From an uncultured bacterium (GTDB lineage Bacteria; Omnitrophota; Omnitrophia; Omnitrophales; CAZLUT01), in contig CAZLUT010000003.1 in the NCBI GenBank assembly GCA_964562805.1, forward strand, positions 6,707 to 70,706: a stretch of DNA of 64,000 nucleotides. The letters run 5' to 3'. Position 1 is the first letter of the stretch. The number at the start of each line of letters is the position of its first letter. The notes below the pieces were generated by a model, which was given only the letters and a program-made list of their open reading frames with translations, was not told where the DNA came from and did not search any database. Made by a program: the position numbers and the translations under genes. This document shows positions 1-64,000 of the stretch, piece by piece.

Positions 1-972
1 TATGTTTTCAAGATTTCTGACCTCGATTTCATCTGCAGACAGTTCCCACATTGTCGCAGCGTCATATGACCACGACTCACCCTGAATAACACCAGGTGTC
101 GGACTGCCGACCATATGGGTAATAGGATCCGTACCTCCAGGTCCTTGTGACCCGGAACGACGAAAAACTTCCGCATTTCGAGTTTCTTCGCTATTTAAAA
201 GATCCATTTGATAAATAAATTCATTGAGTGATTCTCGTGCTCGAACAATATCTGAATCGGAATTTTCTAAAACTTCATTCAACTTATCTATAAACACATT
301 AAAATCTGTGGGAACTCCGCCATTTATGGGTCCTTCATCGTTATATGCATAGACGCCTGATTTTGAGACCACATATTCTTCGCTAGGTGCCGCGACTGCC
401 CGATAAATATCACCAGAACTTGGGCCATGAGCTTGAGTACTGAAAGGATGCGTGTGTGAAACAAGAGAAACTTCATTTAAAAGAGCTAGAACGGGTTCTT
501 GGACTAAGATTTCATTCTCGCCGCCGCTCGTAAAAAGAACGATTTCTCCATGAAGAACGGCGATGCCGACTTCATAGTCTAGGTTCAATAATTCACTCAA
601 ATCACTGGAGGTAAGATCTTCTAAAACAATAGCTTGCGCTATATCGCCCTGGAGACTTTCGATCGCTCGATCAAACTCATAACGGTCTAATTCAAGAGGC
701 TCTATGGCTCCGTTTTCTTCTTTCGAATCATCCGTAGCTTCTGATAAAGCGCCTTCGGTGAAAAGTTCGTCGTTTGGAATAACTTGACCAGACTCTTCGC
801 CAATACCATCTGACCCATCAGCTGGAATAACAGGAGTGTCCAATGCTAATTCCTGGGGCAATGCAGATTGATCGACTCCCTGAGCATTGAGCGCTGGAAC
901 TTGATTAAACATAAAAACTAAAGCTAAAAAAACTAAGCAACTTTTTTGAAACAAACTTCCCTTTTTCAACAT
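1..972 (-). CDS. secreted protein of unknown function (N-terminal 324 aa; C-terminus lies beyond left edge of window)
   Basis: ATG at 972-970 preceded by GGAGG (981-985 on + strand) at 8 nt; N-terminal hydrophobic signal peptide MLKKGSLFQKSCLVFLALVFMFNQVPALNA; open frame runs to position 1 with no stop; not in ORF track because it has no stop in the window. Confidence 0.5.
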   Translation of the reverse strand, partial: MLKKGSLFQKSCLVFLALVFMFNQVPALNAQGVDQSALPQELALDTPVIPADGSDGIGEESGQVIPNDELFTEGALSEATDDSKEENGAIEPLELDRYEFDRAIESLQGDIAQAIVLEDLTSSDLSELLNLDYEVGIAVLHGEIVLFTSGGENEILVQEPVLALLNEVSLVSHTHPFSTQAHGPSSGDIYRAVAAPSEEYVVSKSGVYAYNDEGPINGGVPTDFNVFIDKLNEVLENSDSDIVRARESLNEFIYQMDLLNSEETRNAEVFRRSGSQGPGGTDPITHMVGSPTPGVIQGESWSYDAATMWELSADEIEVRNLENI

Positions 973-1092
973 TTCTTTTACCTCCAGATTAGGTGATTTG
1001 CTCTCGAGCAACTTTATTGTAGGACGTCCAAATATCAATATCACCATTTTTTATACTATTTCCAATATTTTATCGGCTTTTCAATTTATGAG

Positions 1093-2013
1093 TTAAGAGC
1101 ACCCCTTTATTTTCTCAACCAATCTTTCATCCAACGGCGATAAATCGTAAGCTTTTTTATAATACTCACAGGCTCCAGCTAAATAACCAGCCTTTTCATA
1201 TGCGTCTGCCGTTGTTACAAGTAATTTAATATTTCTTGGCTTGTACGCAGCGGCTTTTTGAAGCTGTTTACCGGCCGCTGCATAACGGCCGGTAACTTTC
1301 AAATAATTACCGTAATGCATGAAGGATAAAAATTCGTTCTCAGCACCCTCTCCCTTAGCCAAAAGAATCCCTTCTTCAAATGCCTTTTTCATCATTTTAA
1401 TGTCTTTTTCTTTATAAAATAAGGTTGCCAAGTTAATAAAAAAATTAGACCTACCCGGCAAAACATTAAAGATCAGATCATTTCCGATGATTTCTTTAGT
1501 CTTCATCATATAATAAAGATCAGGGTCCCAATTAATCGCTTGCCGAAATTCATGAAAAGCCTCTTCTTTCTTGTCTTCGACCCAATACACCCTCCCGATC
1601 AAAAAATGATAGTAACTGTTTGATGGATGAAGATCAGATGCCTTTTGATAAAAATCTGCAGCTTTTTCAAAAGCAGAAACGCTTTCAAAAAACTGCCCAA
1701 CATTTGCTTGGTATTTGGCCCGGGTCGGCGCGAGTGAGATGGCTTGCTCTGCGGCTTTAAGTCCTTCGCCCTGCAAAGAAAGGTGGTTGTAATAAATTTT
1801 TGATTTTTCATAAAAATTTTTTGGGTTACCGGGATCAAATTCGATTGCTTTTTGATAGCGCTTTTCAATATCGCTTAAGCTTATTTTTTTATTATTTTGA
1901 TCAATGCCATAGGTTTCCCAATAGCTAACGATGGGCAGTGCTGCGGCAGCCGCCAAAAAAGTCAAGGCGATGATCGTTAAAATTATTAATGACCTATTTA
2001 TAAAGCGTTTCAT
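1093..2013 (-). CDS. TPR-repeat protein with N-terminal membrane anchor
   Basis: N-terminal TM helix then repeated 34-aa A/Y/F-rich TPR-like units; 4-nt overlap with upstream Wzy-like gene. Confidence 0.6.
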   Translation of the reverse strand: MKRFINRSLIILTIIALTFLAAAAALPIVSYWETYGIDQNNKKISLSDIEKRYQKAIEFDPGNPKNFYEKSKIYYNHLSLQGEGLKAAEQAISLAPTRAKYQANVGQFFESVSAFEKAADFYQKASDLHPSNSYYHFLIGRVYWVEDKKEEAFHEFRQAINWDPDLYYMMKTKEIIGNDLIFNVLPGRSNFFINLATLFYKEKDIKMMKKAFEEGILLAKGEGAENEFLSFMHYGNYLKVTGRYAAAGKQLQKAAAYKPRNIKLLVTTADAYEKAGYLAGACEYYKKAYDLSPLDERLVEKIKGCS

Positions 2014-2984
2014 CCCAACTTCCTCTTAAGCCTTGCGGTGGTTTGATTTGTGATTTTTTCCAATTTAAAAATAGAAGCCGCGTAAATAAAGAGTAACAAT
2101 GTGATTGGGGGTACGTGAAAGCCAAACTCCGCCAAATTATGCGACAGCGCCGCCAATATCGCGCTTATCAAACCTAAAGAAATTAAAAAAAGATTTCCAT
2201 GACTTTTTTTTGTTACAGCAATGCAGGATCTAAATAAAATCAGGGCAAAAATTAAAAGAAGTCCAAAACCCACAATTCCCATTTCAACCAATAACTGTAA
2301 ATACTCATTTTCAGCATACACAAAGAAACCTGATGAATAAAAACTTTGATAAATGGGGAAAATATATGAAAAGGTCCCGAGGCCTGACCCAAAAATAAAG
2401 AAACCTTTAAAATATTCAATCGAGTCGCGATAAACCAAACCTCTGAAACCGGGGGCTAATAGATTCTTATAGAAATCATTAAAATGTTCTGAGTTAAAAA
2501 TAACAAGAAAAAACCCAGCAAATACGACAGGAATTGCAAACCACAGAACAATGTGAGAAAACCGATTAAAATACGTTGTTGAAACCGATTTATGAAGTGA
2601 ATAAAGTAAAATAAAAAAACATAGTCCCCCGAGATAAGTTACCAGCCCTCCTGCCGAACCTGATAACACAATCGAAAACAGCCCGACCCCTAAACTGATC
2701 GCGGACACCAATACTCTAACCAACTTTCTTTCTGAAATACACGATCCCATAAAACCTGCTAGCGGCAATAATGCTAATGTTAAAAAACCCGCATAATTAT
2801 TTGGATTATAAAAAGTCCCAAATGATTTTGTAATTTCTTCGGGCGGGACAATTACAAAATATAACTTATTAGGTGTTAAATAATATTGGGCTATGCCGAG
2901 TACAGCAACAACAACGCCAAAACCTGAAATTGATAATAAAAGTTTTTTAAGATGTTGATAGTCAAAGAGCTTATAAACCATCAA
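2010..2984 (-). CDS. O-antigen ligase / Wzy-like polymerase, C-terminal 324 aa (Wzy_C-type motifs)
   Basis: Multi-TM protein with NPNNYAGFL and HN-AEFGFH / AENEYLQLLVEMGIVG motifs typical of the O-antigen ligase (Wzy_C) family; TTG start in same frame as ORF 3006..3383. Confidence 0.55.
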   Translation of the reverse strand: MMVYKLFDYQHLKKLLLSISGFGVVVAVLGIAQYYLTPNKLYFVIVPPEEITKSFGTFYNPNNYAGFLTLALLPLAGFMGSCISERKLVRVLVSAISLGVGLFSIVLSGSAGGLVTYLGGLCFFILLYSLHKSVSTTYFNRFSHIVLWFAIPVVFAGFFLVIFNSEHFNDFYKNLLAPGFRGLVYRDSIEYFKGFFIFGSGLGTFSYIFPIYQSFYSSGFFVYAENEYLQLLVEMGIVGFGLLLIFALILFRSCIAVTKKSHGNLFLISLGLISAILAALSHNLAEFGFHVPPITLLLFIYAASIFKLEKITNQTTARLKRKLG

Positions 2985-3005
2985 AAAGATAAAAAAGTAA
3001 GCAGC

Positions 3006-3383
3006 TCACTTTAAAAATTCCATAGCGGTCGCATAAGGCGCAACGCTTAAACTCACAGAGGATCCTTGATGAATTTGTAATTGAAACTGACTGTAGAGCG
3101 AATGCCATTTAGGCGATAAAAATTGGATCCAGGTAGTAGGCAAAGGAATTATCTGAAATAAAACCGCTAAAACAAACAGAACGAGGGGTAGAAAGATCTT
3201 TAAATCCCCCCTTCTAAAACAAACCTCTCCTTTCCATGCGCTAATAAAAAATAAAATTGCCAACAAGTAAGCTGAGACTTCAAATAGTCCGGCGCTCCAC
3301 GGCCTAACAGCGCCAAAAGCTAAAGCAGTAAACGTAATTAGAAAAAAAATACCAGCTCGAATAATTTTATGAAGCATATTCAA
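3006..3383 (-). CDS. N-terminal membrane segment of the same Wzy-like protein, separated from 2010..2984 by an in-frame TGA
   Basis: Three to four TM helices; stop TGA at 3008-3006 lies in the same frame as the downstream ORF, 21 nt (7 sense codons AAYFFIF) before its start; combined length about 456 aa fits Wzy/WaaL proteins. Confidence 0.45.
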   Translation of the reverse strand: MNMLHKIIRAGIFFLITFTALAFGAVRPWSAGLFEVSAYLLAILFFISAWKGEVCFRRGDLKIFLPLVLFVLAVLFQIIPLPTTWIQFLSPKWHSLYSQFQLQIHQGSSVSLSVAPYATAMEFLK

Positions 3384-3419
3384 CTGGAAAAAAAATAACG
3401 CGGACGTGAATAAAAATAT

Positions 3420-5276
3420 CTACGATGGCGTTTTGGGAGAGCGTGGTTTTTGCTTGCCGTATCCATAGTGATAATAATGCCCATAGTAATAACTTTCCTT
3501 TTGAACATTCACTCGATTCATAACGACACCCAAAATTTTGGCGCCTGCTTTTTCAAAAAAATGCTTTCCGCGCTGAAGGGATTTACGATTCGCTTTTCTT
3601 GAATTAACAATAAGAATAACACCATCAACTAGACGAGATAAAACAACAGGATCTGTTACTGCCATAAAGGGTGAAGCATCCATAATAATCGCATCATATT
3701 CTTTGCGAGCCCTCTCTAAAAAATGCTTCATAGCATCACTTCCGAGTAATTCTGAAGGGTTGGGGGGAATAGCGCCCGAGGGCAGGAAGAAAAGACCACT
3801 GCAACAAGTTTCCTTGATAGCCGAACTAACATCTTGTCCCACCAAGCAGTTGGTCAAACCCTGTGAATTAGTCGTTTCAAAAAGCTGATGGGCTTTTGGT
3901 TTCCTAAGATCGGTATCGATCAATAATGTTTTTTTATTCTGGAGTGCTATGGCAGCCGCTAAATTCCCTGCTAAAAAGGTCTTTCCTTCCGCGGGATTTG
4001 AACTTGAAATAAGTATGACTTGTGCCGGCTTGCCAAGGCTTGAAAAAAGAATAGAAGTCCGTATTGACCGGACGGCTTCTGAAATCGTCGAGTGCGGATC
4101 ATTGCAAACAAAAAGGTCAGGGTTTTTTAATTTTTTATTTTTTGAAAATTGAGGAATTATCCCTAAAAAACGAAGGCCTAAGAACCTTTCGATTTCTTCC
4201 GGGTTTTTTAAGGAAGAATCCAAATATTCGAGACCAAAAACCAAGAAAACAGCACCCAGAACGCCAAAACCAAACCCTAAGATAAGTAAGAGAAGTTTTC
4301 TGGGTTTGGCGGGAAAACTTGGTACTTCAGCCGGATCAACAACAATCACATTGCTCGCATTTAAATCCTCAGTGACCACTGTTTCTTTAAGGCGCTTTAA
4401 AAGCTCGTTATAAACCCGGGTATTGCTATCGGCTTCCCTTTCTAATTGAGCATATTCAATTGCAATTTGATTAAATTCAAGCGTCTGATCAACTTCTTCT
4501 TTAAGCTTCCTCTTAAGAGCCGCAATCTGATTAACTACTTGGATTAACTTGGGATGCTCTTCCAAATACCGTTTTTGATATTCCGCATGAAGTGTTTCCA
4601 ATTTAATAAGCTCAGTATTCATATCCCGGAGCCTTGGATTCTCATCCGTAATTGAAGGAACTGTTATTAAGCGATGCTTTTCTTTATAAGCCTGGAGCTT
4701 TTTTTCTGATTCACTAACTTTTACTTTCAACTCTTGAAGTCTTTTAGTAATCCAATCGCTTGCAAAACGTGAAGCGGCAAGTCGGTGATCAATGTTGAGG
4801 CGGATATACGCCCCTACAATAGCGTTCGTTATCTTGGCAGCTAATTCCGGGTCTGGGAGATAGGTGCTTACTGTAAGCAGCATTGAATTCCGCACTGGTT
4901 TTACTTCAATAATATTTAGCAGATCAGCCGGAGCATCTATTGACTCTTTAAAGAAAGGTTGTTCGTTTAAGTCTAATTGCTCAACCACATTCTTAGCCAA
5001 AGACTTACTTTTTAATATTTCAATCTGAGTTTGGTAATAATCAAGCTGGGTTGAGCCAAGCTGAAGAACTTCTTCAAAATTAACCACATTAGGACTTTCT
5101 TTTTCGATCAGGACGGTAGCTGTCGCCTTGTAAATAGGGGTTGTGGTTTTGATATAAACAATAACAAGAGCTGCCACGAAGATAAAGAAAGCGATAGCGA
5201 TTGCTTTCCGCTTATTCAGAATATAGAGATAATCTTTCAAGTGAAAATGGTGAAATGAAGAAGCGCTAGTTTCCAT
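3420..5276 (-). CDS. wzc: polysaccharide co-polymerase / tyrosine autokinase (Wzc/BY-kinase family)
   Basis: N-terminal TM plus Wzz/GumC-like periplasmic coiled-coil region, second TM, cytoplasmic P-loop (SSSNPAEGKT Walker A) and C-terminal tyrosine cluster YYYGHYYHYGYG. Confidence 0.8.
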   Translation of the reverse strand: METSASSFHHFHLKDYLYILNKRKAIAIAFFIFVAALVIVYIKTTTPIYKATATVLIEKESPNVVNFEEVLQLGSTQLDYYQTQIEILKSKSLAKNVVEQLDLNEQPFFKESIDAPADLLNIIEVKPVRNSMLLTVSTYLPDPELAAKITNAIVGAYIRLNIDHRLAASRFASDWITKRLQELKVKVSESEKKLQAYKEKHRLITVPSITDENPRLRDMNTELIKLETLHAEYQKRYLEEHPKLIQVVNQIAALKRKLKEEVDQTLEFNQIAIEYAQLEREADSNTRVYNELLKRLKETVVTEDLNASNVIVVDPAEVPSFPAKPRKLLLLILGFGFGVLGAVFLVFGLEYLDSSLKNPEEIERFLGLRFLGIIPQFSKNKKLKNPDLFVCNDPHSTISEAVRSIRTSILFSSLGKPAQVILISSSNPAEGKTFLAGNLAAAIALQNKKTLLIDTDLRKPKAHQLFETTNSQGLTNCLVGQDVSSAIKETCCSGLFFLPSGAIPPNPSELLGSDAMKHFLERARKEYDAIIMDASPFMAVTDPVVLSRLVDGVILIVNSRKANRKSLQRGKHFFEKAGAKILGVVMNRVNVQKESYYYGHYYHYGYGKQKPRSPKTPS

Positions 5277-5900
5277 TTAGAAAAAACTCTTTGAAACAAC
5301 GACAACATCGTTCGGTTCAAGAACAATATCTTTGTTTTTCTCACCCTTTTTGGTGATATCGTTTAAGTTAATTTTAAAAGTCTTTTTCCCGCCATTGCTA
5401 CTGCGGATAATCTTCACATTACGGGGATTTGCAACCTCAGTAAGACCTTCAGCCATTGTGACTGCTTCGAGAACGGTAACGTGACCTGCTAACGGATAAG
5501 AACCCGGCTTCCTAACTTCGCCGTAAACAAATATTTCACTAAATCGTTTTACAAAAACGCTAACCTGGGGATTTAATAAAAAGCGCGCTCCCAGTTTTTC
5601 CGTTAACATATTTTCTAACTCAGTCGCCGTGAGGCCGCTTACTTTTAACCTTCCCAAAAGCGGATAAGTGATCGCACCTGACCCACTAACTCGAACCTCT
5701 TTAGTTAAATCTTCCTCGCCATACACTGAAATTTCTAAAATATCGCCGGAACCGATCACGTAATCATAAGGGTGAGGCCCTTTCTCAGCCTCGGAAACTG
5801 CCTCCGCGCATAAAATCCAGACTCCGCCTATAGCCCAAAAAAATAAAGTTAGCGTTAAAATAAATAATGAAAATTTTTTGGCTGAAAAAAATTTACTCAC
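5277..5900 (-). CDS. wza: polysaccharide export outer-membrane/periplasmic protein (Wza family: Poly_export + SLBB)
   Basis: Signal peptide; SGDILEISVYG motif and beta-grasp SLBB-like region; directly abuts wzc start (5276/5277). Confidence 0.75.
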   Translation of the reverse strand: MSKFFSAKKFSLFILTLTLFFWAIGGVWILCAEAVSEAEKGPHPYDYVIGSGDILEISVYGEEDLTKEVRVSGSGAITYPLLGRLKVSGLTATELENMLTEKLGARFLLNPQVSVFVKRFSEIFVYGEVRKPGSYPLAGHVTVLEAVTMAEGLTEVANPRNVKIIRSSNGGKKTFKINLNDITKKGEKNKDIVLEPNDVVVVSKSFF

Positions 5901-5906
5901 AAAATT

Positions 5907-7133
5907 TTACAAATGAATTCCGGTATTTACGTAAAAAACATTATCTTTGTAATCAAAGGAGTCAAATTTAGAATTACGAAACGCAAAACGATATCCGACT
6001 GAAAAAGTCCACCACTCTTTGAAATCATATTTCAAGGCTGTGTCGATCCTAAACAAGTCATCGACCCTTTTACCCCAACTTCCGGCTATTAAGGTCCTTT
6101 GATCATATTCTTGGCGGGCATAACTTAAATCAGTTGTAAACAGCATGGAAGTCCATAGTTTTTGCTCCAGCCGGGCAAACATCCGGCTTTCGGTATAATT
6201 TGCCACATCAAGAAAAGTCGCCTCTTCTGGTCCATGATAAAGACCTGTTTCAACAGCTGTCCTACTGGTAGCGGCATACCGGAAAGCCATTTCTGCCGAA
6301 AAACCGTTAAACCCGGCTTCATTTTTACCTCGATAGCGTCTGCTTTCCCAGCCCATCTTTGTGATAGTTGTCAGTCTCGGCAAAAGCTGCCCCTTTAAAC
6401 CGCCTCGGACTCGATCAAAATTACCATCACGATCTCTGTTGTTGCGATAAACGATAAACCCATGGGCATACTCGACAAAAGCCTGGGTTTTTTTGGTTAA
6501 TTCAAAAAATAAGGTTGTTCCTATCCGATTAACGTTATAGTCCCACTGCTTATACGTTGAGCTGTTAAAAGTACGGTTAAACAGATGATAATCAAGTTCG
6601 GCTTGCAATTGATTCCACTTGTACCCAATGGTCGTTTGGGTTGTGTTTTCAAGCCTGCCAATTCTTTGTGTAAAGGTCGTTCCGGCTCGGCTTGAAGTCT
6701 GCGCCAATCTATGCTCGGCATTGACATACCAATCTGGAAAAGAAAGATCCACGAGGGCCTTAAAGTATTGATTCTGATCGTTTTGGTCGCTGAACTTGGT
6801 AAAATTTTCAAAATCACAGCGGTAATCGACTTCAATTAAATGATCTCCAAGATTAAGATCGGCAATGATACCTGGTGTTGTCACCCAAATAACATCGTCT
6901 TTTCTGTCATTAGGTTCAAGAAACACATTGGAATCATAGGACATTTGCTGAACAACATAGGGGTGCAGTTTAAGGGGGCCGGCGGTCAGGCGTTTTCTCG
7001 CATCTTTAAGTCCCGTTTTTTCTCCAAAATCATCAACGAATTTGAGCGCAAAAGCTTGCCCGACATTAATAGTTAATGTGCAACATAATAAAATTAGCAA
7101 ATTAGCTATTATTTTTCGGCTATTAAATTTCAT
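5907..7133 (-). CDS. outer-membrane beta-barrel protein associated with the EPS export locus
   Basis: Signal peptide, alternating aromatic/hydrophilic beta-strand pattern throughout, 6 nt upstream of wza; function not assignable from sequence. Confidence 0.45.
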   Translation of the reverse strand: MKFNSRKIIANLLILLCCTLTINVGQAFALKFVDDFGEKTGLKDARKRLTAGPLKLHPYVVQQMSYDSNVFLEPNDRKDDVIWVTTPGIIADLNLGDHLIEVDYRCDFENFTKFSDQNDQNQYFKALVDLSFPDWYVNAEHRLAQTSSRAGTTFTQRIGRLENTTQTTIGYKWNQLQAELDYHLFNRTFNSSTYKQWDYNVNRIGTTLFFELTKKTQAFVEYAHGFIVYRNNRDRDGNFDRVRGGLKGQLLPRLTTITKMGWESRRYRGKNEAGFNGFSAEMAFRYAATSRTAVETGLYHGPEEATFLDVANYTESRMFARLEQKLWTSMLFTTDLSYARQEYDQRTLIAGSWGKRVDDLFRIDTALKYDFKEWWTFSVGYRFAFRNSKFDSFDYKDNVFYVNTGIHL

Positions 7134-7206
7134 TTTTATCTTTACCTACCTTGAGTTAACTTAGATTTTTAAGAATTTTATTTATCTCTTTTAAGATCCG
7201 ATGAAA

Positions 7207-7746
7207 TTAAAAAACCGGAACAATTGACCCCAAATTGTATGATTTACCCAACTCCAGCTCGTTTTCACTTCCATCCAAAGTAACAATAGCTGCTTCTCCC
7301 TTACTTAAGGCAACCGAAACTTTCCCTTCGGTAACCTTAGCTTCTATTGAGGCGCCGCCCCGAAGAGCCAAGATTGACTCTCCCAAAGAGACCTCAACGG
7401 TACCACTAAGCACATCGGTTATAGTATCGGCTCCATTATTGTTGACATTTACCTTAACTTGGTTCCCGGAAGACAAATTCATAACTGATTCTCCCGCTAC
7501 TACGGTAAGAAAACTAGGGCCTTCCAGCGAAAAGGATGCTTCGCCTGACAAAACTTCGATCACAGAGCCGGCCGTTAAGTCAGGTAATTTATCAGACACT
7601 GAAACGGTAATTAATTTACCATCGGGCGTTGTAACCGAAAGGTTTCCTGATCTTTCACCAACTAATATCTCAGCTTGGGTTAAACTGATTAAAGCTGCTA
7701 GGCAAAATATTGAAATAGGAAAAATAAGGAAAAACAACTTTTTCAT
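7207..7746 (-). CDS. secreted beta-rich repeat protein (FecR-like fold possible)
   Basis: Cleavable signal peptide (LTQAEIL), Ser/Gly/Val-rich repeats; opposite-strand ORF 7235..7753 judged spurious. Confidence 0.4.
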   Translation of the reverse strand: MKKLFFLIFPISIFCLAALISLTQAEILVGERSGNLSVTTPDGKLITVSVSDKLPDLTAGSVIEVLSGEASFSLEGPSFLTVVAGESVMNLSSGNQVKVNVNNNGADTITDVLSGTVEVSLGESILALRGGASIEAKVTEGKVSVALSKGEAAIVTLDGSENELELGKSYNLGSIVPVF

Positions 7747-7853
7747 AGGCTAGATAATAACCCCTAACTTCATATTTTGCAATAAGTTAGAGATCTATTG
7801 CTGGAGCAATTTCAACCTCTGTTCCCTAGCTGCTAAGGTCATGATTTATCATT

Positions 7854-7879
7854 GTAGGTCACACTTAAGTGTGACCTAC
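7854..7879. promoter_or_regulatory. perfect 26-bp palindrome GTAGGTCACACTT|AAGTGTGACCTAC; terminator hairpin or dimeric-regulator operator
   Basis: Exact 13+13 inverted repeat with no mismatch, 13 nt downstream of the stop of the lipoprotein gene; followed on + strand by AGTTTTG; contains everted TCACA-N6-TGTGA half sites. Confidence 0.5.
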
Positions 7880-7891
7880 AGTTTTGAAGCT

Positions 7892-8602
7892 TTAATCGTA
7901 TTGATGCCTCAAGTTTTCACTTATATGAGGAGGGAGATAAATCGAAAAATTAACTGCTTCACCTTTTTCATTTTGAATATTAGTCAAGTAAAGCTGATAG
8001 GGATCCCGAAGTATCTTATCTTTTTTTTCGTGCTTCTCGACATCCAGTGCCGGATTAAAAAATATGAATCCATGAACCGTGCTTTCCGGCGCTATTTTAA
8101 TTTGCTTAAACCGGGTTTCAGAAGCCATTTCCTTAACGTATTCGTTGCTTTTTTTTGTATCAAGGCCGCCCCATACCGATCCCGCCAGCGCTGTGGCAGG
8201 AGCAGCTAACGTTCCGACTAAAGCTCCCACGGTTCCAAATACGAAAGACCGCTGAAAAACACTTCTTTTAACCAATTTATGAATTTCATCTTGAGATAAT
8301 GGCAAATGACTTTTTTCTATTGGATCAATTAAAGCGATTGAGGTTCCGGCTAAATCATACGTTTCGCCACCTTCATTAAAAAAAATTAGATGCACGGGGT
8401 AAACCCCTGTTTTGGCGGCATTGTAATGAAAAAGCATATCCTGTTCGCTTTTTGATAAATAAGGTTCAACGACCAGTGTCAATTTACCTTCAGTGGCTTT
8501 GTTGGGATAATAACTGGAATTACGAATAATAATATCAGGGTGACGATATCCTCCGCAACCTGCAACAGTAAACATTAGCAGTATTAATATAATCTTTTTC
8601 AT
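7892..8602 (-). CDS. lipoprotein of unknown function
   Basis: Signal peptide with lipobox FTVAGC; no recognisable catalytic motif. Confidence 0.45.
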   Translation of the reverse strand: MKKIILILLMFTVAGCGGYRHPDIIIRNSSYYPNKATEGKLTLVVEPYLSKSEQDMLFHYNAAKTGVYPVHLIFFNEGGETYDLAGTSIALIDPIEKSHLPLSQDEIHKLVKRSVFQRSFVFGTVGALVGTLAAPATALAGSVWGGLDTKKSNEYVKEMASETRFKQIKIAPESTVHGFIFFNPALDVEKHEKKDKILRDPYQLYLTNIQNEKGEAVNFSIYLPPHISENLRHQYD

Positions 8603-8630
8603 TAACCCTTTCCGACTCTTAGTTCTTCGA

Positions 8631-8652
8631 TCTCAGACCTAAGATCTGAAAC
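8631..8652 (-). repeat. heptamer tandem array family A (sense-strand AGATCTNAG / + strand TCTNAGA units), 3 units
   Basis: tctcaga cctaaga tctgaaa immediately 5' of stop codon of hydrolase gene (8653) and upstream of lipoprotein start; sense strand carries TAG, TGA, TAA. Confidence 0.6.
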
Positions 8653-9483
8653 TTACAAGTATCGCTCAAGAAAGCTTCTCGCCTCTTCGATAACATTCTG
8701 ATTATCGGGCTCATTAAATACTTCATGATATAAACTTTCAAACTCTTTCTTAGTTTTTTCTTTAGCTTTGCATTTTTCAAACCATTTATAAATCGCCCCC
8801 TTATTAACGATCCTTTCATCCCCCGCGATCAAAACACATAAAGGACAATTAATGACTATTTGATTCATCACGGACTTTTGTATCTTCCTAATTTTCCGAA
8901 ATAAACCTAAAGTCATAGAATAACTCCTCAAGGGATCATCTAAATAAGCCTTAACTTTATTTTTATCATGGCACAAAAATGAATATTGAAGTGGTTTTGT
9001 AATTTTTTTATTAGGATAAATATATGAAATAATTAATAAAATTAATTGAACTAGGTGAGAACGGTCTTCCGGCATACCGAGAAAAGGCGCAGAGAGTAAG
9101 AGCGCTTTAAAAAGTTTGAGTTTCTTTTTTAAGATCATGAGAGCTAGCAGCCCACCAAAACTTTGCGCCACAACAGCAAAAGATCCTTCGCTCCAGCCAA
9201 GATACGTTAAAAAATATTCATAATCATTTATTATTTTTTCAGGATCGATTTCGTTTCTCTTACCGCCTGAATATCCGTGACCTCTTATATCGAGTGCCGC
9301 CCATTCGACATTTCCCTCAGGAAATATCCGGTCAGCTATGTCCGCATAATCTTCGGAATGTTCAAATAATCCGTGAAAAAAAAGGACTCGTTTATTTGAC
9401 TGAGCGCGTGATCTGCGATAAAAAAGCTCGGTCCCATCCTTCGCCCTAAAGGTGCCTGTGATATGTTTTTTTTCTTTTGTCAT
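8653..9483 (-). CDS. alpha/beta hydrolase, lysophospholipase / monoacylglycerol lipase-like
   Basis: HGLFEHS oxyanion region, GXSXG nucleophile elbow (AQSFGG), C-terminal cap typical of lysophospholipase L2-like enzymes. Confidence 0.65.
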   Translation of the reverse strand: MTKEKKHITGTFRAKDGTELFYRRSRAQSNKRVLFFHGLFEHSEDYADIADRIFPEGNVEWAALDIRGHGYSGGKRNEIDPEKIINDYEYFLTYLGWSEGSFAVVAQSFGGLLALMILKKKLKLFKALLLSAPFLGMPEDRSHLVQLILLIISYIYPNKKITKPLQYSFLCHDKNKVKAYLDDPLRSYSMTLGLFRKIRKIQKSVMNQIVINCPLCVLIAGDERIVNKGAIYKWFEKCKAKEKTKKEFESLYHEVFNEPDNQNVIEEARSFLERYL

Positions 9484-9493
9484 TTTTTCTCTC

Positions 9494-11314
9494 TTATTCT
9501 TTCACCCTCATCGCTATCCTATCCGAATTTTCGGAATACAACTGGGCAATCACCTTATCATATTTTTTCATAACTACCCGTCGTCTGATTTTTAAGGTTG
9601 GGGTAAGTTCTCCTGCTTCAAGACTAAATTCATTTAGAAGTAATTTAATATATTGAATTTGCTCATACTTGGGAATATCTTCGATTCTAGGAGCAATTCT
9701 TCTTACTATGAGCAAGCGAATTTCTTCCAACTGAATAAGTTCCTCTTTTGTCCCGAACGAAAGCTTTTTAAACCCGGCGTAATGCTTTAATTCTTCAAGG
9801 CTTGGCACAATAAGAGCTGTTAAATAAGGCTTCTTATCCCCGATAACTACAACTTGACTTACAAATTTATCACCAACGATGAGTCTTTCAATGTTTTGGG
9901 GAGAAATATTTTTGCCGCCCGCTGTAACAATAATATCTTTTTTTCGGTCTACAATTCTCAAGAAACCTTCGCCGTCAAAAAAACCAATATCTCCTGTAAG
10001 AAGCCACTCGCCGCTTCTGATTTCAGAAGTTGCTTCAGGGTTTTTAAAATATCCTTTCATTAGATTTTCACCGCGAGCCCAAATTTCACCGTCCTCCGCG
10101 ATTTTTAGATCAACTCCTTCAACCGAACAGCCCACCGTTCCGAATTTAAACTTATTAAGACGATTTACGGCCAATACAGGCGCTGTTTCGGTTAAGCCGT
10201 AGCCTTCTATAATTAAAACACCGATAGAATAAAAAAACTCTCCGATCTCCTTAGGGAGCGGAGCTCCTCCTGAAATAAAAAAACGAAGTTTTCCGCCTAG
10301 TATCTTGCGTATTTTTTTGTATACTAAAAACTCAAATAAATGGTTCAAGCTATTGATTACAGGCGGCACCTTCCTTTTTTTTCTCTCAAGCAAATATTTC
10401 TTACGGCTCATATCAAGCGCGAAGGATATCAGGGAACGCCTCAGAGACGTCATTTCAAGAAGCTTATCATTAAATCCAGCATAAATTTTTTCGTAAAGAC
10501 GCGGCACACTGCAGACAATAGTAGGCTTAACTTCTTTTAAATTTTGAGGGACGCTCGCAAAGTTTTCCGCATAATAAATCTGAGCTCCTCTGCTAAGTGC
10601 AAAATAATACCCGGCTGTTCTTTCAAAAACGTGTGATGTTGGAAGAAATGATAAGAAGCGGTCTGTTTCATCAATTGGAAGCGCTGCCTGGCAAGATGCG
10701 ACATTCACCAAAAAATTATGGTGGGTCAACACAACGCCCTTCGGTGCCCCTGTTGTACCCGATGTATAGATGATACTTGCCTCATCAGAACGTTTCACCG
10801 AAGAAGCAACTTCATTCAAAAATTTCTGCGCATTATCGTCGGGCAGGTCTGTTTTGCTTAAAATATCCCACAAAAATTTCTCATTAGATATTTCATCAAA
10901 AGTAATAATAAAACGAAGATAAGATAATCTAGATCGAATCTTCAATATTTTTTGACACTGTTCCTTGGTTGAAAGCAAAATCCCAACAGCTTCAGAATGG
11001 TTCAGCACGTATTCTGTTTCTTCAATATTCATTTGCGGGTAAAGGGGGACGTTGACGGCTCCTCGAGACAGAATCCCAAGGTCCGCTATTACCCACTCCG
11101 GTCTATTCTCGGATAATATGGCTATCTTCTCGCCTTTTTCAACTCCGCTTTTCTTCAAATGATCTGATAATTTCCGGACGAAGCTCACCAACTCTTCTCC
11201 AGATATTCCTTTATAGATACTCTTTTTTTTAGAGAAGAGAATTTTTTTATAAGGAGTTCCTAAAGTTTTTGAAAGCAGAAACTGAGGAATGTTATTGCAG
11301 GATTTAATATCCAA
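9494..11314 (-). CDS. long-chain-fatty-acid--CoA ligase (AMP-binding, FadD/FACS type)
   Basis: AMP-binding signature IYTSGTTGAPKGVVLTHHN, GYGLTE, linker and C-terminal domain; about 600 aa like FACS enzymes. Confidence 0.85.
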   Translation of the reverse strand: MDIKSCNNIPQFLLSKTLGTPYKKILFSKKKSIYKGISGEELVSFVRKLSDHLKKSGVEKGEKIAILSENRPEWVIADLGILSRGAVNVPLYPQMNIEETEYVLNHSEAVGILLSTKEQCQKILKIRSRLSYLRFIITFDEISNEKFLWDILSKTDLPDDNAQKFLNEVASSVKRSDEASIIYTSGTTGAPKGVVLTHHNFLVNVASCQAALPIDETDRFLSFLPTSHVFERTAGYYFALSRGAQIYYAENFASVPQNLKEVKPTIVCSVPRLYEKIYAGFNDKLLEMTSLRRSLISFALDMSRKKYLLERKKRKVPPVINSLNHLFEFLVYKKIRKILGGKLRFFISGGAPLPKEIGEFFYSIGVLIIEGYGLTETAPVLAVNRLNKFKFGTVGCSVEGVDLKIAEDGEIWARGENLMKGYFKNPEATSEIRSGEWLLTGDIGFFDGEGFLRIVDRKKDIIVTAGGKNISPQNIERLIVGDKFVSQVVVIGDKKPYLTALIVPSLEELKHYAGFKKLSFGTKEELIQLEEIRLLIVRRIAPRIEDIPKYEQIQYIKLLLNEFSLEAGELTPTLKIRRRVVMKKYDKVIAQLYSENSDRIAMRVKE

Positions 11315-11354
11315 TTTTTATTTTCTGTCTATTAAAAATTAATACTCTACTAAC

Positions 11355-11396
11355 AAAAACTCCTGCGAAAGCCTTAACGCTCTTGCAGGAGTTTTG
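11355..11396 (-). terminator. rho-independent terminator, likely bidirectional
   Basis: AAAAACTCCTGC...GCAGGAGTTTTG: 7-11 bp GC-containing stem flanked by A5 and T4; 40 nt downstream of stop of 11436..12170. Confidence 0.6.
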
Positions 11397-11435
11397 TGGA
11401 TATCATTATAAGGATCTTCTACCTATTATGCGGAT

Positions 11436-12170
11436 CTAATCAGCTTTCTCTTCTTCACCGACAGTTTCATCGATTTGAGGAATGTCTGGTATCTCGGGCG
11501 TCTTCGGCACCTTAGCCAACCCTTTAACTTCTTTATGAATAACACGGATTCTCTCTTGATTTACAGCTTTTACTGCGATATTTTTTCCAACTGCTGTGGG
11601 ATACATATTGGTTAAGACTTTATTGTAAACTTTTGCTTTTCGAAGATTTTCGTTAACAGCTCCCATTTGCCGGCGAAGCTCTGCCTGCATCTTAGTATTG
11701 TACCGTATGATTTTTTGAATCTCACTTCTAACAACCGCAGGGTTTGATGAAAATTTGGCGCGGTTTGGCGCAGTGGAAGCCTTTGTTCTTACAGCTCTAG
11801 GTGCATCAATTTTTTGAAGGGCTCCCGCAGGCTTGACTCTTCCCGCTCTTTGATCGGCATTTATTTTTTTTAATACCGCAGGCTCTTCGTAGATACCAGT
11901 CGGCTTTTCAATTTTAGACGGTTCCTCTATGGGGGGGGTGTCTGTTATTTTGAAAGTTATTGGTTTTTGGGCGGGTTTTATCGCTTTGGAACGAACTGAG
12001 ACAGTTGTGCTTTTATCAGCTGAATCAACGCCTTTTTTTGTGACTACGGTCTCTTTTTTTGCCACTTTAGGCTTCGCAACATCCTCTTCCTTTTCCCACG
12101 GCCAAGTAAACGCTGATACAAAAAGGGCTATTCCCGCTACTAGCAATAGCCGATTAATTACTCTCCCCAT
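11436..12170 (-). CDS. secreted/periplasmic low-complexity Lys/Pro/Ala-rich protein
   Basis: N-terminal TM/signal, extended KP/AV-rich region, conserved-looking C-terminal 90 aa; no enzymatic motif. Confidence 0.4.
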   Translation of the reverse strand: MGRVINRLLLVAGIALFVSAFTWPWEKEEDVAKPKVAKKETVVTKKGVDSADKSTTVSVRSKAIKPAQKPITFKITDTPPIEEPSKIEKPTGIYEEPAVLKKINADQRAGRVKPAGALQKIDAPRAVRTKASTAPNRAKFSSNPAVVRSEIQKIIRYNTKMQAELRRQMGAVNENLRKAKVYNKVLTNMYPTAVGKNIAVKAVNQERIRVIHKEVKGLAKVPKTPEIPDIPQIDETVGEEEKAD

Positions 12171-12292
12171 ATAAATCCACCTTTTTTTTAATAACGACCA
12201 CTAATGAGTATTTCAATATTTAAACAAGACAAAGTATTTTGCCTTATTTTTAACACCTATATCAAGTTTTGTTTATATTTTTTTATTATTTA

Positions 12293-14368
12293 CTAGCGTT
12301 CTCTTGCTAACCGCTTGATGTCAGCCATTACTTCTTCGGTTTTCATCTCTCCGGCTTTAATAAATTTGTCGGGATCATGAAAATCTGCCCACCCCGCTCC
12401 CGGCACCACGGGGTGAACATAAATATCTGCGTCCATACTTTGTTCTTTTGCCATCGTATATTCCATAAATTGGATCGTGTTCATAAGAACGTTAAAAATA
12501 TTGGTCGCCATTCTTTCTTTGAGTGCCTTCTTAAAATTCAAAAAAAGTTTTCCGATACCCTTTTTTGACCGGTACTCCTCATATGCTTCGGCTTTTCTGC
12601 TTTTATACAAAATATTACTTTCCTTGTAGTCTTCGGGACTAAAAAGCACGTTAACCCCAATAACTTTACGGCACCCCGCGTTCTGTAAAATTCCAACAGG
12701 AAGCGGATCTAAAATTCCTCCATCGATAAGATAATGCTGCTTGATAGTAACCGGCTTTAAAATCCCCGGAATCGAAATACTTGCTCTCACGGCTTTAGCC
12801 ACATCCCCCTCGCGTAAAACAACCTCCTCTGAAGTAGAAAGATTAGCAGTTGAAATCAAAAGCGGGATTTTAAGGTCTCGAAATTGAACGTCCCCAATCA
12901 GTTTTCTAAAATACCGTATCATCCGCTTTCCTTTTAAAAATCCCATAAAAGGAAATAAAAAATCGCGAAGACCCACAAGTTTCCAGAAAGCCTGCCACCC
13001 TTTAAGTTTTTTGGCCTCCCGCTCAAGATCCTCTGCCGAAATTCCTGTTGCCCACAATGCGCCAATAAAGGCTCCCATACTGGTTCCGGCAATAATATCA
13101 ACAGGGATTTTTTCTTTCTCCAAAGCTTTTAAAACACCAATATGCGCTAAGCCGAAAGCTGCCCCTCCGCCGAGCGCTAATCCAACCAGCACCTCACCTA
13201 GTTCTCGAGCTAAATACCGAATTGACCGCGAATAAGGGGTTTCGGGATCCTGAAGAACAAACAGCTCCTTACTTTTTTCCGGGTTTTTAAAAAAAGACTC
13301 GTAAGGAATTGTATGAAAAATAGAGTGTTTCAATAAATTTTCACTTTGGCGGAGCGTTATCTTTTTGCTAATTTCAGACTCAACCATTAAAAGACGTAGA
13401 TGCGAAGCTCTAAACTTAAAATAATCCCGAACCTGATCCAGAAATTCACCTGTTTTTGCAAGTATTTCGGATGATTTTTTGGAAAGAATATACGTTGTAT
13501 CTGATTGTTCTATAATTTTTAAGATCAACTCATCAATCTGACATGGAAGATCAATAAAAACATAATCATAATCTTTTAGAAGATGGCTCATTAACGTTGT
13601 AAAGCGCCTGATCGTTTCTTCAGTAATACCCGCTATTTCAACTGAAAGTTCTGATATGCCGTGACGATGCTTATGAATTTTCTGAGGCCAAGCGGCACTT
13701 TCAGAAAATTCAATTTCCTTAATTGAGACTGCTTTATCTTTTTGGGAAGAGCCTGTCTTTCCTCCTTTGTCCGCAGGCGAATTTAGATTAACAATAATAA
13801 CTTTGCGTCCTGTCTCCTTGTGAAGCGAAGCGGCTAAATTATTCAAAAAAATCGTTTTACCGATACCGCGTTCAATATGGTAAACCGAGATAATCTTAGC
13901 TTCCCCCTCAACTTCACTTGATAAAGTCTTCCGGCTTAATCGAATGCCCATCGACCGGGTCAGCTGAAGTGATAAGGGCGGAATTTCCTCAAGAACTTTA
14001 TTAAATTGTTCTTTGTCAATTTGCAAGATGAGAGCGTCGTTTTGAGCCTCAGCACTTACGGTTCTTTTTTGCCCTGTTAAAAGAGAAACTTCTCCAAAAT
14101 AATCGCCGTGATATAGTGTTGAAATTATTTTTAAAGCCCCTGCTTCTTCCTTTTGATAAATCTTCACTCGGCCTGAAACTATTACATAAAAGGCTTTCCC
14201 TTCTTCTCCTTCTTTATAAATCCAGTCATTTTTTTTGAATTCAACCAGGCGAACTCTTTTTTCAAGCTGCCTCAATTGAAATCCTGTCAAAGAAGAAAAA
14301 AGAGGTATATGGGTAAGCTTGTGGCCGCGCCCTATTTCAAATTTTTTACCAAAGAAAAAGAAAGCCAT
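12293..14368 (-). CDS. three-domain protein: cyclic-nucleotide-binding domain + degenerate ParA/MinD-like P-loop domain + patatin-like phospholipase
   Basis: CAP_ED signature (FGEVSLLTGQKRTVSAEA) residues about 20-135; KIISVYHIERGIGKT deviant Walker A and VFIDLP Walker B-like; patatin GGGAAFGLAHIG (GXGXXG) and GTSMG (GXSXG) plus DGG catalytic Asp region. Confidence 0.75.
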   Translation of the reverse strand: MAFFFFGKKFEIGRGHKLTHIPLFSSLTGFQLRQLEKRVRLVEFKKNDWIYKEGEEGKAFYVIVSGRVKIYQKEEAGALKIISTLYHGDYFGEVSLLTGQKRTVSAEAQNDALILQIDKEQFNKVLEEIPPLSLQLTRSMGIRLSRKTLSSEVEGEAKIISVYHIERGIGKTIFLNNLAASLHKETGRKVIIVNLNSPADKGGKTGSSQKDKAVSIKEIEFSESAAWPQKIHKHRHGISELSVEIAGITEETIRRFTTLMSHLLKDYDYVFIDLPCQIDELILKIIEQSDTTYILSKKSSEILAKTGEFLDQVRDYFKFRASHLRLLMVESEISKKITLRQSENLLKHSIFHTIPYESFFKNPEKSKELFVLQDPETPYSRSIRYLARELGEVLVGLALGGGAAFGLAHIGVLKALEKEKIPVDIIAGTSMGAFIGALWATGISAEDLEREAKKLKGWQAFWKLVGLRDFLFPFMGFLKGKRMIRYFRKLIGDVQFRDLKIPLLISTANLSTSEEVVLREGDVAKAVRASISIPGILKPVTIKQHYLIDGGILDPLPVGILQNAGCRKVIGVNVLFSPEDYKESNILYKSRKAEAYEEYRSKKGIGKLFLNFKKALKERMATNIFNVLMNTIQFMEYTMAKEQSMDADIYVHPVVPGAGWADFHDPDKFIKAGEMKTEEVMADIKRLARER

Positions 14369-14603
14369 AATGTTGTTTTATCGGCTAAATAAGAAAAAGA
14401 GTTGATTAAAAAGCTTACAGTTTCAAGCTAATTTAAAGATACCGAAGCTGATTAATTAAAACCATCCATTCGGGGTGTTTTTGAGCGATTTGCAAGACTC
14501 TTTCCTTTTTTATTATGAAAAGAGTCTTACCATGAACGAAAAAATATCCCGGATGGGTGGGTTGAGAGCTGTTTGACGAGATAAGATATGCCTGAGGTAT
14601 AAA

Positions 14604-16250
14604 TTATCCCAATATCTTATCCAATACTGCGGTATTCTTTCGAACTTCCGCGCGATATTCCTGTTTCTGCCTCTCAATCTCTTCATCGCTCCAATGCAGA
14701 TAGTCTTGGTAAATCTTGGCAACCGCATCCAGCAAATCCAATCCGCTCGAGGGGGAAAAGAAAAGCAAACTTCTTCTTCTGAGAAAATCGGTCAGCGTTA
14801 AAACCATTTCATCTTTAATTGCATAAACAACCTCCGCCTTAATCACAGGTGAGTAGGGCACAATCCGTTCTTTTAAATCGGGATCGTAATCAAGTAATTT
14901 AAAGATCTCTAATATATTTCTACCATGTGATTGCCATAAGTGATCTTTAATATCGTCACCCAGCTCATAATATTTCGCGCGACGATTCAAATTGACCCGC
15001 TCTTTAAGGCTTTCCTCGTCTTCTTGAATAAGTCCGTTTAAGGAAAGAATGCTCGTATCTTCATATCTCGGTGATTTTCCTATTTTTTTCAACACTAAAC
15101 TCATCACCTTTTCGGCCAAACTTCTAAATGTTGTGTATTTACCTCCCAATACCGAAATTAGACCGCACTCAAGTTCTTCAATCTCATATTCGCGGGATAA
15201 TTTTTCAGAGCTTACACCTTGTTCTTCAACTAAAGCGCGCAATCCCGTAAAACTCGTATAAACATCGCGTTTACCAAGCTGAATATCCGGAACCACCCGT
15301 TTTAATTCCTGAAATAAATATTCTATTTCCTCTTTTAAAGCGTAGCATTCGGAAGGTTTGCCACTAAAGTCTGAATCAGTTGTTCCGATTAAACTAGTCC
15401 CCCCTAACCAAGGAACAACAAAAAAGATCCGGCCGTCACTTGAAGGTGCTGCAATAGCAATCGCTTTTGAATCTTCTTTGGCTTCAAATAAACGCTTTGT
15501 TACTATATGGATTCCTTTGCTCATCCGAACCTTTTTTGAAGTCTGTCCATCCGCGAGTTGCCTGATACTGTCTGCCCAGACGCCGCCGGCGTTAATAAAA
15601 ACTTTTCCTTTAACCCGAAATTCGCGGCCCGTCTTAAGATCCCGAATTGTTGCACTATCAATTTTCCCCTCCTTGTGGCTAAAATTAACAAGTCTCGCGT
15701 AATTTAAAACCGTAGCCCCCATATCAAAGGCCGCTTTAAGCGTTTCAAGACATGCTCTGGCATCATCCATCTGGGCGTCCCAATAAAGACATCCGCCGCT
15801 CAAGCCGTTTTTTTTCATATCAGGAAAAATACTTGCTATCTTTTTTGAGGACCAGTTTTTATGCGGTTTAAATTTTGATTTCTTTGCCAAAAAATCATAG
15901 AGGCTGATACCGATCTGTATTTGCCAAAGCGGCTTTTTATCCTCTTTAAAGACAGGGAACAAAAATGGAAGAGGTTTTACCAAATGCGGCATCAAATTCA
16001 TCAAAACACGGCGTTCTTTTAGCGATTCCTTTACAAGACGGACCCTTCCGTGTTCAAGATACCTTAAACCGCCATGAACCAGCTTAGTTGAACGACTTGA
16101 AGTGCCGCTTGCAAAATCTCCTCGATCAATTAATAACGTTTTAAGCCCTTGTAAACACATTTCCCGGGCAATACCGGCACCTTGAATACCACCGCCGATT
16201 ACAACACAATCAAATTCAGAATTTTCTAAAAATTCAATCTCTCTTTTCAT
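14604..16250 (-). CDS. glpD: FAD-dependent glycerol-3-phosphate dehydrogenase
   Basis: N-terminal FAD fold DCVVIGGGIQGAGIARE, GlpD/GlpA family length and C-terminal domain; ATGA overlap with glpK. Confidence 0.85.
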   Translation of the reverse strand: MKREIEFLENSEFDCVVIGGGIQGAGIAREMCLQGLKTLLIDRGDFASGTSSRSTKLVHGGLRYLEHGRVRLVKESLKERRVLMNLMPHLVKPLPFLFPVFKEDKKPLWQIQIGISLYDFLAKKSKFKPHKNWSSKKIASIFPDMKKNGLSGGCLYWDAQMDDARACLETLKAAFDMGATVLNYARLVNFSHKEGKIDSATIRDLKTGREFRVKGKVFINAGGVWADSIRQLADGQTSKKVRMSKGIHIVTKRLFEAKEDSKAIAIAAPSSDGRIFFVVPWLGGTSLIGTTDSDFSGKPSECYALKEEIEYLFQELKRVVPDIQLGKRDVYTSFTGLRALVEEQGVSSEKLSREYEIEELECGLISVLGGKYTTFRSLAEKVMSLVLKKIGKSPRYEDTSILSLNGLIQEDEESLKERVNLNRRAKYYELGDDIKDHLWQSHGRNILEIFKLLDYDPDLKERIVPYSPVIKAEVVYAIKDEMVLTLTDFLRRRSLLFFSPSSGLDLLDAVAKIYQDYLHWSDEEIERQKQEYRAEVRKNTAVLDKILG

Positions 16251-17734
16251 AACACCCTTCTTATTGCTTTAGTCCAATGACTCATTAAAGATTCCCGCAT
16301 TTTGGATTTAATAGACGGTAGAAACTGCTTGGGGCGCGAGGCATCAAATACATCCCGGCCTTCCCAAAAATTAAGATTCATTCCCGCCAATTTTCCCGCC
16401 CCCAAAGCGGTTGCTTCTACAATCTTCGGCCGTATTACCGGAATACCTAATAAGTTCGATTGAAATTGCATTAAATAATTATTTCGGCTTCCGCCGCCAT
16501 CAACCTTTAAAGACTTTAGTTTTGTCTTAGTCTCTTCTCTAAACAAAGCGGCCATTTCAGCCACCGGATAGGCTAATGACTCTAGAGTCGAAGTAATCAA
16601 TTCTTCTTGCGTCGTGCCGCGCGTTAAGCCAATAAAGGCCCCGCGTGCTTCAGGGTTCCAATAAGGGACCCCTAGACCAACAAACGCCGGAATCATAAAA
16701 ACATATGGGTGTGGGTGTTTCTTTCGAAATCGATAGGCAATAGCTTCTGTGTCCGATGCTTTCTTGACCCATCCAAGCTCATCACGAATCCATTGAATCC
16801 CCGCACCCGCAACAAAAACAGACCCCTCAAGCGCGTAGGTCGAATGACCGGTTTTATCAACTGCTAAGGTAGTTAGAAAACCCTTATTGGAAAAAAATCT
16901 CTTTTTACCAAGTTGCACCATAAAAAAAGAGCCCGTGCCGTAGGTGTTCTTGGCTTCTCCTAATCGATAACACTTCTGACCAAAAAGCGCAGCCTGCTGA
17001 TCACCTATCATGGCCGCGATTGGAATTCCATCGGGGAGAAAATTAATATTTTTCGTGTGGCCAAAAATCGACTTTGAACTTAGAACCTTGGGTAGAATTT
17101 TTCGCGGCACTCCAAAAACTTTTAATAAAGGCTCGCTCCAAATTTTGTGTTTAATATCAAAAAGATAGGTCCGCGAAGCATTTGTAAAATCAGTCGCATG
17201 AATTTTACCACCCGTAAGACGCCATAAAAGAAAGCTATCGATGGTCCCAAAAAGAACCTCTCCTTCTTTAGCGCGTTTACGAAGAGCGGGGTTCTCATCC
17301 AGCATCCATTTAATTTTTGAAGCTGAAAAATAAGGATCAAGCGGTAGACCCGTTATTTTTCTGAATTTTTCTTCAAACCCATTTTTTTGTTTTAATTGCT
17401 TAATAACAGGAGTTGTTCTCCGACATTGCCAAACGATAGCGCGTCCGTAGCATTTGCTCGTGTTGGGGTTCCAAAGCACGGCCGTCTCCCGCTGGTTTGT
17501 AATTCCAATGCCTTTGATGTCTTTGAGGTCGACTTTTGATGTATGGACTAAATTCTTAAGAGCAAGTTTTAGTGAGTTCCAAATTTCTTCCGGCTCATGC
17601 TCTACCCATCCTGGTTTAGGATAGTATTGCTTAAAAGAATGGTAGCCATGCCCTTTTACCCTTCCCTTTGGATCAAATAAAAGAACGGTCGTGCCTGTTG
17701 TGCCCTGATCTATAGATAATAAATATGAACTCAT
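16247..17734 (-). CDS. glpK: glycerol kinase
   Basis: FGGY kinase N-terminus LSIDQGTTGTT, conserved GlpK blocks throughout (GTSCF-like, DGGxS). Confidence 0.9.
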   Translation of the reverse strand: MSSYLLSIDQGTTGTTVLLFDPKGRVKGHGYHSFKQYYPKPGWVEHEPEEIWNSLKLALKNLVHTSKVDLKDIKGIGITNQRETAVLWNPNTSKCYGRAIVWQCRRTTPVIKQLKQKNGFEEKFRKITGLPLDPYFSASKIKWMLDENPALRKRAKEGEVLFGTIDSFLLWRLTGGKIHATDFTNASRTYLFDIKHKIWSEPLLKVFGVPRKILPKVLSSKSIFGHTKNINFLPDGIPIAAMIGDQQAALFGQKCYRLGEAKNTYGTGSFFMVQLGKKRFFSNKGFLTTLAVDKTGHSTYALEGSVFVAGAGIQWIRDELGWVKKASDTEAIAYRFRKKHPHPYVFMIPAFVGLGVPYWNPEARGAFIGLTRGTTQEELITSTLESLAYPVAEMAALFREETKTKLKSLKVDGGGSRNNYLMQFQSNLLGIPVIRPKIVEATALGAGKLAGMNLNFWEGRDVFDASRPKQFLPSIKSKMRESLMSHWTKAIRRVL

Positions 17735-17849
17735 TTCAAATTTATTTTATCATGAAACCGGAAGTTTTCTATTTAGGATTTTGATAACTTACAACAGATA
17801 TTGTTTTTTTAGAATGAATCTTTTTGTAGTTTTTGGAGAGATAAAAAAT

Positions 17850-17889
17850 AAATAGGAAAATACCGCGCAGTATTTTCCTATTTATTTCT
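17850..17889 (-). terminator. rho-independent terminator for the PilZ gene
   Basis: 14-bp perfect stem AAATAGGAAAATAC/GTATTTTCCTATTT with 6-nt loop, followed on the minus strand by ATTTTTTAT; overlaps stop codon of 17882..18283. Confidence 0.65.
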
Positions 17890-18283
17890 CAGGAAGTTCA
17901 GGATCATAGGCGCCAAGCTCGTCAATTTTATCTTCCAGCCAATTATTATAAGCGTAGTCCAGGATTCGGAACTTATCGACAGGATCTAATCCTAGAAAAC
18001 GAACTCCAACATTGTACTTGGAAGTTTTTTCCTGACTCGGGCGACACCACGCAATTTCCCCATGAGCTTTAACCGACTTAGGGTCATCGGGGATTTCAAT
18101 GGTTAAATCGATTTGATTGCCCGGCTTCAACTTCTCATCCGTAAAAAGCTTCAGACCATCACGAGATAAATCTCCTGACAAACCAGAGACTTCTTTTCTC
18201 TCATCGCCGTGATATTTGAAATGTACATTCACAAACGAGTCAAACCTTTTAAAATTTCGCGCTTCATTTTTTTCTTTTAACAC
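17882..18283 (-). CDS. PilZ-domain c-di-GMP receptor
   Basis: RxxxR (RNFKR) and DxSxxG (DLSRDG) motifs; GTG start with GGAGG SD. Confidence 0.7.
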   Translation of the reverse strand: MLKEKNEARNFKRFDSFVNVHFKYHGDERKEVSGLSGDLSRDGLKLFTDEKLKPGNQIDLTIEIPDDPKSVKAHGEIAWCRPSQEKTSKYNVGVRFLGLDPVDKFRILDYAYNNWLEDKIDELGAYDPELPEK

Positions 18284-18492
18284 TTATCAACACCTCCTCT
18301 AAAGACAACAAAATACAAAAGCTTTTTTTATTAAAAACTTTTGCTTAAGTCTTGAAAGAAAGTTACCACATAGAAGATACCTATTTCAAGTTTTCGGGCT
18401 ATTTTTTTTCACTTTTTTTACTGTTTCTCTTTAATATTTCTACAACTATTGATGTCACTTCTCCCCTTTTAAGAGCAAAAATGCTAACTTTT

Positions 18493-18665
18493 TTAAAACG
18501 AACGAGGACTCTTAATGCGGCAATTGCCGGAACTGTTTGTGGCTTGGTTCTGCCTAGCAAATTAATCAAAGGCAGGCACAAACAGTGAGGCCATAGGTGG
18601 TCGACTGCCGCTGGAGCAGACGAACCACTGGTGACAAATTAAGAGTCCTGTTCGTTTAAAACTGC
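18493..18665. other. inverted-repeat-bounded structured element (MITE-like or ncRNA candidate)
   Basis: TTTTAAAACGAACGAGGACTCTTAAT (18493-18518) and ATTAAGAGTCCTGTTCGTTTAAAA (18640-18663) are 21-26 bp near-perfect inverted repeats; internal 10-bp (ACTGTTTGTG/CACAAACAGT) and 6-bp (CTGCCT/AGGCAG) nested stems. Confidence 0.45.
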
Positions 18666-18733
18666 TGAATTGAAGAAATGCTTTTCGGAATGGCTAGCTG
18701 ATTTGAGTAACTGGTCCCCTGATATTTTTGCTC

Positions 18734-18979
18734 TTACATCCCTAAATCTTTTGGATTCATCGACATAAAGGTATCGCGGACTTCGGGATCATTCATAAGG
18801 TCCTTAAGCTCAGGCATGGTCATTAGCTTGGAATAGTTTTTTGATTTCATGGCTTCCATGATTTCAGGATTCTTCATCACCTCTTGAATTTTGGGGTTAG
18901 ACATCAATTTTTGAAAATCTTTATTTTTCATAAGAGATGCCATCGCACCCATATTTTTAAACATATCGCCAAATCCCAT
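18734..18979 (-). CDS. small Met-rich protein with STI1/DP-like tandem motifs (NPxIxEhMK)
   Basis: Repeats NPKIQEVMK / NPEIMEAMK / MPELKDLMNDPEVRDTFMSMNPKDL resemble the DP/STI1 motif of Hop/Hip/Tic40; 81 aa, 11 Met. Confidence 0.4.
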   Translation of the reverse strand: MGFGDMFKNMGAMASLMKNKDFQKLMSNPKIQEVMKNPEIMEAMKSKNYSKLMTMPELKDLMNDPEVRDTFMSMNPKDLGM

Positions 18980-18984
18980 ATTAT

Positions 18985-19486
18985 TTAACCTCGATAATTT
19001 GTAAATTGAATCGGAACTTCAATTGGTTTTTCTCGTAACATTTTTTGAATAGCCTGCAGATCATCTCGTTTCTTTCCTGAAACCCGTACTTTTTCTCCCT
19101 GAATAGACCCTTGCACTTTAAGCTTTGTTTCTTTAATCCATTTTACGATCTGTTTAGAGATCTCCTGAGGCAGCTCGACGACAAGCTCGACTTCTTGCCT
19201 AAAAGCGCCTCCTAAGGCCGGTTCAGGATCCTTATACTTAAAAGCCTTGGGCGAAATATTCCGCTTAGCCCCCTTGGTCGCTAAAATATCCTGCATAGCT
19301 TTAAGTTTCATATCATCCGCGGCCAAAATCGTAATCTTTTTTTCATTCCGATTAAAATCAAAGGAGCAATTGGCACCCTTAAAATCATAACGCATGGAGA
19401 TTTCTTTTTTTGCCTGGTTGATTGAGTTATCGATTTCCTGAAGATCGATTTCAGAAACGATATCGAAGGACGAATCAGCTGCCATT
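18985..19486 (-). CDS. yajQ: YajQ-family nucleotide-binding protein (UPF0234)
   Basis: Conserved YajQ N-terminus SFDIVSEIDLQE beginning at the internal ATG (19486); ORF-track TTG start 19512 would overlap the upstream PilZ gene by 38 nt and is not supported by homology. Confidence 0.75.
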
Positions 19487-19834
19487 AGTAATTTCGGAAA
19501 GGAACTTCTCAAGAATTAATCGTTTTTCAGCGGAGATCTCTAAGAATTCAAAGCCAACATCATAGTGAACCAATTTAGGGTTAAAATCATGATGTTTAAT
19601 TGACCAAGCCACTCTTGCCTTACATTCGAATGGCTCCATATCAGGTTTTAGGATTAATTTGATATAAACTTCCGAAAAAGGCTCGAGAGGCTGTGATAAA
19701 TTCGCACAGAGACCGCCAATGCCTAAATTTTCAGTTACGGAATGAAAAACTTCGCTCTTATCCGGTGTTTTAACGGATATGCCGCATTCTTTTTTAATTC
19801 TTACGAAGTTTCTATTTTCGAACGAATTCCACAT
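19475..19834 (-). CDS. PilZ-domain protein
   Basis: RxxxR (RNFVR) plus N/DxSxxG-like (ENLGIGG) motifs, PilZ-sized (119 aa). Confidence 0.55.
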   Translation of the reverse strand: MWNSFENRNFVRIKKECGISVKTPDKSEVFHSVTENLGIGGLCANLSQPLEPFSEVYIKLILKPDMEPFECKARVAWSIKHHDFNPKLVHYDVGFEFLEISAEKRLILEKFLSEITNGS

Positions 19835-21060
19835 TATTTTGCAGTCCTTACAAAGCTATCATCATAAATTTTAAACTGCGAATCAGCCCTTAATTCTTTT
19901 AGAGCCTTCTGGGCATCACTCGAAGTCTTATAGTGGCCGATAAAAATCTGATAGAGTTGATTTCCACGGCTCCCTCGAATTTTACGGATATATCCTTCAT
20001 AACCTTTAGCTCGAAGATCATCAATTACTTTTTCGCTTGCTTTAATATCATCTGAGAGGCACAGCTGAACGCTGTATGACTTAGGAAGATTTGCCGGCGC
20101 TATAGGTGCGGGAGGAGGCATTGCCCCTCCGGAATCCTTAATTTCGTTTTCTGTTATGCCGGAACTTTGTGCTGAGATCGGCTTAGAAATGGAAGTGTCT
20201 TTTTCCTCAGCATCCGCTGTTTCAGGCACCAAAATTGAAACTACGTTTTTATTTTTAATCTCATCCGCGGATCGACTGCCAAAAAATGTAATTCCAAGGG
20301 TGACAACTAGTATCAAAGCTAAGACACCGCCTATAATTCCGTAATAAAAACGAGGATTTTTCTTTAGGGTATCAATCCCCCATTCTATATATTCCCTTAT
20401 GGTAAACCATGCGGCTCTCAAACCTTTTTCTTTCTGCAGATTCGTAAGGCCTTGAGATAATTCAATGCCCCCTGTAGTCGAACCGATTTCACTTCTTAAT
20501 TTCTCCGGCTGATCCTGAGGTTTTGCTTCGCTTTCAAATTTCAATTCCAATTCCTGAGGTGTTTCATGAGAAGTCTCACGCACTTCCTGCTCTCCAGCTT
20601 CACTTGATTCGTCTTTCTCAGCTTCCGCAGCAAGATTTGTTTCCGGTGTTTCACCTTGGGCCGGAGCTGCTTCGCTTTCTAGCTGAATTTCCACTTCCTC
20701 GTTTTGAGGTGTATTATCATCGCTTTGGTATTCGGTATGAATATCACTTTCTGGTTTTTCAGCCGTCTTTTCTTGGATTTCATCTGTTTCGTTTGAAAAA
20801 TTCAATTCTTCCTTAACTTCTGTTTCGTGAGATTCAGATGGGTTTAAAACAGTCGTATGGGATTGAGGCTCTCCTTCGGCATGAGGAATAACAGGCGAAG
20901 AAGTCTCTTCGGATGAGACGGATTCTTCAGTTTTTGGCTTGGGATCCCCTACCATATCTGAGGGACGATAAACGCCGTAAAGGCGCTCTTGAATTTCTTT
21001 TTCAGATAAAACTTTTGGTTTTTCTTCTTTTTTATTACTAAATGGCCAATTAGCTTGCAA
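19834..21060 (-). CDS. SPOR-domain membrane protein with long acidic low-complexity linker
   Basis: E/S/T-rich region about 150 aa, single TM (IIGGVLALILVVTLGITFF), C-terminal SPOR-like fold (YSVQLC...YQIFIGHYKT..A.KAL). Confidence 0.55.
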   Translation of the reverse strand: MQANWPFSNKKEEKPKVLSEKEIQERLYGVYRPSDMVGDPKPKTEESVSSEETSSPVIPHAEGEPQSHTTVLNPSESHETEVKEELNFSNETDEIQEKTAEKPESDIHTEYQSDDNTPQNEEVEIQLESEAAPAQGETPETNLAAEAEKDESSEAGEQEVRETSHETPQELELKFESEAKPQDQPEKLRSEIGSTTGGIELSQGLTNLQKEKGLRAAWFTIREYIEWGIDTLKKNPRFYYGIIGGVLALILVVTLGITFFGSRSADEIKNKNVVSILVPETADAEEKDTSISKPISAQSSGITENEIKDSGGAMPPPAPIAPANLPKSYSVQLCLSDDIKASEKVIDDLRAKGYEGYIRKIRGSRGNQLYQIFIGHYKTSSDAQKALKELRADSQFKIYDDSFVRTAK

Positions 21061-21532
21061 GGGGTGAATTCTCCTTTAAAAATAGTTTGTACATCACTAA
21101 AGCATTTCCGCCGACCGGAATCCGTGCTTTTTCCTGGAATCCATTATCCTGACAAAGTTTTCCGGCTGCTTTCATATCTTCAGTAGCTCTAAAAACAATC
21201 TCCTGATAACCAACCTCCAAACAAAATTGTATCGCTTTTTGCATCAGTTTGTATCCAATGCGCTGTTTGCGATAATTGGGATTTACCATGATTCTCCGAA
21301 GCAAGGCGTTTCTTTCATCATCTTTTTTAACAGCCACAGTACCGACAACTTTATCGTTATCAACAGCTACAAAAAAAGCCTCTCCTAATCCTCCGTAATG
21401 ATCATGAAGAGAATTAAGATCATCCGCCGGGTAACTTTGGGTCGCTCCGGGGAATTCGCCTCCCATAACAGATTCGATAAGTTCTTTCGCGGGCTTTTCT
21501 TCGCCTTTACGAATCTTTCGAATCTCAATCAT
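21050..21532 (-). CDS. GNAT family N-acetyltransferase
   Basis: Acetyl-CoA binding motif A RRIMVNPNYRKQRIGYKLM and GNAT length. Confidence 0.7.
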   Translation of the reverse strand: MIEIRKIRKGEEKPAKELIESVMGGEFPGATQSYPADDLNSLHDHYGGLGEAFFVAVDNDKVVGTVAVKKDDERNALLRRIMVNPNYRKQRIGYKLMQKAIQFCLEVGYQEIVFRATEDMKAAGKLCQDNGFQEKARIPVGGNALVMYKLFLKENSPLAS

Positions 21533-21547
21533 GTTCTTCCCCCCTTA

Positions 21548-21772
21548 TTATTTCTGCTCTTCTTTTTTAGCTTCTTCGCCTGTTTTTTCAGCAGCAGCTT
21601 TTGTCTTTTTGGTTTTTAATTTTTGCGATTTAACTTTAGGTAAACCATAAACTGACTTGTCTTCTGACCAAGCCTCATTAGATTTGAGTTTCTTGATCCT
21701 TTCGTAACGCTTTAAAACATTCCGGTGACGTGAGCCAACTTTATCAACCCGCAAGCTGGAATGAATACTCAT
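21548..21772 (-). CDS. small basic protein of unknown function
   Basis: 74 aa, Lys/Arg-rich, no match to ribosomal S21/S20 patterns I can recall. Confidence 0.35.
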   Translation of the reverse strand: MSIHSSLRVDKVGSRHRNVLKRYERIKKLKSNEAWSEDKSVYGLPKVKSQKLKTKKTKAAAEKTGEEAKKEEQK

Positions 21773-21947
21773 GAAATTACCATCCTTTCTGAAAAGTGCT
21801 GATTCGGACTTGAATCGACTCGGATTCCTTAGTTGAATCAGTCTGTATTATACAGATGTCCCCTCGATAATCGATGAAAAAATTAACTATTAAGAAAAAA
21901 TTTTAAGGGGTAATCTGACTATTTTTAATCCGCCGCAGCACCTTAAT

Positions 21948-21990
21948 TTCTCAGATCTTAGATCTAGGATCTGAGATCTAAGTTTCAGAG
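21948..21990 (-). repeat. heptamer tandem array family A, about 6 units, overlapping stop codon of SPOR-like gene
   Basis: tctcaga tcttaga tctagga tctgaga tctaagt ttcagag; stops on both strands; TAG stop of 21978..22697 lies inside array. Confidence 0.6.
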
Positions 21991-22697
21991 GTAATTTTCC
22001 TAATATACGTCCCTTTATATTTACCCACTTCTTTAGCTGCCGCAAGCTCTTTATCAGCATCCTGCCGGCTTAAAAAGGGGCCTAAGACCACCATGTAATA
22101 TTTCCCACTCTTACGGTAAGATCCCTTTAAATTGCTCTTTAGAAGGCTCTCAACCTCGCGTTTAGCATAGTTTTGATTGGAAGTCGACATAAGCCGCGCC
22201 TCGTAGTATTTCTCAGGCTTTACAGTCTCTCCTTGAAGCGATACTTCCTCTTTCTTAGGGATGCTCACAGTCTCTTGTTTTTTTGTAAGATGCTCTTCCC
22301 TTTTTTTAGGAAAATAGGTCCCAAGCAAACTGCCCCCGCTCTTTCTGGGCTTCTCGCTGTTCGTTCTTATCTTGATCGAGGGGCTTTTCTCCTCTTTAGC
22401 CTGAACTCGTTTTTGAAATCCTAATGATTTTTCAGTTTTCCGGACTTGGGCAAGATTTGCCATTGATTCTACTTTGTAACGTTTGCCAAGCGACTCTTTC
22501 TCGATGGATTTTCCATGCTCAACTCCGATCGTAAAAATAACCACAAGAAGTATTAGGAAAATAAGTGTAACAAAGATGATCTTATCGATCGTCAGACGAA
22601 TCTCAAACTTCCCTTCAGACAAGGTTTCATCAAACCTTTTATCGGAAATATTTTTTCCGCGGGGCTTTAAACTTTCAAAAAGCTCGCCTTGTTTCAT
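21978..22697 (-). CDS. SPOR-like membrane protein
   Basis: Start set at ATG 22697 forming ATGA overlap with lepB stop (track start 22778 would overlap lepB by 85 nt); TM helix then K/E-rich region and C-terminal YYMVVLGPF...A.KEL SPOR-like segment. Confidence 0.5.
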   Translation of the reverse strand: MKQGELFESLKPRGKNISDKRFDETLSEGKFEIRLTIDKIIFVTLIFLILLVVIFTIGVEHGKSIEKESLGKRYKVESMANLAQVRKTEKSLGFQKRVQAKEEKSPSIKIRTNSEKPRKSGGSLLGTYFPKKREEHLTKKQETVSIPKKEEVSLQGETVKPEKYYEARLMSTSNQNYAKREVESLLKSNLKGSYRKSGKYYMVVLGPFLSRQDADKELAAAKEVGKYKGTYIRKITSET

Positions 22698-23278
22698 TTG
22701 ACAAGTCGGATACGTTTGGGCGGCCAATAAATCATAAAAGCCTTGCCGATTAATTCTTTTCTTTTTACAAACCCCCAATTACGGCTATCAGAACTTTGAG
22801 CGCTATTATCACCCAAAACAAAAAAGCTGTTCTCCGGCACTAAAATTTTCTTATCCTCTCCTCCGTACTCCCAGTCTTCCCGGTTGTAATAATAAAATTT
22901 TCTAAACACCGAATCTTCGGGGAAAGACTCACCATCAATATAAATTTTACCCTGTTTTATTTCAATCTCATCGCCCGGCAAACCTACGAGCCTTTTAATA
23001 AAATCTCTCTTCTTTCCGTCGCCCGGATAGCGAAAGACAATAATATCGCTCCTTTTAGGTTCGTGAAAATGATAGATAAATTTATTAACTAAAACCCGGT
23101 CATTTTCCATCAAAGTAGGGCGCATTGAACCGGTTGGAATTTTATATGCCTGAAAAAAGAAAGTCCGGATTATAAGCGCTAAAAGTATCGCTAAAAGTAT
23201 CGGTTCAATCCATTCTTTAATTAGATATTGCCATTTGGGATGTAATTTTAAGATCCATTGATGGTAAAACTTAAACAT
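22694..23278 (-). CDS. lepB: signal peptidase I
   Basis: Catalytic Ser box GSMRPTL, Lys box and GDNSAQSSDSRNWGFV C-terminal box. Confidence 0.85.
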   Translation of the reverse strand: MFKFYHQWILKLHPKWQYLIKEWIEPILLAILLALIIRTFFFQAYKIPTGSMRPTLMENDRVLVNKFIYHFHEPKRSDIIVFRYPGDGKKRDFIKRLVGLPGDEIEIKQGKIYIDGESFPEDSVFRKFYYYNREDWEYGGEDKKILVPENSFFVLGDNSAQSSDSRNWGFVKRKELIGKAFMIYWPPKRIRLVK

Positions 23279-23289
23279 TTTTTCTCCTG

Positions 23290-25074
23290 TTATTCATCTA
23301 CTCTCAAAACCGAAATAAATGCTTCCTGTGGTATATCAACTTTTCCGACCTTTTTCATCCTTTTTTTGCCGGCTTTTTGCTTTTCCCAAAGCTTACGTTT
23401 CCGGGTAATATCGCCGCCATAACATTTTGCCGTTACATCTTTAGAAAGAGCTCGAATACTGTCGCGGGCAATAATGCGGGAGCCGACTGCCGCCTGAATA
23501 ACAACTTCAAAAAGCTGCCTGGGTATCACATCCTTTAGCTTTTCAACTAAAGCACGGCCCCGTTCATACGCGTGCTCTTTATGCACAATACTTGAAAGCG
23601 CGTCAACCGGTTCACTATTAATTAATATATCCAAACGTGATAAGTCGGAAGCGCGAAATCCAATAAAATCATAATTCAAAGATCCATACCCGCGGGTTGC
23701 CGATTTAATTTTGTCGTAAAAATCCAAAACAACTTCACAAAATGGCATTTCATAAGTTAAGACGGCGCGTGTAGAATCTAAATATTCCGTATCCCGGTAA
23801 ATACCCCTTCTATCCTGGCAGAGCTTCATGATAGTTCCGATGTTTTCGGCCGGAATCAAAAGACTTGCCTCAATATAAGGCTCCTCAATGCGCTCGATCT
23901 TATCTTTTGTGGGCAAAAGGCTCGGATTTTCAAGCATTAAAATCTCCCCGTTAGTTTTTGTTACTCTGTAAACAACGCTGGGTGCTGTAATAATTAACTG
24001 GAGATTGAATTCGCGCTCCAAGCGTTCTTGTATGATTTCCATGTGTAAAAGCCCCAAAAATCCGCAGCGAAAACCAAACCCTAAAGACTGTGAAGTTTCA
24101 GCCTCATAAACAAAAGAGGAATCATTCAAACTTAGCTTTTCCAACGCATCCCTTAAAAGCGCGAAATCTTTCGCTGCGATTGGATACATTCCACAAAACA
24201 CCATCGGTTTTGCCTCTTTATAGCCGGGAAGCGGTTTTTTAGCCGGCATTTCTTTTAAAGTAACTGTATCCCCTATTTTTACGTCTTTCACATTCTTAAT
24301 ATTACAGGCAATAAACCCTACCAATCCTGCAGAAAGGCCTTTGACCGGCGTTGGCTGAGGAGCAAAAATACCAATCTCTTCTACTTCATATTCTGTCTTG
24401 TTATTCATCATTAGGATCTTGTCATGCAGCTTTATTTCCCCGTCCACCACCCTTATATAGACAACAACCCCTTTATAAGGGTCGTATTTTGAATCAAAAA
24501 TAAGCGCTTTGAGCGAAGATGCCTTATCGCCTTTAGGTGGAGGAATTTTTTCAATAATCGCGTCTAAAATTTGAAGCGAGCCCTCTCCTGTCTTAGAGCT
24601 TGTTGAAAGCACCTCCTCACCCGTAGTTCCCAAAATATTCTGAATCTCTTTTTTGGTTTTAGGAATATCAGCGTTAGGAAGGTCGATTTTAGTAATAACC
24701 GGGACCATCTCTAAATTTTTCTCCAAAGCCAGATAAAGATTCGACATGGTCTGGGCCTCGACACCTTGAGAGCCATCCACCAAAAGCAGCACTCCTTCAC
24801 AGGCTGCGAAACTTTTTGAAACTTCATAAGTGAAATCAACATGCCCGGGCGTATCGATCAAATTAAGAATATGACCTTTGTATTTAATCTGGACAGCGCG
24901 TGCTTTAATGGTAATACCTCTCTCACGCTCCAGATCCATATCATCCAAGAATTGCTCACGAAATTCCCGCTGGGTGATGGCATGGGTATCGAGAAGCATG
25001 CGATCGGCCAAGGTAGACTTACCATGATCAATATGCGCTGAGATAGAAAAATTACGTATTTTTTTAATATCCAT
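23290..25074 (-). CDS. lepA: elongation factor 4 (translational GTPase LepA)
   Basis: IRNFSISAHIDHGKSTLADR G1 motif, DTPGHVDF, NKIDL, LepA-specific C-terminal domain; full length about 594 aa. Confidence 0.95.
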   Translation of the reverse strand: MDIKKIRNFSISAHIDHGKSTLADRMLLDTHAITQREFREQFLDDMDLERERGITIKARAVQIKYKGHILNLIDTPGHVDFTYEVSKSFAACEGVLLLVDGSQGVEAQTMSNLYLALEKNLEMVPVITKIDLPNADIPKTKKEIQNILGTTGEEVLSTSSKTGEGSLQILDAIIEKIPPPKGDKASSLKALIFDSKYDPYKGVVVYIRVVDGEIKLHDKILMMNNKTEYEVEEIGIFAPQPTPVKGLSAGLVGFIACNIKNVKDVKIGDTVTLKEMPAKKPLPGYKEAKPMVFCGMYPIAAKDFALLRDALEKLSLNDSSFVYEAETSQSLGFGFRCGFLGLLHMEIIQERLEREFNLQLIITAPSVVYRVTKTNGEILMLENPSLLPTKDKIERIEEPYIEASLLIPAENIGTIMKLCQDRRGIYRDTEYLDSTRAVLTYEMPFCEVVLDFYDKIKSATRGYGSLNYDFIGFRASDLSRLDILINSEPVDALSSIVHKEHAYERGRALVEKLKDVIPRQLFEVVIQAAVGSRIIARDSIRALSKDVTAKCYGGDITRKRKLWEKQKAGKKRMKKVGKVDIPQEAFISVLRVDE

Positions 25075-25086
25075 TACTGCTTACAA

Positions 25087-25749
25087 CTACTTGATCCGGA
25101 GGCTTTGGATTGCTTTTTTTCTAGATTTAGCTCCAAAAATAAAGGTGCCTGCAACCAATACATCAGCACCTTGGCTAGCGCAAAGAGCACCTGTTTTAGC
25201 GTTAATTCCACCATCTACTGCAATAAAGCCTTTGAAACGCTTCTTTAATTCCGCGATTTTTTTTACCTGCTCCGGCATAAAAGCCTGACCTCCAAAACCC
25301 GGCTCAACTGTCATAACAAGCACCATATCAACATCTTTTAAATAAGGCAGGATAGCCTTGAGGGGCGTACGCGGTCTAAGGGATATACCTGGTTTTGCCC
25401 CTAGTTTACGAATTAATTTTAAAGTTTTCCTGACTTGTTTGGTCGCCTCGACATGAATCGTTAAATAATCAGATCCTGCTTTTATAAAATCCTTCACGTA
25501 CCGAATCGGTTCATCAATCATCAAATGAACGTCCATAGGAATTTTGGTGTAAGGTTTGATTTTTTTTACCACAACGGGGCCTATTGTTAGATTAGGGACA
25601 AAATGCCCGTCCATCACATCCACATGAACCCAGTCCGCCCCTTTAGCCGCTACGTCCTTAATTTCCGAACCTAACTTTCCAAAATCAGCCGAAAGAATAC
25701 TTGGTGCAACAATATTTTTTTTCTTATTCTTTTTCATTTTTCCTCTCAT
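25087..25749 (-). CDS. rpe: ribulose-phosphate 3-epimerase
   Basis: PSILSADF, VHVDVMDGHFVPNLT, DGGI motifs of the Rpe TIM barrel. Confidence 0.9.
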   Translation of the reverse strand: MRGKMKKNKKKNIVAPSILSADFGKLGSEIKDVAAKGADWVHVDVMDGHFVPNLTIGPVVVKKIKPYTKIPMDVHLMIDEPIRYVKDFIKAGSDYLTIHVEATKQVRKTLKLIRKLGAKPGISLRPRTPLKAILPYLKDVDMVLVMTVEPGFGGQAFMPEQVKKIAELKKRFKGFIAVDGGINAKTGALCASQGADVLVAGTFIFGAKSRKKAIQSLRIK

Positions 25750-25760
25750 TATTCACTTCT

Positions 25761-27029
25761 TCAAAAAGTGAAATTTCTCCTTATTTCCTTCTCCTCTTTA
25801 TCACTCAACGGCCCAATTAACGCTAAATTTAAATGTTCTGTTAAAAATATTTTCTTCGCCATTTGTCTCACATCTTCGGTCGTCACTTTTTCAATTTGGC
25901 GCTTAATTGCTTCTCTTTTAAGGAAGCTGTCCAAATGAAGATAGCGCTCACCCACCCAAATCATATGGTCAAGCGTATCTTCAAGCATTAAAAAAAGCTG
26001 GCCCACATAATAATCTTTAGCTCGCCTCAGTTCCTCGGCGGAAACTCCGGTCTTAGCAATTTTTTTTAATTCTTTTAGCGAAACTTCGATCGCGAGCTTC
26101 GCCTTTTTTGGATTGACTCCGGCTGAAACGGTGAAAGAGCCTGTATCCAAATAAGCCGCCACTCCGGAATGAATGCTATAGGCCAGCCCCCGCTTTTCTC
26201 TTACCTCATGAAAAAGGCGGCTTGACATATTAGCTCCTAAAATAACATGCAGGAGTCCTAGTTTATAGCGTTCCGGGTCTGTTTTGGATAAGGCGTGAAG
26301 CCCAATTACAAATTGACATTGTTCAATATCCCGCTTCACAAAATTAAATTTTGGTTCATTTTGATATGCGTCCGCTTTTTCAAAAATTGAACTTTCAGAT
26401 TTAAAAAACTTTTTGAAACGTTTCCGAACCAAGCGGAGAATTTGCGTGTGGCTCACATTTCCAGCCGCGGTGATTAAAAAATTGGGGGCATTATAAAACT
26501 TATTGTGGAACGCATTCAGCTCGCTTCGTGAGAGCCTGGAAACGGTTTCCATTGATCCCGCGATATTTCGGCCAAGCGGCTGTCGCTGCCAGAGAAGTTC
26601 GCTCATCAAATCCTGCACATGGCTTGAGGGTACATCCCGATACATTTTGATCTCTTCTAAAATAACCCCTCTTTCCCTTTGCATGTCGGAATTCTTAAAA
26701 AGCGGCAGGAGCGTCAGGTCAGCTAAAACATCAAAAACCTGATCCAAGTGCTTCGGTAAAATTTTCGTGAAATAGCAGGTTGACTCTTCTCCCGTAAAGG
26801 CGTTGAGCATCCCGCCCTTCCCTTCAACAATTTCCTTAATTTGGCGCATTGAATAATTTCGGGTTCCCTTAAAAACCAGATGTTCGATAAAATGTGAAGT
26901 TCCCGATAGTTTTCGGGATTCATACCGGCCGCCCACCTTAGCCCAAATACCCAAAGCCACAGAATCTCTTCCGGGCAAATTAATGGTAAGAACTCTCGCC
27001 CCATTCTTTAGATTGGTTGTCCGGTACAT
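25761..27029 (-). CDS. M16 (pitrilysin) family zinc peptidase
   Basis: Inverted zinc motif HFIEH (HxxEH) followed by downstream Glu region; about 420 aa two-domain fold. Confidence 0.8.
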   Translation of the reverse strand: MYRTTNLKNGARVLTINLPGRDSVALGIWAKVGGRYESRKLSGTSHFIEHLVFKGTRNYSMRQIKEIVEGKGGMLNAFTGEESTCYFTKILPKHLDQVFDVLADLTLLPLFKNSDMQRERGVILEEIKMYRDVPSSHVQDLMSELLWQRQPLGRNIAGSMETVSRLSRSELNAFHNKFYNAPNFLITAAGNVSHTQILRLVRKRFKKFFKSESSIFEKADAYQNEPKFNFVKRDIEQCQFVIGLHALSKTDPERYKLGLLHVILGANMSSRLFHEVREKRGLAYSIHSGVAAYLDTGSFTVSAGVNPKKAKLAIEVSLKELKKIAKTGVSAEELRRAKDYYVGQLFLMLEDTLDHMIWVGERYLHLDSFLKREAIKRQIEKVTTEDVRQMAKKIFLTEHLNLALIGPLSDKEEKEIRRNFTF

Positions 27030-27449
27030 TTACGATTTCCTCTTTAAATCCAAATAATTTTGCAAAAGTATCTGAGCCGCTAAAGAATCCACCCGTTGTT
27101 TCCGCTTGGCACGGCTTTTGCCGCTCTCCCTCAAATACATTTCAGCTTCTTTTGTGGTTAGCCTCTCATCAATTAATTCAAAATTTGTATCAGGAAATTG
27201 AGATCTGAGCCGCTTAACTTTTTCTTCCGTTTTTTGGGCTGCAATACCGACTTTATCTTCTAAAGTTTTAGGGTACCCGATGAGCACTACTTCCGGCTGA
27301 ATTTCGCCCAAAAGTTTTTTTAGTTCATTTAAAAAATAATCTTCAGATTTATATTCAATCATCGGTAAGGCGTGAGCCATTAAGCCAAGTTCATCGCTTT
27401 TAGCGATGCCGATTCGTTTTGTACCGAGATCTAAAGCGATCACTTTCAA
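27030..27449 (-). CDS. ruvX: putative pre-16S rRNA nuclease / Holliday junction resolvase-like YqgF
   Basis: VIALDLGTKRIGIAKSD RNase H-fold N-terminus; 139 aa. Confidence 0.85.
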   Translation of the reverse strand: MKVIALDLGTKRIGIAKSDELGLMAHALPMIEYKSEDYFLNELKKLLGEIQPEVVLIGYPKTLEDKVGIAAQKTEEKVKRLRSQFPDTNFELIDERLTTKEAEMYLRESGKSRAKRKQRVDSLAAQILLQNYLDLKRKS

Positions 27450-28243
27450 TTGTGTAATCCACTTTTTAGGCTTCTTAAAAATCGAGCTGTTTTTTCAATA
27501 CCTCCCGCTGACGGGCCATTTTTCTTCATTTCTTTAATGAGGGCAGTGCCTACAATTACCCCGCTCGAAACACGGGAAGCTTGTCTTACTTTTTTCTTAT
27601 CGGAAACCCCAAATCCAATCACAATTGGTTTTTTAGTGTGCGTGCGGATTGTTTTTAAATTTTGCTCCAAATCCCGGTCTAAATTTTGTCTGAGTCCCGT
27701 AACGCCCCGCGAGGAAACGTAATAAATAAATTCATCGGTTTTGGAACCAACCATCCGTATCCGTTCGGGAGTACTCGTCGGTGCCAGGAAATAAATTAAA
27801 GAAAGACCGGCTTTCTTTGCTTTTTTATGAAAACTTTCACCCTCCTCCGGCGGAAGATCAGGAATTAAAAATCCATCAAATCCGGATCTCTTTAATTCTC
27901 CTATTACTTTTACCTCACCCTGTTTTTGAATTGGATTATAGTAAGAGAAAAAAAGTACCGGCACTTGAAACCCTTTCTTTCTGAGTTTCAAAAGTAAATT
28001 GCAGGCATCTTTAAAAGTAACTTTGTTTTGTAGCGCCCGGCAGGAGGCGTCCTGAATAACGGGACCATCCGCCAAAGGATCTGAAAAAGGAAAACCCAAT
28101 TCGATTAAATCAATTTTTTCTTTCTCTGCCAAAAGGAGCATTTTTTCGGTATGGGCGAGACTTGTAAAACCCAGGGTAAAATAAATTGAAAAAATTTTCT
28201 TCTTTTTGTCTCTAAATAATTTTTTAAGCCTTTTTTCTTTCAT
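27446..28243 (-). CDS. trpA: tryptophan synthase alpha chain
   Basis: TrpA TIM-barrel blocks (LIELGFPFSDPLADGP, GFGV); ATGA overlap with ruvX. Confidence 0.9.
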   Translation of the reverse strand: MKEKRLKKLFRDKKKKIFSIYFTLGFTSLAHTEKMLLLAEKEKIDLIELGFPFSDPLADGPVIQDASCRALQNKVTFKDACNLLLKLRKKGFQVPVLFFSYYNPIQKQGEVKVIGELKRSGFDGFLIPDLPPEEGESFHKKAKKAGLSLIYFLAPTSTPERIRMVGSKTDEFIYYVSSRGVTGLRQNLDRDLEQNLKTIRTHTKKPIVIGFGVSDKKKVRQASRVSSGVIVGTALIKEMKKNGPSAGGIEKTARFLRSLKSGLHN

Positions 28244-28293
28244 TTTTCTATCTCTTTAAGAATTTTTTAATCTGTCCCTTTAGGGACTCCTTA

Positions 28294-28321
28294 GCCACTA
28301 ATCACTAACGACTAACCACTA
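28294..28321 (-). repeat. heptamer tandem array family B (sense-strand TAGTGRN / + strand NNCACTA), 4 units
   Basis: gccacta atcacta acgacta accacta; last unit contains trpB TAG stop; followed by small hairpin GTCCCTTTAGGGAC and trpA RBS. Confidence 0.6.
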
Positions 28322-29569
28322 TTTAAGTACCTGGCGAATTGTATCCATATCCTTGTCTCCGCGGCCCGAAAGACAAATAACAATCGATTCTGTTTTTTTC
28401 ATTTTCTTAGCAAGCTTTACAGCAAGACTTACCGCATGCGCTGACTCCAAGGCCGGAATAATCCCTTCTTCATATGATAATTTTTTAAATCCGTCCAAGG
28501 CCTCTTTATCCGTAACACCAAAATAAGAAGCTCGTTTTACTTGGTGTAAATACGCATGTTCCGGCCCTACTGAAGGATAGTCAAGTCCCGCAGAAATCGA
28601 ATGAGCTAATTTGATTTGACCTTCTGAATTTTGAAGTACTCGGCTTTTCATTCCGTGAAGGACACCCGTCTCACCTTTTAAAAGTGACAAGCCGTGTTTT
28701 CCGGTATTCGCCCCAAGACCCGCGGCCTCAGCGCCAAAAAATTTCACTCGTGTGTTTAAGAAGGGGTAAAAAAATCCGATTGAATTACTTCCTCCTCCAA
28801 CGCACGCAACGAGCGCCGTGGGCAAACTCCCTTTCAGCTTTAGAAACTGCCTCTTGGTTTCAAGTCCGATCACCGTTTGAAAATCTCTTACAATCATCGG
28901 ATAAGGATGAGGTCCCACGACACTTCCGAGCAAATAATGAGTAGTTTCAGATGTGGCAACCCAATCCCGAATGGCATCATTCGTAGCATCTTTCAGAGTT
29001 TCAGCACCTGAGGTGACCGGAATAACTCGCGCTCCTAAAAGTTTCATCTTATAAACATTAAGGGCCTGCCGCTCAATATCCTTGGCACCCATATAAACGT
29101 CACATTCAAGACTAAAAAGCCGGGCTGCTGTCGCTGCGGCCACACCATGCTGACCAGCTCCGGTCTCAGCTACGACCCTCTTCTTTCCAAGTTTTTTGGC
29201 AAGAAGCGCCTGGGCTACCGTGTTATTAATTTTATGAGCGCCCGTGTGAAGCAGATCTTCTCTTTTTAAGAAAATTTGGGCTCCACCCGTCGAATGTGTA
29301 AGATTACCCGCAAACATCAAAGGTGTAGGGCGTCCCGCGTAAGTTTCCAAAACTTGAGTCAGCTCTTTTTGAAACTTTTTATCCTTTTTTAGTTTCCGGT
29401 ATTCCTTCTCGAGCTCCAGAAGAGCTTTCATAAGGGTCTCAGGCACAAACTTCCCCCCAAAACCGTCAAATTTTCCTTTGCTATCCGGCAAATTGTATTT
29501 TTTATTTCTTTTAGCCATTCTTTTAACCTGTATGCGTATATTTATTAGTTGAAGTTGAGAGTCTATCAT
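28319..29569 (-). CDS. trpB: tryptophan synthase beta chain
   Basis: PLP-enzyme blocks [17 protein letters not shown]; true start may be the internal ATG at 29518 ([22 protein letters not shown]) rather than 29569. Confidence 0.9.
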
Positions 29570-29602
29570 ACGCTTAACTCATGGGCAATATGACAAAAAC
29601 GA

Positions 29603-29648
29603 TGAATAGTGAATAGTGGTTAGCGTGTAGTGGTTAGTGTAGAATAAG
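29603..29648 (+). repeat. heptamer tandem array family B in + orientation, 5-6 units
   Basis: tagtgaa tagtggt tagcgtg tagtggt tagtgta gaataag ending at the AAGGA SD of the + strand MtfA-like gene; inverted relative to array 28294-28321 so the two flank trpB. Confidence 0.6.
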
Positions 29649-29651
29649 GAC

Positions 29652-30476
29652 ATGTTTATCTACATATCCTTATTATTCGCGGCCTTTGTCTTGCTCTATA
29701 TTTTGACTGGCAAGCTAACGCGTCTCATTAAACGCACGAAACTGCTAAATGCTCCTTTTTCGTTTGAATGGGAAAAAATTTTAGAAAAAAATATTTTCTT
29801 TTACCGCCACCTGCCTCAACACTTTAAAAAAGAGCTTAAGGGAGACATTCAAATTTTTTTAAACGAAAAAAGGTTTAAGGGCTGCGGAGGTCTCAAAATT
29901 ACCGATGAAATCCGCCTGACAATAGCAGCCGAGGCCTGCATCCTTCTTTTAAACCGGAAATCTAAATACTATCCCCATCTATCCACTATTTTTGTATATC
30001 CTCACATCTATGTTGGAGGTGAAAACCGACTCTCGTCCACCGGTATTCCAATCGAAAATAAAAGTGCTCGAGCCGGTGAATCCTGGCATCGAGGCCCTCT
30101 CGTTTTAGCTTGGGATGACGTAAAAAATTCATCAAATCAAAACACTAAAGGGCATAATGTTGTTCTTCACGAATTCGCCCACCAGCTGGATCAGGAAGAT
30201 GGCGAAGCCGACGGCGCCCCCATCCTGCCCAAAACAATGAGATATGCCGAATGGACTCGAGTGTTTAAAAAGGAATACAACCATTTACTAGACGATGTTA
30301 AATTTCAAAGAAAAAATGTGCTGGATTACTACGGGGGGACAAATCCGGCAGAATTTTTTGCAGTTGCTACCGAAACTTTTTTTACCAAACCACAGGAATT
30401 AAACCGGGATGAGCCGGAGCTCTACCAGGAACTCAAAACGTACTACGCCTTAGACCCGCTCAAATGGATCGATTAG
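29652..30476 (+). CDS. MtfA-like zinc metallopeptidase (M90 family)
   Basis: HEFAHQLD HExxH motif with downstream acidic region; size and N-terminal TM consistent with MtfA/DgsA-anti-repressor family. Confidence 0.65.
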   Translation: MFIYISLLFAAFVLLYILTGKLTRLIKRTKLLNAPFSFEWEKILEKNIFFYRHLPQHFKKELKGDIQIFLNEKRFKGCGGLKITDEIRLTIAAEACILLLNRKSKYYPHLSTIFVYPHIYVGGENRLSSTGIPIENKSARAGESWHRGPLVLAWDDVKNSSNQNTKGHNVVLHEFAHQLDQEDGEADGAPILPKTMRYAEWTRVFKKEYNHLLDDVKFQRKNVLDYYGGTNPAEFFAVATETFFTKPQELNRDEPELYQELKTYYALDPLKWID

Positions 30477-30489
30477 GTTTTTAACGGTT

Positions 30490-30684
30490 TTAAAATTCCG
30501 GATATTCAGGTGTATCCCCTGAATATGAAGCGTTGGTATCAGCGTTCAAAAATTCCATCTGGCCGCCGTAATTGCCACCATCTGAAAATTCACCTTCATC
30601 ATTAGGGGTTGGCCCCATACAAGCAGACCCTACCATAGCTAAACTCAACAAAAGCAGAATAAGAACTAACAATCTTTTAATCAT
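30490..30684 (-). CDS. small acidic putative lipoprotein
   Basis: 64 aa, signal peptide ending VGSAC (lipobox-like), acidic mature part. Confidence 0.35.
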   Translation of the reverse strand: MIKRLLVLILLLLSLAMVGSACMGPTPNDEGEFSDGGNYGGQMEFLNADTNASYSGDTPEYPEF

Positions 30685-30814
30685 TTTTATCCTTTCCTGG
30701 ATTAGTAAAAAACAGCCAAATTATACCTTAAATACCGCAACTTCCGACTTTTAAGTTATAAATTTTTATATAAAATGGGTTAACACGCTATAATTGTTTA
30801 AACATCTAAAAAAT

Positions 30815-31888
30815 ATGAAAATAAAACTAATAATCATCTTTCTGCTTTTCCTTCCGCTTTTAAAGCCGGTTTTTACCGCATCAGCCGAACCCAGCGACAC
30901 GGTCGCACCCGGATCATTTGAAGAAGATGATGAAAAAACAATTCGCTCATATGAAACGCTTCTCAAGAAATATCCGGAAAATGAATCTCTTTACATTGAA
31001 TTAAGTAATATTTATCTTCGTACAGAACGCTTGCCGAAAGCTAAAGCATACCTGCAGAAGGTTCTTCTTATTAATCCTCAAAACACGGAAGCTCTGCTTC
31101 TTTTGGGCGACATTCACAGTGCTAATAATGAATATGAAAAAGCTATGGGATATTTTGATAAAGCGCTTCAAAGTCAGGCGGAATTTCCAGATTCGCTACT
31201 GCCGGGTGCTGGCATGCAAAAAAACAAAAAAGAGATCCCTCGAGATTCAAGGTTAAGTTTAGTCGGTATTAAAATTGCCTCGACATTTGATGCTCTGGGG
31301 CAGCCTGAAAAAGGAATACTATACAACGAAAATGCTATCGCCATCAATCCGGACAATCCGGAAGCTTATAAGGGTCTTGGTAAACTCTATAGCCATCTTG
31401 GCAAGTATGAGCTGGCTCTCAATTATTTTCAAGAGGCCTACATGATGGATCCGACTGATTTCGAGTCCTGTCTTAATATCGGAAAAATTCTTTCCCGCCT
31501 AGGCCGTGACGAACGATCAATTATTTATCTTAAAAAATCATATGAATTAAGTCCCGAATCCGTATCAATTCTGGACTATTTGGGACACGTGTATATCAAA
31601 TTAGGAAATTACGACGAAGCAATTAATTATTTTAAGAAGGCTATTAAGGCCGATCCTGAATCAATTAATCATTACAATTACCTGGGAAGTGCTTATTACT
31701 CAATGGGAGAATATGAAAAAGCGATTAAAACATTCCAGGACACAATAAAGATTGATCCAACTAATAGTAAAATTTATGAAAATTTGGGATATATTTTTAA
31801 ATACTTGGGCGAGCCTCGCGAAGCGGATTATTATTTTTCAAAGTATAAAAAACTTTTGGAATCCGAAAAAAAAGATTCTAGCCTTTAA
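30815..31888 (+). CDS. secreted TPR-repeat protein
   Basis: ATG at 30815 gives classic signal peptide MKIKLIIIFLLFLPLLKPVFTASA (track TTG 30794 less likely); at least 7 TPR units with A/Y/L consensus; TATAAT at 30789-30794. Confidence 0.65.
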   Translation: MKIKLIIIFLLFLPLLKPVFTASAEPSDTVAPGSFEEDDEKTIRSYETLLKKYPENESLYIELSNIYLRTERLPKAKAYLQKVLLINPQNTEALLLLGDIHSANNEYEKAMGYFDKALQSQAEFPDSLLPGAGMQKNKKEIPRDSRLSLVGIKIASTFDALGQPEKGILYNENAIAINPDNPEAYKGLGKLYSHLGKYELALNYFQEAYMMDPTDFESCLNIGKILSRLGRDERSIIYLKKSYELSPESVSILDYLGHVYIKLGNYDEAINYFKKAIKADPESINHYNYLGSAYYSMGEYEKAIKTFQDTIKIDPTNSKIYENLGYIFKYLGEPREADYYFSKYKKLLESEKKDSSL

Positions 31889-32237
31889 ATTTTATTCCTT
31901 CCCCGCTTAAAAGTTTCCGTAAATACTCACGTTTGTCACCTTGGATTTCTACGACACCACCCTTAGGTCCTTCGCGATAGGTGCCTCCTGTACCGCACTT
32001 TGATTTTAGGCGCTTTGCCAAATCTTTCAAAAAAGGAATAGACGCCGGCAATTCATCAATAACAGTGACCAGCTTCCCGCCTCTACCCCCGGTCTCAATT
32101 CTTAATTTGGCGACAAAGCTATTTAAATCGAAAGAGTTTTTGAGATTACAAACACACTCCGGCACCAAATGTTTACACTTAGGACATTTCTTGTTTTTGT
32201 CAGAATCTGTTGAATAAACAAGGATGGAATCGCTAAT
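31878..32237 (-). CDS. yciH: translation initiation factor SUI1/YciH homologue with probable AUU start codon and Cys4 insertion
   Basis: C-terminal SUI1 fold (KCGTGGT, VVEIQGDKRE); conserved N-terminal SDSxxLVYST block is encoded upstream of the track's TTG (32168) in the same frame with no ATG/GTG/TTG before the in-frame stop at 32270; Ile codon ATT (32237-32235) aligns with Met1 of E. coli YciH and is preceded by AAGGGT at 6-7 nt. Confidence 0.55.
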   Translation of the reverse strand: MSDSILVYSTDSDKNKKCPKCKHLVPECVCNLKNSFDLNSFVAKLRIETGGRGGKLVTVIDELPASIPFLKDLAKRLKSKCGTGGTYREGPKGGVVEIQGDKREYLRKLLSGEGIKFKG

Positions 32238-32248
32238 AGGTCTACCCT

Positions 32249-33016
32249 TTATGATATGAAACCAAGATTAGTTTTCTTAACCCAACCTGTCTCACCGCTC
32301 GGTAAATCAATTCGATACCAATCGCCTGACTGATCCACAGCCTTTACCGCTACGCCTTCGGCTAGGTGAAAAGCTGCTTTTTCGTGATTTGAAGGACCGT
32401 ACCTGACTTCTGTTTTTGAGGTTAACACGATAGCGTCCTTATAACGAAGATCATATAACTTGAATCCCAAAAGCACTAAGCTTGCTATTAAGAGTGTTAG
32501 AAAAAGGCGCCGGCCTCTATAGATCCATCTCCGCTGTTTAAAAAAACGTAAAATAGTAAAAAACAAGACTCCGATATAAAAAATCAGGGCAAGATTAATA
32601 ACCTCCCCCTTCCTGAAATACCGGGATTGCTTAATGAACCATTTAATAACAACAGGGGTTGAATCTTCGATTTGAAGCGGCACTTGAGAATCAGCTAATT
32701 TTAAATTAGCCCGAATATCTTTTGATCTGGGGTCAAGTCTTAATGCTTTCTGATAATTTAATATCGCAAGACCCAATTTCTTCGATTTATAGTAAGCATC
32801 ACCCAAATTGTAATAAATATCGGGATCACGGGACTTTTTTGAGAGCATCTTTTCATACATTTCGATGGCCCCTTCATAATCCTTCTCCTGATACATCTTG
32901 CCGGCTTCGTCCCATTCCAGCGTTGGTGAAACTTTCATAAGCTCGCAGGCGCCGCTCGCTGCCCCTAAAAGAACAATCGCACCCGCTAAAATCAAACTAC
33001 CGAATCTTTTTTTCAA
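32249..33016 (-). CDS. BatE-like protein (TPR repeats + C-terminal SH3b domain)
   Basis: Signal peptide, 2-3 TPR units, TM segments, C-terminal SH3b-like GDWYRIDLPSGETGWVKK. Confidence 0.55.
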   Translation of the reverse strand: MKKRFGSLILAGAIVLLGAASGACELMKVSPTLEWDEAGKMYQEKDYEGAIEMYEKMLSKKSRDPDIYYNLGDAYYKSKKLGLAILNYQKALRLDPRSKDIRANLKLADSQVPLQIEDSTPVVIKWFIKQSRYFRKGEVINLALIFYIGVLFFTILRFFKQRRWIYRGRRLFLTLLIASLVLLGFKLYDLRYKDAIVLTSKTEVRYGPSNHEKAAFHLAEGVAVKAVDQSGDWYRIDLPSGETGWVKKTNLGFIS

Positions 33017-34976
33017 GACGCTTTACCATCCCTTCCAATATCTTAATAAGGTTCCTGCCTTCATCCTCTGAGATCAGATTTAGAGCAAAACGGGCCCGGT
33101 CAGTAACTTCGTAAAAATCTTTGATTTGCTTTTGAACTTCATCTTCGATCGCAAAATGCTCCATTTGCGCTTCAATTTCAGTAAGAGTAAGTCCGCCGGC
33201 TGAAACATTGAACTTATCCGCTAGATACTCACTCATCACCTGATGCGCTTGAGCGAAAAACTCTTTCCGTTTTTCTTCTGACTGATCGCGGGTGAGCCCT
33301 TTAAGCTTACGAATACCTCTGAGAGCCCTTCCTTGGGCTTTGAGACGCCGCTTAAGGCCCTTATGCTGACTGTAAAAAAGTTCCTTTCGGTGATTCCAGA
33401 ATAACACAAGCGTTGCTATTGTTAAAAGCCCGGCCAGGCCGCTCAGAATACGGTTCGTTATCGGTTCATAAACCAAAAGGGTGTTATCATCATCCTTTTG
33501 TCTTATAAAATGGATTCCGCTTTCTTCAATCTCAAGAGTTTTTTTGTCAACTGCGATTTGTTCGGGAACCGTGTAGGTATACGAAGGATCACCCTTTTCG
33601 ACCTTCACTTTAAAAGATTTGGATTTTTGAACATGATAACTTCTCGTCCCGGGGTTAAAGTAACTAAACTCAATAGGAGGAATTGTCAGCATCCCTTCCT
33701 GAGATGGAATAAGGGTTAATTCGTAAGTTTTTCTTCCTTGAATAATGTTAAAGTCAGGGGAAACTTGAGAGCTTGAATCTGTTTCAAAAATTTTAACACC
33801 TTCTAAAGTTGGAAGATCAGGCCTTTCAATTGTTTCGACATTACCGGCCCCCTCAACTGTCAAAGACAAAGCTAAGGGTTCATTCTGCCGGACAGAACGC
33901 TTGTTGAGAACCGCTTCAAATCTATAATCCCCCACTGCCCCCCTGAAACTCACGGGTTTTCCTTTTTCAGGCAACGGCTTTGCCGTAATTTTGATGGGAT
34001 TCGCTCTTAAAATACGCGGGGTTTTTCTAGCAAAAAAACCGCCACTTTTAAAAAAGCTGTCTCCAAAAAAATCATCTACATATCGATTGCGGCCCTTGGG
34101 ATGCTCAATAACCATTGCCCTAACCGTTCCGGGTTCAACCCCAAAAATACCGCTTCGTGTCGGAAAAAGCGCGATTTTGCGAAAATCGGAAGTCTCATAT
34201 TTAAGCCCTCCTACTTTCACAACCCGCTTAGTCGGCCTTCTTTCAGCCGGAAATTCTTCAGTCCAAAATCCTGTCGTAATCGGCTCTTCCTCAAAACGCT
34301 CTAGCGTGGCATCGGTCCGGTAATAAATTGAGTAAGTTAAAGTTACTTGCTCTCCAACAAAAACTTCGCTTCGGTTTACCCAGGCTTTCATAAAAATCTC
34401 GTCCCCCTCCTGTGCCGCCGGAACAAAATCAGGGCTCCCGGGAGCCCTCACAGCACTTGGCGCGGGGCTCTGTGAAGGGGCAGAATAAGGTTGAGGTGAA
34501 AGTTGACTCGCTTGATGAGCTTTAGGATTGGTTAATTGGCCAGCCTTACCTAAAACTTCGATTTGAGCGGGTGCAGTTCGATATGTTGAACTGCCGACTT
34601 CAACTTCAATGGGAGGTATTGTAAACTTACCTGCCGTCAGAGGAACCAGTGTAAACGTAAATTCGGTATGAGCTCGTTTTTTTCCATTGATAATAGCGAT
34701 CTCGGAGGAGCGGCCCAAATAGTAGACATTAAAACCTTTTAGCTGAGGAATTCGAGGTCTTTCAAGGCCTCCGGCGGTCCCTTCAATAATAATTTTCATA
34801 CGGATTTCCTCGTCAATGTCGATAGATTTTCTATCAAAAGTGATAGTGACATTGAGAGCTTCATCTGGAGTGGCGGCAATAGATGGTCCCGAACTAAATA
34901 CCAGCAATACTAAAAAGGTAAATAATATTTTTTTCATAAACTGGCTAAATTCTAACAGAAAGTCTAAACTCATCAA
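32997..34976 (-). CDS. BatD-like protein (oxygen-tolerance/Bat family, large periplasmic beta domains with C-terminal TM)
   Basis: Signal peptide, repeated beta-sandwich regions, P/S/A-rich linker, C-terminal TM followed by cytoplasmic coiled coil; about 660 aa, adjacent to BatE-like gene. Confidence 0.5.
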   Translation of the reverse strand: MMSLDFLLEFSQFMKKILFTFLVLLVFSSGPSIAATPDEALNVTITFDRKSIDIDEEIRMKIIIEGTAGGLERPRIPQLKGFNVYYLGRSSEIAIINGKKRAHTEFTFTLVPLTAGKFTIPPIEVEVGSSTYRTAPAQIEVLGKAGQLTNPKAHQASQLSPQPYSAPSQSPAPSAVRAPGSPDFVPAAQEGDEIFMKAWVNRSEVFVGEQVTLTYSIYYRTDATLERFEEEPITTGFWTEEFPAERRPTKRVVKVGGLKYETSDFRKIALFPTRSGIFGVEPGTVRAMVIEHPKGRNRYVDDFFGDSFFKSGGFFARKTPRILRANPIKITAKPLPEKGKPVSFRGAVGDYRFEAVLNKRSVRQNEPLALSLTVEGAGNVETIERPDLPTLEGVKIFETDSSSQVSPDFNIIQGRKTYELTLIPSQEGMLTIPPIEFSYFNPGTRSYHVQKSKSFKVKVEKGDPSYTYTVPEQIAVDKKTLEIEESGIHFIRQKDDDNTLLVYEPITNRILSGLAGLLTIATLVLFWNHRKELFYSQHKGLKRRLKAQGRALRGIRKLKGLTRDQSEEKRKEFFAQAHQVMSEYLADKFNVSAGGLTLTEIEAQMEHFAIEDEVQKQIKDFYEVTDRARFALNLISEDEGRNLIKILEGMVKRLEKKIR

Positions 34977-34988
34977 ACTGTCAAATTT

Positions 34989-36404
34989 TTACTTTCTTTT
35001 AAAGCTAGCGAGCCATTCGATTTCAAACTGCTTAAAATTTTTGCCGGTCATTTCAAAAAAACTTTGCGAAAAAGCCTTACCCTCGCCCGATTTTTTTAAA
35101 AGCTGATCTATTTCACCCCATCCATATTTTTCAAGAAGATATCGGACTAATAAATAAGATTCTTGATAAAAAAGAGCGACATCAATCGGCTCGCGAAGCA
35201 GTTCGGGTCTCTGGTTGAGAGATTCCAGTGAAAAAAGAGCGCCCACTTTTTTCGCGGCTAAAAATATGGTGAGTGAAATTGGTTCAACGCGGTTTTCTTC
35301 GATTTGAGCCAACCCTTCATTCAGCCAGACAGGGCATTTTCCTTTGGTTATTTCATAGATAAAGGCATGCGTTAGCTCGTGATAAACTATCTTTTGATAT
35401 TGTTTTTCCCAATACCCCACTCCAAACGGCAAACGCAATTTTCCGTCATAAAAGCCACCCGCCCAATGGGGGGCCCGATTCAGCTGAAAAAAATTCTGCG
35501 GGTCATAAAAAATGACTACGATTTTTTTAACGGGTTTGAAGTTAAAATCTTCGGCTAACTGCCGGTAAGCCTCACGAAGTACCGCACGCAAAGACTCACG
35601 TTCTTTCTCCCATTCTTTCTTATTCCACTTAACAATAAAATTCTCCGTTTGAAATTCTTCAAGAGGTTCCTCAAGAGGCATTTCTTCGGTAAGGCGCGCT
35701 AACTTTTCCCGTATTACCGGCGTTCGCCGTATCTCAACCGCCTGAATCCACGCCGCTTTTGCCTCGGGAAGCCTTTGATTCTGGTAATAGAGATCCCCCA
35801 AAAAAGAACAGGCTTCATAGCTCGGATAAATTTCTACTGATTTCTTGGCCAGAGGCAGGGCATCAGAAAAATTTTTCTTTTTATAGAAAGAAACGGCCAG
35901 ATTATGAAAATCAATCGAAACTCCTCTCCTTGAATCTTCCGGAATCGTTTTTTTGTCAGCAAATTCGATAAGAGTTTTTATAAGCGGAGTTCTTTCCTTT
36001 GTTGAAATCGTCTGTAAAAGGCCGCGAAGCATTAACCAAAACCTTTCTTCATCCTTACCAGATTTTATAACACCGTCCGCTTTCCGAAGGATCACTTCTA
36101 CTCCGGTCCAATTTTCCTTTTCGGCATCGGCCCGAGCAAGCTCGCCATAGACAGCCAGTAAATTTTGACGAACGACTTCGTTTTGAGGGTTTAATTCATA
36201 TGCTTTTTCAAAATTAAAACGGGCTAAATTCCATTTTTTTTGATTAAAATAATCAAGCCCCTTTTGATGGATCCCCGAAACTAAATAGTCCTTTTTTAAT
36301 TTCTCTGTATCTTCCGTGGCAGCAAGAGTCCCGATGAGTAGAAATCTAATAACAACCAAGGTGACGATTAAAAGAATCCAAGATGTTATTTTTATTGCTT
36401 TCAT
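34989..36404 (-). CDS. membrane-anchored TPR protein with peptidase-MA-like (HExxH...NEGxA) C-terminal domain
   Basis: HELTHAF...WLNEGLAQ gluzincin-like motif; TPR N-terminal half; start placed at ATG 36404 (MKAIKI, TM helix) rather than GTG 36419 which lies in the heptamer array. Confidence 0.6.
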   Translation of the reverse strand: MKAIKITSWILLIVTLVVIRFLLIGTLAATEDTEKLKKDYLVSGIHQKGLDYFNQKKWNLARFNFEKAYELNPQNEVVRQNLLAVYGELARADAEKENWTGVEVILRKADGVIKSGKDEERFWLMLRGLLQTISTKERTPLIKTLIEFADKKTIPEDSRRGVSIDFHNLAVSFYKKKNFSDALPLAKKSVEIYPSYEACSFLGDLYYQNQRLPEAKAAWIQAVEIRRTPVIREKLARLTEEMPLEEPLEEFQTENFIVKWNKKEWEKERESLRAVLREAYRQLAEDFNFKPVKKIVVIFYDPQNFFQLNRAPHWAGGFYDGKLRLPFGVGYWEKQYQKIVYHELTHAFIYEITKGKCPVWLNEGLAQIEENRVEPISLTIFLAAKKVGALFSLESLNQRPELLREPIDVALFYQESYLLVRYLLEKYGWGEIDQLLKKSGEGKAFSQSFFEMTGKNFKQFEIEWLASFKRK

Positions 36405-36433
36405 CTTCGTTCTATTCACTATCCACTAATCAC
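36405..36433 (-). repeat. heptamer tandem array family B, 3-4 units
   Basis: ttcgttc tattcac tatccac taatcac between M48 stop (36441) and next start; sense strand GTGATTA GTGGATA GTGAATA with three TAGs in three frames. Confidence 0.6.
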
Positions 36434-36440
36434 GGAAATT

Positions 36441-37568
36441 TCAACCATGAAATTTCCTGGCAAATTCAATCCTCTTCTTGATTGAGGGATGGCTATAAAA
36501 AAGTCTTTCAACCCACGGATTAGGATCCGGGTCTGCTAGATTTTGATCTGCCAATTTTTCAAATGTTGAAATAAAGGCATCTTTGTATCCGGTCACACGA
36601 AGCGCAAACTCATCCGCTTGGCGCTCATAAAAGCGGGAAATCGCTTTCAAAAAAGGTCCTGCGCCAAGCGTTATAATCCAAAGCATAAGTGCTAAGGACG
36701 GAAAAAACAACGGATCTGCCGGAGATAAACCGGACCTTTGACTCAAAAAGTTTAAAAGTAAAAAGCAGACATAAAATAACAATAAAGAAAATACAGCGTT
36801 TGCTAATATCCCCTTCAAAATATGGCGATATTTGTAATGACCGATTTCATGAGCTAGAACCACTTCAATTTCATCCTCGGAAAAATTCTGGATTAAAGTG
36901 TCAGCCAACACAACCCGCTTTGATTTTCCAAGCCCCGTAAACATGGCGTTTGCTTTTTTAGTTGTCCGGCTTAAATTAAGTGAGAAAAAGTTCTTAATCC
37001 GAAGCCCGTGTTTTTCTCCCATTTTCCAAATTTTCTGCTTCAATGTTTCGCTCTCTATTGGGCCGTACTTATAAAATAAAGGAACGATCCACAGAGGAAC
37101 AATTTTTGAAAAAAATAAGGAAAATGCAAAATAAAAAATCCAGGCGATCCACCACCATTCAGATGAATATTGCCGTATTAAAAAATAAAACACTTGAATT
37201 AAAAGCGAGGCAATACCAAAAGACAAAAGCGCTTTTTTTATTTCATCGATTATCCATGTTTTAACCGTATGATTCGAGAGCTCAAATCGTTTCTCAAGAA
37301 CGAAGCCCGAATAAAAGCAAAGCGGCAGGTCAAAAATCAAAAAAACAAATGAAAATAAAATAAAATATATTTGGAGCTCTAAAAAGGGATTCCCCGCAAA
37401 GCTTGCCAGTGAACGGATGAAGCCTCCGAGGGGAGTTAAGGTTAAAATTAAAAGGATAGTTCCTGTTATTCCTAAGCTAATGAAGTAATTCTGATGCTGA
37501 AGCCATTGATATTTCTTTGCTTTTTCCAAAGTGCCCAATTTGGATAAATTTTTTTCTGAAAGCGCCAT
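36441..37568 (-). CDS. M48-family zinc metalloprotease (Ste24/HtpX-like, multi-TM)
   Basis: HEIGHYKYRH HExxH within TM-rich protein, C-terminal ERQADEFA third-ligand region. Confidence 0.75.
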   Translation of the reverse strand: MALSEKNLSKLGTLEKAKKYQWLQHQNYFISLGITGTILLILTLTPLGGFIRSLASFAGNPFLELQIYFILFSFVFLIFDLPLCFYSGFVLEKRFELSNHTVKTWIIDEIKKALLSFGIASLLIQVFYFLIRQYSSEWWWIAWIFYFAFSLFFSKIVPLWIVPLFYKYGPIESETLKQKIWKMGEKHGLRIKNFFSLNLSRTTKKANAMFTGLGKSKRVVLADTLIQNFSEDEIEVVLAHEIGHYKYRHILKGILANAVFSLLLFYVCFLLLNFLSQRSGLSPADPLFFPSLALMLWIITLGAGPFLKAISRFYERQADEFALRVTGYKDAFISTFEKLADQNLADPDPNPWVERLFYSHPSIKKRIEFARKFHG

Positions 37569-37577
37569 AAATCCTAG

Positions 37578-38318
37578 TTACGGCCTCTCATCAAGCCAGC
37601 TTAAAATCGAATTCATTAGAAAATCGCTATTTTCGATCATCTGAGTGCCATGCCCTGCCATCGCTAAATCAATCAGAGTGGCCTGTTTGGAAATCCGGGC
37701 CAAATGACGGGCTGCTTCTGCTGAACTCAAGTCTTCGGCGCTCGCCGAGTAAAAAACAGGGCGATCACCATATTCTTGGGCCGACGGTATTGATTCAAGC
37801 CCTCGATAATCAAGTCCCGGCGAAAGAAGCAGGATTCCGCCAAGCTCAGGCTCCCTCGCCGCAAACAAAAGTGCCGCATTTGCCCCAATGCTAGCTCCCA
37901 TAATAAATATTGAATTGGGATCAACCTTTTCCTTTTTGACGAGATATTGATAAACGGTTTCAATGTCCATCGGCATTTTTTGAAATTCTTTACGGGAGAA
38001 GGTGCGCCACGAGATCTCACGCCCGTTTTTTGAAATACTGTCGCCATGGCCTCTCAGGTCTACTGCGACTGATGAATAATTATTCTCCGCCAAAATTTCC
38101 TGGGTCGCTTTCCAGCTCACTTTAGTTCGTGAGAGCATGGGAAGTAAAATAACGGTTCCTTGCGCCTCCATCACTTTTCTATACAAGGCATGAATCAGGA
38201 CACCGTCTTTCGTCTTAAGTTTGAGTAGCTCCCCCTCCGCCCAAACAGTCGGCGACAATAACAGGCATGAAACAACTAACGCTACAACAAATCGAAATTT
38301 GTATCTTACTTTTTTCAT
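37578..38318 (-). CDS. secreted alpha/beta hydrolase (dienelactone hydrolase / esterase-like)
   Basis: Signal peptide, GASIGAN nucleophile elbow, HG oxyanion motif. Confidence 0.6.
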   Translation of the reverse strand: MKKVRYKFRFVVALVVSCLLLSPTVWAEGELLKLKTKDGVLIHALYRKVMEAQGTVILLPMLSRTKVSWKATQEILAENNYSSVAVDLRGHGDSISKNGREISWRTFSRKEFQKMPMDIETVYQYLVKKEKVDPNSIFIMGASIGANAALLFAAREPELGGILLLSPGLDYRGLESIPSAQEYGDRPVFYSASAEDLSSAEAARHLARISKQATLIDLAMAGHGTQMIENSDFLMNSILSWLDERP

Positions 38319-38354
38319 CTCTCAGATCTTAGATCTTCGCCCTCAGATCTATCT
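38319..38354 (-). repeat. heptamer tandem array family A, 5 units, spanning recN stop to hydrolase start
   Basis: tctcaga tcttaga tcttcgc cctcaga tctatct; sense strand ends GATCTGAGAG-ATG. Confidence 0.6.
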
Positions 38355-40007
38355 CCTCAATATTTCCTTCGCGTGCTTTAATGATGTCTCCGTGAGATCT
38401 TTGCCCGAAAGCATCTTCGCTATCTCTTGAATTCTAGGGTCGCCTTCCAGTTTTTCAAACTGCACCTGGGTTTTGCCGCCAGCTACCCGTTTAATCACGT
38501 TCCAATGACAAGCCGCGTGCGAGGCAACAGGAGCCAAGTGAGTAATCGAAATAACCGCGTGGTTCAGGGCAACTTCTTCCAGTTTCCGCCCGATCACAGG
38601 GCCAAGACGGCCGCCAATACCCGAATCAATTTCATCAAAAACCAATGTGCTCACCGGCTGAACTTTAGAAAAGCATTTTTTAATCGCCAGCTGAATACGG
38701 GAGGCTTCACCGCCTGATGCTACTTTTGCGAGTGGTTTCAATGCCTCGCCCTTATTAGCAGAGAGAAGAAACTCGATTCTGTCTTTACCTCTCGAATGAA
38801 AATCCGTCGGCTCTATAAGCACCTTAAAATGTGCTTGCTTCATTTCGAGACTTTCCAGCTCTTCGGTCACCATTTTTTCTATTTTAGAAGCCGCCTCAGT
38901 TCTTATTCGACTGATTCCTGCGGCTTCCTGTGACATCGTGCTCTCGATTTTCTCGATTTCTTCATCAAATTTTTTTAAATTTTTATCGCTTGATTCCAAC
39001 AGGGTAAAACGGTTTTTTGCTTCATCAAAAAACCGCAGGATATCTTCGAGGGTTTTACCGTATTTTTTCTTTAAACTATCCAGCAAATCAATCCTTTCCA
39101 TTACGGCTTCAAGCCGCTCCGGGTCGTGCTCGAGAGACTCACCATAATCATCTAAGGATCTCGACAGCTCTCCAATTTTAATTTCGAGTGATTCAGCTTC
39201 CTCTTGTAACCTTTTCAGGTTTTTACTCGGATCAATTTTGGTGAGCATCGTAAAAAGCCGGCTGATTTGGCCGCTCCCTGAAAGCAGTGAATTTTCATCA
39301 TCGGATAATTTTTGGGCACATTCCCGGTAAAGATTCCCCAACTTTTCAGCGCTGTTTAATCTGATCTTAAGTTCTTCGAGCCCCTCATCTTTTTCCGGAT
39401 TAATGCGGGCTGCTTCAATTTCTTTAATTTGATACTGAAGCAAATCCATCTCTCTTTCCTTCTGAGTTAAAGAATCTATCAAAATTTGCTTCTCAGCCAG
39501 CAGCTCGACTCGATGCTCATATAATTTTTTAAAAGATTCTATTTTTTTCTGGAGCCCCGCGAACATATCGAGAAGAAGTGCCTGTTCGACCGTATCATAA
39601 AGACTTTCGCTTTCCCTTTGGCCAAAAATATCAACTAGCCGGGGAGCTATCTGCTTTAACTGTGACGCTGTTGAGAGAACACCATTTAGGAAGCTTCGGG
39701 TTTTAGAGGTTCCTTCAGCCGACCTTTTAATAATAACGAGACCCTCTTCGGGGGTAAGATTTTTTTCTTTCAGCTCTTTTTCCAGGAAAGATTTTTCTTC
39801 AATTTGAAAAATAGCTTCAACCGATAAGGTTTTCCCGGGGCGAAGCCACGTCGACTCAAGCCGATTTCCTAAGGCAAAGCCTAGAGCTTCAATAACGATA
39901 GATTTGCCGGCTCCCGTTTCACCCGTGAGCACATTGAGTCCTTTTGAAAAATCAAGCAACGCCTCTTCTATCAGCGCAAAATTCTTAACCTTTAACTGGA
40001 CTAGCAT
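38349..40007 (-). CDS. recN: DNA repair protein RecN
   Basis: SMC-like N-terminal Walker A GETGAGKS, long coiled coil, C-terminal signature/Walker B; 552 aa. Confidence 0.9.
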   Translation of the reverse strand: MLVQLKVKNFALIEEALLDFSKGLNVLTGETGAGKSIVIEALGFALGNRLESTWLRPGKTLSVEAIFQIEEKSFLEKELKEKNLTPEEGLVIIKRSAEGTSKTRSFLNGVLSTASQLKQIAPRLVDIFGQRESESLYDTVEQALLLDMFAGLQKKIESFKKLYEHRVELLAEKQILIDSLTQKEREMDLLQYQIKEIEAARINPEKDEGLEELKIRLNSAEKLGNLYRECAQKLSDDENSLLSGSGQISRLFTMLTKIDPSKNLKRLQEEAESLEIKIGELSRSLDDYGESLEHDPERLEAVMERIDLLDSLKKKYGKTLEDILRFFDEAKNRFTLLESSDKNLKKFDEEIEKIESTMSQEAAGISRIRTEAASKIEKMVTEELESLEMKQAHFKVLIEPTDFHSRGKDRIEFLLSANKGEALKPLAKVASGGEASRIQLAIKKCFSKVQPVSTLVFDEIDSGIGGRLGPVIGRKLEEVALNHAVISITHLAPVASHAACHWNVIKRVAGGKTQVQFEKLEGDPRIQEIAKMLSGKDLTETSLKHAKEILRR

Positions 40008-40019
40008 TTCTTTAATCTA

Positions 40020-40433
40020 TCACCTGCCACCTTCATAGGTTACCCATCCTGTATCCGTCTCATAAATTCGAACCGCATCTAACCGAACTCCGCTTGGAAG
40101 TTTTTTTTCTATAATATCCCAAAAGACCAGCGTCAAATTTTCTGAGGTGGGATTGATATCTTTTAAAAAATCAACATCCACCGTTAGGTCCCGATGGTCC
40201 ACCTTATTATAAATTTCTTCTATCAAAATTTTTTTAAGATCAATCAGATTCATAACCATTCCACTGGCGGGATCCTGTTTACCCTTAACGGTCACCTCCA
40301 GGACATAGTTATGCCCATGCCGGTCAGGATTATTATCTTTGCCGAATAATTTAGAATTTTCTTCCGCCGTAAGCTCAGGATTGTTAAGCCAATGAGCTGC
40401 GCTGAACCGAATTTTTTTTGTAATGCTGATCAT
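40020..40433 (-). CDS. queD: 6-carboxy-5,6,7,8-tetrahydropterin synthase / 6-pyruvoyl-tetrahydropterin synthase family
   Basis: PTPS fold motifs FSAAHWL and GHNY...E; start set at internal ATG (MISITKK) giving ATGA-type overlap with mazG. Confidence 0.75.
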   Translation of the reverse strand: MISITKKIRFSAAHWLNNPELTAEENSKLFGKDNNPDRHGHNYVLEVTVKGKQDPASGMVMNLIDLKKILIEEIYNKVDHRDLTVDVDFLKDINPTSENLTLVFWDIIEKKLPSGVRLDAVRIYETDTGWVTYEGGR

Positions 40434-41194
40434 CCTAGTTCTCGTTTTGCCTCCTGCCACAGCCTCTCCAATTCGCTAGGCTTCATTTTATCAAGCTTTA
40501 AGCGGGAAGCAGAAGCTGCTTCTTCCATAAATTGAAACCTTTTTCTAAATTTACGATTCGCGGCAATAAGAGCTACTTCCGGATCTGTATTTAAGTGACG
40601 CGAAAAATGAGCGACGGTAAAAAGAAAATCCCCCATCTCTTCTTTGATTTTTTTTTGGTTGCCTTTTTTAAGCTCACATTTAATCTCTCGAAGCTCTTCT
40701 TCCATTTTTTTCATCACCTGTTGCGTTTTTTTCCAATCAAACCCGACCCGTCCTACTTTTTTTCCGATTCTATAAGTTTCCAAGAGAGACGGCTGATAGT
40801 GATTAATATTATCGAGCAAAGACTTCCCAGCCTTCCCTCTCTCTTTCGTTTTCGCCTGATCCCAAAATTTATGGGCATGCTCCGCGTTTTTAGCCTTCCC
40901 GGCACCAAAAACATGAGGGTGACGACGGATCAATTTCTCCTCAATGGCTTTAATAATAGATTGTTTTGTATAGCGTTTTTTTTCTTCCCCGATAACGATC
41001 ATGGCAGCAATAACAGCGATTACATCCCCCAGTTCTTCATTTATCTTTTCGGGGTTTTTCGTATCAATCGCCTCAAGCACCTCATATGTCTCTTCGAGCA
41101 GACAGCGTTTCAAGCTTTCTAAGGTCTGCTTCTTGTCCCAGGGACACCCCTGCTTACCCCGTAATTTCTTGATAATCTTAACTATTTTTTCCAT
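40430..41194 (-). CDS. mazG: nucleoside triphosphate pyrophosphohydrolase MazG
   Basis: Tandem MazG EExxE/D motifs (LLEETYEVLEAID, EELGD). Confidence 0.85.
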   Translation of the reverse strand: MEKIVKIIKKLRGKQGCPWDKKQTLESLKRCLLEETYEVLEAIDTKNPEKINEELGDVIAVIAAMIVIGEEKKRYTKQSIIKAIEEKLIRRHPHVFGAGKAKNAEHAHKFWDQAKTKERGKAGKSLLDNINHYQPSLLETYRIGKKVGRVGFDWKKTQQVMKKMEEELREIKCELKKGNQKKIKEEMGDFLFTVAHFSRHLNTDPEVALIAANRKFRKRFQFMEEAASASRLKLDKMKPSELERLWQEAKRELG

Positions 41195-41196
41195 GA

Positions 41197-43254
41197 CTAA
41201 TCCAAATAAAATTCCCGCTCATTCCGGATGCTTGTAGGCTCAACTTCATCAGGGATAAACGCGATGTCATCCATAAAGCTCTGATGGTCCATCATTAGAC
41301 CGGGACCGAGATACTTCAATAAATGTCCGGGGATCTCGTTTAAAAAACGGCTGGGCAATTTCGAATCTCTAAAACCATAAAGCATTCGGCTTGAAGCAAA
41401 TGTCAGCATCACCTGCTTCATAGCGCGGGTAATCCCTACGTAGCAGAGCCTTCGCTCTTCTTCCATATCACGCGGGTTTTGAGTTAAAGAATTGGCATGA
41501 GGAAAAATTTCCTCTTCCAGACCCACCATAAAAACGTGTTCAAACTCAAGTCCCTTAGCCATATGAAAGGTCATCAAGGTCAAAGATTCCTCTTCCGGCG
41601 TCCATTTGTCCAAATCAGTTGCTAAAGTAATGCTTTCCAGAAAATTCCTCAGAGGATCTTCCTTGGTGTTTTCATTTCGCTCGGCGCCGCTAAAAAATAC
41701 ATCGCGCGCCAGAGGATTTGATTCAAAATCAAGGGCAACACTGATAAATTCTTTAAGGTTTTCAACGCGGGCCTTGGCCTCGATTGTATCTTCATTTTGA
41801 AGCTCCGCTAAGATACCGGTATCCTCCATCACTTCTTCGATCAGTTCTGAAAGGTGAATTTCAAACCGGCGGCCTGCCAAATGAGCGCGGGTTTTTAAAA
41901 GTGAAGCGATGGAATGAATAACTTTTTCTCTCAAATTTGAAATTTGAGAAGTTTCATTCAAGGCCCGAAAAAAAGAGATTTGTTTTTCTTTCGCATAGCT
42001 ATCCAAAATTTCTAAAGTTTTTTTACCAATGCCGCGTCCCGGAACATTAATAATGCGTTTAAAACTAATATCATCATCAGGGTTGACTAAAACGCGAAGA
42101 TACGCGATCAGATCTTTAATTTCCCGGCGATCATAAAACCGCACTCCACCCACAATCCGGTAAGGCAGACGGTGCTTTCGAAAAGTATCTTCAAACACCC
42201 GGGATTGGGCATGAACTCTGTAAAAAACAACAATATCCCGCAAAGAAATTCCCTGATTTTTTAATTCATAGATCTCTTTGGCAATAAAACCGGCCTCGTC
42301 CTTCTCATCCCGGGCCTCATAAAGATAAAGCGGTTTACCCTCTCCTTTTGACGACCATAAATCCTTGGGTTTCCGATCGCGGTTATAACTAATCAAATGA
42401 TTAGCGGCCTCTAAAATTTTCGTGGGCGAACGGTAATTTTCATCCAGAGTAATATGTTTGCAATCGGGATAGTCTGTTTCAAAGTCCAGAATGTTCTGAA
42501 TATCAGCGCCACGCCACGCATAAATCGACTGATCGGGGTCGCCGACTACGGTAAGGTTTTTGTATTTTGAAGCTAATAATTTAATTAAATGATATTGGGC
42601 GCGGTTTGTATCCTGATACTCATCAATTAAAATATATTGGAAACGTTCTTGGTATGACTCAAGAACGTCAGGTGCGGATTGAAATAATCTTACGGTCTTC
42701 GAGATCAGATCGCCAAAATCCAATCCGCCTAATTTTTGAAGCTTTCTCTCATAGAGATCATAGACCTTACCTAAAATATCTTCCCAATGATCCCCGGCAA
42801 CCTGTTTGATATCTTCGGGGGATTTCAAATCATCTTTTGCGCGGCTGATTGATTCTCGTAAACCTTTGGGATTAAAATGTTTTTCATTAAAACCCAATTC
42901 CGCCAGACATTCTTTAATCAAGACAAGCTGATCTGAGTCGTCATAAACCGTAAAATCTTTCGGAATTCCGATCCGGTGACCGTCTGCTCTTAAGATTTTG
43001 AGCCCTGTTGCGTGAAAAGTCGCGACCCAAACATCCCGGTCAACAAGCTGACGAACACGCTCCCGCATCTCGCCGGCGGCTTTATTTGTAAACGTAACTG
43101 CCAAAATTTGAAATGAAAATACGCCTTTTTGAATCAGATGAGCAATTCGATGTGTTAGGACTCTCGTTTTACCGGTTCCAGCGCCCGCTACAATTAAAAG
43201 CGGTCCCTCTCCGTGCTGAACCGCTTCTTTTTGCGCCGGATTTAAATTAAACAT
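41197..43254 (-). CDS. pcrA: ATP-dependent DNA helicase PcrA/UvrD/Rep family
   Basis: Superfamily-1 motifs AGAGTGKT, VDEYQDT, GDPDQSIY, and others; 685 aa. Confidence 0.9.
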   Translation of the reverse strand: MFNLNPAQKEAVQHGEGPLLIVAGAGTGKTRVLTHRIAHLIQKGVFSFQILAVTFTNKAAGEMRERVRQLVDRDVWVATFHATGLKILRADGHRIGIPKDFTVYDDSDQLVLIKECLAELGFNEKHFNPKGLRESISRAKDDLKSPEDIKQVAGDHWEDILGKVYDLYERKLQKLGGLDFGDLISKTVRLFQSAPDVLESYQERFQYILIDEYQDTNRAQYHLIKLLASKYKNLTVVGDPDQSIYAWRGADIQNILDFETDYPDCKHITLDENYRSPTKILEAANHLISYNRDRKPKDLWSSKGEGKPLYLYEARDEKDEAGFIAKEIYELKNQGISLRDIVVFYRVHAQSRVFEDTFRKHRLPYRIVGGVRFYDRREIKDLIAYLRVLVNPDDDISFKRIINVPGRGIGKKTLEILDSYAKEKQISFFRALNETSQISNLREKVIHSIASLLKTRAHLAGRRFEIHLSELIEEVMEDTGILAELQNEDTIEAKARVENLKEFISVALDFESNPLARDVFFSGAERNENTKEDPLRNFLESITLATDLDKWTPEEESLTLMTFHMAKGLEFEHVFMVGLEEEIFPHANSLTQNPRDMEEERRLCYVGITRAMKQVMLTFASSRMLYGFRDSKLPSRFLNEIPGHLLKYLGPGLMMDHQSFMDDIAFIPDEVEPTSIRNEREFYLD

Positions 43255-43277
43255 TTATAGATTTAAAACTCTCCTTA

Positions 43278-43733
43278 TTAATCCGGTTTTACAGAATGAT
43301 TATTGGATGTCTTAAGAATAGGATAAAACTTCAATTTTTTCCGTAACCCACGCCAATAGTCATGATTCAAGGCTTCTTCTAAATTATAAACATTTTCGAA
43401 ATCGCTCAATTTATCTTCTTCGTTTTTAAAAAGGAGCCCCGCTTCTATCATCGCAAATACAACCTGACCCATATCCTTGGTGGAGCGTATCCCCCAGTAT
43501 TCAAGAACCGAATGCGCCATAGGACCGTATTCTTTTATGGCTAAATCGCGAATGCCCTTGGCCAATTCTTGCCCCGAAACATGCCTTTTTTTCTTGAGGC
43601 GATCCATCGTAAAGTGAAGCCCCGCCATCACAAAACCGAATGTTTCCATTTTAAAAGTGGGATGCTCTCCGGCAAGCTTTTCGAGCTTAGTATAAATTTC
43701 TTTTGCCTTTTTAACGGCTTCTTTTTTACTCAC
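43278..43733 (-). CDS. hypothetical protein (151 aa) co-transcribed with lipoate ligase
   Basis: No recognisable motif; 4-nt overlap with downstream gene; GGAGAG SD of pcrA lies just downstream. Confidence 0.4.
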   Translation of the reverse strand: MSKKEAVKKAKEIYTKLEKLAGEHPTFKMETFGFVMAGLHFTMDRLKKKRHVSGQELAKGIRDLAIKEYGPMAHSVLEYWGIRSTKDMGQVVFAMIEAGLLFKNEEDKLSDFENVYNLEEALNHDYWRGLRKKLKFYPILKTSNNHSVKPD

Positions 43734-44428
43734 GCGGCAACACTTCCTTTCGACCCATAAAACTCGTTTGATAATTCTTGGGCCCGTCTCACAACATCAG
43801 CTCCGAGTTCAGCTTCCTTAAAATTGATACCTAATTCGTTCTCAAAAGATTCTCTGAGCGTCTCCGTAAAAAAATCGGGCTCAAAAGAATATTCCTGCTC
43901 TAACTGTAGCATAATTGATCCTTGATGCAGTAGGACGTTTTTACGTCTTTTCTGAGCGCCTCCCACGATTTTTTTATTTTTAAAAAGAAGGTCTCCCGGC
44001 ACCGGATTTTTAAAACACGCGCTCCGACTAATCTCAGGGGAAACCTTAACACCTTCTGTCTTAGCCTGCACCGCTCGAATTGACCTTTCTTTAAAAGCAA
44101 GCTGAATAATTTTATGTATCCAGAAATAACTTTTCTCTACCGATTTCGCCGCTGGAAATTCAGCACTGTTAATTCCTAACGAAAAAACCAAATCCTTATC
44201 ATGAAAAACAACCCCGCCGCCCGTCAAACGTCTTACAACCGGCAAATCAAAACTTTCCTCATTATTTCTTTTTGAAAAATAACCGATTGTTATTGACGGC
44301 TTCTCCATCGTATAGCACCTTAAAAAGCATGACGCCTCACCTCTGGCCACCTTCTCAAACAACGCATGATCCAATGCCATCTGAAAAGAAGCTGAAAGAT
44401 TAAAATTTTTATAAAAAAAACAAGCCAT
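43730..44428 (-). CDS. lipoate-protein ligase / octanoyltransferase (BPL_LplA_LipB catalytic domain)
   Basis: RRLTGGGVVFHD and KIVGGAQKRR lysine motif typical of LplA/LipB/LipM catalytic domain. Confidence 0.75.
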   Translation of the reverse strand: MACFFYKNFNLSASFQMALDHALFEKVARGEASCFLRCYTMEKPSITIGYFSKRNNEESFDLPVVRRLTGGGVVFHDKDLVFSLGINSAEFPAAKSVEKSYFWIHKIIQLAFKERSIRAVQAKTEGVKVSPEISRSACFKNPVPGDLLFKNKKIVGGAQKRRKNVLLHQGSIMLQLEQEYSFEPDFFTETLRESFENELGINFKEAELGADVVRRAQELSNEFYGSKGSVAA

Positions 44429-45912
44429 TATTTAGAAACAGCCTGCGATAAGGTAATTTCTGGGGACCAGCACAAATTGGGATTACGAGCTGCCGTTACC
44501 TCATCGCACCTCGTTACGGGGGTAGTGAGAGGTGCCGATTTCACTTTTCCGGGATCGCTCTGGCACTCCCTGGCAATACAAGTCATCACTTTAACAAATT
44601 GATCTAGAGTTTCTTTGGATTCTGTTTCGGTGGGCTCAATCATTAACGCCTCGGAAACAATTAAAGGAAAGTAAACCGTTGGAGCGTGGACTCCATAATC
44701 TAAAAGACGTTTCCCGATATCACCGGCTCCAATTCCGCCCTTCTTCTGCCGGGAAGCAGACAGCACAAATTCATGCATACAAATTCCATTTATTGGTAAA
44801 TCATAGTCTTTCGAGAGTTTGACACGCAAATAATTCGCGTTCAATATCGAAAGTTTACCAACACGCTTAATTCCCTCTAAACCCAATATCCGTAGATAAG
44901 TGTAAGCCCGAATTAAAATACCGGTATTTCCATAAAAAGCCTTCATTCTACCGACTGACCCGGAGTCTCCCTCTTTAACGCAATAGGATCCGCTTTTCCT
45001 TTTTTCAATTAAGCCCACGGGCAAGAAGTGCGCCAAATGACTTTTAACTCCAACCGGTCCGGCCCCGGGACCTCCGCCGCCATGAGGAGTAGAAAAAGTT
45101 TTATGAAGATTGAGATGAATAATATCAAAACCCATATCACCCGGCCTGCAAATACCCATCAAGGGGTTCATGTTGGCCCCATCGTAGTAAAGCAGCCCCC
45201 CGGCCTGGTGAACCAATTTAACGATCTCTGAAATATCTTCTTCGAAAAGACCGAGAGTATTGGGGTTTGTCAGCATGAGGCAGGCCGTCTCATCCGTCAG
45301 AGCTTCCCGAAGCTCATTTAAATCCACACATCCCTTAGTATTTGACTTTATTGTTTTTACCTCAAAACCAAATTGAGCCGCACTCGCTGGGTTGGTGCCG
45401 TGTGAAGAATCAGGTACTATCACAATACGCCGCTTTGAATCATTGCGGGCTTTGTGATAAGCCTTTACGATCATCATCCCGAGTAATTCTCCATGAGCAC
45501 CGGCTGCGGGTGAAAAAGTAAACCGGTCCATTCCGGTTAATTCTTTTAGATCACCCTCCATCTCATAAAGCATTTTCAAAATTCCCTGAACGGACCCCTC
45601 GGATTGGAAGGGGTGAAGGTTCTTGAAGCCAGGAAGGGCTGCCATGTCTTCATTGATTCTTGGGTTATATTTCATCGTACAGGAACCTAAAGGATAAAAA
45701 GAGGTGTCAATCGAAAAATTCTTTTGAGAAAGCCGAGTGAAATGCCTCACAACCTCGGGCTCTGTCACTTCAGGAAGTCCCGCTTTTTTTCTCCGCTTCA
45801 AATTAGATGGTACGGTCTCCAAATACTCTTTTTCCCAGTGCCTTTTCGGAAAATACTCATCGCCCTTGTCCGTATGCGATAATTCAAAAATCAATGGCTC
45901 GATGGACTTCAT
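44428..45912 (-). CDS. gcvPB: glycine dehydrogenase (decarboxylating) subunit 2
   Basis: PLP-dependent P-protein C-terminal-half homologue; conserved blocks throughout. Confidence 0.9.
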   Translation of the reverse strand: MKSIEPLIFELSHTDKGDEYFPKRHWEKEYLETVPSNLKRRKKAGLPEVTEPEVVRHFTRLSQKNFSIDTSFYPLGSCTMKYNPRINEDMAALPGFKNLHPFQSEGSVQGILKMLYEMEGDLKELTGMDRFTFSPAAGAHGELLGMMIVKAYHKARNDSKRRIVIVPDSSHGTNPASAAQFGFEVKTIKSNTKGCVDLNELREALTDETACLMLTNPNTLGLFEEDISEIVKLVHQAGGLLYYDGANMNPLMGICRPGDMGFDIIHLNLHKTFSTPHGGGGPGAGPVGVKSHLAHFLPVGLIEKRKSGSYCVKEGDSGSVGRMKAFYGNTGILIRAYTYLRILGLEGIKRVGKLSILNANYLRVKLSKDYDLPINGICMHEFVLSASRQKKGGIGAGDIGKRLLDYGVHAPTVYFPLIVSEALMIEPTETESKETLDQFVKVMTCIARECQSDPGKVKSAPLTTPVTRCDEVTAARNPNLCWSPEITLSQAVSK

Positions 45913-47252
45913 GATGCCGCTTCTCCCAGAAGCTTAATGAAAGCATCCAGATCATCCCGTGTTTTAGTCTCAGTGACACATACTAAAAAATGATTAGGCA
46001 AATTAATGTCAAATTGCTCCAGGTTGATTCCGCCAAAAACTTTCTTTTTCTCAAGTTTATCTAAAAGTTCTTTTACATCCCCATCGTAACGCACCGCAAA
46101 TTCATTAAAAATGGCGCCTTCAAATGGAATTTGAAACTTTTTTAATTTAGAAATTGCTTCCTTTAAATAAAGGCTGTTCGAAATATTGATCTCATTGACT
46201 CTCTTTAATCCGCTTTCACCCATCAATGAAAGATAAATCGTAGCAGCAAGAGCCATTAAGCCCTGGTTGGTGCAAATATTGGACGCTGCTTTCTCTCTTC
46301 GAATATGCTGCTCTCTTGCCTGTAACGTCAATACAAACGCCCTCTTACCTTCCGTATCTTTTGTAAGCCCCGCTATTCTTCCCGGGATCTTTCTCATCAA
46401 AACCTTGGTAGCGGCAAAAAAACCAAGAAGAGGTCCACCCCAGCTCATTGGAATTCCAAACGGCTGACCTTCACCTGTAACAATATCAGCTCCCCACTCG
46501 CGCGGAGACGTAAAATACGAAAGACTCATCGGGTTAACATTCACTATCAGCAAACCGCCTGCCGCGTGAACCGTTTCCGCGATATCTTCATAATTTTCAA
46601 CAATACCCAAAAAATTAGGAAAGCTAAGTGCCGCGCAGGCTGAGTCCTGAGAAATTTTCTCCTGAATAAATTTCCGGTCCAAACAGCCGGCTGCCGTATA
46701 AGGAATTTCTACAACCTGAACATCCATACCGTCCAGATAAGTTCGAATAACTTCCTTGTAATGAGGGTGAATGAGACTCGAGATCAAAACCTCTTTCCTT
46801 CGCGTGTGATGAATGCTGAGCAAGATCGCTTCTGCCAAGGCTGTAGCGCCATCGTAATGGGACGCATTTGAGACATCCATTCCGGTTAGGCGGCACATCA
46901 GAGTTTGAAATTCGTAGATCGCCTGAAGTGTGCCCTGAGAAGCTTCGGCCTGATAAGGAGTATATGCGGTCAAAAATTCGCCGCGTGAAATCAAATGATT
47001 AATAACAGAAGGAATAAAGTGCTCATAAATTCCGCCGCCCAAAAAACTCAAACTCTCTCCGGTATGGACATTGCTGGCGCCAAGCGATTCGATTTCTTTT
47101 TTAACCGCTAATTCACCCGGGCTCTCTGGAATTCGAATTTCCGGGTGAAGCAACTTTTTAGGAATTTTTTTAAGAAGATCGTCAAAATTTTTTACTCCGA
47201 TTTCCCGGAGCATTTCCTTCTCATCGCCGGAAGTAATCGGGAAATAGGACAT
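45909..47252 (-). CDS. gcvPA: glycine dehydrogenase (decarboxylating) subunit 1
   Basis: P-protein N-terminal-half homologue; ATGA overlap with gcvPB. Confidence 0.9.
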   Translation of the reverse strand: MSYFPITSGDEKEMLREIGVKNFDDLLKKIPKKLLHPEIRIPESPGELAVKKEIESLGASNVHTGESLSFLGGGIYEHFIPSVINHLISRGEFLTAYTPYQAEASQGTLQAIYEFQTLMCRLTGMDVSNASHYDGATALAEAILLSIHHTRRKEVLISSLIHPHYKEVIRTYLDGMDVQVVEIPYTAAGCLDRKFIQEKISQDSACAALSFPNFLGIVENYEDIAETVHAAGGLLIVNVNPMSLSYFTSPREWGADIVTGEGQPFGIPMSWGGPLLGFFAATKVLMRKIPGRIAGLTKDTEGKRAFVLTLQAREQHIRREKAASNICTNQGLMALAATIYLSLMGESGLKRVNEINISNSLYLKEAISKLKKFQIPFEGAIFNEFAVRYDGDVKELLDKLEKKKVFGGINLEQFDINLPNHFLVCVTETKTRDDLDAFIKLLGEAAS

Positions 47253-47641
47253 TAATGAGCGCCCTCTGCGATGTATTTTTCATACGAGGATTTATCCATC
47301 AAATCAACAGCTTCGCTTGCCTCGCTCGTCCTAATCTTAAAAAGCCATCCTTTTCCGTAGGGGTCATCATTAATAACGCCAGGGTCTGACTCTAGGTCTT
47401 TGTTGGAGGCAATCACTTCACCCGATAAAGGGGCATAGATATCAAAGGCCGCTTTTACCGATTCAACAACGGCTAGCATCTCCCCCTGTTTAACGTTTTG
47501 GCCCGTTTGAGGCACTTCGATAAAGACAACATCTGAAATCTCTTTCTGCGCATAATCGCTGATGCCGCAGATCACTGTATCACCTTCGGTTTGAACCCAT
47601 TCATGGGACTTAGAATACTTTAAATTATCCGGAAAATTCAT
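47252..47641 (-). CDS. gcvH: glycine cleavage system H protein
   Basis: Lipoyl attachment motif VESVKAAFDIYAPLSGEV; 129 aa. Confidence 0.9.
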   Translation of the reverse strand: MNFPDNLKYSKSHEWVQTEGDTVICGISDYAQKEISDVVFIEVPQTGQNVKQGEMLAVVESVKAAFDIYAPLSGEVIASNKDLESDPGVINDDPYGKGWLFKIRTSEASEAVDLMDKSSYEKYIAEGAH

Positions 47642-47707
47642 AGATAACTCCTCTATAGCTTGTTATCAGTTTTTGAGTAGAGTTTATAACTTATCAGATA
47701 TAACTTC

Positions 47708-48838
47708 TCAAGAAATTTTCTTCGAAAACCTCTTGAGTGAGCCGCCGATATAAAAGGGGCCTTTGACTATCCGGCAAGGAATTTTTTGGCCTCGAATTTC
47801 AATCTCAACACCCTCAATAACCGGCTTTGGGGAATCAATATATCCCAAACCAATATTTTTCTTTAAAGTTGGGCTCATGCCGCCGCTTGTAACAAACCCG
47901 CTTTCTGCGCCGTTCAAATAAAGCTTGTAGCCTGCCCTTGGAATTTGACGTCCCAACGCTTCAAATCCAATAAGTCGCTTCGAAATACCTTTTTCTTTTT
48001 GAGCTTTAATTTTCTCTGAACCGATAAAATTTTTATCAAGATCGACTGCCCAGCTGAGACCGGCTTCGAGAGGCGTCACCTCTTCCGTTAATTCATGTCC
48101 ATAAAGAGAATAACGAGCTTCCAACCTGAGAGAATCCCGAGCACCAAACCCCACGGGGCGAAGACCCAATGCTTCCCCTACCCTTAAAAGCCCTTTCCAA
48201 AAATCTCCGCCTTTTGGCTTAGGTAATAAAATTTCAAACCCATCTTCCCCTGTGTATCCGGTGCGGCAAATAATAACTTCGACTCCCTGGTAATTAAAAA
48301 TCTGAAATTGAAACCGCATAACTTTTGAAAAATCAAGCCCAGTAAATTCCGTTATAATTGCTTCGGATTTGGGTCCTTGAAGCGCAAAAAAAGTTTTCCT
48401 AAAACTAAAATCGGTAAGCTTTACCTGAAAATCTTTTTGATTTGAACTCAGCCATTCCCAGTCCTCGGAAATTCTCGAGGCATTTACCACCAAAAAATAC
48501 TCATGGATATTCTTTTCATAAAGAATCACATCATCAATAATGCCTCCCGCCTCATTTGTCATTAACGAATAAATGCCTGCCTCCGGCTTTAATTTGTCGA
48601 AATTAGCAGTTAAGAGCGAACTTAGAAATTCTCTGGCATCGAGCCCCTCGATTAGAAAATAGCCCATATGTGATACATCAAAAAGTCCCGCGGTATTCCG
48701 AACTGCCTCGTGTTCTTCGATAATACTGGTGAAATAAATAGGGACTTCCCAGCCGGCAAAGTCAGCTATTTTCGCTCCCTTTTCCCGGTGTAATTCTAAA
48801 AGCGGGAGCGGCTTAGTTTGAAATAAATCGTTTTCCAT
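47708..48838 (-). CDS. gcvT: glycine cleavage system aminomethyltransferase T
   Basis: GcvT family blocks (FDVSHMG, folate-binding region); 376 aa. Confidence 0.9.
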   Translation of the reverse strand: MENDLFQTKPLPLLELHREKGAKIADFAGWEVPIYFTSIIEEHEAVRNTAGLFDVSHMGYFLIEGLDAREFLSSLLTANFDKLKPEAGIYSLMTNEAGGIIDDVILYEKNIHEYFLVVNASRISEDWEWLSSNQKDFQVKLTDFSFRKTFFALQGPKSEAIITEFTGLDFSKVMRFQFQIFNYQGVEVIICRTGYTGEDGFEILLPKPKGGDFWKGLLRVGEALGLRPVGFGARDSLRLEARYSLYGHELTEEVTPLEAGLSWAVDLDKNFIGSEKIKAQKEKGISKRLIGFEALGRQIPRAGYKLYLNGAESGFVTSGGMSPTLKKNIGLGYIDSPKPVIEGVEIEIRGQKIPCRIVKGPFYIGGSLKRFSKKIS

Positions 48839-48892
48839 ATTTAAAAATTAAGGAAAGGCGTTGATTTGACTTTATTAAAGTAATATTTTCTC

Positions 48893-50128
48893 TTAAAAAT
48901 AAGATTCGAGCCACTCGCGAGCTTGAGAAGTCGCACGTGAAAGAAAGTTTTGGGTAGCTCTTTGCTGTTTAAGCGTTTTAAATGCCGCTTGCTGATGGCG
49001 GATTGCGCCCCAGACTGCGGTAAATTGCGAATTCCAATACTGCGGCTCGCTTGTTTCGACCCCAAAATTCTTAGGATTACCAAAACGGGTCCGAATTGAA
49101 AATCGATCCTCGATCTCTTCCAAGAGACCTTCCAGCTTTGAACCGCCGCCAGAAATTACGATTTCTGACAATCTTCCTTGTCCTTTCGCCTCAGCAATCT
49201 CTTTTTCAAGTCTTTGCCAAAAAGGAGTCAAATTTTTACTTAGAAATTCTCGCAATTGTCCGCGCTTTAAGGTTTCGATGCCGTATTCATTCCGTGAAAT
49301 AGGGAGGCTTTCTTCATCAGTAGGGCCCGGCAGAAGAGTTCCAAATTCCTCTTTGAGCCGGCGGGCTTCACCGACCTTTAAATGATAACGATCAATTAAA
49401 TTTTGGGTTAAAGCATCGCACCCCCATGAGAAAGAATTGGAATAGCAAAGAATATTGTCTTTAAAATAGATAAGATCCGTTGCATAGCCGCCAATATCCA
49501 TCAAAAGGACTCCATCTTTTTTTTCATCCTCCTCCAGAACACAGTATGACGCCGAAAACGCTTTGGGTATTATCGTCTTCAGCTCGGCTTCGCATCGGTC
49601 AAACAGTTTAGTCAAATTCCGATAGACCTCAGAGCTGATCGTAAAAATACGAAGACTGACGCCAAGTCTCTCCGCTTCTAAATCCAGCGGGTTTTGTATC
49701 CCCCGGGAATCATTGACCCAGTATTCTTGCGGAACGCTTTGAATAATTGTTTCTTTGAGCGGTACCATCGACACATTGCGTGTTTGACGAATGACTTCAT
49801 CCAAGTCGTCCGTCTGAATTGTATGTTTCGCTGTCGAATAAAAAATAGAGCTCGCGAAAGAATATCCTTTAATATCGGGGGAAGATAAAACTAGGGTGAT
49901 TTCGGGAAAATTGTCCAATCCGGCATCGTCAAAAAGACTTCGTGCCTCGCGGGAAGCTAGCTCTAGATCACTGATTCTGCCATGGTAAAAACCTTGCGAA
50001 GAAACCGCTTTAAAATAAATTAGTTTGGGATGGGCTAAATTGGAAAAATCAACACGAGCCAGCACAAACTTGCTGGCGCCCAAAAAAAAATAATTATTAA
50101 TTTTGCTATTTTTAAAGTTTAAAGCCAT
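48893..50128 (-). CDS. ftsA: cell division protein FtsA
   Basis: Actin-fold blocks VPQEYWVND, LLMDIGGYATD, ISGGGSKLEGL and C-terminal amphipathic helix. Confidence 0.85.
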   Translation of the reverse strand: MALNFKNSKINNYFFLGASKFVLARVDFSNLAHPKLIYFKAVSSQGFYHGRISDLELASREARSLFDDAGLDNFPEITLVLSSPDIKGYSFASSIFYSTAKHTIQTDDLDEVIRQTRNVSMVPLKETIIQSVPQEYWVNDSRGIQNPLDLEAERLGVSLRIFTISSEVYRNLTKLFDRCEAELKTIIPKAFSASYCVLEEDEKKDGVLLMDIGGYATDLIYFKDNILCYSNSFSWGCDALTQNLIDRYHLKVGEARRLKEEFGTLLPGPTDEESLPISRNEYGIETLKRGQLREFLSKNLTPFWQRLEKEIAEAKGQGRLSEIVISGGGSKLEGLLEEIEDRFSIRTRFGNPKNFGVETSEPQYWNSQFTAVWGAIRHQQAAFKTLKQQRATQNFLSRATSQAREWLESYF

Positions 50129-50129
50129 T

Positions 50130-50942
50130 CTATGAACCCTTTTTCTTTAATTTAACAATTACGTCCTGAAACCGCAAGTCCAGATAATGGAGTTTTCCTC
50201 TGACATCCGAATGTAAAAGCGTTTCGATATTCCGGATCTTTCCCAGATTATTCAAATCATTTCCCACACGAAATTCTATTCCCTCCCGCGTAACAAACGT
50301 CCAAAATCCGATTTCATTAACATAAACTTTTTGAATCTGTTCTTTTTGGAACAAAGAACTGTTCTTTAAAGAATCCATATACTCGCTGATCTGTATAATA
50401 TGTGATGAATGATAATCCGTACCCACCATATGAGGAATAGGACGAACTGAAGTATCGCTATAGATTAAAAACTCCGGGTGAGGATCCGAGGACACATCCG
50501 GCAGCAAAACACCATCTTGATCAATTAAAAAATATTGCTCTTTAAACGGCGAATAGATCTGAAGAACAGGGCTCCGCTCCTCAATGCGGGCCTCAAGACG
50601 ATTGGGAAATATTTTCTTAAACTTTGCCTTTCGAATTCGTGGGTGCGTCAGGGCTACTTCAACCAATTCATCGAGTTTAATCTCTAAAAGATCCATACCT
50701 TTTTTAAGTTCGGTTAATTTAAGCACCTCTCCAGGAGTTACCTTTTCTAGCCCTAAAATCCGGATCCCCTGAAGCTCCATGAGGCGCGCGGCATCAAGTG
50801 ACCGATGCACCCAAAAAAAACACAAGATTGTGACCATGAATAAAGAACCGAGAAGTAAAAAATTTCTGATTCCGTGCCCTCGGCGAAAACCGGGTTTTCT
50901 AAAGCCGAGCCGTGAAAGAGTTTTCTTAATTCGCTTAGGCAT
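50130..50942 (-). CDS. ftsQ: cell division protein FtsQ (POTRA)
   Basis: Single N-terminal TM, POTRA-like and beta domains; position between ddl and ftsA. Confidence 0.75.
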   Translation of the reverse strand: MPKRIKKTLSRLGFRKPGFRRGHGIRNFLLLGSLFMVTILCFFWVHRSLDAARLMELQGIRILGLEKVTPGEVLKLTELKKGMDLLEIKLDELVEVALTHPRIRKAKFKKIFPNRLEARIEERSPVLQIYSPFKEQYFLIDQDGVLLPDVSSDPHPEFLIYSDTSVRPIPHMVGTDYHSSHIIQISEYMDSLKNSSLFQKEQIQKVYVNEIGFWTFVTREGIEFRVGNDLNNLGKIRNIETLLHSDVRGKLHYLDLRFQDVIVKLKKKGS

Positions 50943-51870
50943 TTACCATTCTTCTTTCGGCATATCGGACGATGGTCTCGCAAAGTTTCTTAAACGAAAT
51001 GCCGCGCGCCGAGGCCGCTTTTGGAAGCAGGCTCAGCTCCGTAAATCCCGGTATTGTGTTAGCCTCCAGCACATGCATTTTGCCTTTTTTATCTACCATT
51101 AAATCAATCCTCGAAAAATCCCGAAGCCCTAAAGCCCGGTGGGTTTTAAGAGCAAGCCGCCGGCTTGCCTGGTCGAGTTGTTTTGTGATTGGGGCTGGCA
51201 CCAAATAGTTAGTAAGCCCCGCTGTATATTTTGCGCGATAGTCATAAAAAGAGCGTTTTGGTTTTAATTCAATGACCGGCAAGGCTTCTTTACCCAATAT
51301 TCCTACCGTTAATTCGCGTCCTAATATTTGTTTCTCAATCAAAAGTTCATGCTCCCGGCCAAAAATTTTATCCGACTTTTTTTTAAACTCTCCTAAGGAC
51401 GCGACTTGAAAAATACCAATACTTGAACCGTCTTCGATCGGTTTACTAAAAATAGGAAAAGGGAAATTTTTTAATTTTTTCATAAAATTTTTTCGTGTTA
51501 CACAGACCCATTGCGGAGTTGGGATCTTCTTGAAATCAAAAAACTGCTTCGCCTTAATTTTATTAAAAGCCGCATAAGAACAATCGGCATTTGAACCCGT
51601 ATAGGCAATGCTTCTTTTTTGGAGCCATCTTTGAATCGTTCCATCCTCCCCTTGCTTGCCATGGAGCGCTATAAAGGCAATATCAATCGCGTTTTTCCGG
51701 ATACGGTCCGAAAATGATTTTCTAGTATCAATCTTGATTGTCTTGAAGCCGCTTTCCTTTAAGGCCCGGTAAATCGCATTGCCTGACTTGATAGAGATCG
51801 GACGCTCATTGGAGGAGCCCCCCAAAAAAACACCGATTCGTTTTTTACCGTTAGACGCCGACATATTCAA
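50935..51870 (-). CDS. ddl: D-alanine--D-alanine ligase
   Basis: ATP-grasp Ddl blocks (IGVFLGGSSNE, EANTIPG). Confidence 0.9.
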   Translation of the reverse strand: MNMSASNGKKRIGVFLGGSSNERPISIKSGNAIYRALKESGFKTIKIDTRKSFSDRIRKNAIDIAFIALHGKQGEDGTIQRWLQKRSIAYTGSNADCSYAAFNKIKAKQFFDFKKIPTPQWVCVTRKNFMKKLKNFPFPIFSKPIEDGSSIGIFQVASLGEFKKKSDKIFGREHELLIEKQILGRELTVGILGKEALPVIELKPKRSFYDYRAKYTAGLTNYLVPAPITKQLDQASRRLALKTHRALGLRDFSRIDLMVDKKGKMHVLEANTIPGFTELSLLPKAASARGISFKKLCETIVRYAERRMVNA

Positions 51871-52759
51871 CTTCGCTTTCTAAGTTAACTTGAAATTCTT
51901 TAAACACTTTTTCCTGAATCAACTGGATTAATTCCAAAACATCCTGAGCCTTGGCTCCCCCTTTATTGACGATAAAATTACCGTGAACTTGGGAAATTTC
52001 TGCGCCCCCCACCCGAACTCCTTTTAAGCCCAAGCGGTCTACCATTTCCCCAACTGTCCACTCGGAAGGTGCCGGATTTTTAAAGATGGAGCCGGCGCTC
52101 GGATGATTCCAATCCTGAACTTGTTTACGGTAACTGCGGCCCTGGGCAATCCTTTCCTGTATTTTTTTAGGATCTTCCGGTGTTAAATAAAACACAGCGT
52201 GTAAAATTAAATTACCTCTCAAACTTGAGCTTCGGTAACCAAAATGAATCTTATCTTTTTTGAGCCGTTCAAAATTACCCTCGGGCGTCAATAAGCTAAC
52301 CTCTTCCAAGCAATGCGATATTTCCTGCCGCTCACCTGAACTGTTCTTACCGAATCCGGCATTCAGAATCAAAGCGCCTCCCACGGTTCCCGGAATCAGG
52401 TCGAGAAATTCGAGACCGCCCAAACTCTCCTTTTTGAGTTTTGAAACAAATTGGTGCAATGAAATACCGCTGGAAACCTCGACCTGAGAATCTTTTGCCC
52501 GAAAAAAATTTTTTTCAAACTCTGACATATTTAAAATCAAGCCGGAATATCCCTCATCAGCAAACAAGGTATTAGAACCAGCGCCTAAAATGCGAAGCGG
52601 CACCCCTTCACGTTCCCGAAATTTGAGCACATAAAGAAGTTCCGTTAAATTTTTAGGGGTCGCATAAAACCGGGCCAAGCCGCCGATTTTGAAACTTGTA
52701 TGAGGCGCTAACGGCTCATTAAAACGTATATTAAGTTCTAAATCGGACAGCAAACGCAT
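51851..52759 (-). CDS. murB: UDP-N-acetylenolpyruvoylglucosamine reductase
   Basis: FAD-binding MurB fold (GGAKNFYA-like, GSNTLF) and C-terminal domain. Confidence 0.85.
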   Translation of the reverse strand: MRLLSDLELNIRFNEPLAPHTSFKIGGLARFYATPKNLTELLYVLKFREREGVPLRILGAGSNTLFADEGYSGLILNMSEFEKNFFRAKDSQVEVSSGISLHQFVSKLKKESLGGLEFLDLIPGTVGGALILNAGFGKNSSGERQEISHCLEEVSLLTPEGNFERLKKDKIHFGYRSSSLRGNLILHAVFYLTPEDPKKIQERIAQGRSYRKQVQDWNHPSAGSIFKNPAPSEWTVGEMVDRLGLKGVRVGGAEISQVHGNFIVNKGGAKAQDVLELIQLIQEKVFKEFQVNLESEVEYVGV

Positions 52760-54110
52760 CGGCTATCTCACTTATATCACCCGCACCCATAAAAGCAAAA
52801 AGCTCGCCTTCAGGTGCTTCGGATGGTTTTAAAGCGTTGAGTAAATTGTTTTTTTCAATAAATGAAGCGTTATTGTGACCATGCCGACGGATAGTTTTAA
52901 GCATTTCCCGAGCTGAAATTTTTTCGTTATTCATTTCACCTGCTCCATATATATCAGTGACAACGATCCGGTCAGCATCCGCAAAGGAAGAACCAAACTC
53001 TTCCAACATGTTTCGAATACGAGAAAAACGATGAGGCTGAAAAACAGCCGTAACTTTTTTACCATAGCTTTTAAGCGCTCGAAGGCTCGCTTGGATCTCT
53101 GTCGGATGATGCGCATAATCGTCTACGACAAGTAAGTCTGATGTTTCAAGTTTTACCTCAAGCCTCCGGCCGGTACCTTTAAAATCCGCCATTCGGGCAA
53201 TAACCTCATCCGGTGATGAACCAAAAGCAATGACCAACGCGAGGGCCGCTATCGAATTCGAAACATTATGGAGACCGGGCATTCCGAGTTTAATGCGTCC
53301 CAATTTTTTTTGGCTTCGATAGAGAGAATATTCCGAACTTTTTGAATCTAAGTGAATATCATGCGCCCAAAAATCAGCTTGGTGTGAAAAACCATAAGTA
53401 ATAAGAGGTTTTGAATAATCCGTAAATAATTTCAAAAGTTCCTCATCGTCATGATTGATCAAAAGTAAACCTCCCTCACGGGTTTGCGAGCCGTAATCCT
53501 TAAAGCAGGCCTTAATCTCTTCAAAGTCTTTATAATGATCCAGATGTTCTTTTTCGACATTTGTAATCAATGAGTAGAGCGGTTCATACCGTCTATGCGA
53601 TTTATCACTTTCATCCACTTCGGCAATATAAAGATCGTCTGAGCCCAGCAAAACATTGTCATCATGATTCAGCAATATTCCGCCAATCAGACAAGTAGGC
53701 TTCCAGCCGATTTTTTCTGCTAAAAAAGAAATCATGGCCGTTGTGGTCGTCTTCCCGTGGGTTCCTGTAATGCCCATTGAAGGCCTTTTGTTTAACAGCT
53801 CGGCTAAAACCTCAGAGCGGTGCATTAAAGGAATGCCAAGTTGCCTGGCTTGCCTGACTTCCAAATTGCTGTCACTGATCGCGGTGGAATAAACAAGAGC
53901 ATCGATCGTGGGGTCTAGTTTTCCGTCATGACCCGAGAACACGCGGATTCCCGCCATTCTCATCTTTTCAAAACAGCTTCCCTCCTTTTGGTCAGTTCCG
54001 CTCACTTTAAACCCTAAATGATTCAGTGTTTTGGCTAAAGCACTCATGCCAACACCACCGATTCCGACAAAATGAAAATGGCGCTTATTCGGAAAAAGTT
54101 TCTTCTTCAT
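52731..54110 (-). CDS. murC: UDP-N-acetylmuramate--L-alanine ligase
   Basis: HFVGIGGVGMSALA N-terminal motif, Mur ligase central GTHGKTTT and C-terminal domains. Confidence 0.9.
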   Translation of the reverse strand: MKKKLFPNKRHFHFVGIGGVGMSALAKTLNHLGFKVSGTDQKEGSCFEKMRMAGIRVFSGHDGKLDPTIDALVYSTAISDSNLEVRQARQLGIPLMHRSEVLAELLNKRPSMGITGTHGKTTTTAMISFLAEKIGWKPTCLIGGILLNHDDNVLLGSDDLYIAEVDESDKSHRRYEPLYSLITNVEKEHLDHYKDFEEIKACFKDYGSQTREGGLLLINHDDEELLKLFTDYSKPLITYGFSHQADFWAHDIHLDSKSSEYSLYRSQKKLGRIKLGMPGLHNVSNSIAALALVIAFGSSPDEVIARMADFKGTGRRLEVKLETSDLLVVDDYAHHPTEIQASLRALKSYGKKVTAVFQPHRFSRIRNMLEEFGSSFADADRIVVTDIYGAGEMNNEKISAREMLKTIRRHGHNNASFIEKNNLLNALKPSEAPEGELFAFMGAGDISEIADAFAVRFRT

Positions 54111-55225
54111 TGTGAATTATCTAACACCTCATTGAATAAATTTTTGAGACGGCCCGCACTGTCTAGGATACTATTTTTTTTCGCGTTGTCACTCATGGAT
54201 TTTAGTATTTCAGGTCTTTTTAGAAGCCTCCCGGTAAGACCCGTTAACGCTTCAGATGTTAAATCTTTTTCCTCGACCACTTCGCAAGCTCCGCGACTTT
54301 CTAAAAACTTCGCGTTTTCCAGCTGATGAGAACCGGCATAAGGATACGGAATCAATAAACTTGGGATTCCAAAGGCCATTAGTTCAAAAATGGTGCCGGC
54401 ACCGGCTCTAGCAATTACCCAGTGGCTCCATTGATAAAGTTTTTCCATTTCATCACTGAACGGCAAAATTTCGTATTCAAGTTCCCGGGGTAAAGACTTA
54501 TAACAGCTAGATACTTCTTCTAAATGCCTCGTCCCTGCAATATGTTTGATGCTAAATTTGGTCATTTCCTCGGCTGACAAGCCCTTCCACGCCTCGGCAA
54601 CAATCTGGTTAAGAAAGTGAGAGCCTTGACTACCTCCCAATACTAAGATATTAATTTTATCGGCTTTTTTGGGAGGAAAATAAAGAAAATCGTGGGCGCT
54701 TTTTGCTAAAGAATTTCTAAGAGGATTACCTGTGACAACAGTTTTTTGGTTCACTAATTCTGTCTCGGGAAAACTAAGCGCAACACGGTCCGCTATCCCT
54801 TTTAACATTTTATTGGCTTTTCCAAAAACAGCATTTTGCTCATGAATAATTGTTGGAATACGCATTGCTTTAGCTAAACAAACCGCTGGGAAAGAAAGAA
54901 AGCTTCCAAAACCCATAACCAAAACCGGTTTTTCTTTAAGCAAAATAAACATGATCCGAAACGAATTAACAATGAATCTAAGGGTGAACAAAATCATCCG
55001 TGGACTAATCCCGCTTGGCAACGGAAAGGCTTTCACACGATAAATTTTAAAATCCTCCAGCTCTCGCGGTACTTTCCAATTAGGATTCGGGGCTAATATG
55101 AATCGAATTTGACAGTCCGTAGTATCTTGGATTCTATGGGCTGTTGCTAATGCGGGAAATAAATGCCCACCTGACGAACCCGTTGCAATGAGTATTGTAT
55201 TAGATTTGTTCTTTCCCTTTTTCAC
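54107..55225 (-). CDS. murG: undecaprenyldiphospho-muramoylpentapeptide beta-N-acetylglucosaminyltransferase
   Basis: GT-B fold with GTGGHLFPAL N-motif and C-terminal UDP-GlcNAc-binding region; GTG start. Confidence 0.85.
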   Translation of the reverse strand: MKKGKNKSNTILIATGSSGGHLFPALATAHRIQDTTDCQIRFILAPNPNWKVPRELEDFKIYRVKAFPLPSGISPRMILFTLRFIVNSFRIMFILLKEKPVLVMGFGSFLSFPAVCLAKAMRIPTIIHEQNAVFGKANKMLKGIADRVALSFPETELVNQKTVVTGNPLRNSLAKSAHDFLYFPPKKADKINILVLGGSQGSHFLNQIVAEAWKGLSAEEMTKFSIKHIAGTRHLEEVSSCYKSLPRELEYEILPFSDEMEKLYQWSHWVIARAGAGTIFELMAFGIPSLLIPYPYAGSHQLENAKFLESRGACEVVEEKDLTSEALTGLTGRLLKRPEILKSMSDNAKKNSILDSAGRLKNLFNEVLDNSQ

Positions 55226-55290
55226 CTATTATGTATTCGCCTTTTATCCTTTTAGTCTCTCGGTTTTCAACTCTGGGGATCCTTGCCCCT

Positions 55291-55325
55291 CACTAGTTAC
55301 TAACCACTAGCCACTAACCACTTTC
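55291..55325 (-). repeat. heptamer tandem array family B, 5 units, 3 nt after ftsW stop
   Basis: cactagt tactaac cactagc cactaac cactttc; sense strand GTGGTTA GTGGCTA GTGGTTA GTAACTA GTG. Confidence 0.6.
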
Positions 55326-55328
55326 TGG

Positions 55329-56438
55329 TCACCTTTTTCTCTTCTTCCCCTTGTACAGTTTCCTATCAACGCCTAAAATCAGCCCGACAGCTATCATATT
55401 CATAATCAGAGATGAACCCCCGTAACTTACGAACGGTAAAGGCAGCCCCTTTGTGGGGATCATTCCCGTAGCTACCATAATATTAATAAACGCCTGAATC
55501 AAAATCATAAGCACAAGACCCCGGACATATAGATTTAAAAATAAATCCTTTGATTTTCGCGTAATGTTAAAACCAAAAACAAAAAACGCGACAAAAAGAA
55601 GAACAATAACTAAAGCGCCGATAAGCCCCAGCTCTTCTCCGATGATCGAAAAAATGAAATCGGTAAAACTTTGCGGCAAATAAAATAATTTTTGGGTGCT
55701 GGCACCCAAACCCAACCCCTTCCAGCCGCCGATCCCAAAAGCGATGAAGGACTGAATGATTTGAAAGCCGCCGCCTCTTGGATCGCGCCAAGGATCCAGA
55801 AAAGCCGTAATGCGCGCCATACGGTACGGAAAAAGTATAACTAGAAAAACTACCATAGGCAGTATTGTTAAAGCCATCCCAAAAATATATCGAAGCCGGA
55901 TACCCGAAAGAAAAAAGAGAGTAATGGTTAATAAAAAATAAATAATCACCGAACCCAAATCAGGCTGCGCCAAGACAAGAATAGAAAACAAGGAAAAGAC
56001 ACATAAGGGCGGAATAAAAACTTTCCAGTCGCCCCTTTGAATTTCGCGAAACTTTCTGGAAAGATAATCCGCCAGATAAAGCGTTAAAATAATTTTAATA
56101 AATTCGGCCGGCTGCAAATTAATAGGACCCAATTTGATCCAGCGGCTGGCGCCTCCTCCTGCTTGAGATAGGAAGGGCAAATACACCAGGGTCAACGCGA
56201 CAACTCCCCCAATCACCAAGACAAGACTATTCTGCTTTAGCCATCCGGGATCAATGAGAGATGCGCCCATCATTAAGAAAAATCCAAGAAGCACGTAGAT
56301 TAACTGACGTTTTAAGAAATAAAAAGAGTCCCCAAAATGCTGATAGGCAAATATAGCGCTCGCGCTATAAATCATAATAATACCGAGCGCTGCCAGCGTT
56401 AAAGTGACAATTAAGAGACGGAAACCGTTTTGTGACAT
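55329..56438 (-). CDS. ftsW: peptidoglycan glycosyltransferase FtsW (SEDS family)
   Basis: 10-TM SEDS protein with conserved periplasmic loop motifs. Confidence 0.85.
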   Translation of the reverse strand: MSQNGFRLLIVTLTLAALGIIMIYSASAIFAYQHFGDSFYFLKRQLIYVLLGFFLMMGASLIDPGWLKQNSLVLVIGGVVALTLVYLPFLSQAGGGASRWIKLGPINLQPAEFIKIILTLYLADYLSRKFREIQRGDWKVFIPPLCVFSLFSILVLAQPDLGSVIIYFLLTITLFFLSGIRLRYIFGMALTILPMVVFLVILFPYRMARITAFLDPWRDPRGGGFQIIQSFIAFGIGGWKGLGLGASTQKLFYLPQSFTDFIFSIIGEELGLIGALVIVLLFVAFFVFGFNITRKSKDLFLNLYVRGLVLMILIQAFINIMVATGMIPTKGLPLPFVSYGGSSLIMNMIAVGLILGVDRKLYKGKKRKR

Positions 56439-57694
56439 TTTATCGCTATTTCATTTACTAGTTTTTTAAATTGCCTGCCCCGATCTTCATAGTTTTGAAA
56501 CATATCAAAACTGGCGCAAGCGGGAGAAAAAAGTATTGTATCCCCCGCGGCAGAAAAGCGCGCGGCGCTCTCGATCGCCTCTCTCAACGAAGCAGCCATT
56601 GTTACCTGCTCAAAGGAACTCACGGCAGTTTGGATTTCTTTTGCGGCTTCGCCAAAAAGAATAATATGTTTTGTCTTATTTTTGAGCAGATCCGTAATTT
56701 CTCTAAAATTACCCCCCTTATTTTTACCGCCCATAATAAGAACGACTGATTTCTCCATCTCTTGGAGCGCCCACTTCAAAGAAGAGATGTTGGTTGATTT
56801 TGAATCATTGATATAGACACGGCCATCATTTGAAGAAATTTTTTCCAAACGATGTTCGATACCTTGAAACTCTTTAAGCACCCGGAGAACCTTACGGCTA
56901 CTTAGCCGATATGCCTCGGCCGCTTTTAAGCAGGCATTCCAATTGGGATTACTTCCGGCTTCTTTGGTTCCTTTAAAAAACTTGGTCTTTGAAAAAATTT
57001 CTTTTGCACGATTCATGATCTCAGGGTCGTCCTGATTTAAAATGGCAAAATCATCTTTTGATTGGTTTTTAAACATTAAAAATTTCGCATCATAATATTC
57101 GGCCGTGCTCTGATGCCAATCTAAATGGTCGGGCTCCAAATTCAATACAATGCCCACATGAGGACAAAATTTATCAATATTGATCAGTTGAAAAGAACTG
57201 ACTTCAATAACCGGAATTAATTTTCCATGATTAACCCGATCAATTTCACCGATTAACGGATTTCCAATATTCCCGCAGCTCAAAGCTGCAATACCATTTT
57301 CTGAAAGTATCTGTGCGATCAAAGTTGTCACTGTTGTTTTCCCGTTAGTACCCGTAACAGCAATGTAGGGTATTTCGAGGAACCAGCTGGCAACTTCGAT
57401 TTCACTATAGAACGGGATTTTGAGAGAAATAATTTTTCGGTAAATGCTCGAGTCCGGTTTAATACCGGGGGAGATAACAATAAAAACCGACTTTTTTATT
57501 TTTTCTTCTGAGTGGCTCCCTATCTCAACATCAAACCCTTCCGTTTCGAGAAGCTTTTTCGTTTTTTCCGTTTTTTCGTTCTTAATATTTTCGCTTAAAA
57601 AAATCTGAGCTCCTCTAGAACGTAAAAATCTTGCGCTCTCCACTCCGCTTTTCCCAATTCCTAGAATTGTAATTTTTTTATTTTTAACTTCCAT
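56411..57694 (-). CDS. murD: UDP-N-acetylmuramoylalanine--D-glutamate ligase
   Basis: GIGKSG Rossmann N-domain, GTNGKTT P-loop, Mur ligase C-domain. Confidence 0.9.
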   Translation of the reverse strand: MEVKNKKITILGIGKSGVESARFLRSRGAQIFLSENIKNEKTEKTKKLLETEGFDVEIGSHSEEKIKKSVFIVISPGIKPDSSIYRKIISLKIPFYSEIEVASWFLEIPYIAVTGTNGKTTVTTLIAQILSENGIAALSCGNIGNPLIGEIDRVNHGKLIPVIEVSSFQLINIDKFCPHVGIVLNLEPDHLDWHQSTAEYYDAKFLMFKNQSKDDFAILNQDDPEIMNRAKEIFSKTKFFKGTKEAGSNPNWNACLKAAEAYRLSSRKVLRVLKEFQGIEHRLEKISSNDGRVYINDSKSTNISSLKWALQEMEKSVVLIMGGKNKGGNFREITDLLKNKTKHIILFGEAAKEIQTAVSSFEQVTMAASLREAIESAARFSAAGDTILFSPACASFDMFQNYEDRGRQFKKLVNEIAIKCHKTVSVS

Positions 57695-57728
57695 TTCCCT
57701 CAGATCTCAGATCTTAGTTCTAATCCCT
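57695..57728 (-). repeat. heptamer tandem array family A, 4 units, filling mraY-murD intergenic
   Basis: cctcaga tctcaga tcttagt tctaatc; sense strand TAG, TAA, TGA, TGA cover all three frames then GAGGGAA-ATG. Confidence 0.6.
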
Positions 57729-58817
57729 TTATCTTAATTTTAAGGTGCTTAATCCAATTAAGGCTAAAATAAGCGCGATGATCCAAAGCCTAATAGTCAC
57801 TTTTGTGTCGGGCCACCCCTTCAGCTGTAAATGGTGGTGGAATGGCGACATTAGAAAAATTCGTTTTCCGGTTAGCTTGAATGAGATGATTTGAATAATA
57901 ACCGAGAACGCTTCCCAGGCAAAAACACCTCCTATAATTAAAAGAACCAGTTCCTGTTTTACAAAAATTACGATAGCGCCCAAAGCACCTCCCAACGCCA
58001 AGGAGCCCGTATCTCCCATAAAAACACTGGCGGGAGGGGCGTTCCACCACAAAAAACCAATCCCAGCGCCGATTAAGGAGCCGGCAATTACCGCGAGTTC
58101 ACCTGTGCTTTCGATATACTGAATATTTAAATAATCGGCAAAAACAAAATTTCCTGTTAAATATGCTATCACTCCAAACGCCGCGGTCGCAAAGCAAAAG
58201 CACCCGATTGCCAATCCATCCATTCCATCCGTTAAATTGATCGCGTTTGACGTGCCTACCATCACACAGATAACAAGAGGAATATAAAAAATCCCCAAAA
58301 CCCAAACAACATTTTTAAAAAAGGGGACAGTAATTTTGGTATCAAAAGTCGGGTCCAGATATAGATAAACTGCAAAAATAGCAGCTAATGAAAGTTGTCC
58401 TATTAATTTTGTTCGAGAACTGATTCCTTTTGTATCTTGAAAACGTATTTTTAAATAGTCATCCACAAACCCTAAGATTCCATACCAAAGAATCACAATG
58501 ATCACGAGGATAGAAAAGCGGTTATGAAAATTCATCCACAAAAAATTTGAGAACAAAACACTTAAAATAATCAATACACCCCCCATCGTTGGGGTTTCTT
58601 TTTTATCTTTGTAGAAGCCGTGTATTTCTTCGGCATGAGGTCTTTTGGTGGAACCAACCGCTCGAATACGTTTTAAACAGCGGATAATCCAGGGGCCAAA
58701 AATAACACAGATTAAAAAAGCAGTCACGGCGGCCATAGCAGAACGAAAAGTAATATAGCGAAATACGTTGAAAAATATGTGTTCGTCGCCTAATGGGTAT
58801 AAAAATTCATAAAACAT
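57729..58817 (-). CDS. mraY: phospho-N-acetylmuramoyl-pentapeptide transferase
   Basis: 10-TM MraY with conserved DD and HHH cytoplasmic loop motifs. Confidence 0.9.
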   Translation of the reverse strand: MFYEFLYPLGDEHIFFNVFRYITFRSAMAAVTAFLICVIFGPWIIRCLKRIRAVGSTKRPHAEEIHGFYKDKKETPTMGGVLIILSVLFSNFLWMNFHNRFSILVIIVILWYGILGFVDDYLKIRFQDTKGISSRTKLIGQLSLAAIFAVYLYLDPTFDTKITVPFFKNVVWVLGIFYIPLVICVMVGTSNAINLTDGMDGLAIGCFCFATAAFGVIAYLTGNFVFADYLNIQYIESTGELAVIAGSLIGAGIGFLWWNAPPASVFMGDTGSLALGGALGAIVIFVKQELVLLIIGGVFAWEAFSVIIQIISFKLTGKRIFLMSPFHHHLQLKGWPDTKVTIRLWIIALILALIGLSTLKLR

Positions 58818-58818
58818 A

Positions 58819-60321
58819 CTATAAGACCTCAGACTTCAGACCGGAGACTTCAGACTTAGAAGCAATCCAGCTGTTAACAACTTTTTTATCAGAAAAATAT
58901 TTTTTTTCGGTGCCAATGATTTGATAATCCTCATGCCCTTTGCCTAAAATCAAAAGAATATCGTGTGGGCGAGCATCTTCCAAGGCTTTTTTAATCGCTT
59001 CTTCCCTGTCCGGAATCCGACAATAGGGCTTAGAAAGATTAGCGGTAATATTATCCAAAATTTGTTCCGGATTTTCGGTTCGCGGATTATCTGAAGTAAC
59101 AAAAATCTTATCCGAAAAATTCTGGACCGCCTCAGCCATCAGAGGGCGTTTGGTTTTATCGCGATCACCTCCGCAGCCAAAAATAGTTATAACTTTTCCT
59201 TTTTCTCCAATTTTTATTTCAGAGACTGAACGTAAGACATTCGTAATCGCATCCGGCGTATGGGCATAATCAACAAAGACCGTAAATGGCAATTCGGCAC
59301 CGACCCTCTCCATGCGCCCCGGAATCCCCTGAAACTCAGTCAAACGTGGGATAACTTCTTCCGGCTGAATATCCTCGAGAGAGACGGCCGTTAAAGCTGC
59401 TACTAAATTAGAAACATTGTAATTACAGACAAGCGAGGAGGTAATTGAATAAACCGCACCTCTAAAATGCCATTTAAAACTCACACCATCAAGGTTTGAA
59501 ATGATATCAGAAGCCCACGAGTCAGCCTCCTCTCTTATCGAATAAGTCACCACTTCTCGCCCTTCGGCTCTCAGGTCTTGAATCAATTTTCTTCCATATT
59601 CATCATCTTGATTAATGATACATTTTTCCGGCGTATGCTCCGAAAAAAGCTTTTTTTTGGAATTAAAATAATCGTCAAGTGTCGAATGATAATCTAAATG
59701 GTCCTGTGTCAAATTAGTGAATATTGCTGTTTCAAATTTGTAATCTGAAAGTCGTTTTTGTTTTAAGGCGTGAGAAGAGACTTCCAACACGCCGTATCGG
59801 ATATTTCCTTTAACCGCCAAGTCCATTAACCGCGTCATCTCCATTATCCCCGGCGTTGTATTTGAAGCACTGAATCTCTTATCTTTAATGCGATACTCAA
59901 CAGTCCCAATTAAAAAAGAATTATTTTCCGGGTTAAGTAAAAAATCGATCAAATAAGAAACGGTTGTTTTGCCGTTGGTGCCCGTAATCCCGACCAATTT
60001 TATTTTTTTTGCCGGATCACCGTAAAATTGTTTTACAATTTTGGGAAATATTTCTTTGGTGTCATTACACTGAATCCAAGTAATGTCCCGAGAAGGCGTT
60101 CGAGGAACGGTCTCACAGAGAATTGCCCGAGCTCCCTTTTCAATCGCCTCCTCGATAAACTGATGGCCGTCCCGCACCTCACCCCGTAAAGCCACGTAAA
60201 GACAGCCGGGCTTCGTCTCTCTTGAATCTGAGGTTAAAAAACTAAAGGCTTGATCCGGATTCCCCCAAATTTTTAAATCAGAATAACATTTAAAAAATTC
60301 CGTTATTTTTTTCACAACCAT
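58819..60321 (-). CDS. murE: UDP-N-acetylmuramoyl-L-alanyl-D-glutamate--2,6-diaminopimelate ligase
   Basis: GITGTNGKTT P-loop, DNPR motif; C-terminal 14 aa (ASKSEVSGLKSEVL) are encoded by a heptamer array. Confidence 0.9.
   Translation of the reverse strand: MVVKKITEFFKCYSDLKIWGNPDQAFSFLTSDSRETKPGCLYVALRGEVRDGHQFIEEAIEKGARAILCETVPRTPSRDITWIQCNDTKEIFPKIVKQFYGDPAKKIKLVGITGTNGKTTVSYLIDFLLNPENNSFLIGTVEYRIKDKRFSASNTTPGIMEMTRLMDLAVKGNIRYGVLEVSSHALKQKRLSDYKFETAIFTNLTQDHLDYHSTLDDYFNSKKKLFSEHTPEKCIINQDDEYGRKLIQDLRAEGREVVTYSIREEADSWASDIISNLDGVSFKWHFRGAVYSITSSLVCNYNVSNLVAALTAVSLEDIQPEEVIPRLTEFQGIPGRMERVGAELPFTVFVDYAHTPDAITNVLRSVSEIKIGEKGKVITIFGCGGDRDKTKRPLMAEAVQNFSDKIFVTSDNPRTENPEQILDNITANLSKPYCRIPDREEAIKKALEDARPHDILLILGKGHEDYQIIGTEKKYFSDKKVVNSWIASKSEVSGLKSEVL
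58821..58862 (-). repeat. heptamer tandem array (family A variant AGACYTN), 5-6 units, forming murE 3' end
   Basis: agacctc agacttc agaccgg agacttc agactta; on sense strand TAA/TGA/TGA/TGA/TAG fall in all three frames, murE frame ends at the last TAG. Confidence 0.55.
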
Positions 60322-60734
60322 CAGCTTCTTCGCGTTAAAGCTTCGATTTTTAAGATTCCTTCGCGTCGTAGTTCATCTAAAAGTCCGACAACATCGCCAT
60401 AGGGCGTCTTCTGATCGGCCTTCAGCACAACCGGCAATGATTTTTCATAAAAACTCCATCCTCTAACTTTTGCTATCAACGCTTTTTTACTGACCGTAAC
60501 TCCATCTAGGCTATAAGTTCCGTTTTTTTGGATATTAATTTCATGGTTTTTTTGGGTCGTCGCTGGCTTTGAACTTTTCGCTTTTGGTAAATTAAGTTCC
60601 AGAGCTCCCAATCGATCAAACGTCGTAGATAAAGCAAAAAAGATTAAAAGGATAAACAAAACATCGACTAGGGATGTCACATTGATAAACAGCTGACGGC
60701 GTCTATGTTTTGAAAGGTGAGGTTCTAGCCACAT
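60321..60734 (-). CDS. exbD: ExbD/TolR-family biopolymer transport protein
   Basis: Single TM with conserved Asp (LVDVLFILLIFF) and periplasmic domain; 137 aa. Confidence 0.8.
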   Translation of the reverse strand: MWLEPHLSKHRRRQLFINVTSLVDVLFILLIFFALSTTFDRLGALELNLPKAKSSKPATTQKNHEINIQKNGTYSLDGVTVSKKALIAKVRGWSFYEKSLPVVLKADQKTPYGDVVGLLDELRREGILKIEALTRRS

Positions 60735-60740
60735 ATTATT

Positions 60741-61388
60741 TTAAGCTTTTGAAGCTCGGGTATTGATAAGTCCTTTGAGTTCAGCAATATAGAGCTTTCC
60801 GCATTCTTCGATCACCAACAAAAGCTTTTCCGCTTTTTTTGAAAAAAAGGTATAAGCAATCAAAGCAGGTACTGCGATGATCAAGCCGGTAATTGTAGTG
60901 ATCAAAGCCTCTGATATTCCTTGAGAAAGTGCCAGGGAATTACCCGCTCCCCCTGATGCAAGGCCATGAAAAATACTCACCATCCCCAATACGGTTCCCA
61001 AAAGACCTAATAAAGGACTGGTTGTCGCAATAATATTTAAAATTTCTAATCGTTTTTCAAGTTCTTGCCATATTCTTTTAAAATAAGAGTGGGCTAATTC
61101 TTCTAAAATTTCTTTAGAAACATAGTTTTTCTGGTTAATCTGGGCGAGAAACCGGCTTAAGACCGTAGGGTTTGATTGAATTAATAATTCGACATCTTGA
61201 AGCGACCTCCCCTCCTCGAGAGCTTGGACAATCGGCTCGGATATAACTTGCGCGCGATGAAGCTTGATAGCTCTTTCAATGATAACCGCGAGCATAATAA
61301 CTGAAAATATCAATAAAGGAACCATTACCCAGCCGCCCTTTAAAATCCACTCAGGATTCATTAGAAACACTCTCTTTCTCCCGGACAT
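60741..61388 (-). CDS. exbB: MotA/TolQ/ExbB-family proton channel
   Basis: Three TM helices with conserved ExbB/TolQ C-terminal TM pair; 215 aa. Confidence 0.8.
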   Translation of the reverse strand: MSGRKRVFLMNPEWILKGGWVMVPLLIFSVIMLAVIIERAIKLHRAQVISEPIVQALEEGRSLQDVELLIQSNPTVLSRFLAQINQKNYVSKEILEELAHSYFKRIWQELEKRLEILNIIATTSPLLGLLGTVLGMVSIFHGLASGGAGNSLALSQGISEALITTITGLIIAVPALIAYTFFSKKAEKLLLVIEECGKLYIAELKGLINTRASKA

Positions 61389-62049
61389 TGATCCGGATTA
61401 AATCAGATTGCAAACTAATAAGCGGATGCGTTAAGTCTCCGCTTAATTTAAACTGAAAAGTTAAAGGTTTTCCCAAATTTTCCGATTTTTGATTTTTGGA
61501 AAATAAATTTTGATTCAAGCTTTTGAAAGTCTCGAGAAGCTCCGGTGAGCTGACCCGGAGAGTTGCCTTGAGATCCGAATTACCGCGGCCCTCACGAACC
61601 AATTTTCCTTTAGCTTCAAACATAATTCCGTTACCTCTAATGCTGCAGCTTTGAACCAAAATTCCCTTACCTGAAAATACAACTATTTTAGCATCTAAAA
61701 CATCAAAGGTTGCTTTCGAAAAAAAAGAATTAATTAAATTGTCATTCGTTTCTAAAGATAAGTTATTCGCTTTGATTTGAAGCGGGGCTTGACCCAAAAG
61801 CGTTTCGAGAGGCGAAAATTTAATCCGGCCGCGGCTAGCCCTGATCTGAAACGATTTCTTTTTTGAAATTTTAAGATCTTTAAAATGAATCGCCCCCAAC
61901 AAAAAGGGGCTTAAATTCTTTCCGGTAATTTCAATTTCGGCTCCGCGTTCTAAGCGCAGCAAAAGAATTTTTTGGGATAGAGGTGTAATCAAAAAATACA
62001 AAAGCCCTGCCACGAATACCGTGAGCAGGACTTTGGTTATGATTTTCAA
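61351..62049 (-). CDS. membrane-anchored periplasmic protein of unknown function (TolA/AsmA-like position)
   Basis: N-terminal TM then beta-rich periplasmic region; 38-nt overlap with exbB suggests later start. Confidence 0.4.
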   Translation of the reverse strand: MKIITKVLLTVFVAGLLYFLITPLSQKILLLRLERGAEIEITGKNLSPFLLGAIHFKDLKISKKKSFQIRASRGRIKFSPLETLLGQAPLQIKANNLSLETNDNLINSFFSKATFDVLDAKIVVFSGKGILVQSCSIRGNGIMFEAKGKLVREGRGNSDLKATLRVSSPELLETFKSLNQNLFSKNQKSENLGKPLTFQFKLSGDLTHPLISLQSDLIRINVREKESVSNES

Positions 62050-62061
62050 TTACTGATTAAC

Positions 62062-62721
62062 CTAGCTAATGGATTTCTTAGGCAGCAGCTCCTGAATCCG
62101 CTTGGGAGAAACAATAATTTCAACGCGTCTATTTTTCTGTCTTCCCGCCACACTTGCGTTATCAGCCACTGGGCTATATTCTCCATAACCGCAAACAACA
62201 AGCCGTGATGGATTAACTCCTTTTTCAATCAGAAAATGCAGCACCCCGTTAGCACGGGCGGTTGAAAGTTCCCAGTTTGATTTCCAGGCGGAATATTTGA
62301 TCGGAGCACTGTCCGTATGGCCCTCAATATAAACCATATTAGAAGGTACGGTCGTATTCAAGATATTAGCCACCTTTTCAAGCGTCGCTTCGGATGAGGT
62401 TTTAAGGTCCGCTTTTCCCGAGTCGAAAAGGACTTTGTTTAGTACTGTTATAACAAGGCCGCGCTCCTTTAGCGCCAAATTTAAATCGCCCGCTGAGAGT
62501 TCGGGCTTCAGCTTTTCTTCCAAGCTTTTTTTGGCATCAAGAAGCTCTTCGCGGGACTTGGAAAGAACATTGAGCTCTGTATTAAGCCTTGCGATTTCGT
62601 TGTTCAGCTTTTCAACAGCGCGCTGCTGGTCAATATTTTGTTGTTCTAACTGTTTGTGCTTCGCGCAACCGGTGAGCGCAACCAGTATCAGTAACGGTGC
62701 TATTAAAATAAATCGTTTCAT
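62062..62721 (-). CDS. OmpA-domain peptidoglycan-binding lipoprotein with coiled-coil (Pal/MotB-like)
   Basis: Lipobox LTGC, about 60 aa coiled coil, OmpA_C motifs (GHTDSAP..N..LSTARANGV, NRRVEI). Confidence 0.75.
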   Translation of the reverse strand: MKRFILIAPLLILVALTGCAKHKQLEQQNIDQQRAVEKLNNEIARLNTELNVLSKSREELLDAKKSLEEKLKPELSAGDLNLALKERGLVITVLNKVLFDSGKADLKTSSEATLEKVANILNTTVPSNMVYIEGHTDSAPIKYSAWKSNWELSTARANGVLHFLIEKGVNPSRLVVCGYGEYSPVADNASVAGRQKNRRVEIIVSPKRIQELLPKKSIS

Positions 62722-62731
62722 AAACCCTCCT

Positions 62732-62950
62732 CTAGAAATGAATTGGGAACCAGCTGTTGATTGACTGATAAATCTGCTGGCTCATTTTTGGATTAAAAAC
62801 ATCACTTACGAGCATTCCAAGACCTAAAATCAAAAAAAGTAAGCTTAACGATAAAAGAAAGCCATATTTTTTTGGAAGCGACTGGATAAGGGGGGGCGCG
62901 ATCGAAATAGGCGCCGGTCCTTCAATTTTAATGCCAAGTTTTTGAGACAC
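62732..62950 (-). CDS. small membrane protein
   Basis: 72 aa with one TM helix; tightly packed between OmpA-like gene and HD-GYP gene. Confidence 0.35.
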   Translation of the reverse strand: MSQKLGIKIEGPAPISIAPPLIQSLPKKYGFLLSLSLLFLILGLGMLVSDVFNPKMSQQIYQSINSWFPIHF

Positions 62951-63937
62951 CTAATTGGCCCTCCACTCTTTATGTTTTTGTGCTAACTTCAAAAAGCTTT
63001 TTACCACGGCGGGGTCAAATTGTCTTCCACTTTCTTTTTCGATCTCTTTTAAAGCTCTGAGGGTTGACGTTTTTTTTCGATAGGGCCGATCTGAAGTCAT
63101 TGCCGTAAAAGCATCAACAACAGCGATAATCCTGCCTCCTAATGGAATTTTATCTCCCTTTAACCCCTGAGGATAGCCTTTTCCGTCAAAACGCTCATGG
63201 TGCGTTAAAATCAGCGGTAAAACAGGTTTTAAAGAATGAATGGATTCCAAAACCCGGGCTCCAATCAGAGGATGTTTTTTGATTTGAGCAAATTCTTTTG
63301 GCGTCAATTTTCGAGTCTTAGAAAATATCTTGTCAGAAATGCCGGCGTGCCCCACATCCAGCAATGATGTTGCCTGTTCGACACAAGCCCGCGCTTCTCT
63401 GCCCATATGTAGATCCCGGGCAATTTCGACTGCTATTTTTTTAAAAAAAGGCGAGCTGACATTAGTGCTTCTTTGGTTGAGCTCCAGCATTTCATTAATT
63501 GATTGAATGCTGCCTTCTGTGATTTTCTCGCTCTCTTCAAAAAGCTCGGCGTTTTTAATGGCCAAAACAGCCTGTTCGCTCATAGTTTTCAAAATCTCTA
63601 AATCAACGCGAGTAAACGGCTGGTTATCTTTCTTGTTTTCTAAAACGATGATCCCGGCAACATCGTCTTTAATTAAAGGTACGATAACTTTACTTTTTTG
63701 CAGTATAAATTCTCCGGTATCCGCCGACTTCCCCTCCGCACCTTGACCCAATTTAATTTGAGCGGTTCTTTTACGGTCTCCGATAGAAATCCGGGGAATT
63801 AAAACTGTTAAGTGTTCATTCAAAAGGTATATGGTGCAATCTTTGGCATTAACAATTTGAGCAGCCAGTCTTGCGACCCGGGGCAGCAGATCTTCAATTG
63901 AAAGTGATTGCCGGATAAGCCGATGAACCGAATGCAT
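62951..63937 (-). CDS. GAF-domain HD-GYP c-di-GMP phosphodiesterase
   Basis: N-terminal GAF-like fold and C-terminal HD-GYP motifs (HH..HERFDGKGYP). Confidence 0.75.
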   Translation of the reverse strand: MHSVHRLIRQSLSIEDLLPRVARLAAQIVNAKDCTIYLLNEHLTVLIPRISIGDRKRTAQIKLGQGAEGKSADTGEFILQKSKVIVPLIKDDVAGIIVLENKKDNQPFTRVDLEILKTMSEQAVLAIKNAELFEESEKITEGSIQSINEMLELNQRSTNVSSPFFKKIAVEIARDLHMGREARACVEQATSLLDVGHAGISDKIFSKTRKLTPKEFAQIKKHPLIGARVLESIHSLKPVLPLILTHHERFDGKGYPQGLKGDKIPLGGRIIAVVDAFTAMTSDRPYRKKTSTLRALKEIEKESGRQFDPAVVKSFLKLAQKHKEWRAN

Positions 63938-64000
63938 CGTTGATAAGGCAACTGCTCGAGGATGAACTGTTTCATAAAAATTATGGAGTTCATGTGTTCT

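Follow-up and report, generated by a model that had tools for sequence, protein, structure and literature searches.

The question raised by this locus of an uncultivated Candidatus Omnitrophota bacterium is why short tandem arrays of imperfect heptanucleotides should stand between consecutive cistrons, and what kind of element they represent. The window, that is, the whole 64-kb stretch of DNA analysed, had been interpreted before from its letters only, and the nine arrays listed in that sequence-only reading are all present at the positions given there. They are designated A1-A5 and B1-B4; the unit of family A is TCTNAGA and that of family B is TAGTGRN, A5 being a separate variant. The arrays, the hairpins next to two of them and a further family just outside the window are as follows.

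A1, 8618..8652, minus strand: about 5 degenerate units TCTNAGA/AGATCTN, immediately 3' of the stop codon of a hydrolase gene (8653-9483)
A2, 21948..21990, minus strand: about 5-6 units, overlapping the TAG stop (21978-21980) of a SPOR-domain gene, 175 nt upstream of a small basic protein gene
A3, 38319..38354, minus strand: array overlapping the recN stop (38349-38351) and occupying the whole 30-nt spacer to the ATG at 38318
A4, 57695..57728, minus strand: array occupying the entire 34-nt mraY-murD spacer, sense strand AGGGATT AGAACTA AGATCTG AGATCTG AGGGAA
A5, 58821..58862, minus strand: GTCTGAA-type units, ending 1 nt from the mraY ATG
B1, 28291..28321, minus strand: four TAGTGRN units, the trpB stop TAG (28319-28321) lying within the first
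Hairpin GUCCC-UAAA-GGGAC, 28274..28287, minus strand: 6 nt downstream of B1, without a U tract
B2, 36405..36435, minus strand: about 3-4 units between the stop of an M48 peptidase gene (36441-36443) and the probable ATG (36404) of a TPR/peptidase-MA gene
B3, 55291..55325, minus strand: about 5 units, beginning 3 nt past the ftsW stop in the 103-nt ftsW-murG spacer
Hairpin GGGG-CAAGGAU-CCCC, 55275..55289, minus strand: immediately downstream of B3, without a U tract
B4, 29603..29648, plus strand: about 6 units in the 82-nt region separating trpB from a divergent peptidase-M90/MtfA-like gene, ending 3 nt before the ATG (29652) of the latter
Family C, L001 248-395, just outside the window: CACAAAT units forming an inverted pair (fold z -3.1)

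The arrays are short, consisting of only 3-6 imperfect units with 74-88% matches as determined by TRF, which detected six of the nine as period 7 (score at least 30). Two-unit probes, allowing up to two mismatches, were used to count the families across the 64-kb window. The family A probe, AGATCTNAGATCTNAG, had 20 matches against 0.42 in shuffles, all of them inside 8618-8650, 21946-21982, 38317-38339 and 57699-57724; the family B probe, TAGTGRNTAGTGRNTAG, had 11 matches against 0.10, all inside 28291-28321, 29607-29637, 36412-36435 and 55293-55323. Each family thus has four loci by this measure. The window is 94.5% coding and 5.5% non-coding, yet all eight loci are non-coding and no match to either probe was found within a gene anywhere in the window, the arrays being confined to junctions, where the sequence-only reading had placed them. 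A scan for period-7 self-similarity that was blind to the families pointed the same way: four of four strict regions and seven of 13 lax regions were non-coding, the shuffle expectation being 0.1 and 2.6 regions, respectively. The only coding array among the nine is A5.

Relatedness within the families is also evident from the sequences themselves. The sense-strand 12-mer CTAAGATCTGAG is common to A2, A3 and A4, and the family B arrays can be aligned with one another in register. Within the families AGATC (A) and TAGTG (B) are invariant and the other positions are free. Array length and ends differ from locus to locus, with no conserved termini or target-site duplications. These observations, made on about 79 kb of one genome (approximately 3% of a genome), support the conclusion that the arrays are a non-random, junction-specific feature forming genuine sequence families.

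How the arrays are placed relative to the flanking genes was found to be more regular on the upstream side. All eight co-directional arrays start on the upstream stop codon or at most 7 nt from it, and this is a more consistent regularity than proximity to the next start. The arrays had been described as running directly into the next ribosome-binding site or start codon; this holds for A3, A4, A5, B2 and B4, which end beside the next start, but not for A2, B1 and B3, whose ends are separated from it by 175, 50 and 65 nt. Stop codons were said to occupy all three frames of the sense strand, but they do so in only five of the nine arrays (A4, B1, B2, B3 and B4). In A2 and A3 they fall in two frames and in A1 in a single one; A5 is coding. 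Moreover, stops in three frames follow arithmetically from repeating any stop-containing 7-mer at least three times. The two arrays flanking trpB are indeed mutually inverted, as had been noted, but the sense strand ascribed to family A cannot be assigned, because its unit is palindromic.

The predicted folding differs between the families. A2 can form a strong self-complementary hairpin (-20.6 kcal/mol, z -3.4) and A3 also a hairpin (z -2.6), but A1, with a small 7-bp hairpin of no significance (z -1.2), and A4 fold no better than shuffles, and A5 has no significant fold. None of the B arrays has a hairpin, these direct repeats being predicted to be unstructured; all four, read as RNA in the sense of the gene that follows, are (UAG-N4)4-6. 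Terminator-like sites were absent from A2, A3, B1, B2 and B4 when the segment 21500-38500 was scanned, with no excess over shuffles, and inspection of the sequence revealed no T tract at A1, A4, A5 or B3. The G+C-rich hairpin followed by a U tract that defines an intrinsic terminator is therefore not a property of the arrays. No Rfam family or tRNA was found, and promoters were not in excess.

The array at 58821-58862 does encode the end of MurE, as proposed: it specifies an extra C-terminal tail, ending in SKSEVSGLKSEVL before the stop, which makes up the last 12-14 residues or so, past the conserved C-terminus. At the same site the relative L167 has four copies of CGAGTCA and L168 three of (T/G)AAAACT, likewise translated as a protein tail, and the MurE proteins of L170 and L171 are 9-12 codons shorter at this end. 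The MurE case shows that an array is tolerated as a C-terminal tail.

Comparison of orthologous junctions had been suggested as a check. Among the relatives found, L167 is the closest (its MraY is 80% identical); there the two dcw junctions of A4 and A5 carry arrays too, but built of other heptamers, the L167 mraY-murD spacer consisting of about 4-5 AGGGGAN units. In relatives at 74-78% identity the genes mostly abut at these two junctions, and arrays are mostly lacking there. The mraY-murD spacer is 42-43 nt long and without an array in L168 and L170, and measures 0-7 nt in distant Omnitrophota; ftsW and murG overlap by 4 nt in L168. The junction orthologous to A2 has no array in L173 and just a weak TCCGTNN-like run, judged by eye, in L174; that orthologous to A3 is a 14-nt spacer without an array in L173; and trpB and trpA are 5 nt apart or overlapping, without an array, in L173 and L174. 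Altogether L168, L170, L171, L173, L174 and the distant Omnitrophota mostly lack arrays. The comparison shows that the arrays turn over quickly: the junctions are occupied by different units in the nearest relative and are free of arrays in relatives a little further removed.

Between samples of the same population the four arrays compared were constant in unit number. A4 is identical in the independent assembly L002, and B1 and B4 are identical in L175; taken together, A4, A5, B1 and B4 are unchanged in these independent ENA assemblies from other samples (one extra assembly each). The arrays are not assembly artefacts. Unit-number polymorphism of the kind that characterizes phase-variable simple sequence repeats was not seen in these four arrays, with one extra assembly each, while a 12-nt indel in trpA segregates between samples. 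Among the short tandem repeats of 160 dcw loci drawn from many phyla, those of period 7 were the most frequent: there were 115 such arrays, 71 of them mostly non-coding, and 49 of the 115, in other phyla, had an inverted partner within 250 nt.

The sequence-only reading did not recognize this arrangement from described genomes. It is not new: the arrays fall into a class of intergenic heptanucleotide repeats that has long been known in bacteria (PMC4679880, PMC4692102, PMC2700814, bioRxiv 10.1101/2022.06.06.494920) and includes the cyanobacterial STRR sequences. Short intergenic TAACTGA arrays occur in Beggiatoaceae, Cyanobacteria and Bacteroidetes (MacGregor 2015, PMC4679880), GGGAATC repeats in Xanthomonas and GGGGAYT repeats in Nostoc (Rehm 2015, PMC4692102), and intergenic heptamer arrays in Geobacter metallireducens (PMC2700814). 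Mrazek et al. (2007), as cited in these papers, found heptamers to be the most abundant unit of long simple sequence repeats in most genomes. Short arrays already described have 2-6 units, carry forward stop codons, and lie beside starts or overlap the ends of upstream ORFs, the same unit recurring at many places. The arrays studied here share the traits of the class: the 7-nt units are arranged head to tail in at least three copies, beyond chance; the A and B loci and the strict period-7 regions show intergenic preference; units recur and families coexist within 64 kb, with the A5 variant and family C besides; and the distribution is sporadic and lineage-specific, with sequence and length changing at orthologous sites.

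There is a close resemblance to TAACTGA, which also forms sets of 2-6 tandem 7-nt units, at times broken by related 7-mers, is nearly all intergenic and recurs at numerous loci. Its forward-orientation stop codons limit overlap with ORFs, although certain sets reach into the 3' end of the preceding ORF; many sets end a few nucleotides from a start codon; no secondary structure is predicted, as in family B; and the downstream genes have no common function. RNA-binding proteins have been proposed to act there. The units here are TCTNAGA, TAGTGRN, GTCTGAA and CACAAAT, so that the likeness to TAACTGA is one of kind and not of unit. Further differences are that several families coexist within one genome, that family A is palindromic and foldable, and that the arrays adjoin the upstream stop codon rather than the start codon: A3, A4, A5, B2 and B4 end near a start in the TAACTGA manner, whereas A2, B1 and B3 abut the stop 50-175 nt upstream of it. 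In the searchable literature the host phylum, Omnitrophota, is new for such repeats. With the STRR, Mrazek, Xanthomonas and Nostoc repeats the arrays share their unit length of 7 nt and their enrichment between genes; STRR, too, comprises several families in one genome (three in Calothrix), and the Nostoc repeats are found inside operons (pecE-pecF). For the STRR/GGGAATC class inverted pairs, a sporadic phylogenetic distribution and presence at the same gene pairs in related species with much changed sequence and length have also been noted. Those repeats are, however, often longer, with up to 26 units, and closer to perfect, and the Xanthomonas and Nostoc repeats are G-rich and G-quadruplex-forming. 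The present arrays are not G4-prone, have 3-6 degenerate units and fill nearly the whole spacer of a very compact genome.

On balance we lean, by a small measure, toward the view that these are STRR/LSSR-type heptanucleotide tandem repeats that originated by slippage, are copied, turn over fast and influence expression incidentally. Four other explanations were weighed against it. The arrays could act in cis as RNA platforms to which an oligomeric RNA-binding protein docks, each subunit contacting a short motif and the motifs lying 7 nt apart; at operon junctions such a protein would control termination, mRNA stability or the initiation of translation of the following cistron. TRAP, for example, binds GAG/UAG triplets. 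HutP recognizes three NAG triplets 7 nt apart on each hexamer face, and in its site I the UAG motifs at U498, U505 and U512, with A and G specifically recognized, have the same 7-nt period as family B (PMC2425495). Family B, predicted to be unstructured and reading in the sense of the following gene in all four cases, offers at least three such triplets at this spacing in single-stranded RNA; the A, A5 and L167 arrays are also readable as NAG-N4, each family has some invariant and some free positions, two B arrays flank trpB, and binding of S1, Csp or CsrA was proposed by MacGregor for TAACTGA (PMC4679880). But a chance AG dinucleotide in any 7-mer is not unlikely, and the units of family C (CACAAAT), L168 and L174 lack AG. 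Unit sequence differs between close relatives at the same junction, so the specificity of the protein would have to change fast, or several proteins would have to serve families A, B and C. Unlike the HutP and TRAP sites, which likewise consist of tandem NAG triplets in single-stranded RNA (with an exact 7-nt period and three motifs per face in HutP), the arrays have no terminator/antiterminator context and stand at unrelated junctions (ftsW-murG, a peptidase junction) ahead of genes without shared function, and no HutP, TRAP, CsrA or Hfq gene was present among the scanned window proteins and Pfam tables, which cover about 3% of the genome. The resemblance is one of spacing, a lead and not membership, and we regard a binding platform as rather unlikely.

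If the arrays were miniature mobile elements like REP/REPIN or MITE, hairpin repeats copied between intergenic sites by a transposase in trans, their 7-nt periodicity would belong to the element itself, family A being self-complementary and family C an inverted pair. REPs and REPINs are reported by Bertels and Rainey (2011) to be intergenic palindromes mobilized by RAYT. Like them, the arrays are short and intergenic, often right after stop codons inside operons, occur as singlets and inverted doublets, and belong to genome-specific families with fast turnover. The exact 12-mer core at multiple intergenic loci, the hairpins of A2, A3 and the family C pair, the inverted partners seen in other phyla and the empty junctions of relatives, which insertions would predict, are consistent with this idea. 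REPs, however, are elements of defined length with defined ends and do not consist of tandem heptamers, whereas here lengths and ends vary per locus without conserved termini or target-site duplications; no B array folds, nor do A1, A4 and A5; no RAYT (Y1 transposase) or other transposase was detected in scans covering most genes of the 79 kb; and the different units of the orthologous L167 arrays suggest evolution in place, not independent insertion. Mobility of this sort appears improbable. The leading idea of the sequence-only reading was that of selected three-frame stop modules, translational insulators that stop read-through or frameshifted ribosomes and uncouple cistrons. The five arrays with stops in all frames, the start of the arrays at or beside the upstream stop and the coupled junctions of relatives where arrays stand here would fit, but in four of the nine one or more frames are free of stops, A5 is translated, as are the corresponding arrays of L167 and L168, the L167 AGGGGAN units and family C have few or no stops, any AT-rich spacer gives stops without periodicity, and the arithmetic effect was already noted for TAACTGA (PMC4679880); selection for insulation is thus very doubtful. 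Least credit can be given to contingency loci, at which slipped-strand changes in unit number switch or tune neighbouring genes, the hypervariable spacers of the earlier interpretation. Unit length and intergenic position are like those of the hmw1A/hmw2A repeats of Haemophilus influenzae, which are of 7 bp and lie upstream of hmw1A, and orthologous repeat lengths vary among Xanthomonas species (PMC4692102). Yet 3-6 imperfect units are a poor substrate for slippage, the neighbours are housekeeping genes (dcw, trp, recN), and four arrays remained invariant while the trpA indel segregated, making such switching scarcely believable.

The preferred reading, slippage-born repeats of the STRR/LSSR type, has difficulties of its own. 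Local slippage alone is insufficient to explain a shared unit and an exact 12-mer at several junctions; the division into invariant and free positions looks like motif constraint; the arrays are pressed to the upstream stop even in long spacers, a placement not predicted by a neutral model; and function could be the reason why the window and L167 both keep arrays at two shared junctions. According to this reading, strand slippage would duplicate 7-base units in the few non-coding nucleotides at cistron junctions, and the units would then be copied or homogenized among the arrays of one genome, a postulated step, giving rise to genome-specific families: A, B, the GTCTGAA variant and CACAAAT. 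As a distribution it is shown that the arrays persist solely outside ORFs, except for the MurE-type tail; this is expected of units that carry stop codons and whose 7-nt period disrupts the frame. Transcribed within polycistronic mRNAs, the arrays would convert junctions that abut or overlap in relatives into untranslated spacers of 30-100 nt, which would gain a hairpin from family A and, from family B, a (UAG-N4)n tract without structure. Stop-start translational coupling would thereby be lost and the downstream gene would rely on its own ribosome-binding site; such decoupling, as we infer it, fits the abutting genes of relatives at the same junctions. The repeats themselves may be mostly non-essential, selfish or near-neutral, with incidental effects on expression. 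In this organism the arrays probably constitute a family of rapidly evolving repeats that is not essential and sets cistrons apart.

The nine heptamer arrays that the sequence-only reading had located in the window were all found there. With units of the TCTNAGA type called family A and those of the TAGTGRN type family B, they are:

8618-8652, A1, family A
21948-21990, A2, family A, between the SPOR gene and the gene of a small basic protein
38319-38354, A3, family A, after recN
57695-57728, A4, family A, mraY-murD junction
58821-58862, A5, GTCTGAA units, in murE at the murE-mraY junction
28291-28321, minus strand, B1, family B, trpB-trpA junction
36405-36435, minus strand, B2, family B
55291-55325, minus strand, B3, family B, ftsW-murG junction
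29603-29648, plus strand, B4, family B, between trpB and a peptidase M90/MtfA-like gene

TRF called a period of 7 in six of the nine. The two-unit family A probe AGATCTNAGATCTNAG, allowed up to two mismatches, had 20 matches in the window vs 0.42 expected, all within 8618-8650, 21946-21982, 38317-38339 and 57699-57724; the family B probe TAGTGRNTAGTGRNTAG had 11 vs 0.10 expected, all within 28291-28321, 29607-29637, 36412-36435 and 55293-55323. In this k-mer search, which had been recommended for the two families and was run here on the window, no probe match lay inside a gene. A family-blind scan of the window for period 7 returned four strict regions, all non-coding, and 13 lax regions, seven of them non-coding, as compared with 0.1 strict and 2.6 lax regions in the shuffled window; enrichment of this kind was not seen in the scan for neighbouring periods. 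The arrays are not assembly errors: independent ENA assemblies of other samples have A4, A5, B1 and B4 without a single base changed. The feature is real and statistically solid: the arrays have a 7-nt periodicity, form families spread over several loci and lie close to stop codons.

All eight co-directional arrays begin on the upstream stop codon or within 7 nt of it, and this holds also in four spacers that are much longer than the array (A1, A2, B1 and B3). The sequence-only reading described stop codons in all three sense frames and arrays running into the next start. The former is correct for A4, B1, B2, B3 and B4, but stops occupy one frame in A1 and two in A2 and A3, and A5 is translated; the latter applies only to A3, A4, A5, B2 and B4. 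The stop-codon point was overstated, and the sense strand assigned to family A has to be given up, since its unit is palindromic. A5 does encode the end of MurE, supplying about 12 extra residues past the conserved C-terminus (...EWAR in relatives); its unit, GTCTGAA, had been taken for a family A variant and is a separate type. Outside non-coding DNA, the arrays are found only in a dispensable protein tail.

An exact sense-strand 12-mer, CTAAGATCTGAG, is common to A2, A3 and A4, and A1 has two mismatches to it. In family B, about 33 nt can be aligned in register between the arrays; TAGTG never varies, and the last two positions are free. Only A2 (strong hairpin, -20.6 kcal/mol, z -3.4) and A3 (weaker hairpin, z -2.6) folded better than shuffles; A1, A4, A5 and B1-B4 did not. 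Downstream of B1 and of B3 lies a small G/C hairpin that lacks a U tract. The window gave no Rfam match at gathering score and no tRNA or tmRNA, and in the stretch scanned for terminator and promoter consensus (21500-38500, containing A2, A3, B1, B2 and B4) there was neither an excess of sites nor a site at the arrays. Alignments of the arrays were similar only within the repeat units, with no conserved flanks that would mark a mobile element. A reading of family A as GATC or BglII sites (Dam/SeqA-like clusters, restriction avoidance) was rejected, as neither GATC nor AGATCT departs from its expected frequency (ratios 0.94 and 1.06). A third family was seen in the contig to the right of the window (L001), between udg and ispG (gcpE), where about 70 nt separate an array of CACAAAT-type units from one of ATTTGTG-type units in inverted orientation:

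L001 248-395 (window-equivalent ~69923-70074, past the window's right end), inverted pair, predicted long hairpin of -45 kcal/mol, z -3.1

In minus-strand spacers at 12199-12211, 11400-11412 and 7780-7800 there are pieces of one or 1.5 units similar to family B (TTAGTGGTCGTTA) and family A (GAAGATCCTTA, ATAGATCTCTAAC); these could be decayed arrays or seeds, none being significant alone.

The window comes from a JGI metagenome contig of 98.3 kb; the source metagenomes are JGI 3300009008 and 3300008954 and the ENA SUTE22-1 samples. The G+C content of the window is 40.8% and its gene packing extremely compact, the spacers between selected ORFs totalling about 2.9 kb and the non-coding share being 5.5% when the lepB-like ORF is counted as coding. 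Almost all genes are read from the minus strand. Present in the window are a dcw cluster (murE, mraY, murD, ftsW, murG and onward), trpB-trpA, recN, lepA, pcrA, glycine-cleavage genes and the gene of a small basic protein like those of Chlamydiae/Verrucomicrobia; the gene of ORF 62951-63937 extends past the window edge. Among the matches listed, MraY, MurD and TrpB each had their nearest named homologues in Candidatus Omnitrophota/Omnitrophica MAGs. At 58817-58821 murE is followed directly by mraY, with no murF between them in the window or in the relatives L167, L168 and L170; more distant Omnitrophota have an ORF of ~466-473 aa there, which is murF-sized and not annotated here. The only clear plus-strand genes (29652-31888), the peptidase M90/MtfA-like gene and a TPR protein gene, stand where the syntenic relative L173 has a co-directional 211-aa gene upstream of trpB, and the boundary of this rearrangement is the exact site of B4. 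Adjoining the island is a homologue of the SUI1/YciH-type translation initiation factor (31878-32168, 96 aa), at about whose position L173 has a Rieske-domain gene. The longest trpB ORF (28319-29569) has 416 aa and the TrpB model begins at its residue 32, nearly all homologues having ~372-412 aa (mostly 390-401); judged from these lengths, the true start probably lies 15-25 codons further in, and the untranslated region after B4 would then be longer. The lepB-like ORF (signal peptidase I, 22694-23278) shares 85 nt with the 5' end of the longest ORF of the SPOR gene (21978-22778, TTG start at 22778), and the SPOR gene probably starts further downstream than this TTG.

Slipped-strand hypervariation in unit number, one of the roles suggested initially, was not borne out: near-identical contigs from other samples (L002, L175, L164-L166) had no change at A4, A5, B1 or B4. 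A 12-nt in-frame indel in trpA at ~27664-27675 (GGGATTTGGAGC) separates the window from the ENA contig L175, with the flanking B1 and B4 identical. A metagenome scan with MurD yielded distant relatives only (at most 54% identity), and closer ones were found by protein searches with MraY and TrpB combined with contig look-ups. In the distant Omnitrophota (MurD 38-54% identical among the matches listed) the dcw junctions measure -58 to +10 nt and have no arrays. The closest relative found (L167, MraY 80% identical, same G+C) carries arrays at both comparable junctions, with units differing from those of the window:

L167 1749-1781 and 2874-2907, heptamer arrays, units CGAGTCA and AGGGGAN, junctions orthologous to window arrays

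Its mraY-murD spacer reads AGGGGAC, AGGGGAG, AGGTGAT, AGGGGAT vs AGGGATT, AGAACTA, AGATCTG, AGATCTG, AGGGAA in the window, and its MurE tail has four CGAGTCA units vs five of the AAGTCTG type. In L168 (74%) the MurE tail contains three (T/G)AAAACT units at the junction orthologous to the window array (9742-9764), the mraY-murD spacer of 42 nt has no array, and ftsW and murG overlap. L170 and L171 had no arrays at the compared junctions. Two relatives found with TrpB (L173 and L174, 75-78%) are syntenic with the window from recN to the small basic protein gene, and their junctions are tight and array-free at the A3 and B1 sites. L173 has no array at the A2 site either; L174 has a TCCGTNN array of its own at another junction (3792-3825) and, judged by eye only, a weaker TCCGTNN-like run after the SPOR-gene stop at the A2 site (~7733-7760). 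Turnover is rapid between relatives, with stability within the sampled population. The comparison with relatives shows that the arrays are lineage-specific, that an array can persist at a junction with its unit sequence replaced, and that each genome has its own families.

A wider survey covered 160 dcw loci (L003-L162; 2.16 Mb) of many phyla, drawn from metagenomes as well as named genomes. Among short tandem periods, 7 was the commonest, with 115 arrays vs 39, 41 and 58 for periods 6, 8 and 9. The heptamer units were different in every lineage; 71 of the 115 arrays (62%) lay mostly in the ~7% of sequence outside long ORFs, and 49 (43%) had an inverted partner no more than 250 nt away. Of 51 arrays in co-directional spacers with room to spare, 17 began within 10 nt of the upstream stop vs five within 10 nt of the start. 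Many were exactly at mraY-murD or murD-ftsW junctions, and cultured Chryseobacterium, Flavobacterium, Petrimonas and Polaribacter are among the sources of the loci; native arrays occur in cultured Chryseobacterium or Flavobacterium at L112, L117, L129 and L159. Example loci are:

L047 2813-2873
L050 1828-1888, 8590-8689
L064 2015-2119
L023 5860-5968, 7338-7427
L101 5708-5779
L112 12785-14572
L129 12625-12675
L162 8038-8173

The survey suggests that cistron junctions of many phyla, cultured Bacteroidota among them, commonly carry period-7 arrays and heptamer-periodic hairpins.

The sequence-only reading had not recognised the arrangement from described genomes, but intergenic heptanucleotide repeats are already known. 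MacGregor (2015; PMC4679880) described ~170 sets of two to six TAACTGA units in one Beggiatoaceae genome, almost all intergenic and mostly just 5' of start codons, some overlapping the end of the upstream ORF; that paper states explicitly that the stop codons of the forward orientation limit the possible sites, and proposes S1, Csp and CsrA as binders. For GGGAATC in Xanthomonas and GGGGAYT in Nostoc, Rehm et al. (2015; PMC4692102) noted inverted pairs, sites inside operons, and repeats whose sequence and length differ from one related species to another. As cited in these two papers, Mrazek et al. (2007) found heptamers over-represented among long simple sequence repeats and put forward polymerase slippage; STRR, as cited in PMC4692102, are three heptanucleotide repeats of Calothrix. 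Geobacter metallireducens has the families GGACCGG x4 and MTYCTGA x5 (PMC2700814), and a Nostoc preprint reports that heptamer repeats affect reporter expression (bioRxiv 10.1101/2022.06.06.494920). The arrays belong to this class; the phylum and the units are new, our literature search having found no report of heptamer repeats in Omnitrophota.

We favour, with little more than even confidence, the reading that the arrays are STRR/LSSR-class repeats which evolve fast, are essentially non-essential and affect spacing only incidentally. Units would arise by slippage-type duplication, and arrays would exchange or copy units within one genome; they would be co-transcribed in operons and would break the stop-start coupling present in relatives. 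The main rival, that the arrays are binding platforms on RNA, we regard as rather unlikely, although family B, as (UAG-N4)n, is spaced like the three NAG triplets that the HutP hexamer reads (at U498, U505 and U512 in its site; PMC2425495), and the pattern of invariant and free positions within units resembles motif constraint. Against it, close relatives lack conserved units, AG is absent from some families, and no candidate protein was seen among the window proteins and flanking DNA scanned (~79 kb).

The other readings are weaker than the RNA platform. REP/REPIN-like mobility, which is improbable, would suit A2, A3 and the CACAAAT/ATTTGTG family, but family B is unsuited and the array ends are undefined; the scans of the window proteins revealed no trans-factor or transposase. 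Selection as three-frame stop modules is very unlikely, as four of the nine arrays fail to provide them, and contingency loci are scarcely credible given imperfect units and arrays invariant between samples.

Heptamer repeats are a class dating from 1990 whose function and preference for 7 nt are still unexplained, and the arrays of the window add a further example from the little-studied Omnitrophota; since the operons are very compact, the position of an array with respect to stop and start codons is easily established. Relatives at graded distances, in which the junction array is kept and the unit replaced, bear on the choice between a selected motif and a product of mutational bias, and the period-7 arrays of cultured Bacteroidota make experiments possible there. 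The period of 7, the separate families of each genome and the pressing of the arrays on stop codons call for an explanation and leave a small chance of something more interesting. Heptamer arrays, single or in inverted pairs, might constitute a general, unrecognised 'operon punctuation' system, in which they would be bound by an oligomeric nucleic-acid-binding factor that co-evolves fast with them, has a 7-nt register and sets the relative expression of neighbouring cistrons. We consider this a long shot; if true, it would explain the dominance of period 7 among short tandem repeats at dcw junctions in many phyla, as well as the genome-own unit families and the persistence of arrays at a junction despite replacement of their sequence.

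Follow-up and report, generated by a model that had tools for sequence, protein, structure and literature searches.

A yciH/aIF1-like gene with an apparent ATT start position in an uncultured Omnitrophota-like bacterium

Where does translation begin in a gene whose reading frame holds no canonical start codon ahead of a conserved N-terminus? The question is raised by yciH, encoded on the minus strand of the window, by which we mean the whole stretch of 64,000 nucleotides analyzed here. The open reading frame list opens every frame at the earliest canonical codon that follows a stop, which for yciH gives 31878..32168. The initial annotation proposed that translation starts farther upstream, at an AUU codon. 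The features of the locus are the following.

31878..32237, minus strand: full-length yciH/aIF1-like coding sequence, 119 aa plus the TAG stop if read from ATT
31890..32105, minus strand: SUI1 domain, residues 45-116 (Pfam; E. coli YciH 1d1r, E=6e-11; AF2)
32148..32186, minus strand: Cys4 knuckle, C18-x2-C21-x6-C28-x-C30, all four Cys invariant in the 17-sequence alignment
32163..32168, minus strand: TTG (32168-32166) and GTG (32165-32163), the gene-caller starts, between Cys21 and Cys28
32208..32222, minus strand: LVYST block, residues 6-10; L6, V7 and S9 never vary, and Y8 and T10 are conserved at 90% or more
32235..32237, minus strand: ATT, proposed as the initiation codon, at Met1 in the family alignment
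32244..32249, minus strand: AAGGGT, a Shine-Dalgarno-like element 6-7 nt ahead of ATT; the upstream TAA ends on its first A
32249..32251, minus strand: TAA stop of the BatE-like gene, 11 nt before ATT in a stop-SD-start geometry, in a frame other than that of yciH
32249..33016, minus strand: BatE-like TPR and SH3 gene, 255 aa (Pfam TPR_11 and SH3_4), upstream of yciH

The yciH frame is open from TAA 32270-32268, and its translation reads SWFHIIKGRP-ISDSILVYSTDSDKNKKCPKCKH-LVPECVC... Between this stop and TTG 32168 lie 33 codons, and ATG, GTG or TTG is not among them, which bears out what the initial annotation had said of the upstream extension. The real genes of the window have a median of 4 open codons before their first canonical start, and none of the others has a stretch comparable to the 33 of yciH. 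ATT occupies 32237-32235, and in the 17-sequence alignment its Ile1 falls in the Met1 column, the position that had been claimed for it. Its distance from LVYST, five codons, is the commonest geometry among 80 genome loci of the family. The database products P0001, P0121, P0122 and P0123 are each 95-96 aa long; a start at TTG or GTG keeps just two of the four invariant Cys.

The residue-for-residue match to the family N-terminus that was noticed initially holds against homologues of ~120 aa, with whose N-termini ISDSILVYSTDSDKNKKCPKCKH aligns throughout. Hundreds of these bacterial proteins share M-x(2-6)-LVYSTDP..N..CP.C, and such homologues cover 96-100% of the ATT-started protein. The homologue P0013 matches residues 1-30 at 70% identity over its own first 30 residues (E=8e-14). 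Among columns conserved at 80% or more in the 17-sequence alignment, 12/13 are kept upstream of TTG, compared with 40/43 in the remainder; the N-terminal 23 residues are conserved to the same degree as the domain. Alignment with homologues thus places the conserved block upstream of TTG, as anticipated, and a TTG start truncates the gene. Judging by these alignments, the yciH annotation is ~23 residues too short, and ATT stands where the relatives have ATG.

The encoded protein scores 55.6 bits against Pfam SUI1 (PF01253; cutoff 25.5), above the gathering threshold, with residues 45-116 matching profile positions 7-77 of 77. AF2 predicts a confident alpha/beta domain at residues 42-118 (pLDDT 81-87 across residues 41-119); residues 1-40 are of low confidence (pLDDT ~50-57), and no metal was modelled. 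When started at ATT, residues 3-118 align to positions 9-117 of the 121 in NCBIfam PRK06824, and the score of 92.1 bits lies under the curated equivalog cutoff of 145, although the alignment nonetheless runs end to end. Of the named models, PRK06824, 'translation initiation factor Sui1', fits best by profile comparison, and the protein is a divergent member. The models of E. coli-type YciH, TIGR01158 and PRK09019, gave 67.2 and 57.2 bits, under their cutoffs of 111.65 and 142, and align only from residue 38-40.

The initial annotation described a CPKC-x7-CVC insertion absent from E. coli YciH. The motif is in fact CxxC-x6-CxC, and its description as an insertion does not hold, as the four Cys are invariant in the subfamily alignment and line up with the aIF1 zinc knuckle of archaea. 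Starting at C18, the knuckle aligns with M. jannaschii aIF1 (PDB 4mo0) from C5 on, over the segment CPRCGLPKELCVC; in phmmer, query residues 18-108 align to aIF1 residues 5-87. Both proteins have the same order, a knuckle in the aIF1-type register followed by the SUI1 domain, and the Cys4 motif is thus a putative zinc knuckle of the aIF1 type. In comparison with archaeal aIF1, the LVYST tail before the knuckle is a bacterial feature. E. coli YciH (1d1r) has the SUI1 domain in common with the window protein, but not the knuckle region. Since the Cys4 motif is invariant in the subfamily and aligned with aIF1, E. coli-type YciH is the form without a knuckle. The SDSxxLVYST block is presumably common to E. 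coli YciH and the window protein.

We then considered the sequence surrounding the candidate starts. AAGGGT precedes ATT by 6 nt, counted from its T, or 7 nt, counted from its last G, and overlaps the BatE-like TAA, as initially described. With a generic anti-SD, which may differ from the 3′ end of the host's 16S rRNA, the duplex energy was −5.2 kcal/mol at ATT, −1.8 kcal/mol at both TTG 32168 and GTG 32165, and −2.7 kcal/mol at the upstream near-cognate codons ATC and ATA. The match is of modest strength, and it is the only decent one near any candidate start; the same motif, as AAAGGGT, also lies ahead of the ATG of the ORF at 48893..50128 in the window. The BatE-like gene, which is preceded by an ORF with a BatD domain, is a probable co-transcribed partner of yciH. 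No significant RNA fold was found around the start (z=−0.04), and a promoter and terminator scan returned nothing beyond shuffled expectation. L20_leader is an RNA element that precedes infC in Firmicutes. An Rfam match to it was taken as chance: it scored 24 bits (gathering score 58.7), lay mostly within the BatE coding sequence, and contained a 69-nt insertion and broken pairs.

ATT and the sequence upstream of it are identical in 7/7 other contigs fetched for the locus (L001-L006 and L090), taken from assemblies in JGI and ENA that cover several samples. Therefore, ATT is not a sequencing error, a concern that the initial annotation had raised itself. All contigs of the locus are at least 99.8% identical, and over 2.1 kb the strains vary only in three clustered amino-acid changes inside yciH; L006, a distinguishable strain variant, retains ATT. 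In the databases, every gene call of this cluster is cut to 95-96 aa. All copies are from one near-clonal, uncultured, marine, Omnitrophota-like population, whose habitat, going by the sample names, is probably the redox-cline of the Cariaco Basin. Because of this near-identity, and because a recent start-codon loss would look alike, there is no sign that ATT is old or selected.

Does the family use such starts elsewhere? Among the 80 genome loci, every intact locus has a canonical start and none a non-canonical one. An ordinary ~15% of family starts are GTG or TTG, and weak starts are not enriched. In two other MAGs the N-terminus is disrupted, by an in-frame stop (L067) or a frameshift (L072). 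Metagenome contigs were scanned with degenerate DNA for ATH-N12-LVYS[ST][DN]-x3-N-x2-C-x2-C, a search that covers the −5 geometry only, is not exhaustive and missed the contig of the window itself. Its sole match, L087, was rejected, having GTG directly upstream. Three database calls truncated inside the knuckle (P0159, P0156 and P0199; P0150 was left out) were traced; each has ATG or GTG upstream and is a gene-caller error. The suggested inspection of orthologues for ATT, ATA or ATC at this position thus met with no case in the 80 loci, the metagenome scan or the three truncated calls. SUI1-only short forms of 83-91 aa do occur naturally (L071, from an Omnitrophica MAG, and P0164, P0167 and P0178), and for this reason a product started at the internal TTG or GTG could still function.

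Close relatives provide no depth. In the protein database, nothing lies at an identity between 60% and 100%. Downstream of the BatE-like gene, its nearest relative (49%; L088) carries a response regulator. Where yciH would be expected, the syntenic relative L097 (80% LepA identity) carries a Rieske gene and a 211-aa gene instead; another contig, L098, stops short of the syntenic site. No yciH orthologue was present in the relatives examined (L088 and L097). The AUU start is an isolated, lineage-specific singleton and not a trait of the YciH family. The infC-like significance that had been implied for it is unsupported, as no other examined family locus is without a canonical start and the lineage has no evolutionary depth. 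An infC-like regulatory role is unsupported for a singleton from one near-clonal population in which no relative has an orthologue.

The frame and its homology are established, as are the lack of a canonical start, the Shine-Dalgarno match and the reproducibility of ATT across contigs, and a start at TTG or GTG would split the Cys4 knuckle. For these reasons, AUU initiation of a 119-aa protein is the best reading, and we assign a probability of about 0.6 to an intact, AUU-initiated yciH with a lineage-specific ATT, for which we infer both the use of AUU and its level. The gene closes a BatD/BatE-like cluster of this uncultured, Omnitrophota-like organism. It would most likely recruit ribosomes through AAGGGU 6-7 nt upstream, or receive them by handover from termination at the BatE-like UAA 11 nt upstream. 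Initiation with fMet-tRNA on AUU would give a long aIF1-like SUI1/eIF1-family protein composed of an LVYST tail, a CxxC-x6-CxC knuckle and a SUI1 domain, and the mature product after Met removal would begin SDSILVYSTDSDK. Going by the literature and by analogy with E. coli, the yield would be several-fold to ~100-fold under that of AUG, and IF3-sensitive. ATT would have arisen most simply by one G-to-T change from an ancestral ATG.

The same codon could also mark a recent start-codon loss (ATG to ATT) in a decaying or hypomorphic gene, with no adaptive meaning. This possibility, which we consider unlikely but worth keeping in view, overlaps with initiation at AUU, which would still be leaky; the difference is one of significance. 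The N-terminus would then look intact only for want of time to erode. The contigs are nearly identical and give no evolutionary depth, the ATT start is a singleton in the family, and N-termini are disrupted elsewhere (L067 and L072). Moreover, the three clustered changes within yciH account for all strain variation across 2.1 kb, and the nearest relative lacks yciH at its syntenic site, so that the gene is dispensable in the lineage. Against a loss stand the whole ORF, with no stop, frameshift or lost invariant residue, the retained Shine-Dalgarno sequence, and the fact that AUU is leaky rather than dead. If translation instead began internally at TTG 32168 or GTG 32165, the product would be a 95-96-aa protein of little more than the SUI1 domain, and the homology farther upstream would be a relic. 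The frame offers no other canonical start codons, SUI1-only forms are known, one of them in Omnitrophica, and the domain (residues 42-118) folds alone in the model, in which residues 1-40 are of low confidence. We nevertheless regard an internal start as improbable: it is disfavored because it would split the invariant Cys4 knuckle, leaving an orphan half-site ECVC, the Shine-Dalgarno match there is poor, and the 23 codons upstream show no decay. Also, the truncated call is a known artifact, as gene callers repeat it in three members with canonical starts upstream.

The remaining explanations carry very little weight. Initiation at near-cognate ATC 32255 or ATA 32252, or a −1 frameshift producing a BatE-YciH fusion, is very improbable. 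The frame is open from 32267 and lies at −1 relative to BatE, but ATC and ATA have no Shine-Dalgarno sequence, fall within the BatE coding sequence and would lengthen the protein by residues missing from most homologues; for the fusion, inspection of CTTGGTTTCATATCATAA found no X-XXY-YYZ slippery site, nor did any significant RNA structure emerge. ATT is a single-base departure from the family consensus, as would be expected if it were a sequencing or assembly error for ATG. However, the start region is the same in L001-L006 and L090, from different JGI and ENA assemblies and including the variant L006, and every database call for the cluster shows the truncation, which renders an error practically negligible.

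Like infC, pcnB is an AUU-initiated gene. Lomakin et al. are said to have described, in 2006, reciprocal activities of eIF1, IF3 and YciH. Among papers mentioning YciH, none that we found describes a non-canonical start for the gene, that of E. coli included, and in the long bacterial Sui1 subfamily (PRK06824) all other members examined have ATG, GTG or TTG where the window gene has ATT. As in infC, AUU is the sole possible start of a conserved N-terminus, and both products are small-subunit P-site factors. The stop-SD-AUU junction resembles the thrS-infC junction, UAA GGU AUU, where both reinitiation and de novo initiation contribute (PMC3592434). Initiation at AUU is 6-8-fold under AUG, or 4-fold under in the infC UAA-GGU-AUU junction (PMC3592434); another estimate is ~1-2% of AUG (bioRxiv 10.1101/063800). 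The infC non-canonical start is conserved across many bacteria (PMC2830850) and experimentally IF3-dependent, whereas the ATT of the window yciH is a singleton with no conservation. Isolated non-canonical starts have been proven in other bacterial genes (PMC2830850), and sporadic cases include Deinococcus dnaA (ATC) and rpsL (CTG) and E. faecalis ebpA (ATT) (PMC2830850, PMC4447247). There, as here, a conserved N-terminus upstream of the annotated start has only a near-cognate codon; those cases, however, have peptides or reporters, and in Deinococcus also conservation in sister species.

An AUU start on an eIF1 homologue offers an attractive parallel to infC and to eIF1 autoregulation. It is conceivable, though we think it quite improbable, that the AUU start is kept by selection, such that YciH synthesis reports initiation stringency and abundant IF3 or YciH causes AUU to be rejected and leads to less YciH; since YciH occupies the same 30S site as IF3, it could itself act in such feedback. 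If true, a selected AUU start would be a bacterial counterpart of infC and of eukaryotic eIF1 poor-context autoregulation. For now, the yciH start is a curiosity of a single near-clonal population with no recurrence. In the present data set, archaeal aIF1 has the Cys4 knuckle in common with a large bacterial SUI1 subfamily, and E. coli-type YciH is without it. All database copies of the window yciH protein have 95-96 aa and miss half of the zinc knuckle, and because callers truncate even members with normal starts, annotations in this family need homology-guided start correction.

The SUI1 frame, on the minus strand, is open after the stop TAA 32270-32268, ends at TAG 31880-31878 and reads SWFHIIKGRPISDSILVYSTDSDKNKKCPKCKHLVPECVCN... 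from the upstream stop. Its first ATG, GTG or TTG is TTG 32168, from which a 96-aa ORF had been called. The initial annotation instead proposed an upstream ATT as the start. All of its coordinates were correct, and its only slip concerned the cysteine motif, written as CPKC-x7-CVC where the actual spacing is CPKC-x6-CVC. The features at the 5′ end are as follows:

32237-32235, minus strand: ATT, the candidate start
ending at TAA 32251-32249: upstream BatE-like ORF (TPR and SH3, 255 aa), in a frame other than that of SUI1
32249-32244, minus strand: AAGGGT hexamer, sharing one base with the BatE-like TAA and ending 6 nt ahead of the ATT

At the other end, the gene shares an 11-nt overlap (window 31878-31888) with the 3′ end of a 364-aa TPR gene that converges on it from the plus strand (30794..31888), and no terminator-like hairpin was found between the two.

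The 119-aa protein read from the ATT matched Pfam SUI1 over residues 45-116 (55.6 bits; cutoff 25.5), and its residues 3-118 aligned with positions 9-117 of 121 in the NCBIfam profile PRK06824, 'translation initiation factor Sui1'. It thus scores above the Pfam cutoff and under the NCBIfam equivalog cutoffs. A search of 5.8 billion proteins gave thousands of matches; almost all of the best 120 were 117-128 aa long and covered 96-100% of the ATT-started query. The homologues inspected open with M-x(2-6)-LVYSTDP..NKKCPKCK.L..C.C. In a 17-sequence alignment, the Met1 column of most sequences corresponded to Ile1 of the window protein, and L6, V7, S9, D11, N15, C18, C21, C28 and C30 were invariant. 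The first 30 residues of one homologue, P0013 (MSDSKLVYSTDPALNKKCPKCKELLPACTC), were 70% identical to residues 1-30 (E=8e-14). Strongly conserved columns were kept at 12 of 13 positions in the 23 residues ahead of the TTG and at 40 of 43 in the remainder of the protein, so the unannotated N-terminal part shows no sign of decay. The profile match and the alignment bear out the earlier proposal of a conserved N-terminal block upstream of the TTG. We conclude that the window protein is a divergent member of a long bacterial SUI1 subfamily carrying a Cys4 knuckle (CxxC-x6-CxC).

This knuckle had been regarded as an insertion, which it is not: the motif is present in most of 80 bacterial loci sampled from GTDB species genomes and in Methanocaldococcus jannaschii aIF1. 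A phmmer search of the PDB aligned the query from C18 on with the latter (4mo0) from residue 5 on, and the aIF1 segment CPRCGLPKELCVC has an identical CxxC-x6-CxC register. DENR and many archaeal aIF1 proteins carry a zinc site in their N-terminal domains, preceding the SUI1 fold (PMC7114459). The E. coli-type profiles TIGR01158 and PRK09019 aligned only from residue 38-40 on; given also its presence in most loci, possession of the knuckle is therefore the prevailing condition across this data set, within which E. coli-type YciH is the knuckle-less form. In some Bdellovibrio-like MAGs (L063, L065, L066, L069 and L077), a charged linker that lacks Cys and is about as long replaces the knuckle, and the LVYS(D/T)DP block is retained. 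AF2 modelled the SUI1 domain confidently (pLDDT 81-87) and was uninformative for residues 1-40 (~47-57), as expected without metal. The PDB search also returned many weak matches to tau repeat regions; these are compositional rather than meaningful and stem from a KSKCGSxGxxxxxPGGGxVEI-like stretch in the SUI1 domain (residues 72-111).

A sequencing error behind the ATT has virtually no probability, being ruled out by replicate assemblies. JGI contig Ga0115649_1000697 (L001) is the same DNA as the window, and six more contigs (L002-L006 and L090, from JGI samples 3300007511, 3300007510 and 3300008954 and ENA assemblies of SAMN10231912-14) carry the same gene. The ATT is identical in all of them, as is the surrounding ...TCATAAAGGGTAGACCTATTAGCGAT..., and identity of the window to these seven contigs was at least 99.8% (L090 compared across the start only). 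Gene calls for this cluster in the databases are all 95-96 aa long and begin at the TTG or the neighbouring GTG, as expected of gene callers because there is no canonical start upstream. L006 differs from the window by only four mismatches over 2.1 kb, all within ~20 nt (L006:1066-1090; window ~32020-32045, yciH codons 66-73) and all amino-acid-changing (P66A, L68F, A73G), with no synonymous differences elsewhere. Judging by the sample names (SUTE22-1, SAMN102319xx), the DNA may come from an oxygen-depleted marine water column.

The intact genes among the 80 loci have a canonical start three to ten codons ahead of the LVYST block (residues 6-10): ATG in the great bulk of cases, GTG in about 8 and TTG in 2-3. 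At a few loci, a longer homologous extension of the N-terminus takes the place of this arrangement. GTG and TTG together make up ~15% of these starts, an ordinary share for bacteria. Two loci, with an in-frame stop separating the N-terminal block from the SUI1 domain (L067:1480-1620) or a scrambled N-terminus (L072:1414-1530), are MAG assembly errors or pseudogenes. A scan of metagenome contigs for ATH-N12-LVYS[ST][DN]-x3-N-x2-C-x2-C, restricted to the five-codon geometry and not exhaustive, as it missed the window's own contig, matched one contig (L087), which has a GTG directly ahead of its ATT. Downstream of its yciH homologue, this high-GC contig carries near-identical short repeats (AAGKRCEAAGRRCEA... 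on one strand; L087:1280-1640) in a run open on both strands. Four of 150 representatives at 50% identity resemble the window's annotated product in beginning within the knuckle; three were traced to their DNA (P0159, P0156 and P0199), and each proved to be a gene-caller error with an ordinary ATG or GTG upstream. Public calls are cut at internal ATG, TTG or GTG codons in the knuckle at L091:457-819, L095:709-1074 and L096:579-920, with a canonical start 20-25 codons upstream. Cutting of yciH inside the knuckle looks like a recurrent annotation artefact of the family. Thus, neither the 80 loci, L087 nor the three traced calls contained an ATT, ATA or ATC start, and with one near-clonal population and no orthologue to compare it with, the ATT start is a singleton.

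LepA of the window (23290-25074) shares ~70% identity with its best named matches, from Candidatus Omnitrophota MAGs, and 75-80% with LepA from a few other contigs; the probable source is an uncultured bacterium of Omnitrophota-like affinity. The contig with the 80% LepA relative (L097) is syntenic over M48 peptidase, BatD and BatE through trpBA, ruvX, rpe and lepA, and at the yciH site, between BatE and trpB, it carries genes for a Rieske protein and a 211-aa product (L097:3627-5432). yciH is absent from this contig and from those of two other relatives (L098, which stops short of the site, and L088). The window segment 29652-32249, comprising yciH, the convergent TPR gene, a 64-aa ORF and a Peptidase_M90 gene, is lineage-specific.

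The 22 nt upstream of the ATT paired with a generic anti-Shine-Dalgarno (SD) sequence at -5.2 kcal/mol, typical for window genes; TTG 32168 and GTG 32165 gave -1.8 kcal/mol, and the in-frame ATC 32255 and ATA 32252 gave -2.7 kcal/mol. The same motif, AAAGGGT, also precedes the ATG of ORF 48893..50128. The distance from the ATT to the LVYST block, five codons, is the commonest among the 80 loci. The TTG and GTG fall within the knuckle, after Cys21 and before Cys28, and a product from there would therefore keep only half of the invariant four-Cys site. Initiation at one of these internal codons has a precedent in natural SUI1-only proteins of 83-91 aa, including that of an Omnitrophica MAG (L071) whose ORF begins just ahead of the domain and is genuinely short, with upstream stops and LVYST/Cys4 coding potential in no frame; the poor SD of the internal site, the split knuckle and the documented gene-caller artefact nevertheless make such initiation unlikely. 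Short forms of ~83-86 aa consisting of the SUI1 domain alone were seen at L071:141-389 and in P0164, P0167 and P0178. Neither initiation at the ATC or ATA nor a -1 frameshift fusion to BatE has more than the open frame in its support, and both are very improbable. RNA structure around the start was not significant (z=-0.04), and a promoter and terminator scan gave no signal over shuffled expectation. A match to the Rfam L20 leader, an element upstream of infC in Firmicutes, at 32391-32210 (minus strand) was rejected as chance: it scored 24 bits against a threshold of 58.7 and lies mostly within the BatE coding sequence, with a 69-nt insertion and broken pairs.

The best reading of these sequences is that the full-length protein would be made from the AUU at low efficiency, probably aided by coupling to termination of the BatE-like ORF. 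The stop-SD-AUU layout resembles the E. coli thrS-infC junction, UAA GGU AUU, where reinitiation and de novo initiation contribute about equally and AUU yields ~1/4 as much as AUG (PMC3592434); the figure is 1-2% of AUG in other E. coli reporters (bioRxiv 10.1101/063800). The sequences would look no different if the gene were dispensable and its ATG had recently mutated to ATT. Since AUU leaks, that account differs from low-efficiency AUU initiation in significance rather than mechanism; we regard it as the less probable of the two but give it considerable weight.

The infC-like significance first attached to the AUU was not supported, as conservation among orthologues, the sole testable criterion of an infC-like regulatory start, was not seen. 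That the AUU provides stringency-sensing feedback on an eIF1 homologue has a low probability. The literature search found no report linking YciH to a non-canonical start. Similar non-canonical starts, with homology or proteomics support, are those of infC, pcnB, Deinococcus dnaA and rpsL, and E. faecalis ebpA. Re-annotation of the yciH start is well supported and its AUU start is plausible; the case, of modest interest, amounts to an annotation correction together with an AUU start of a kind already known elsewhere.
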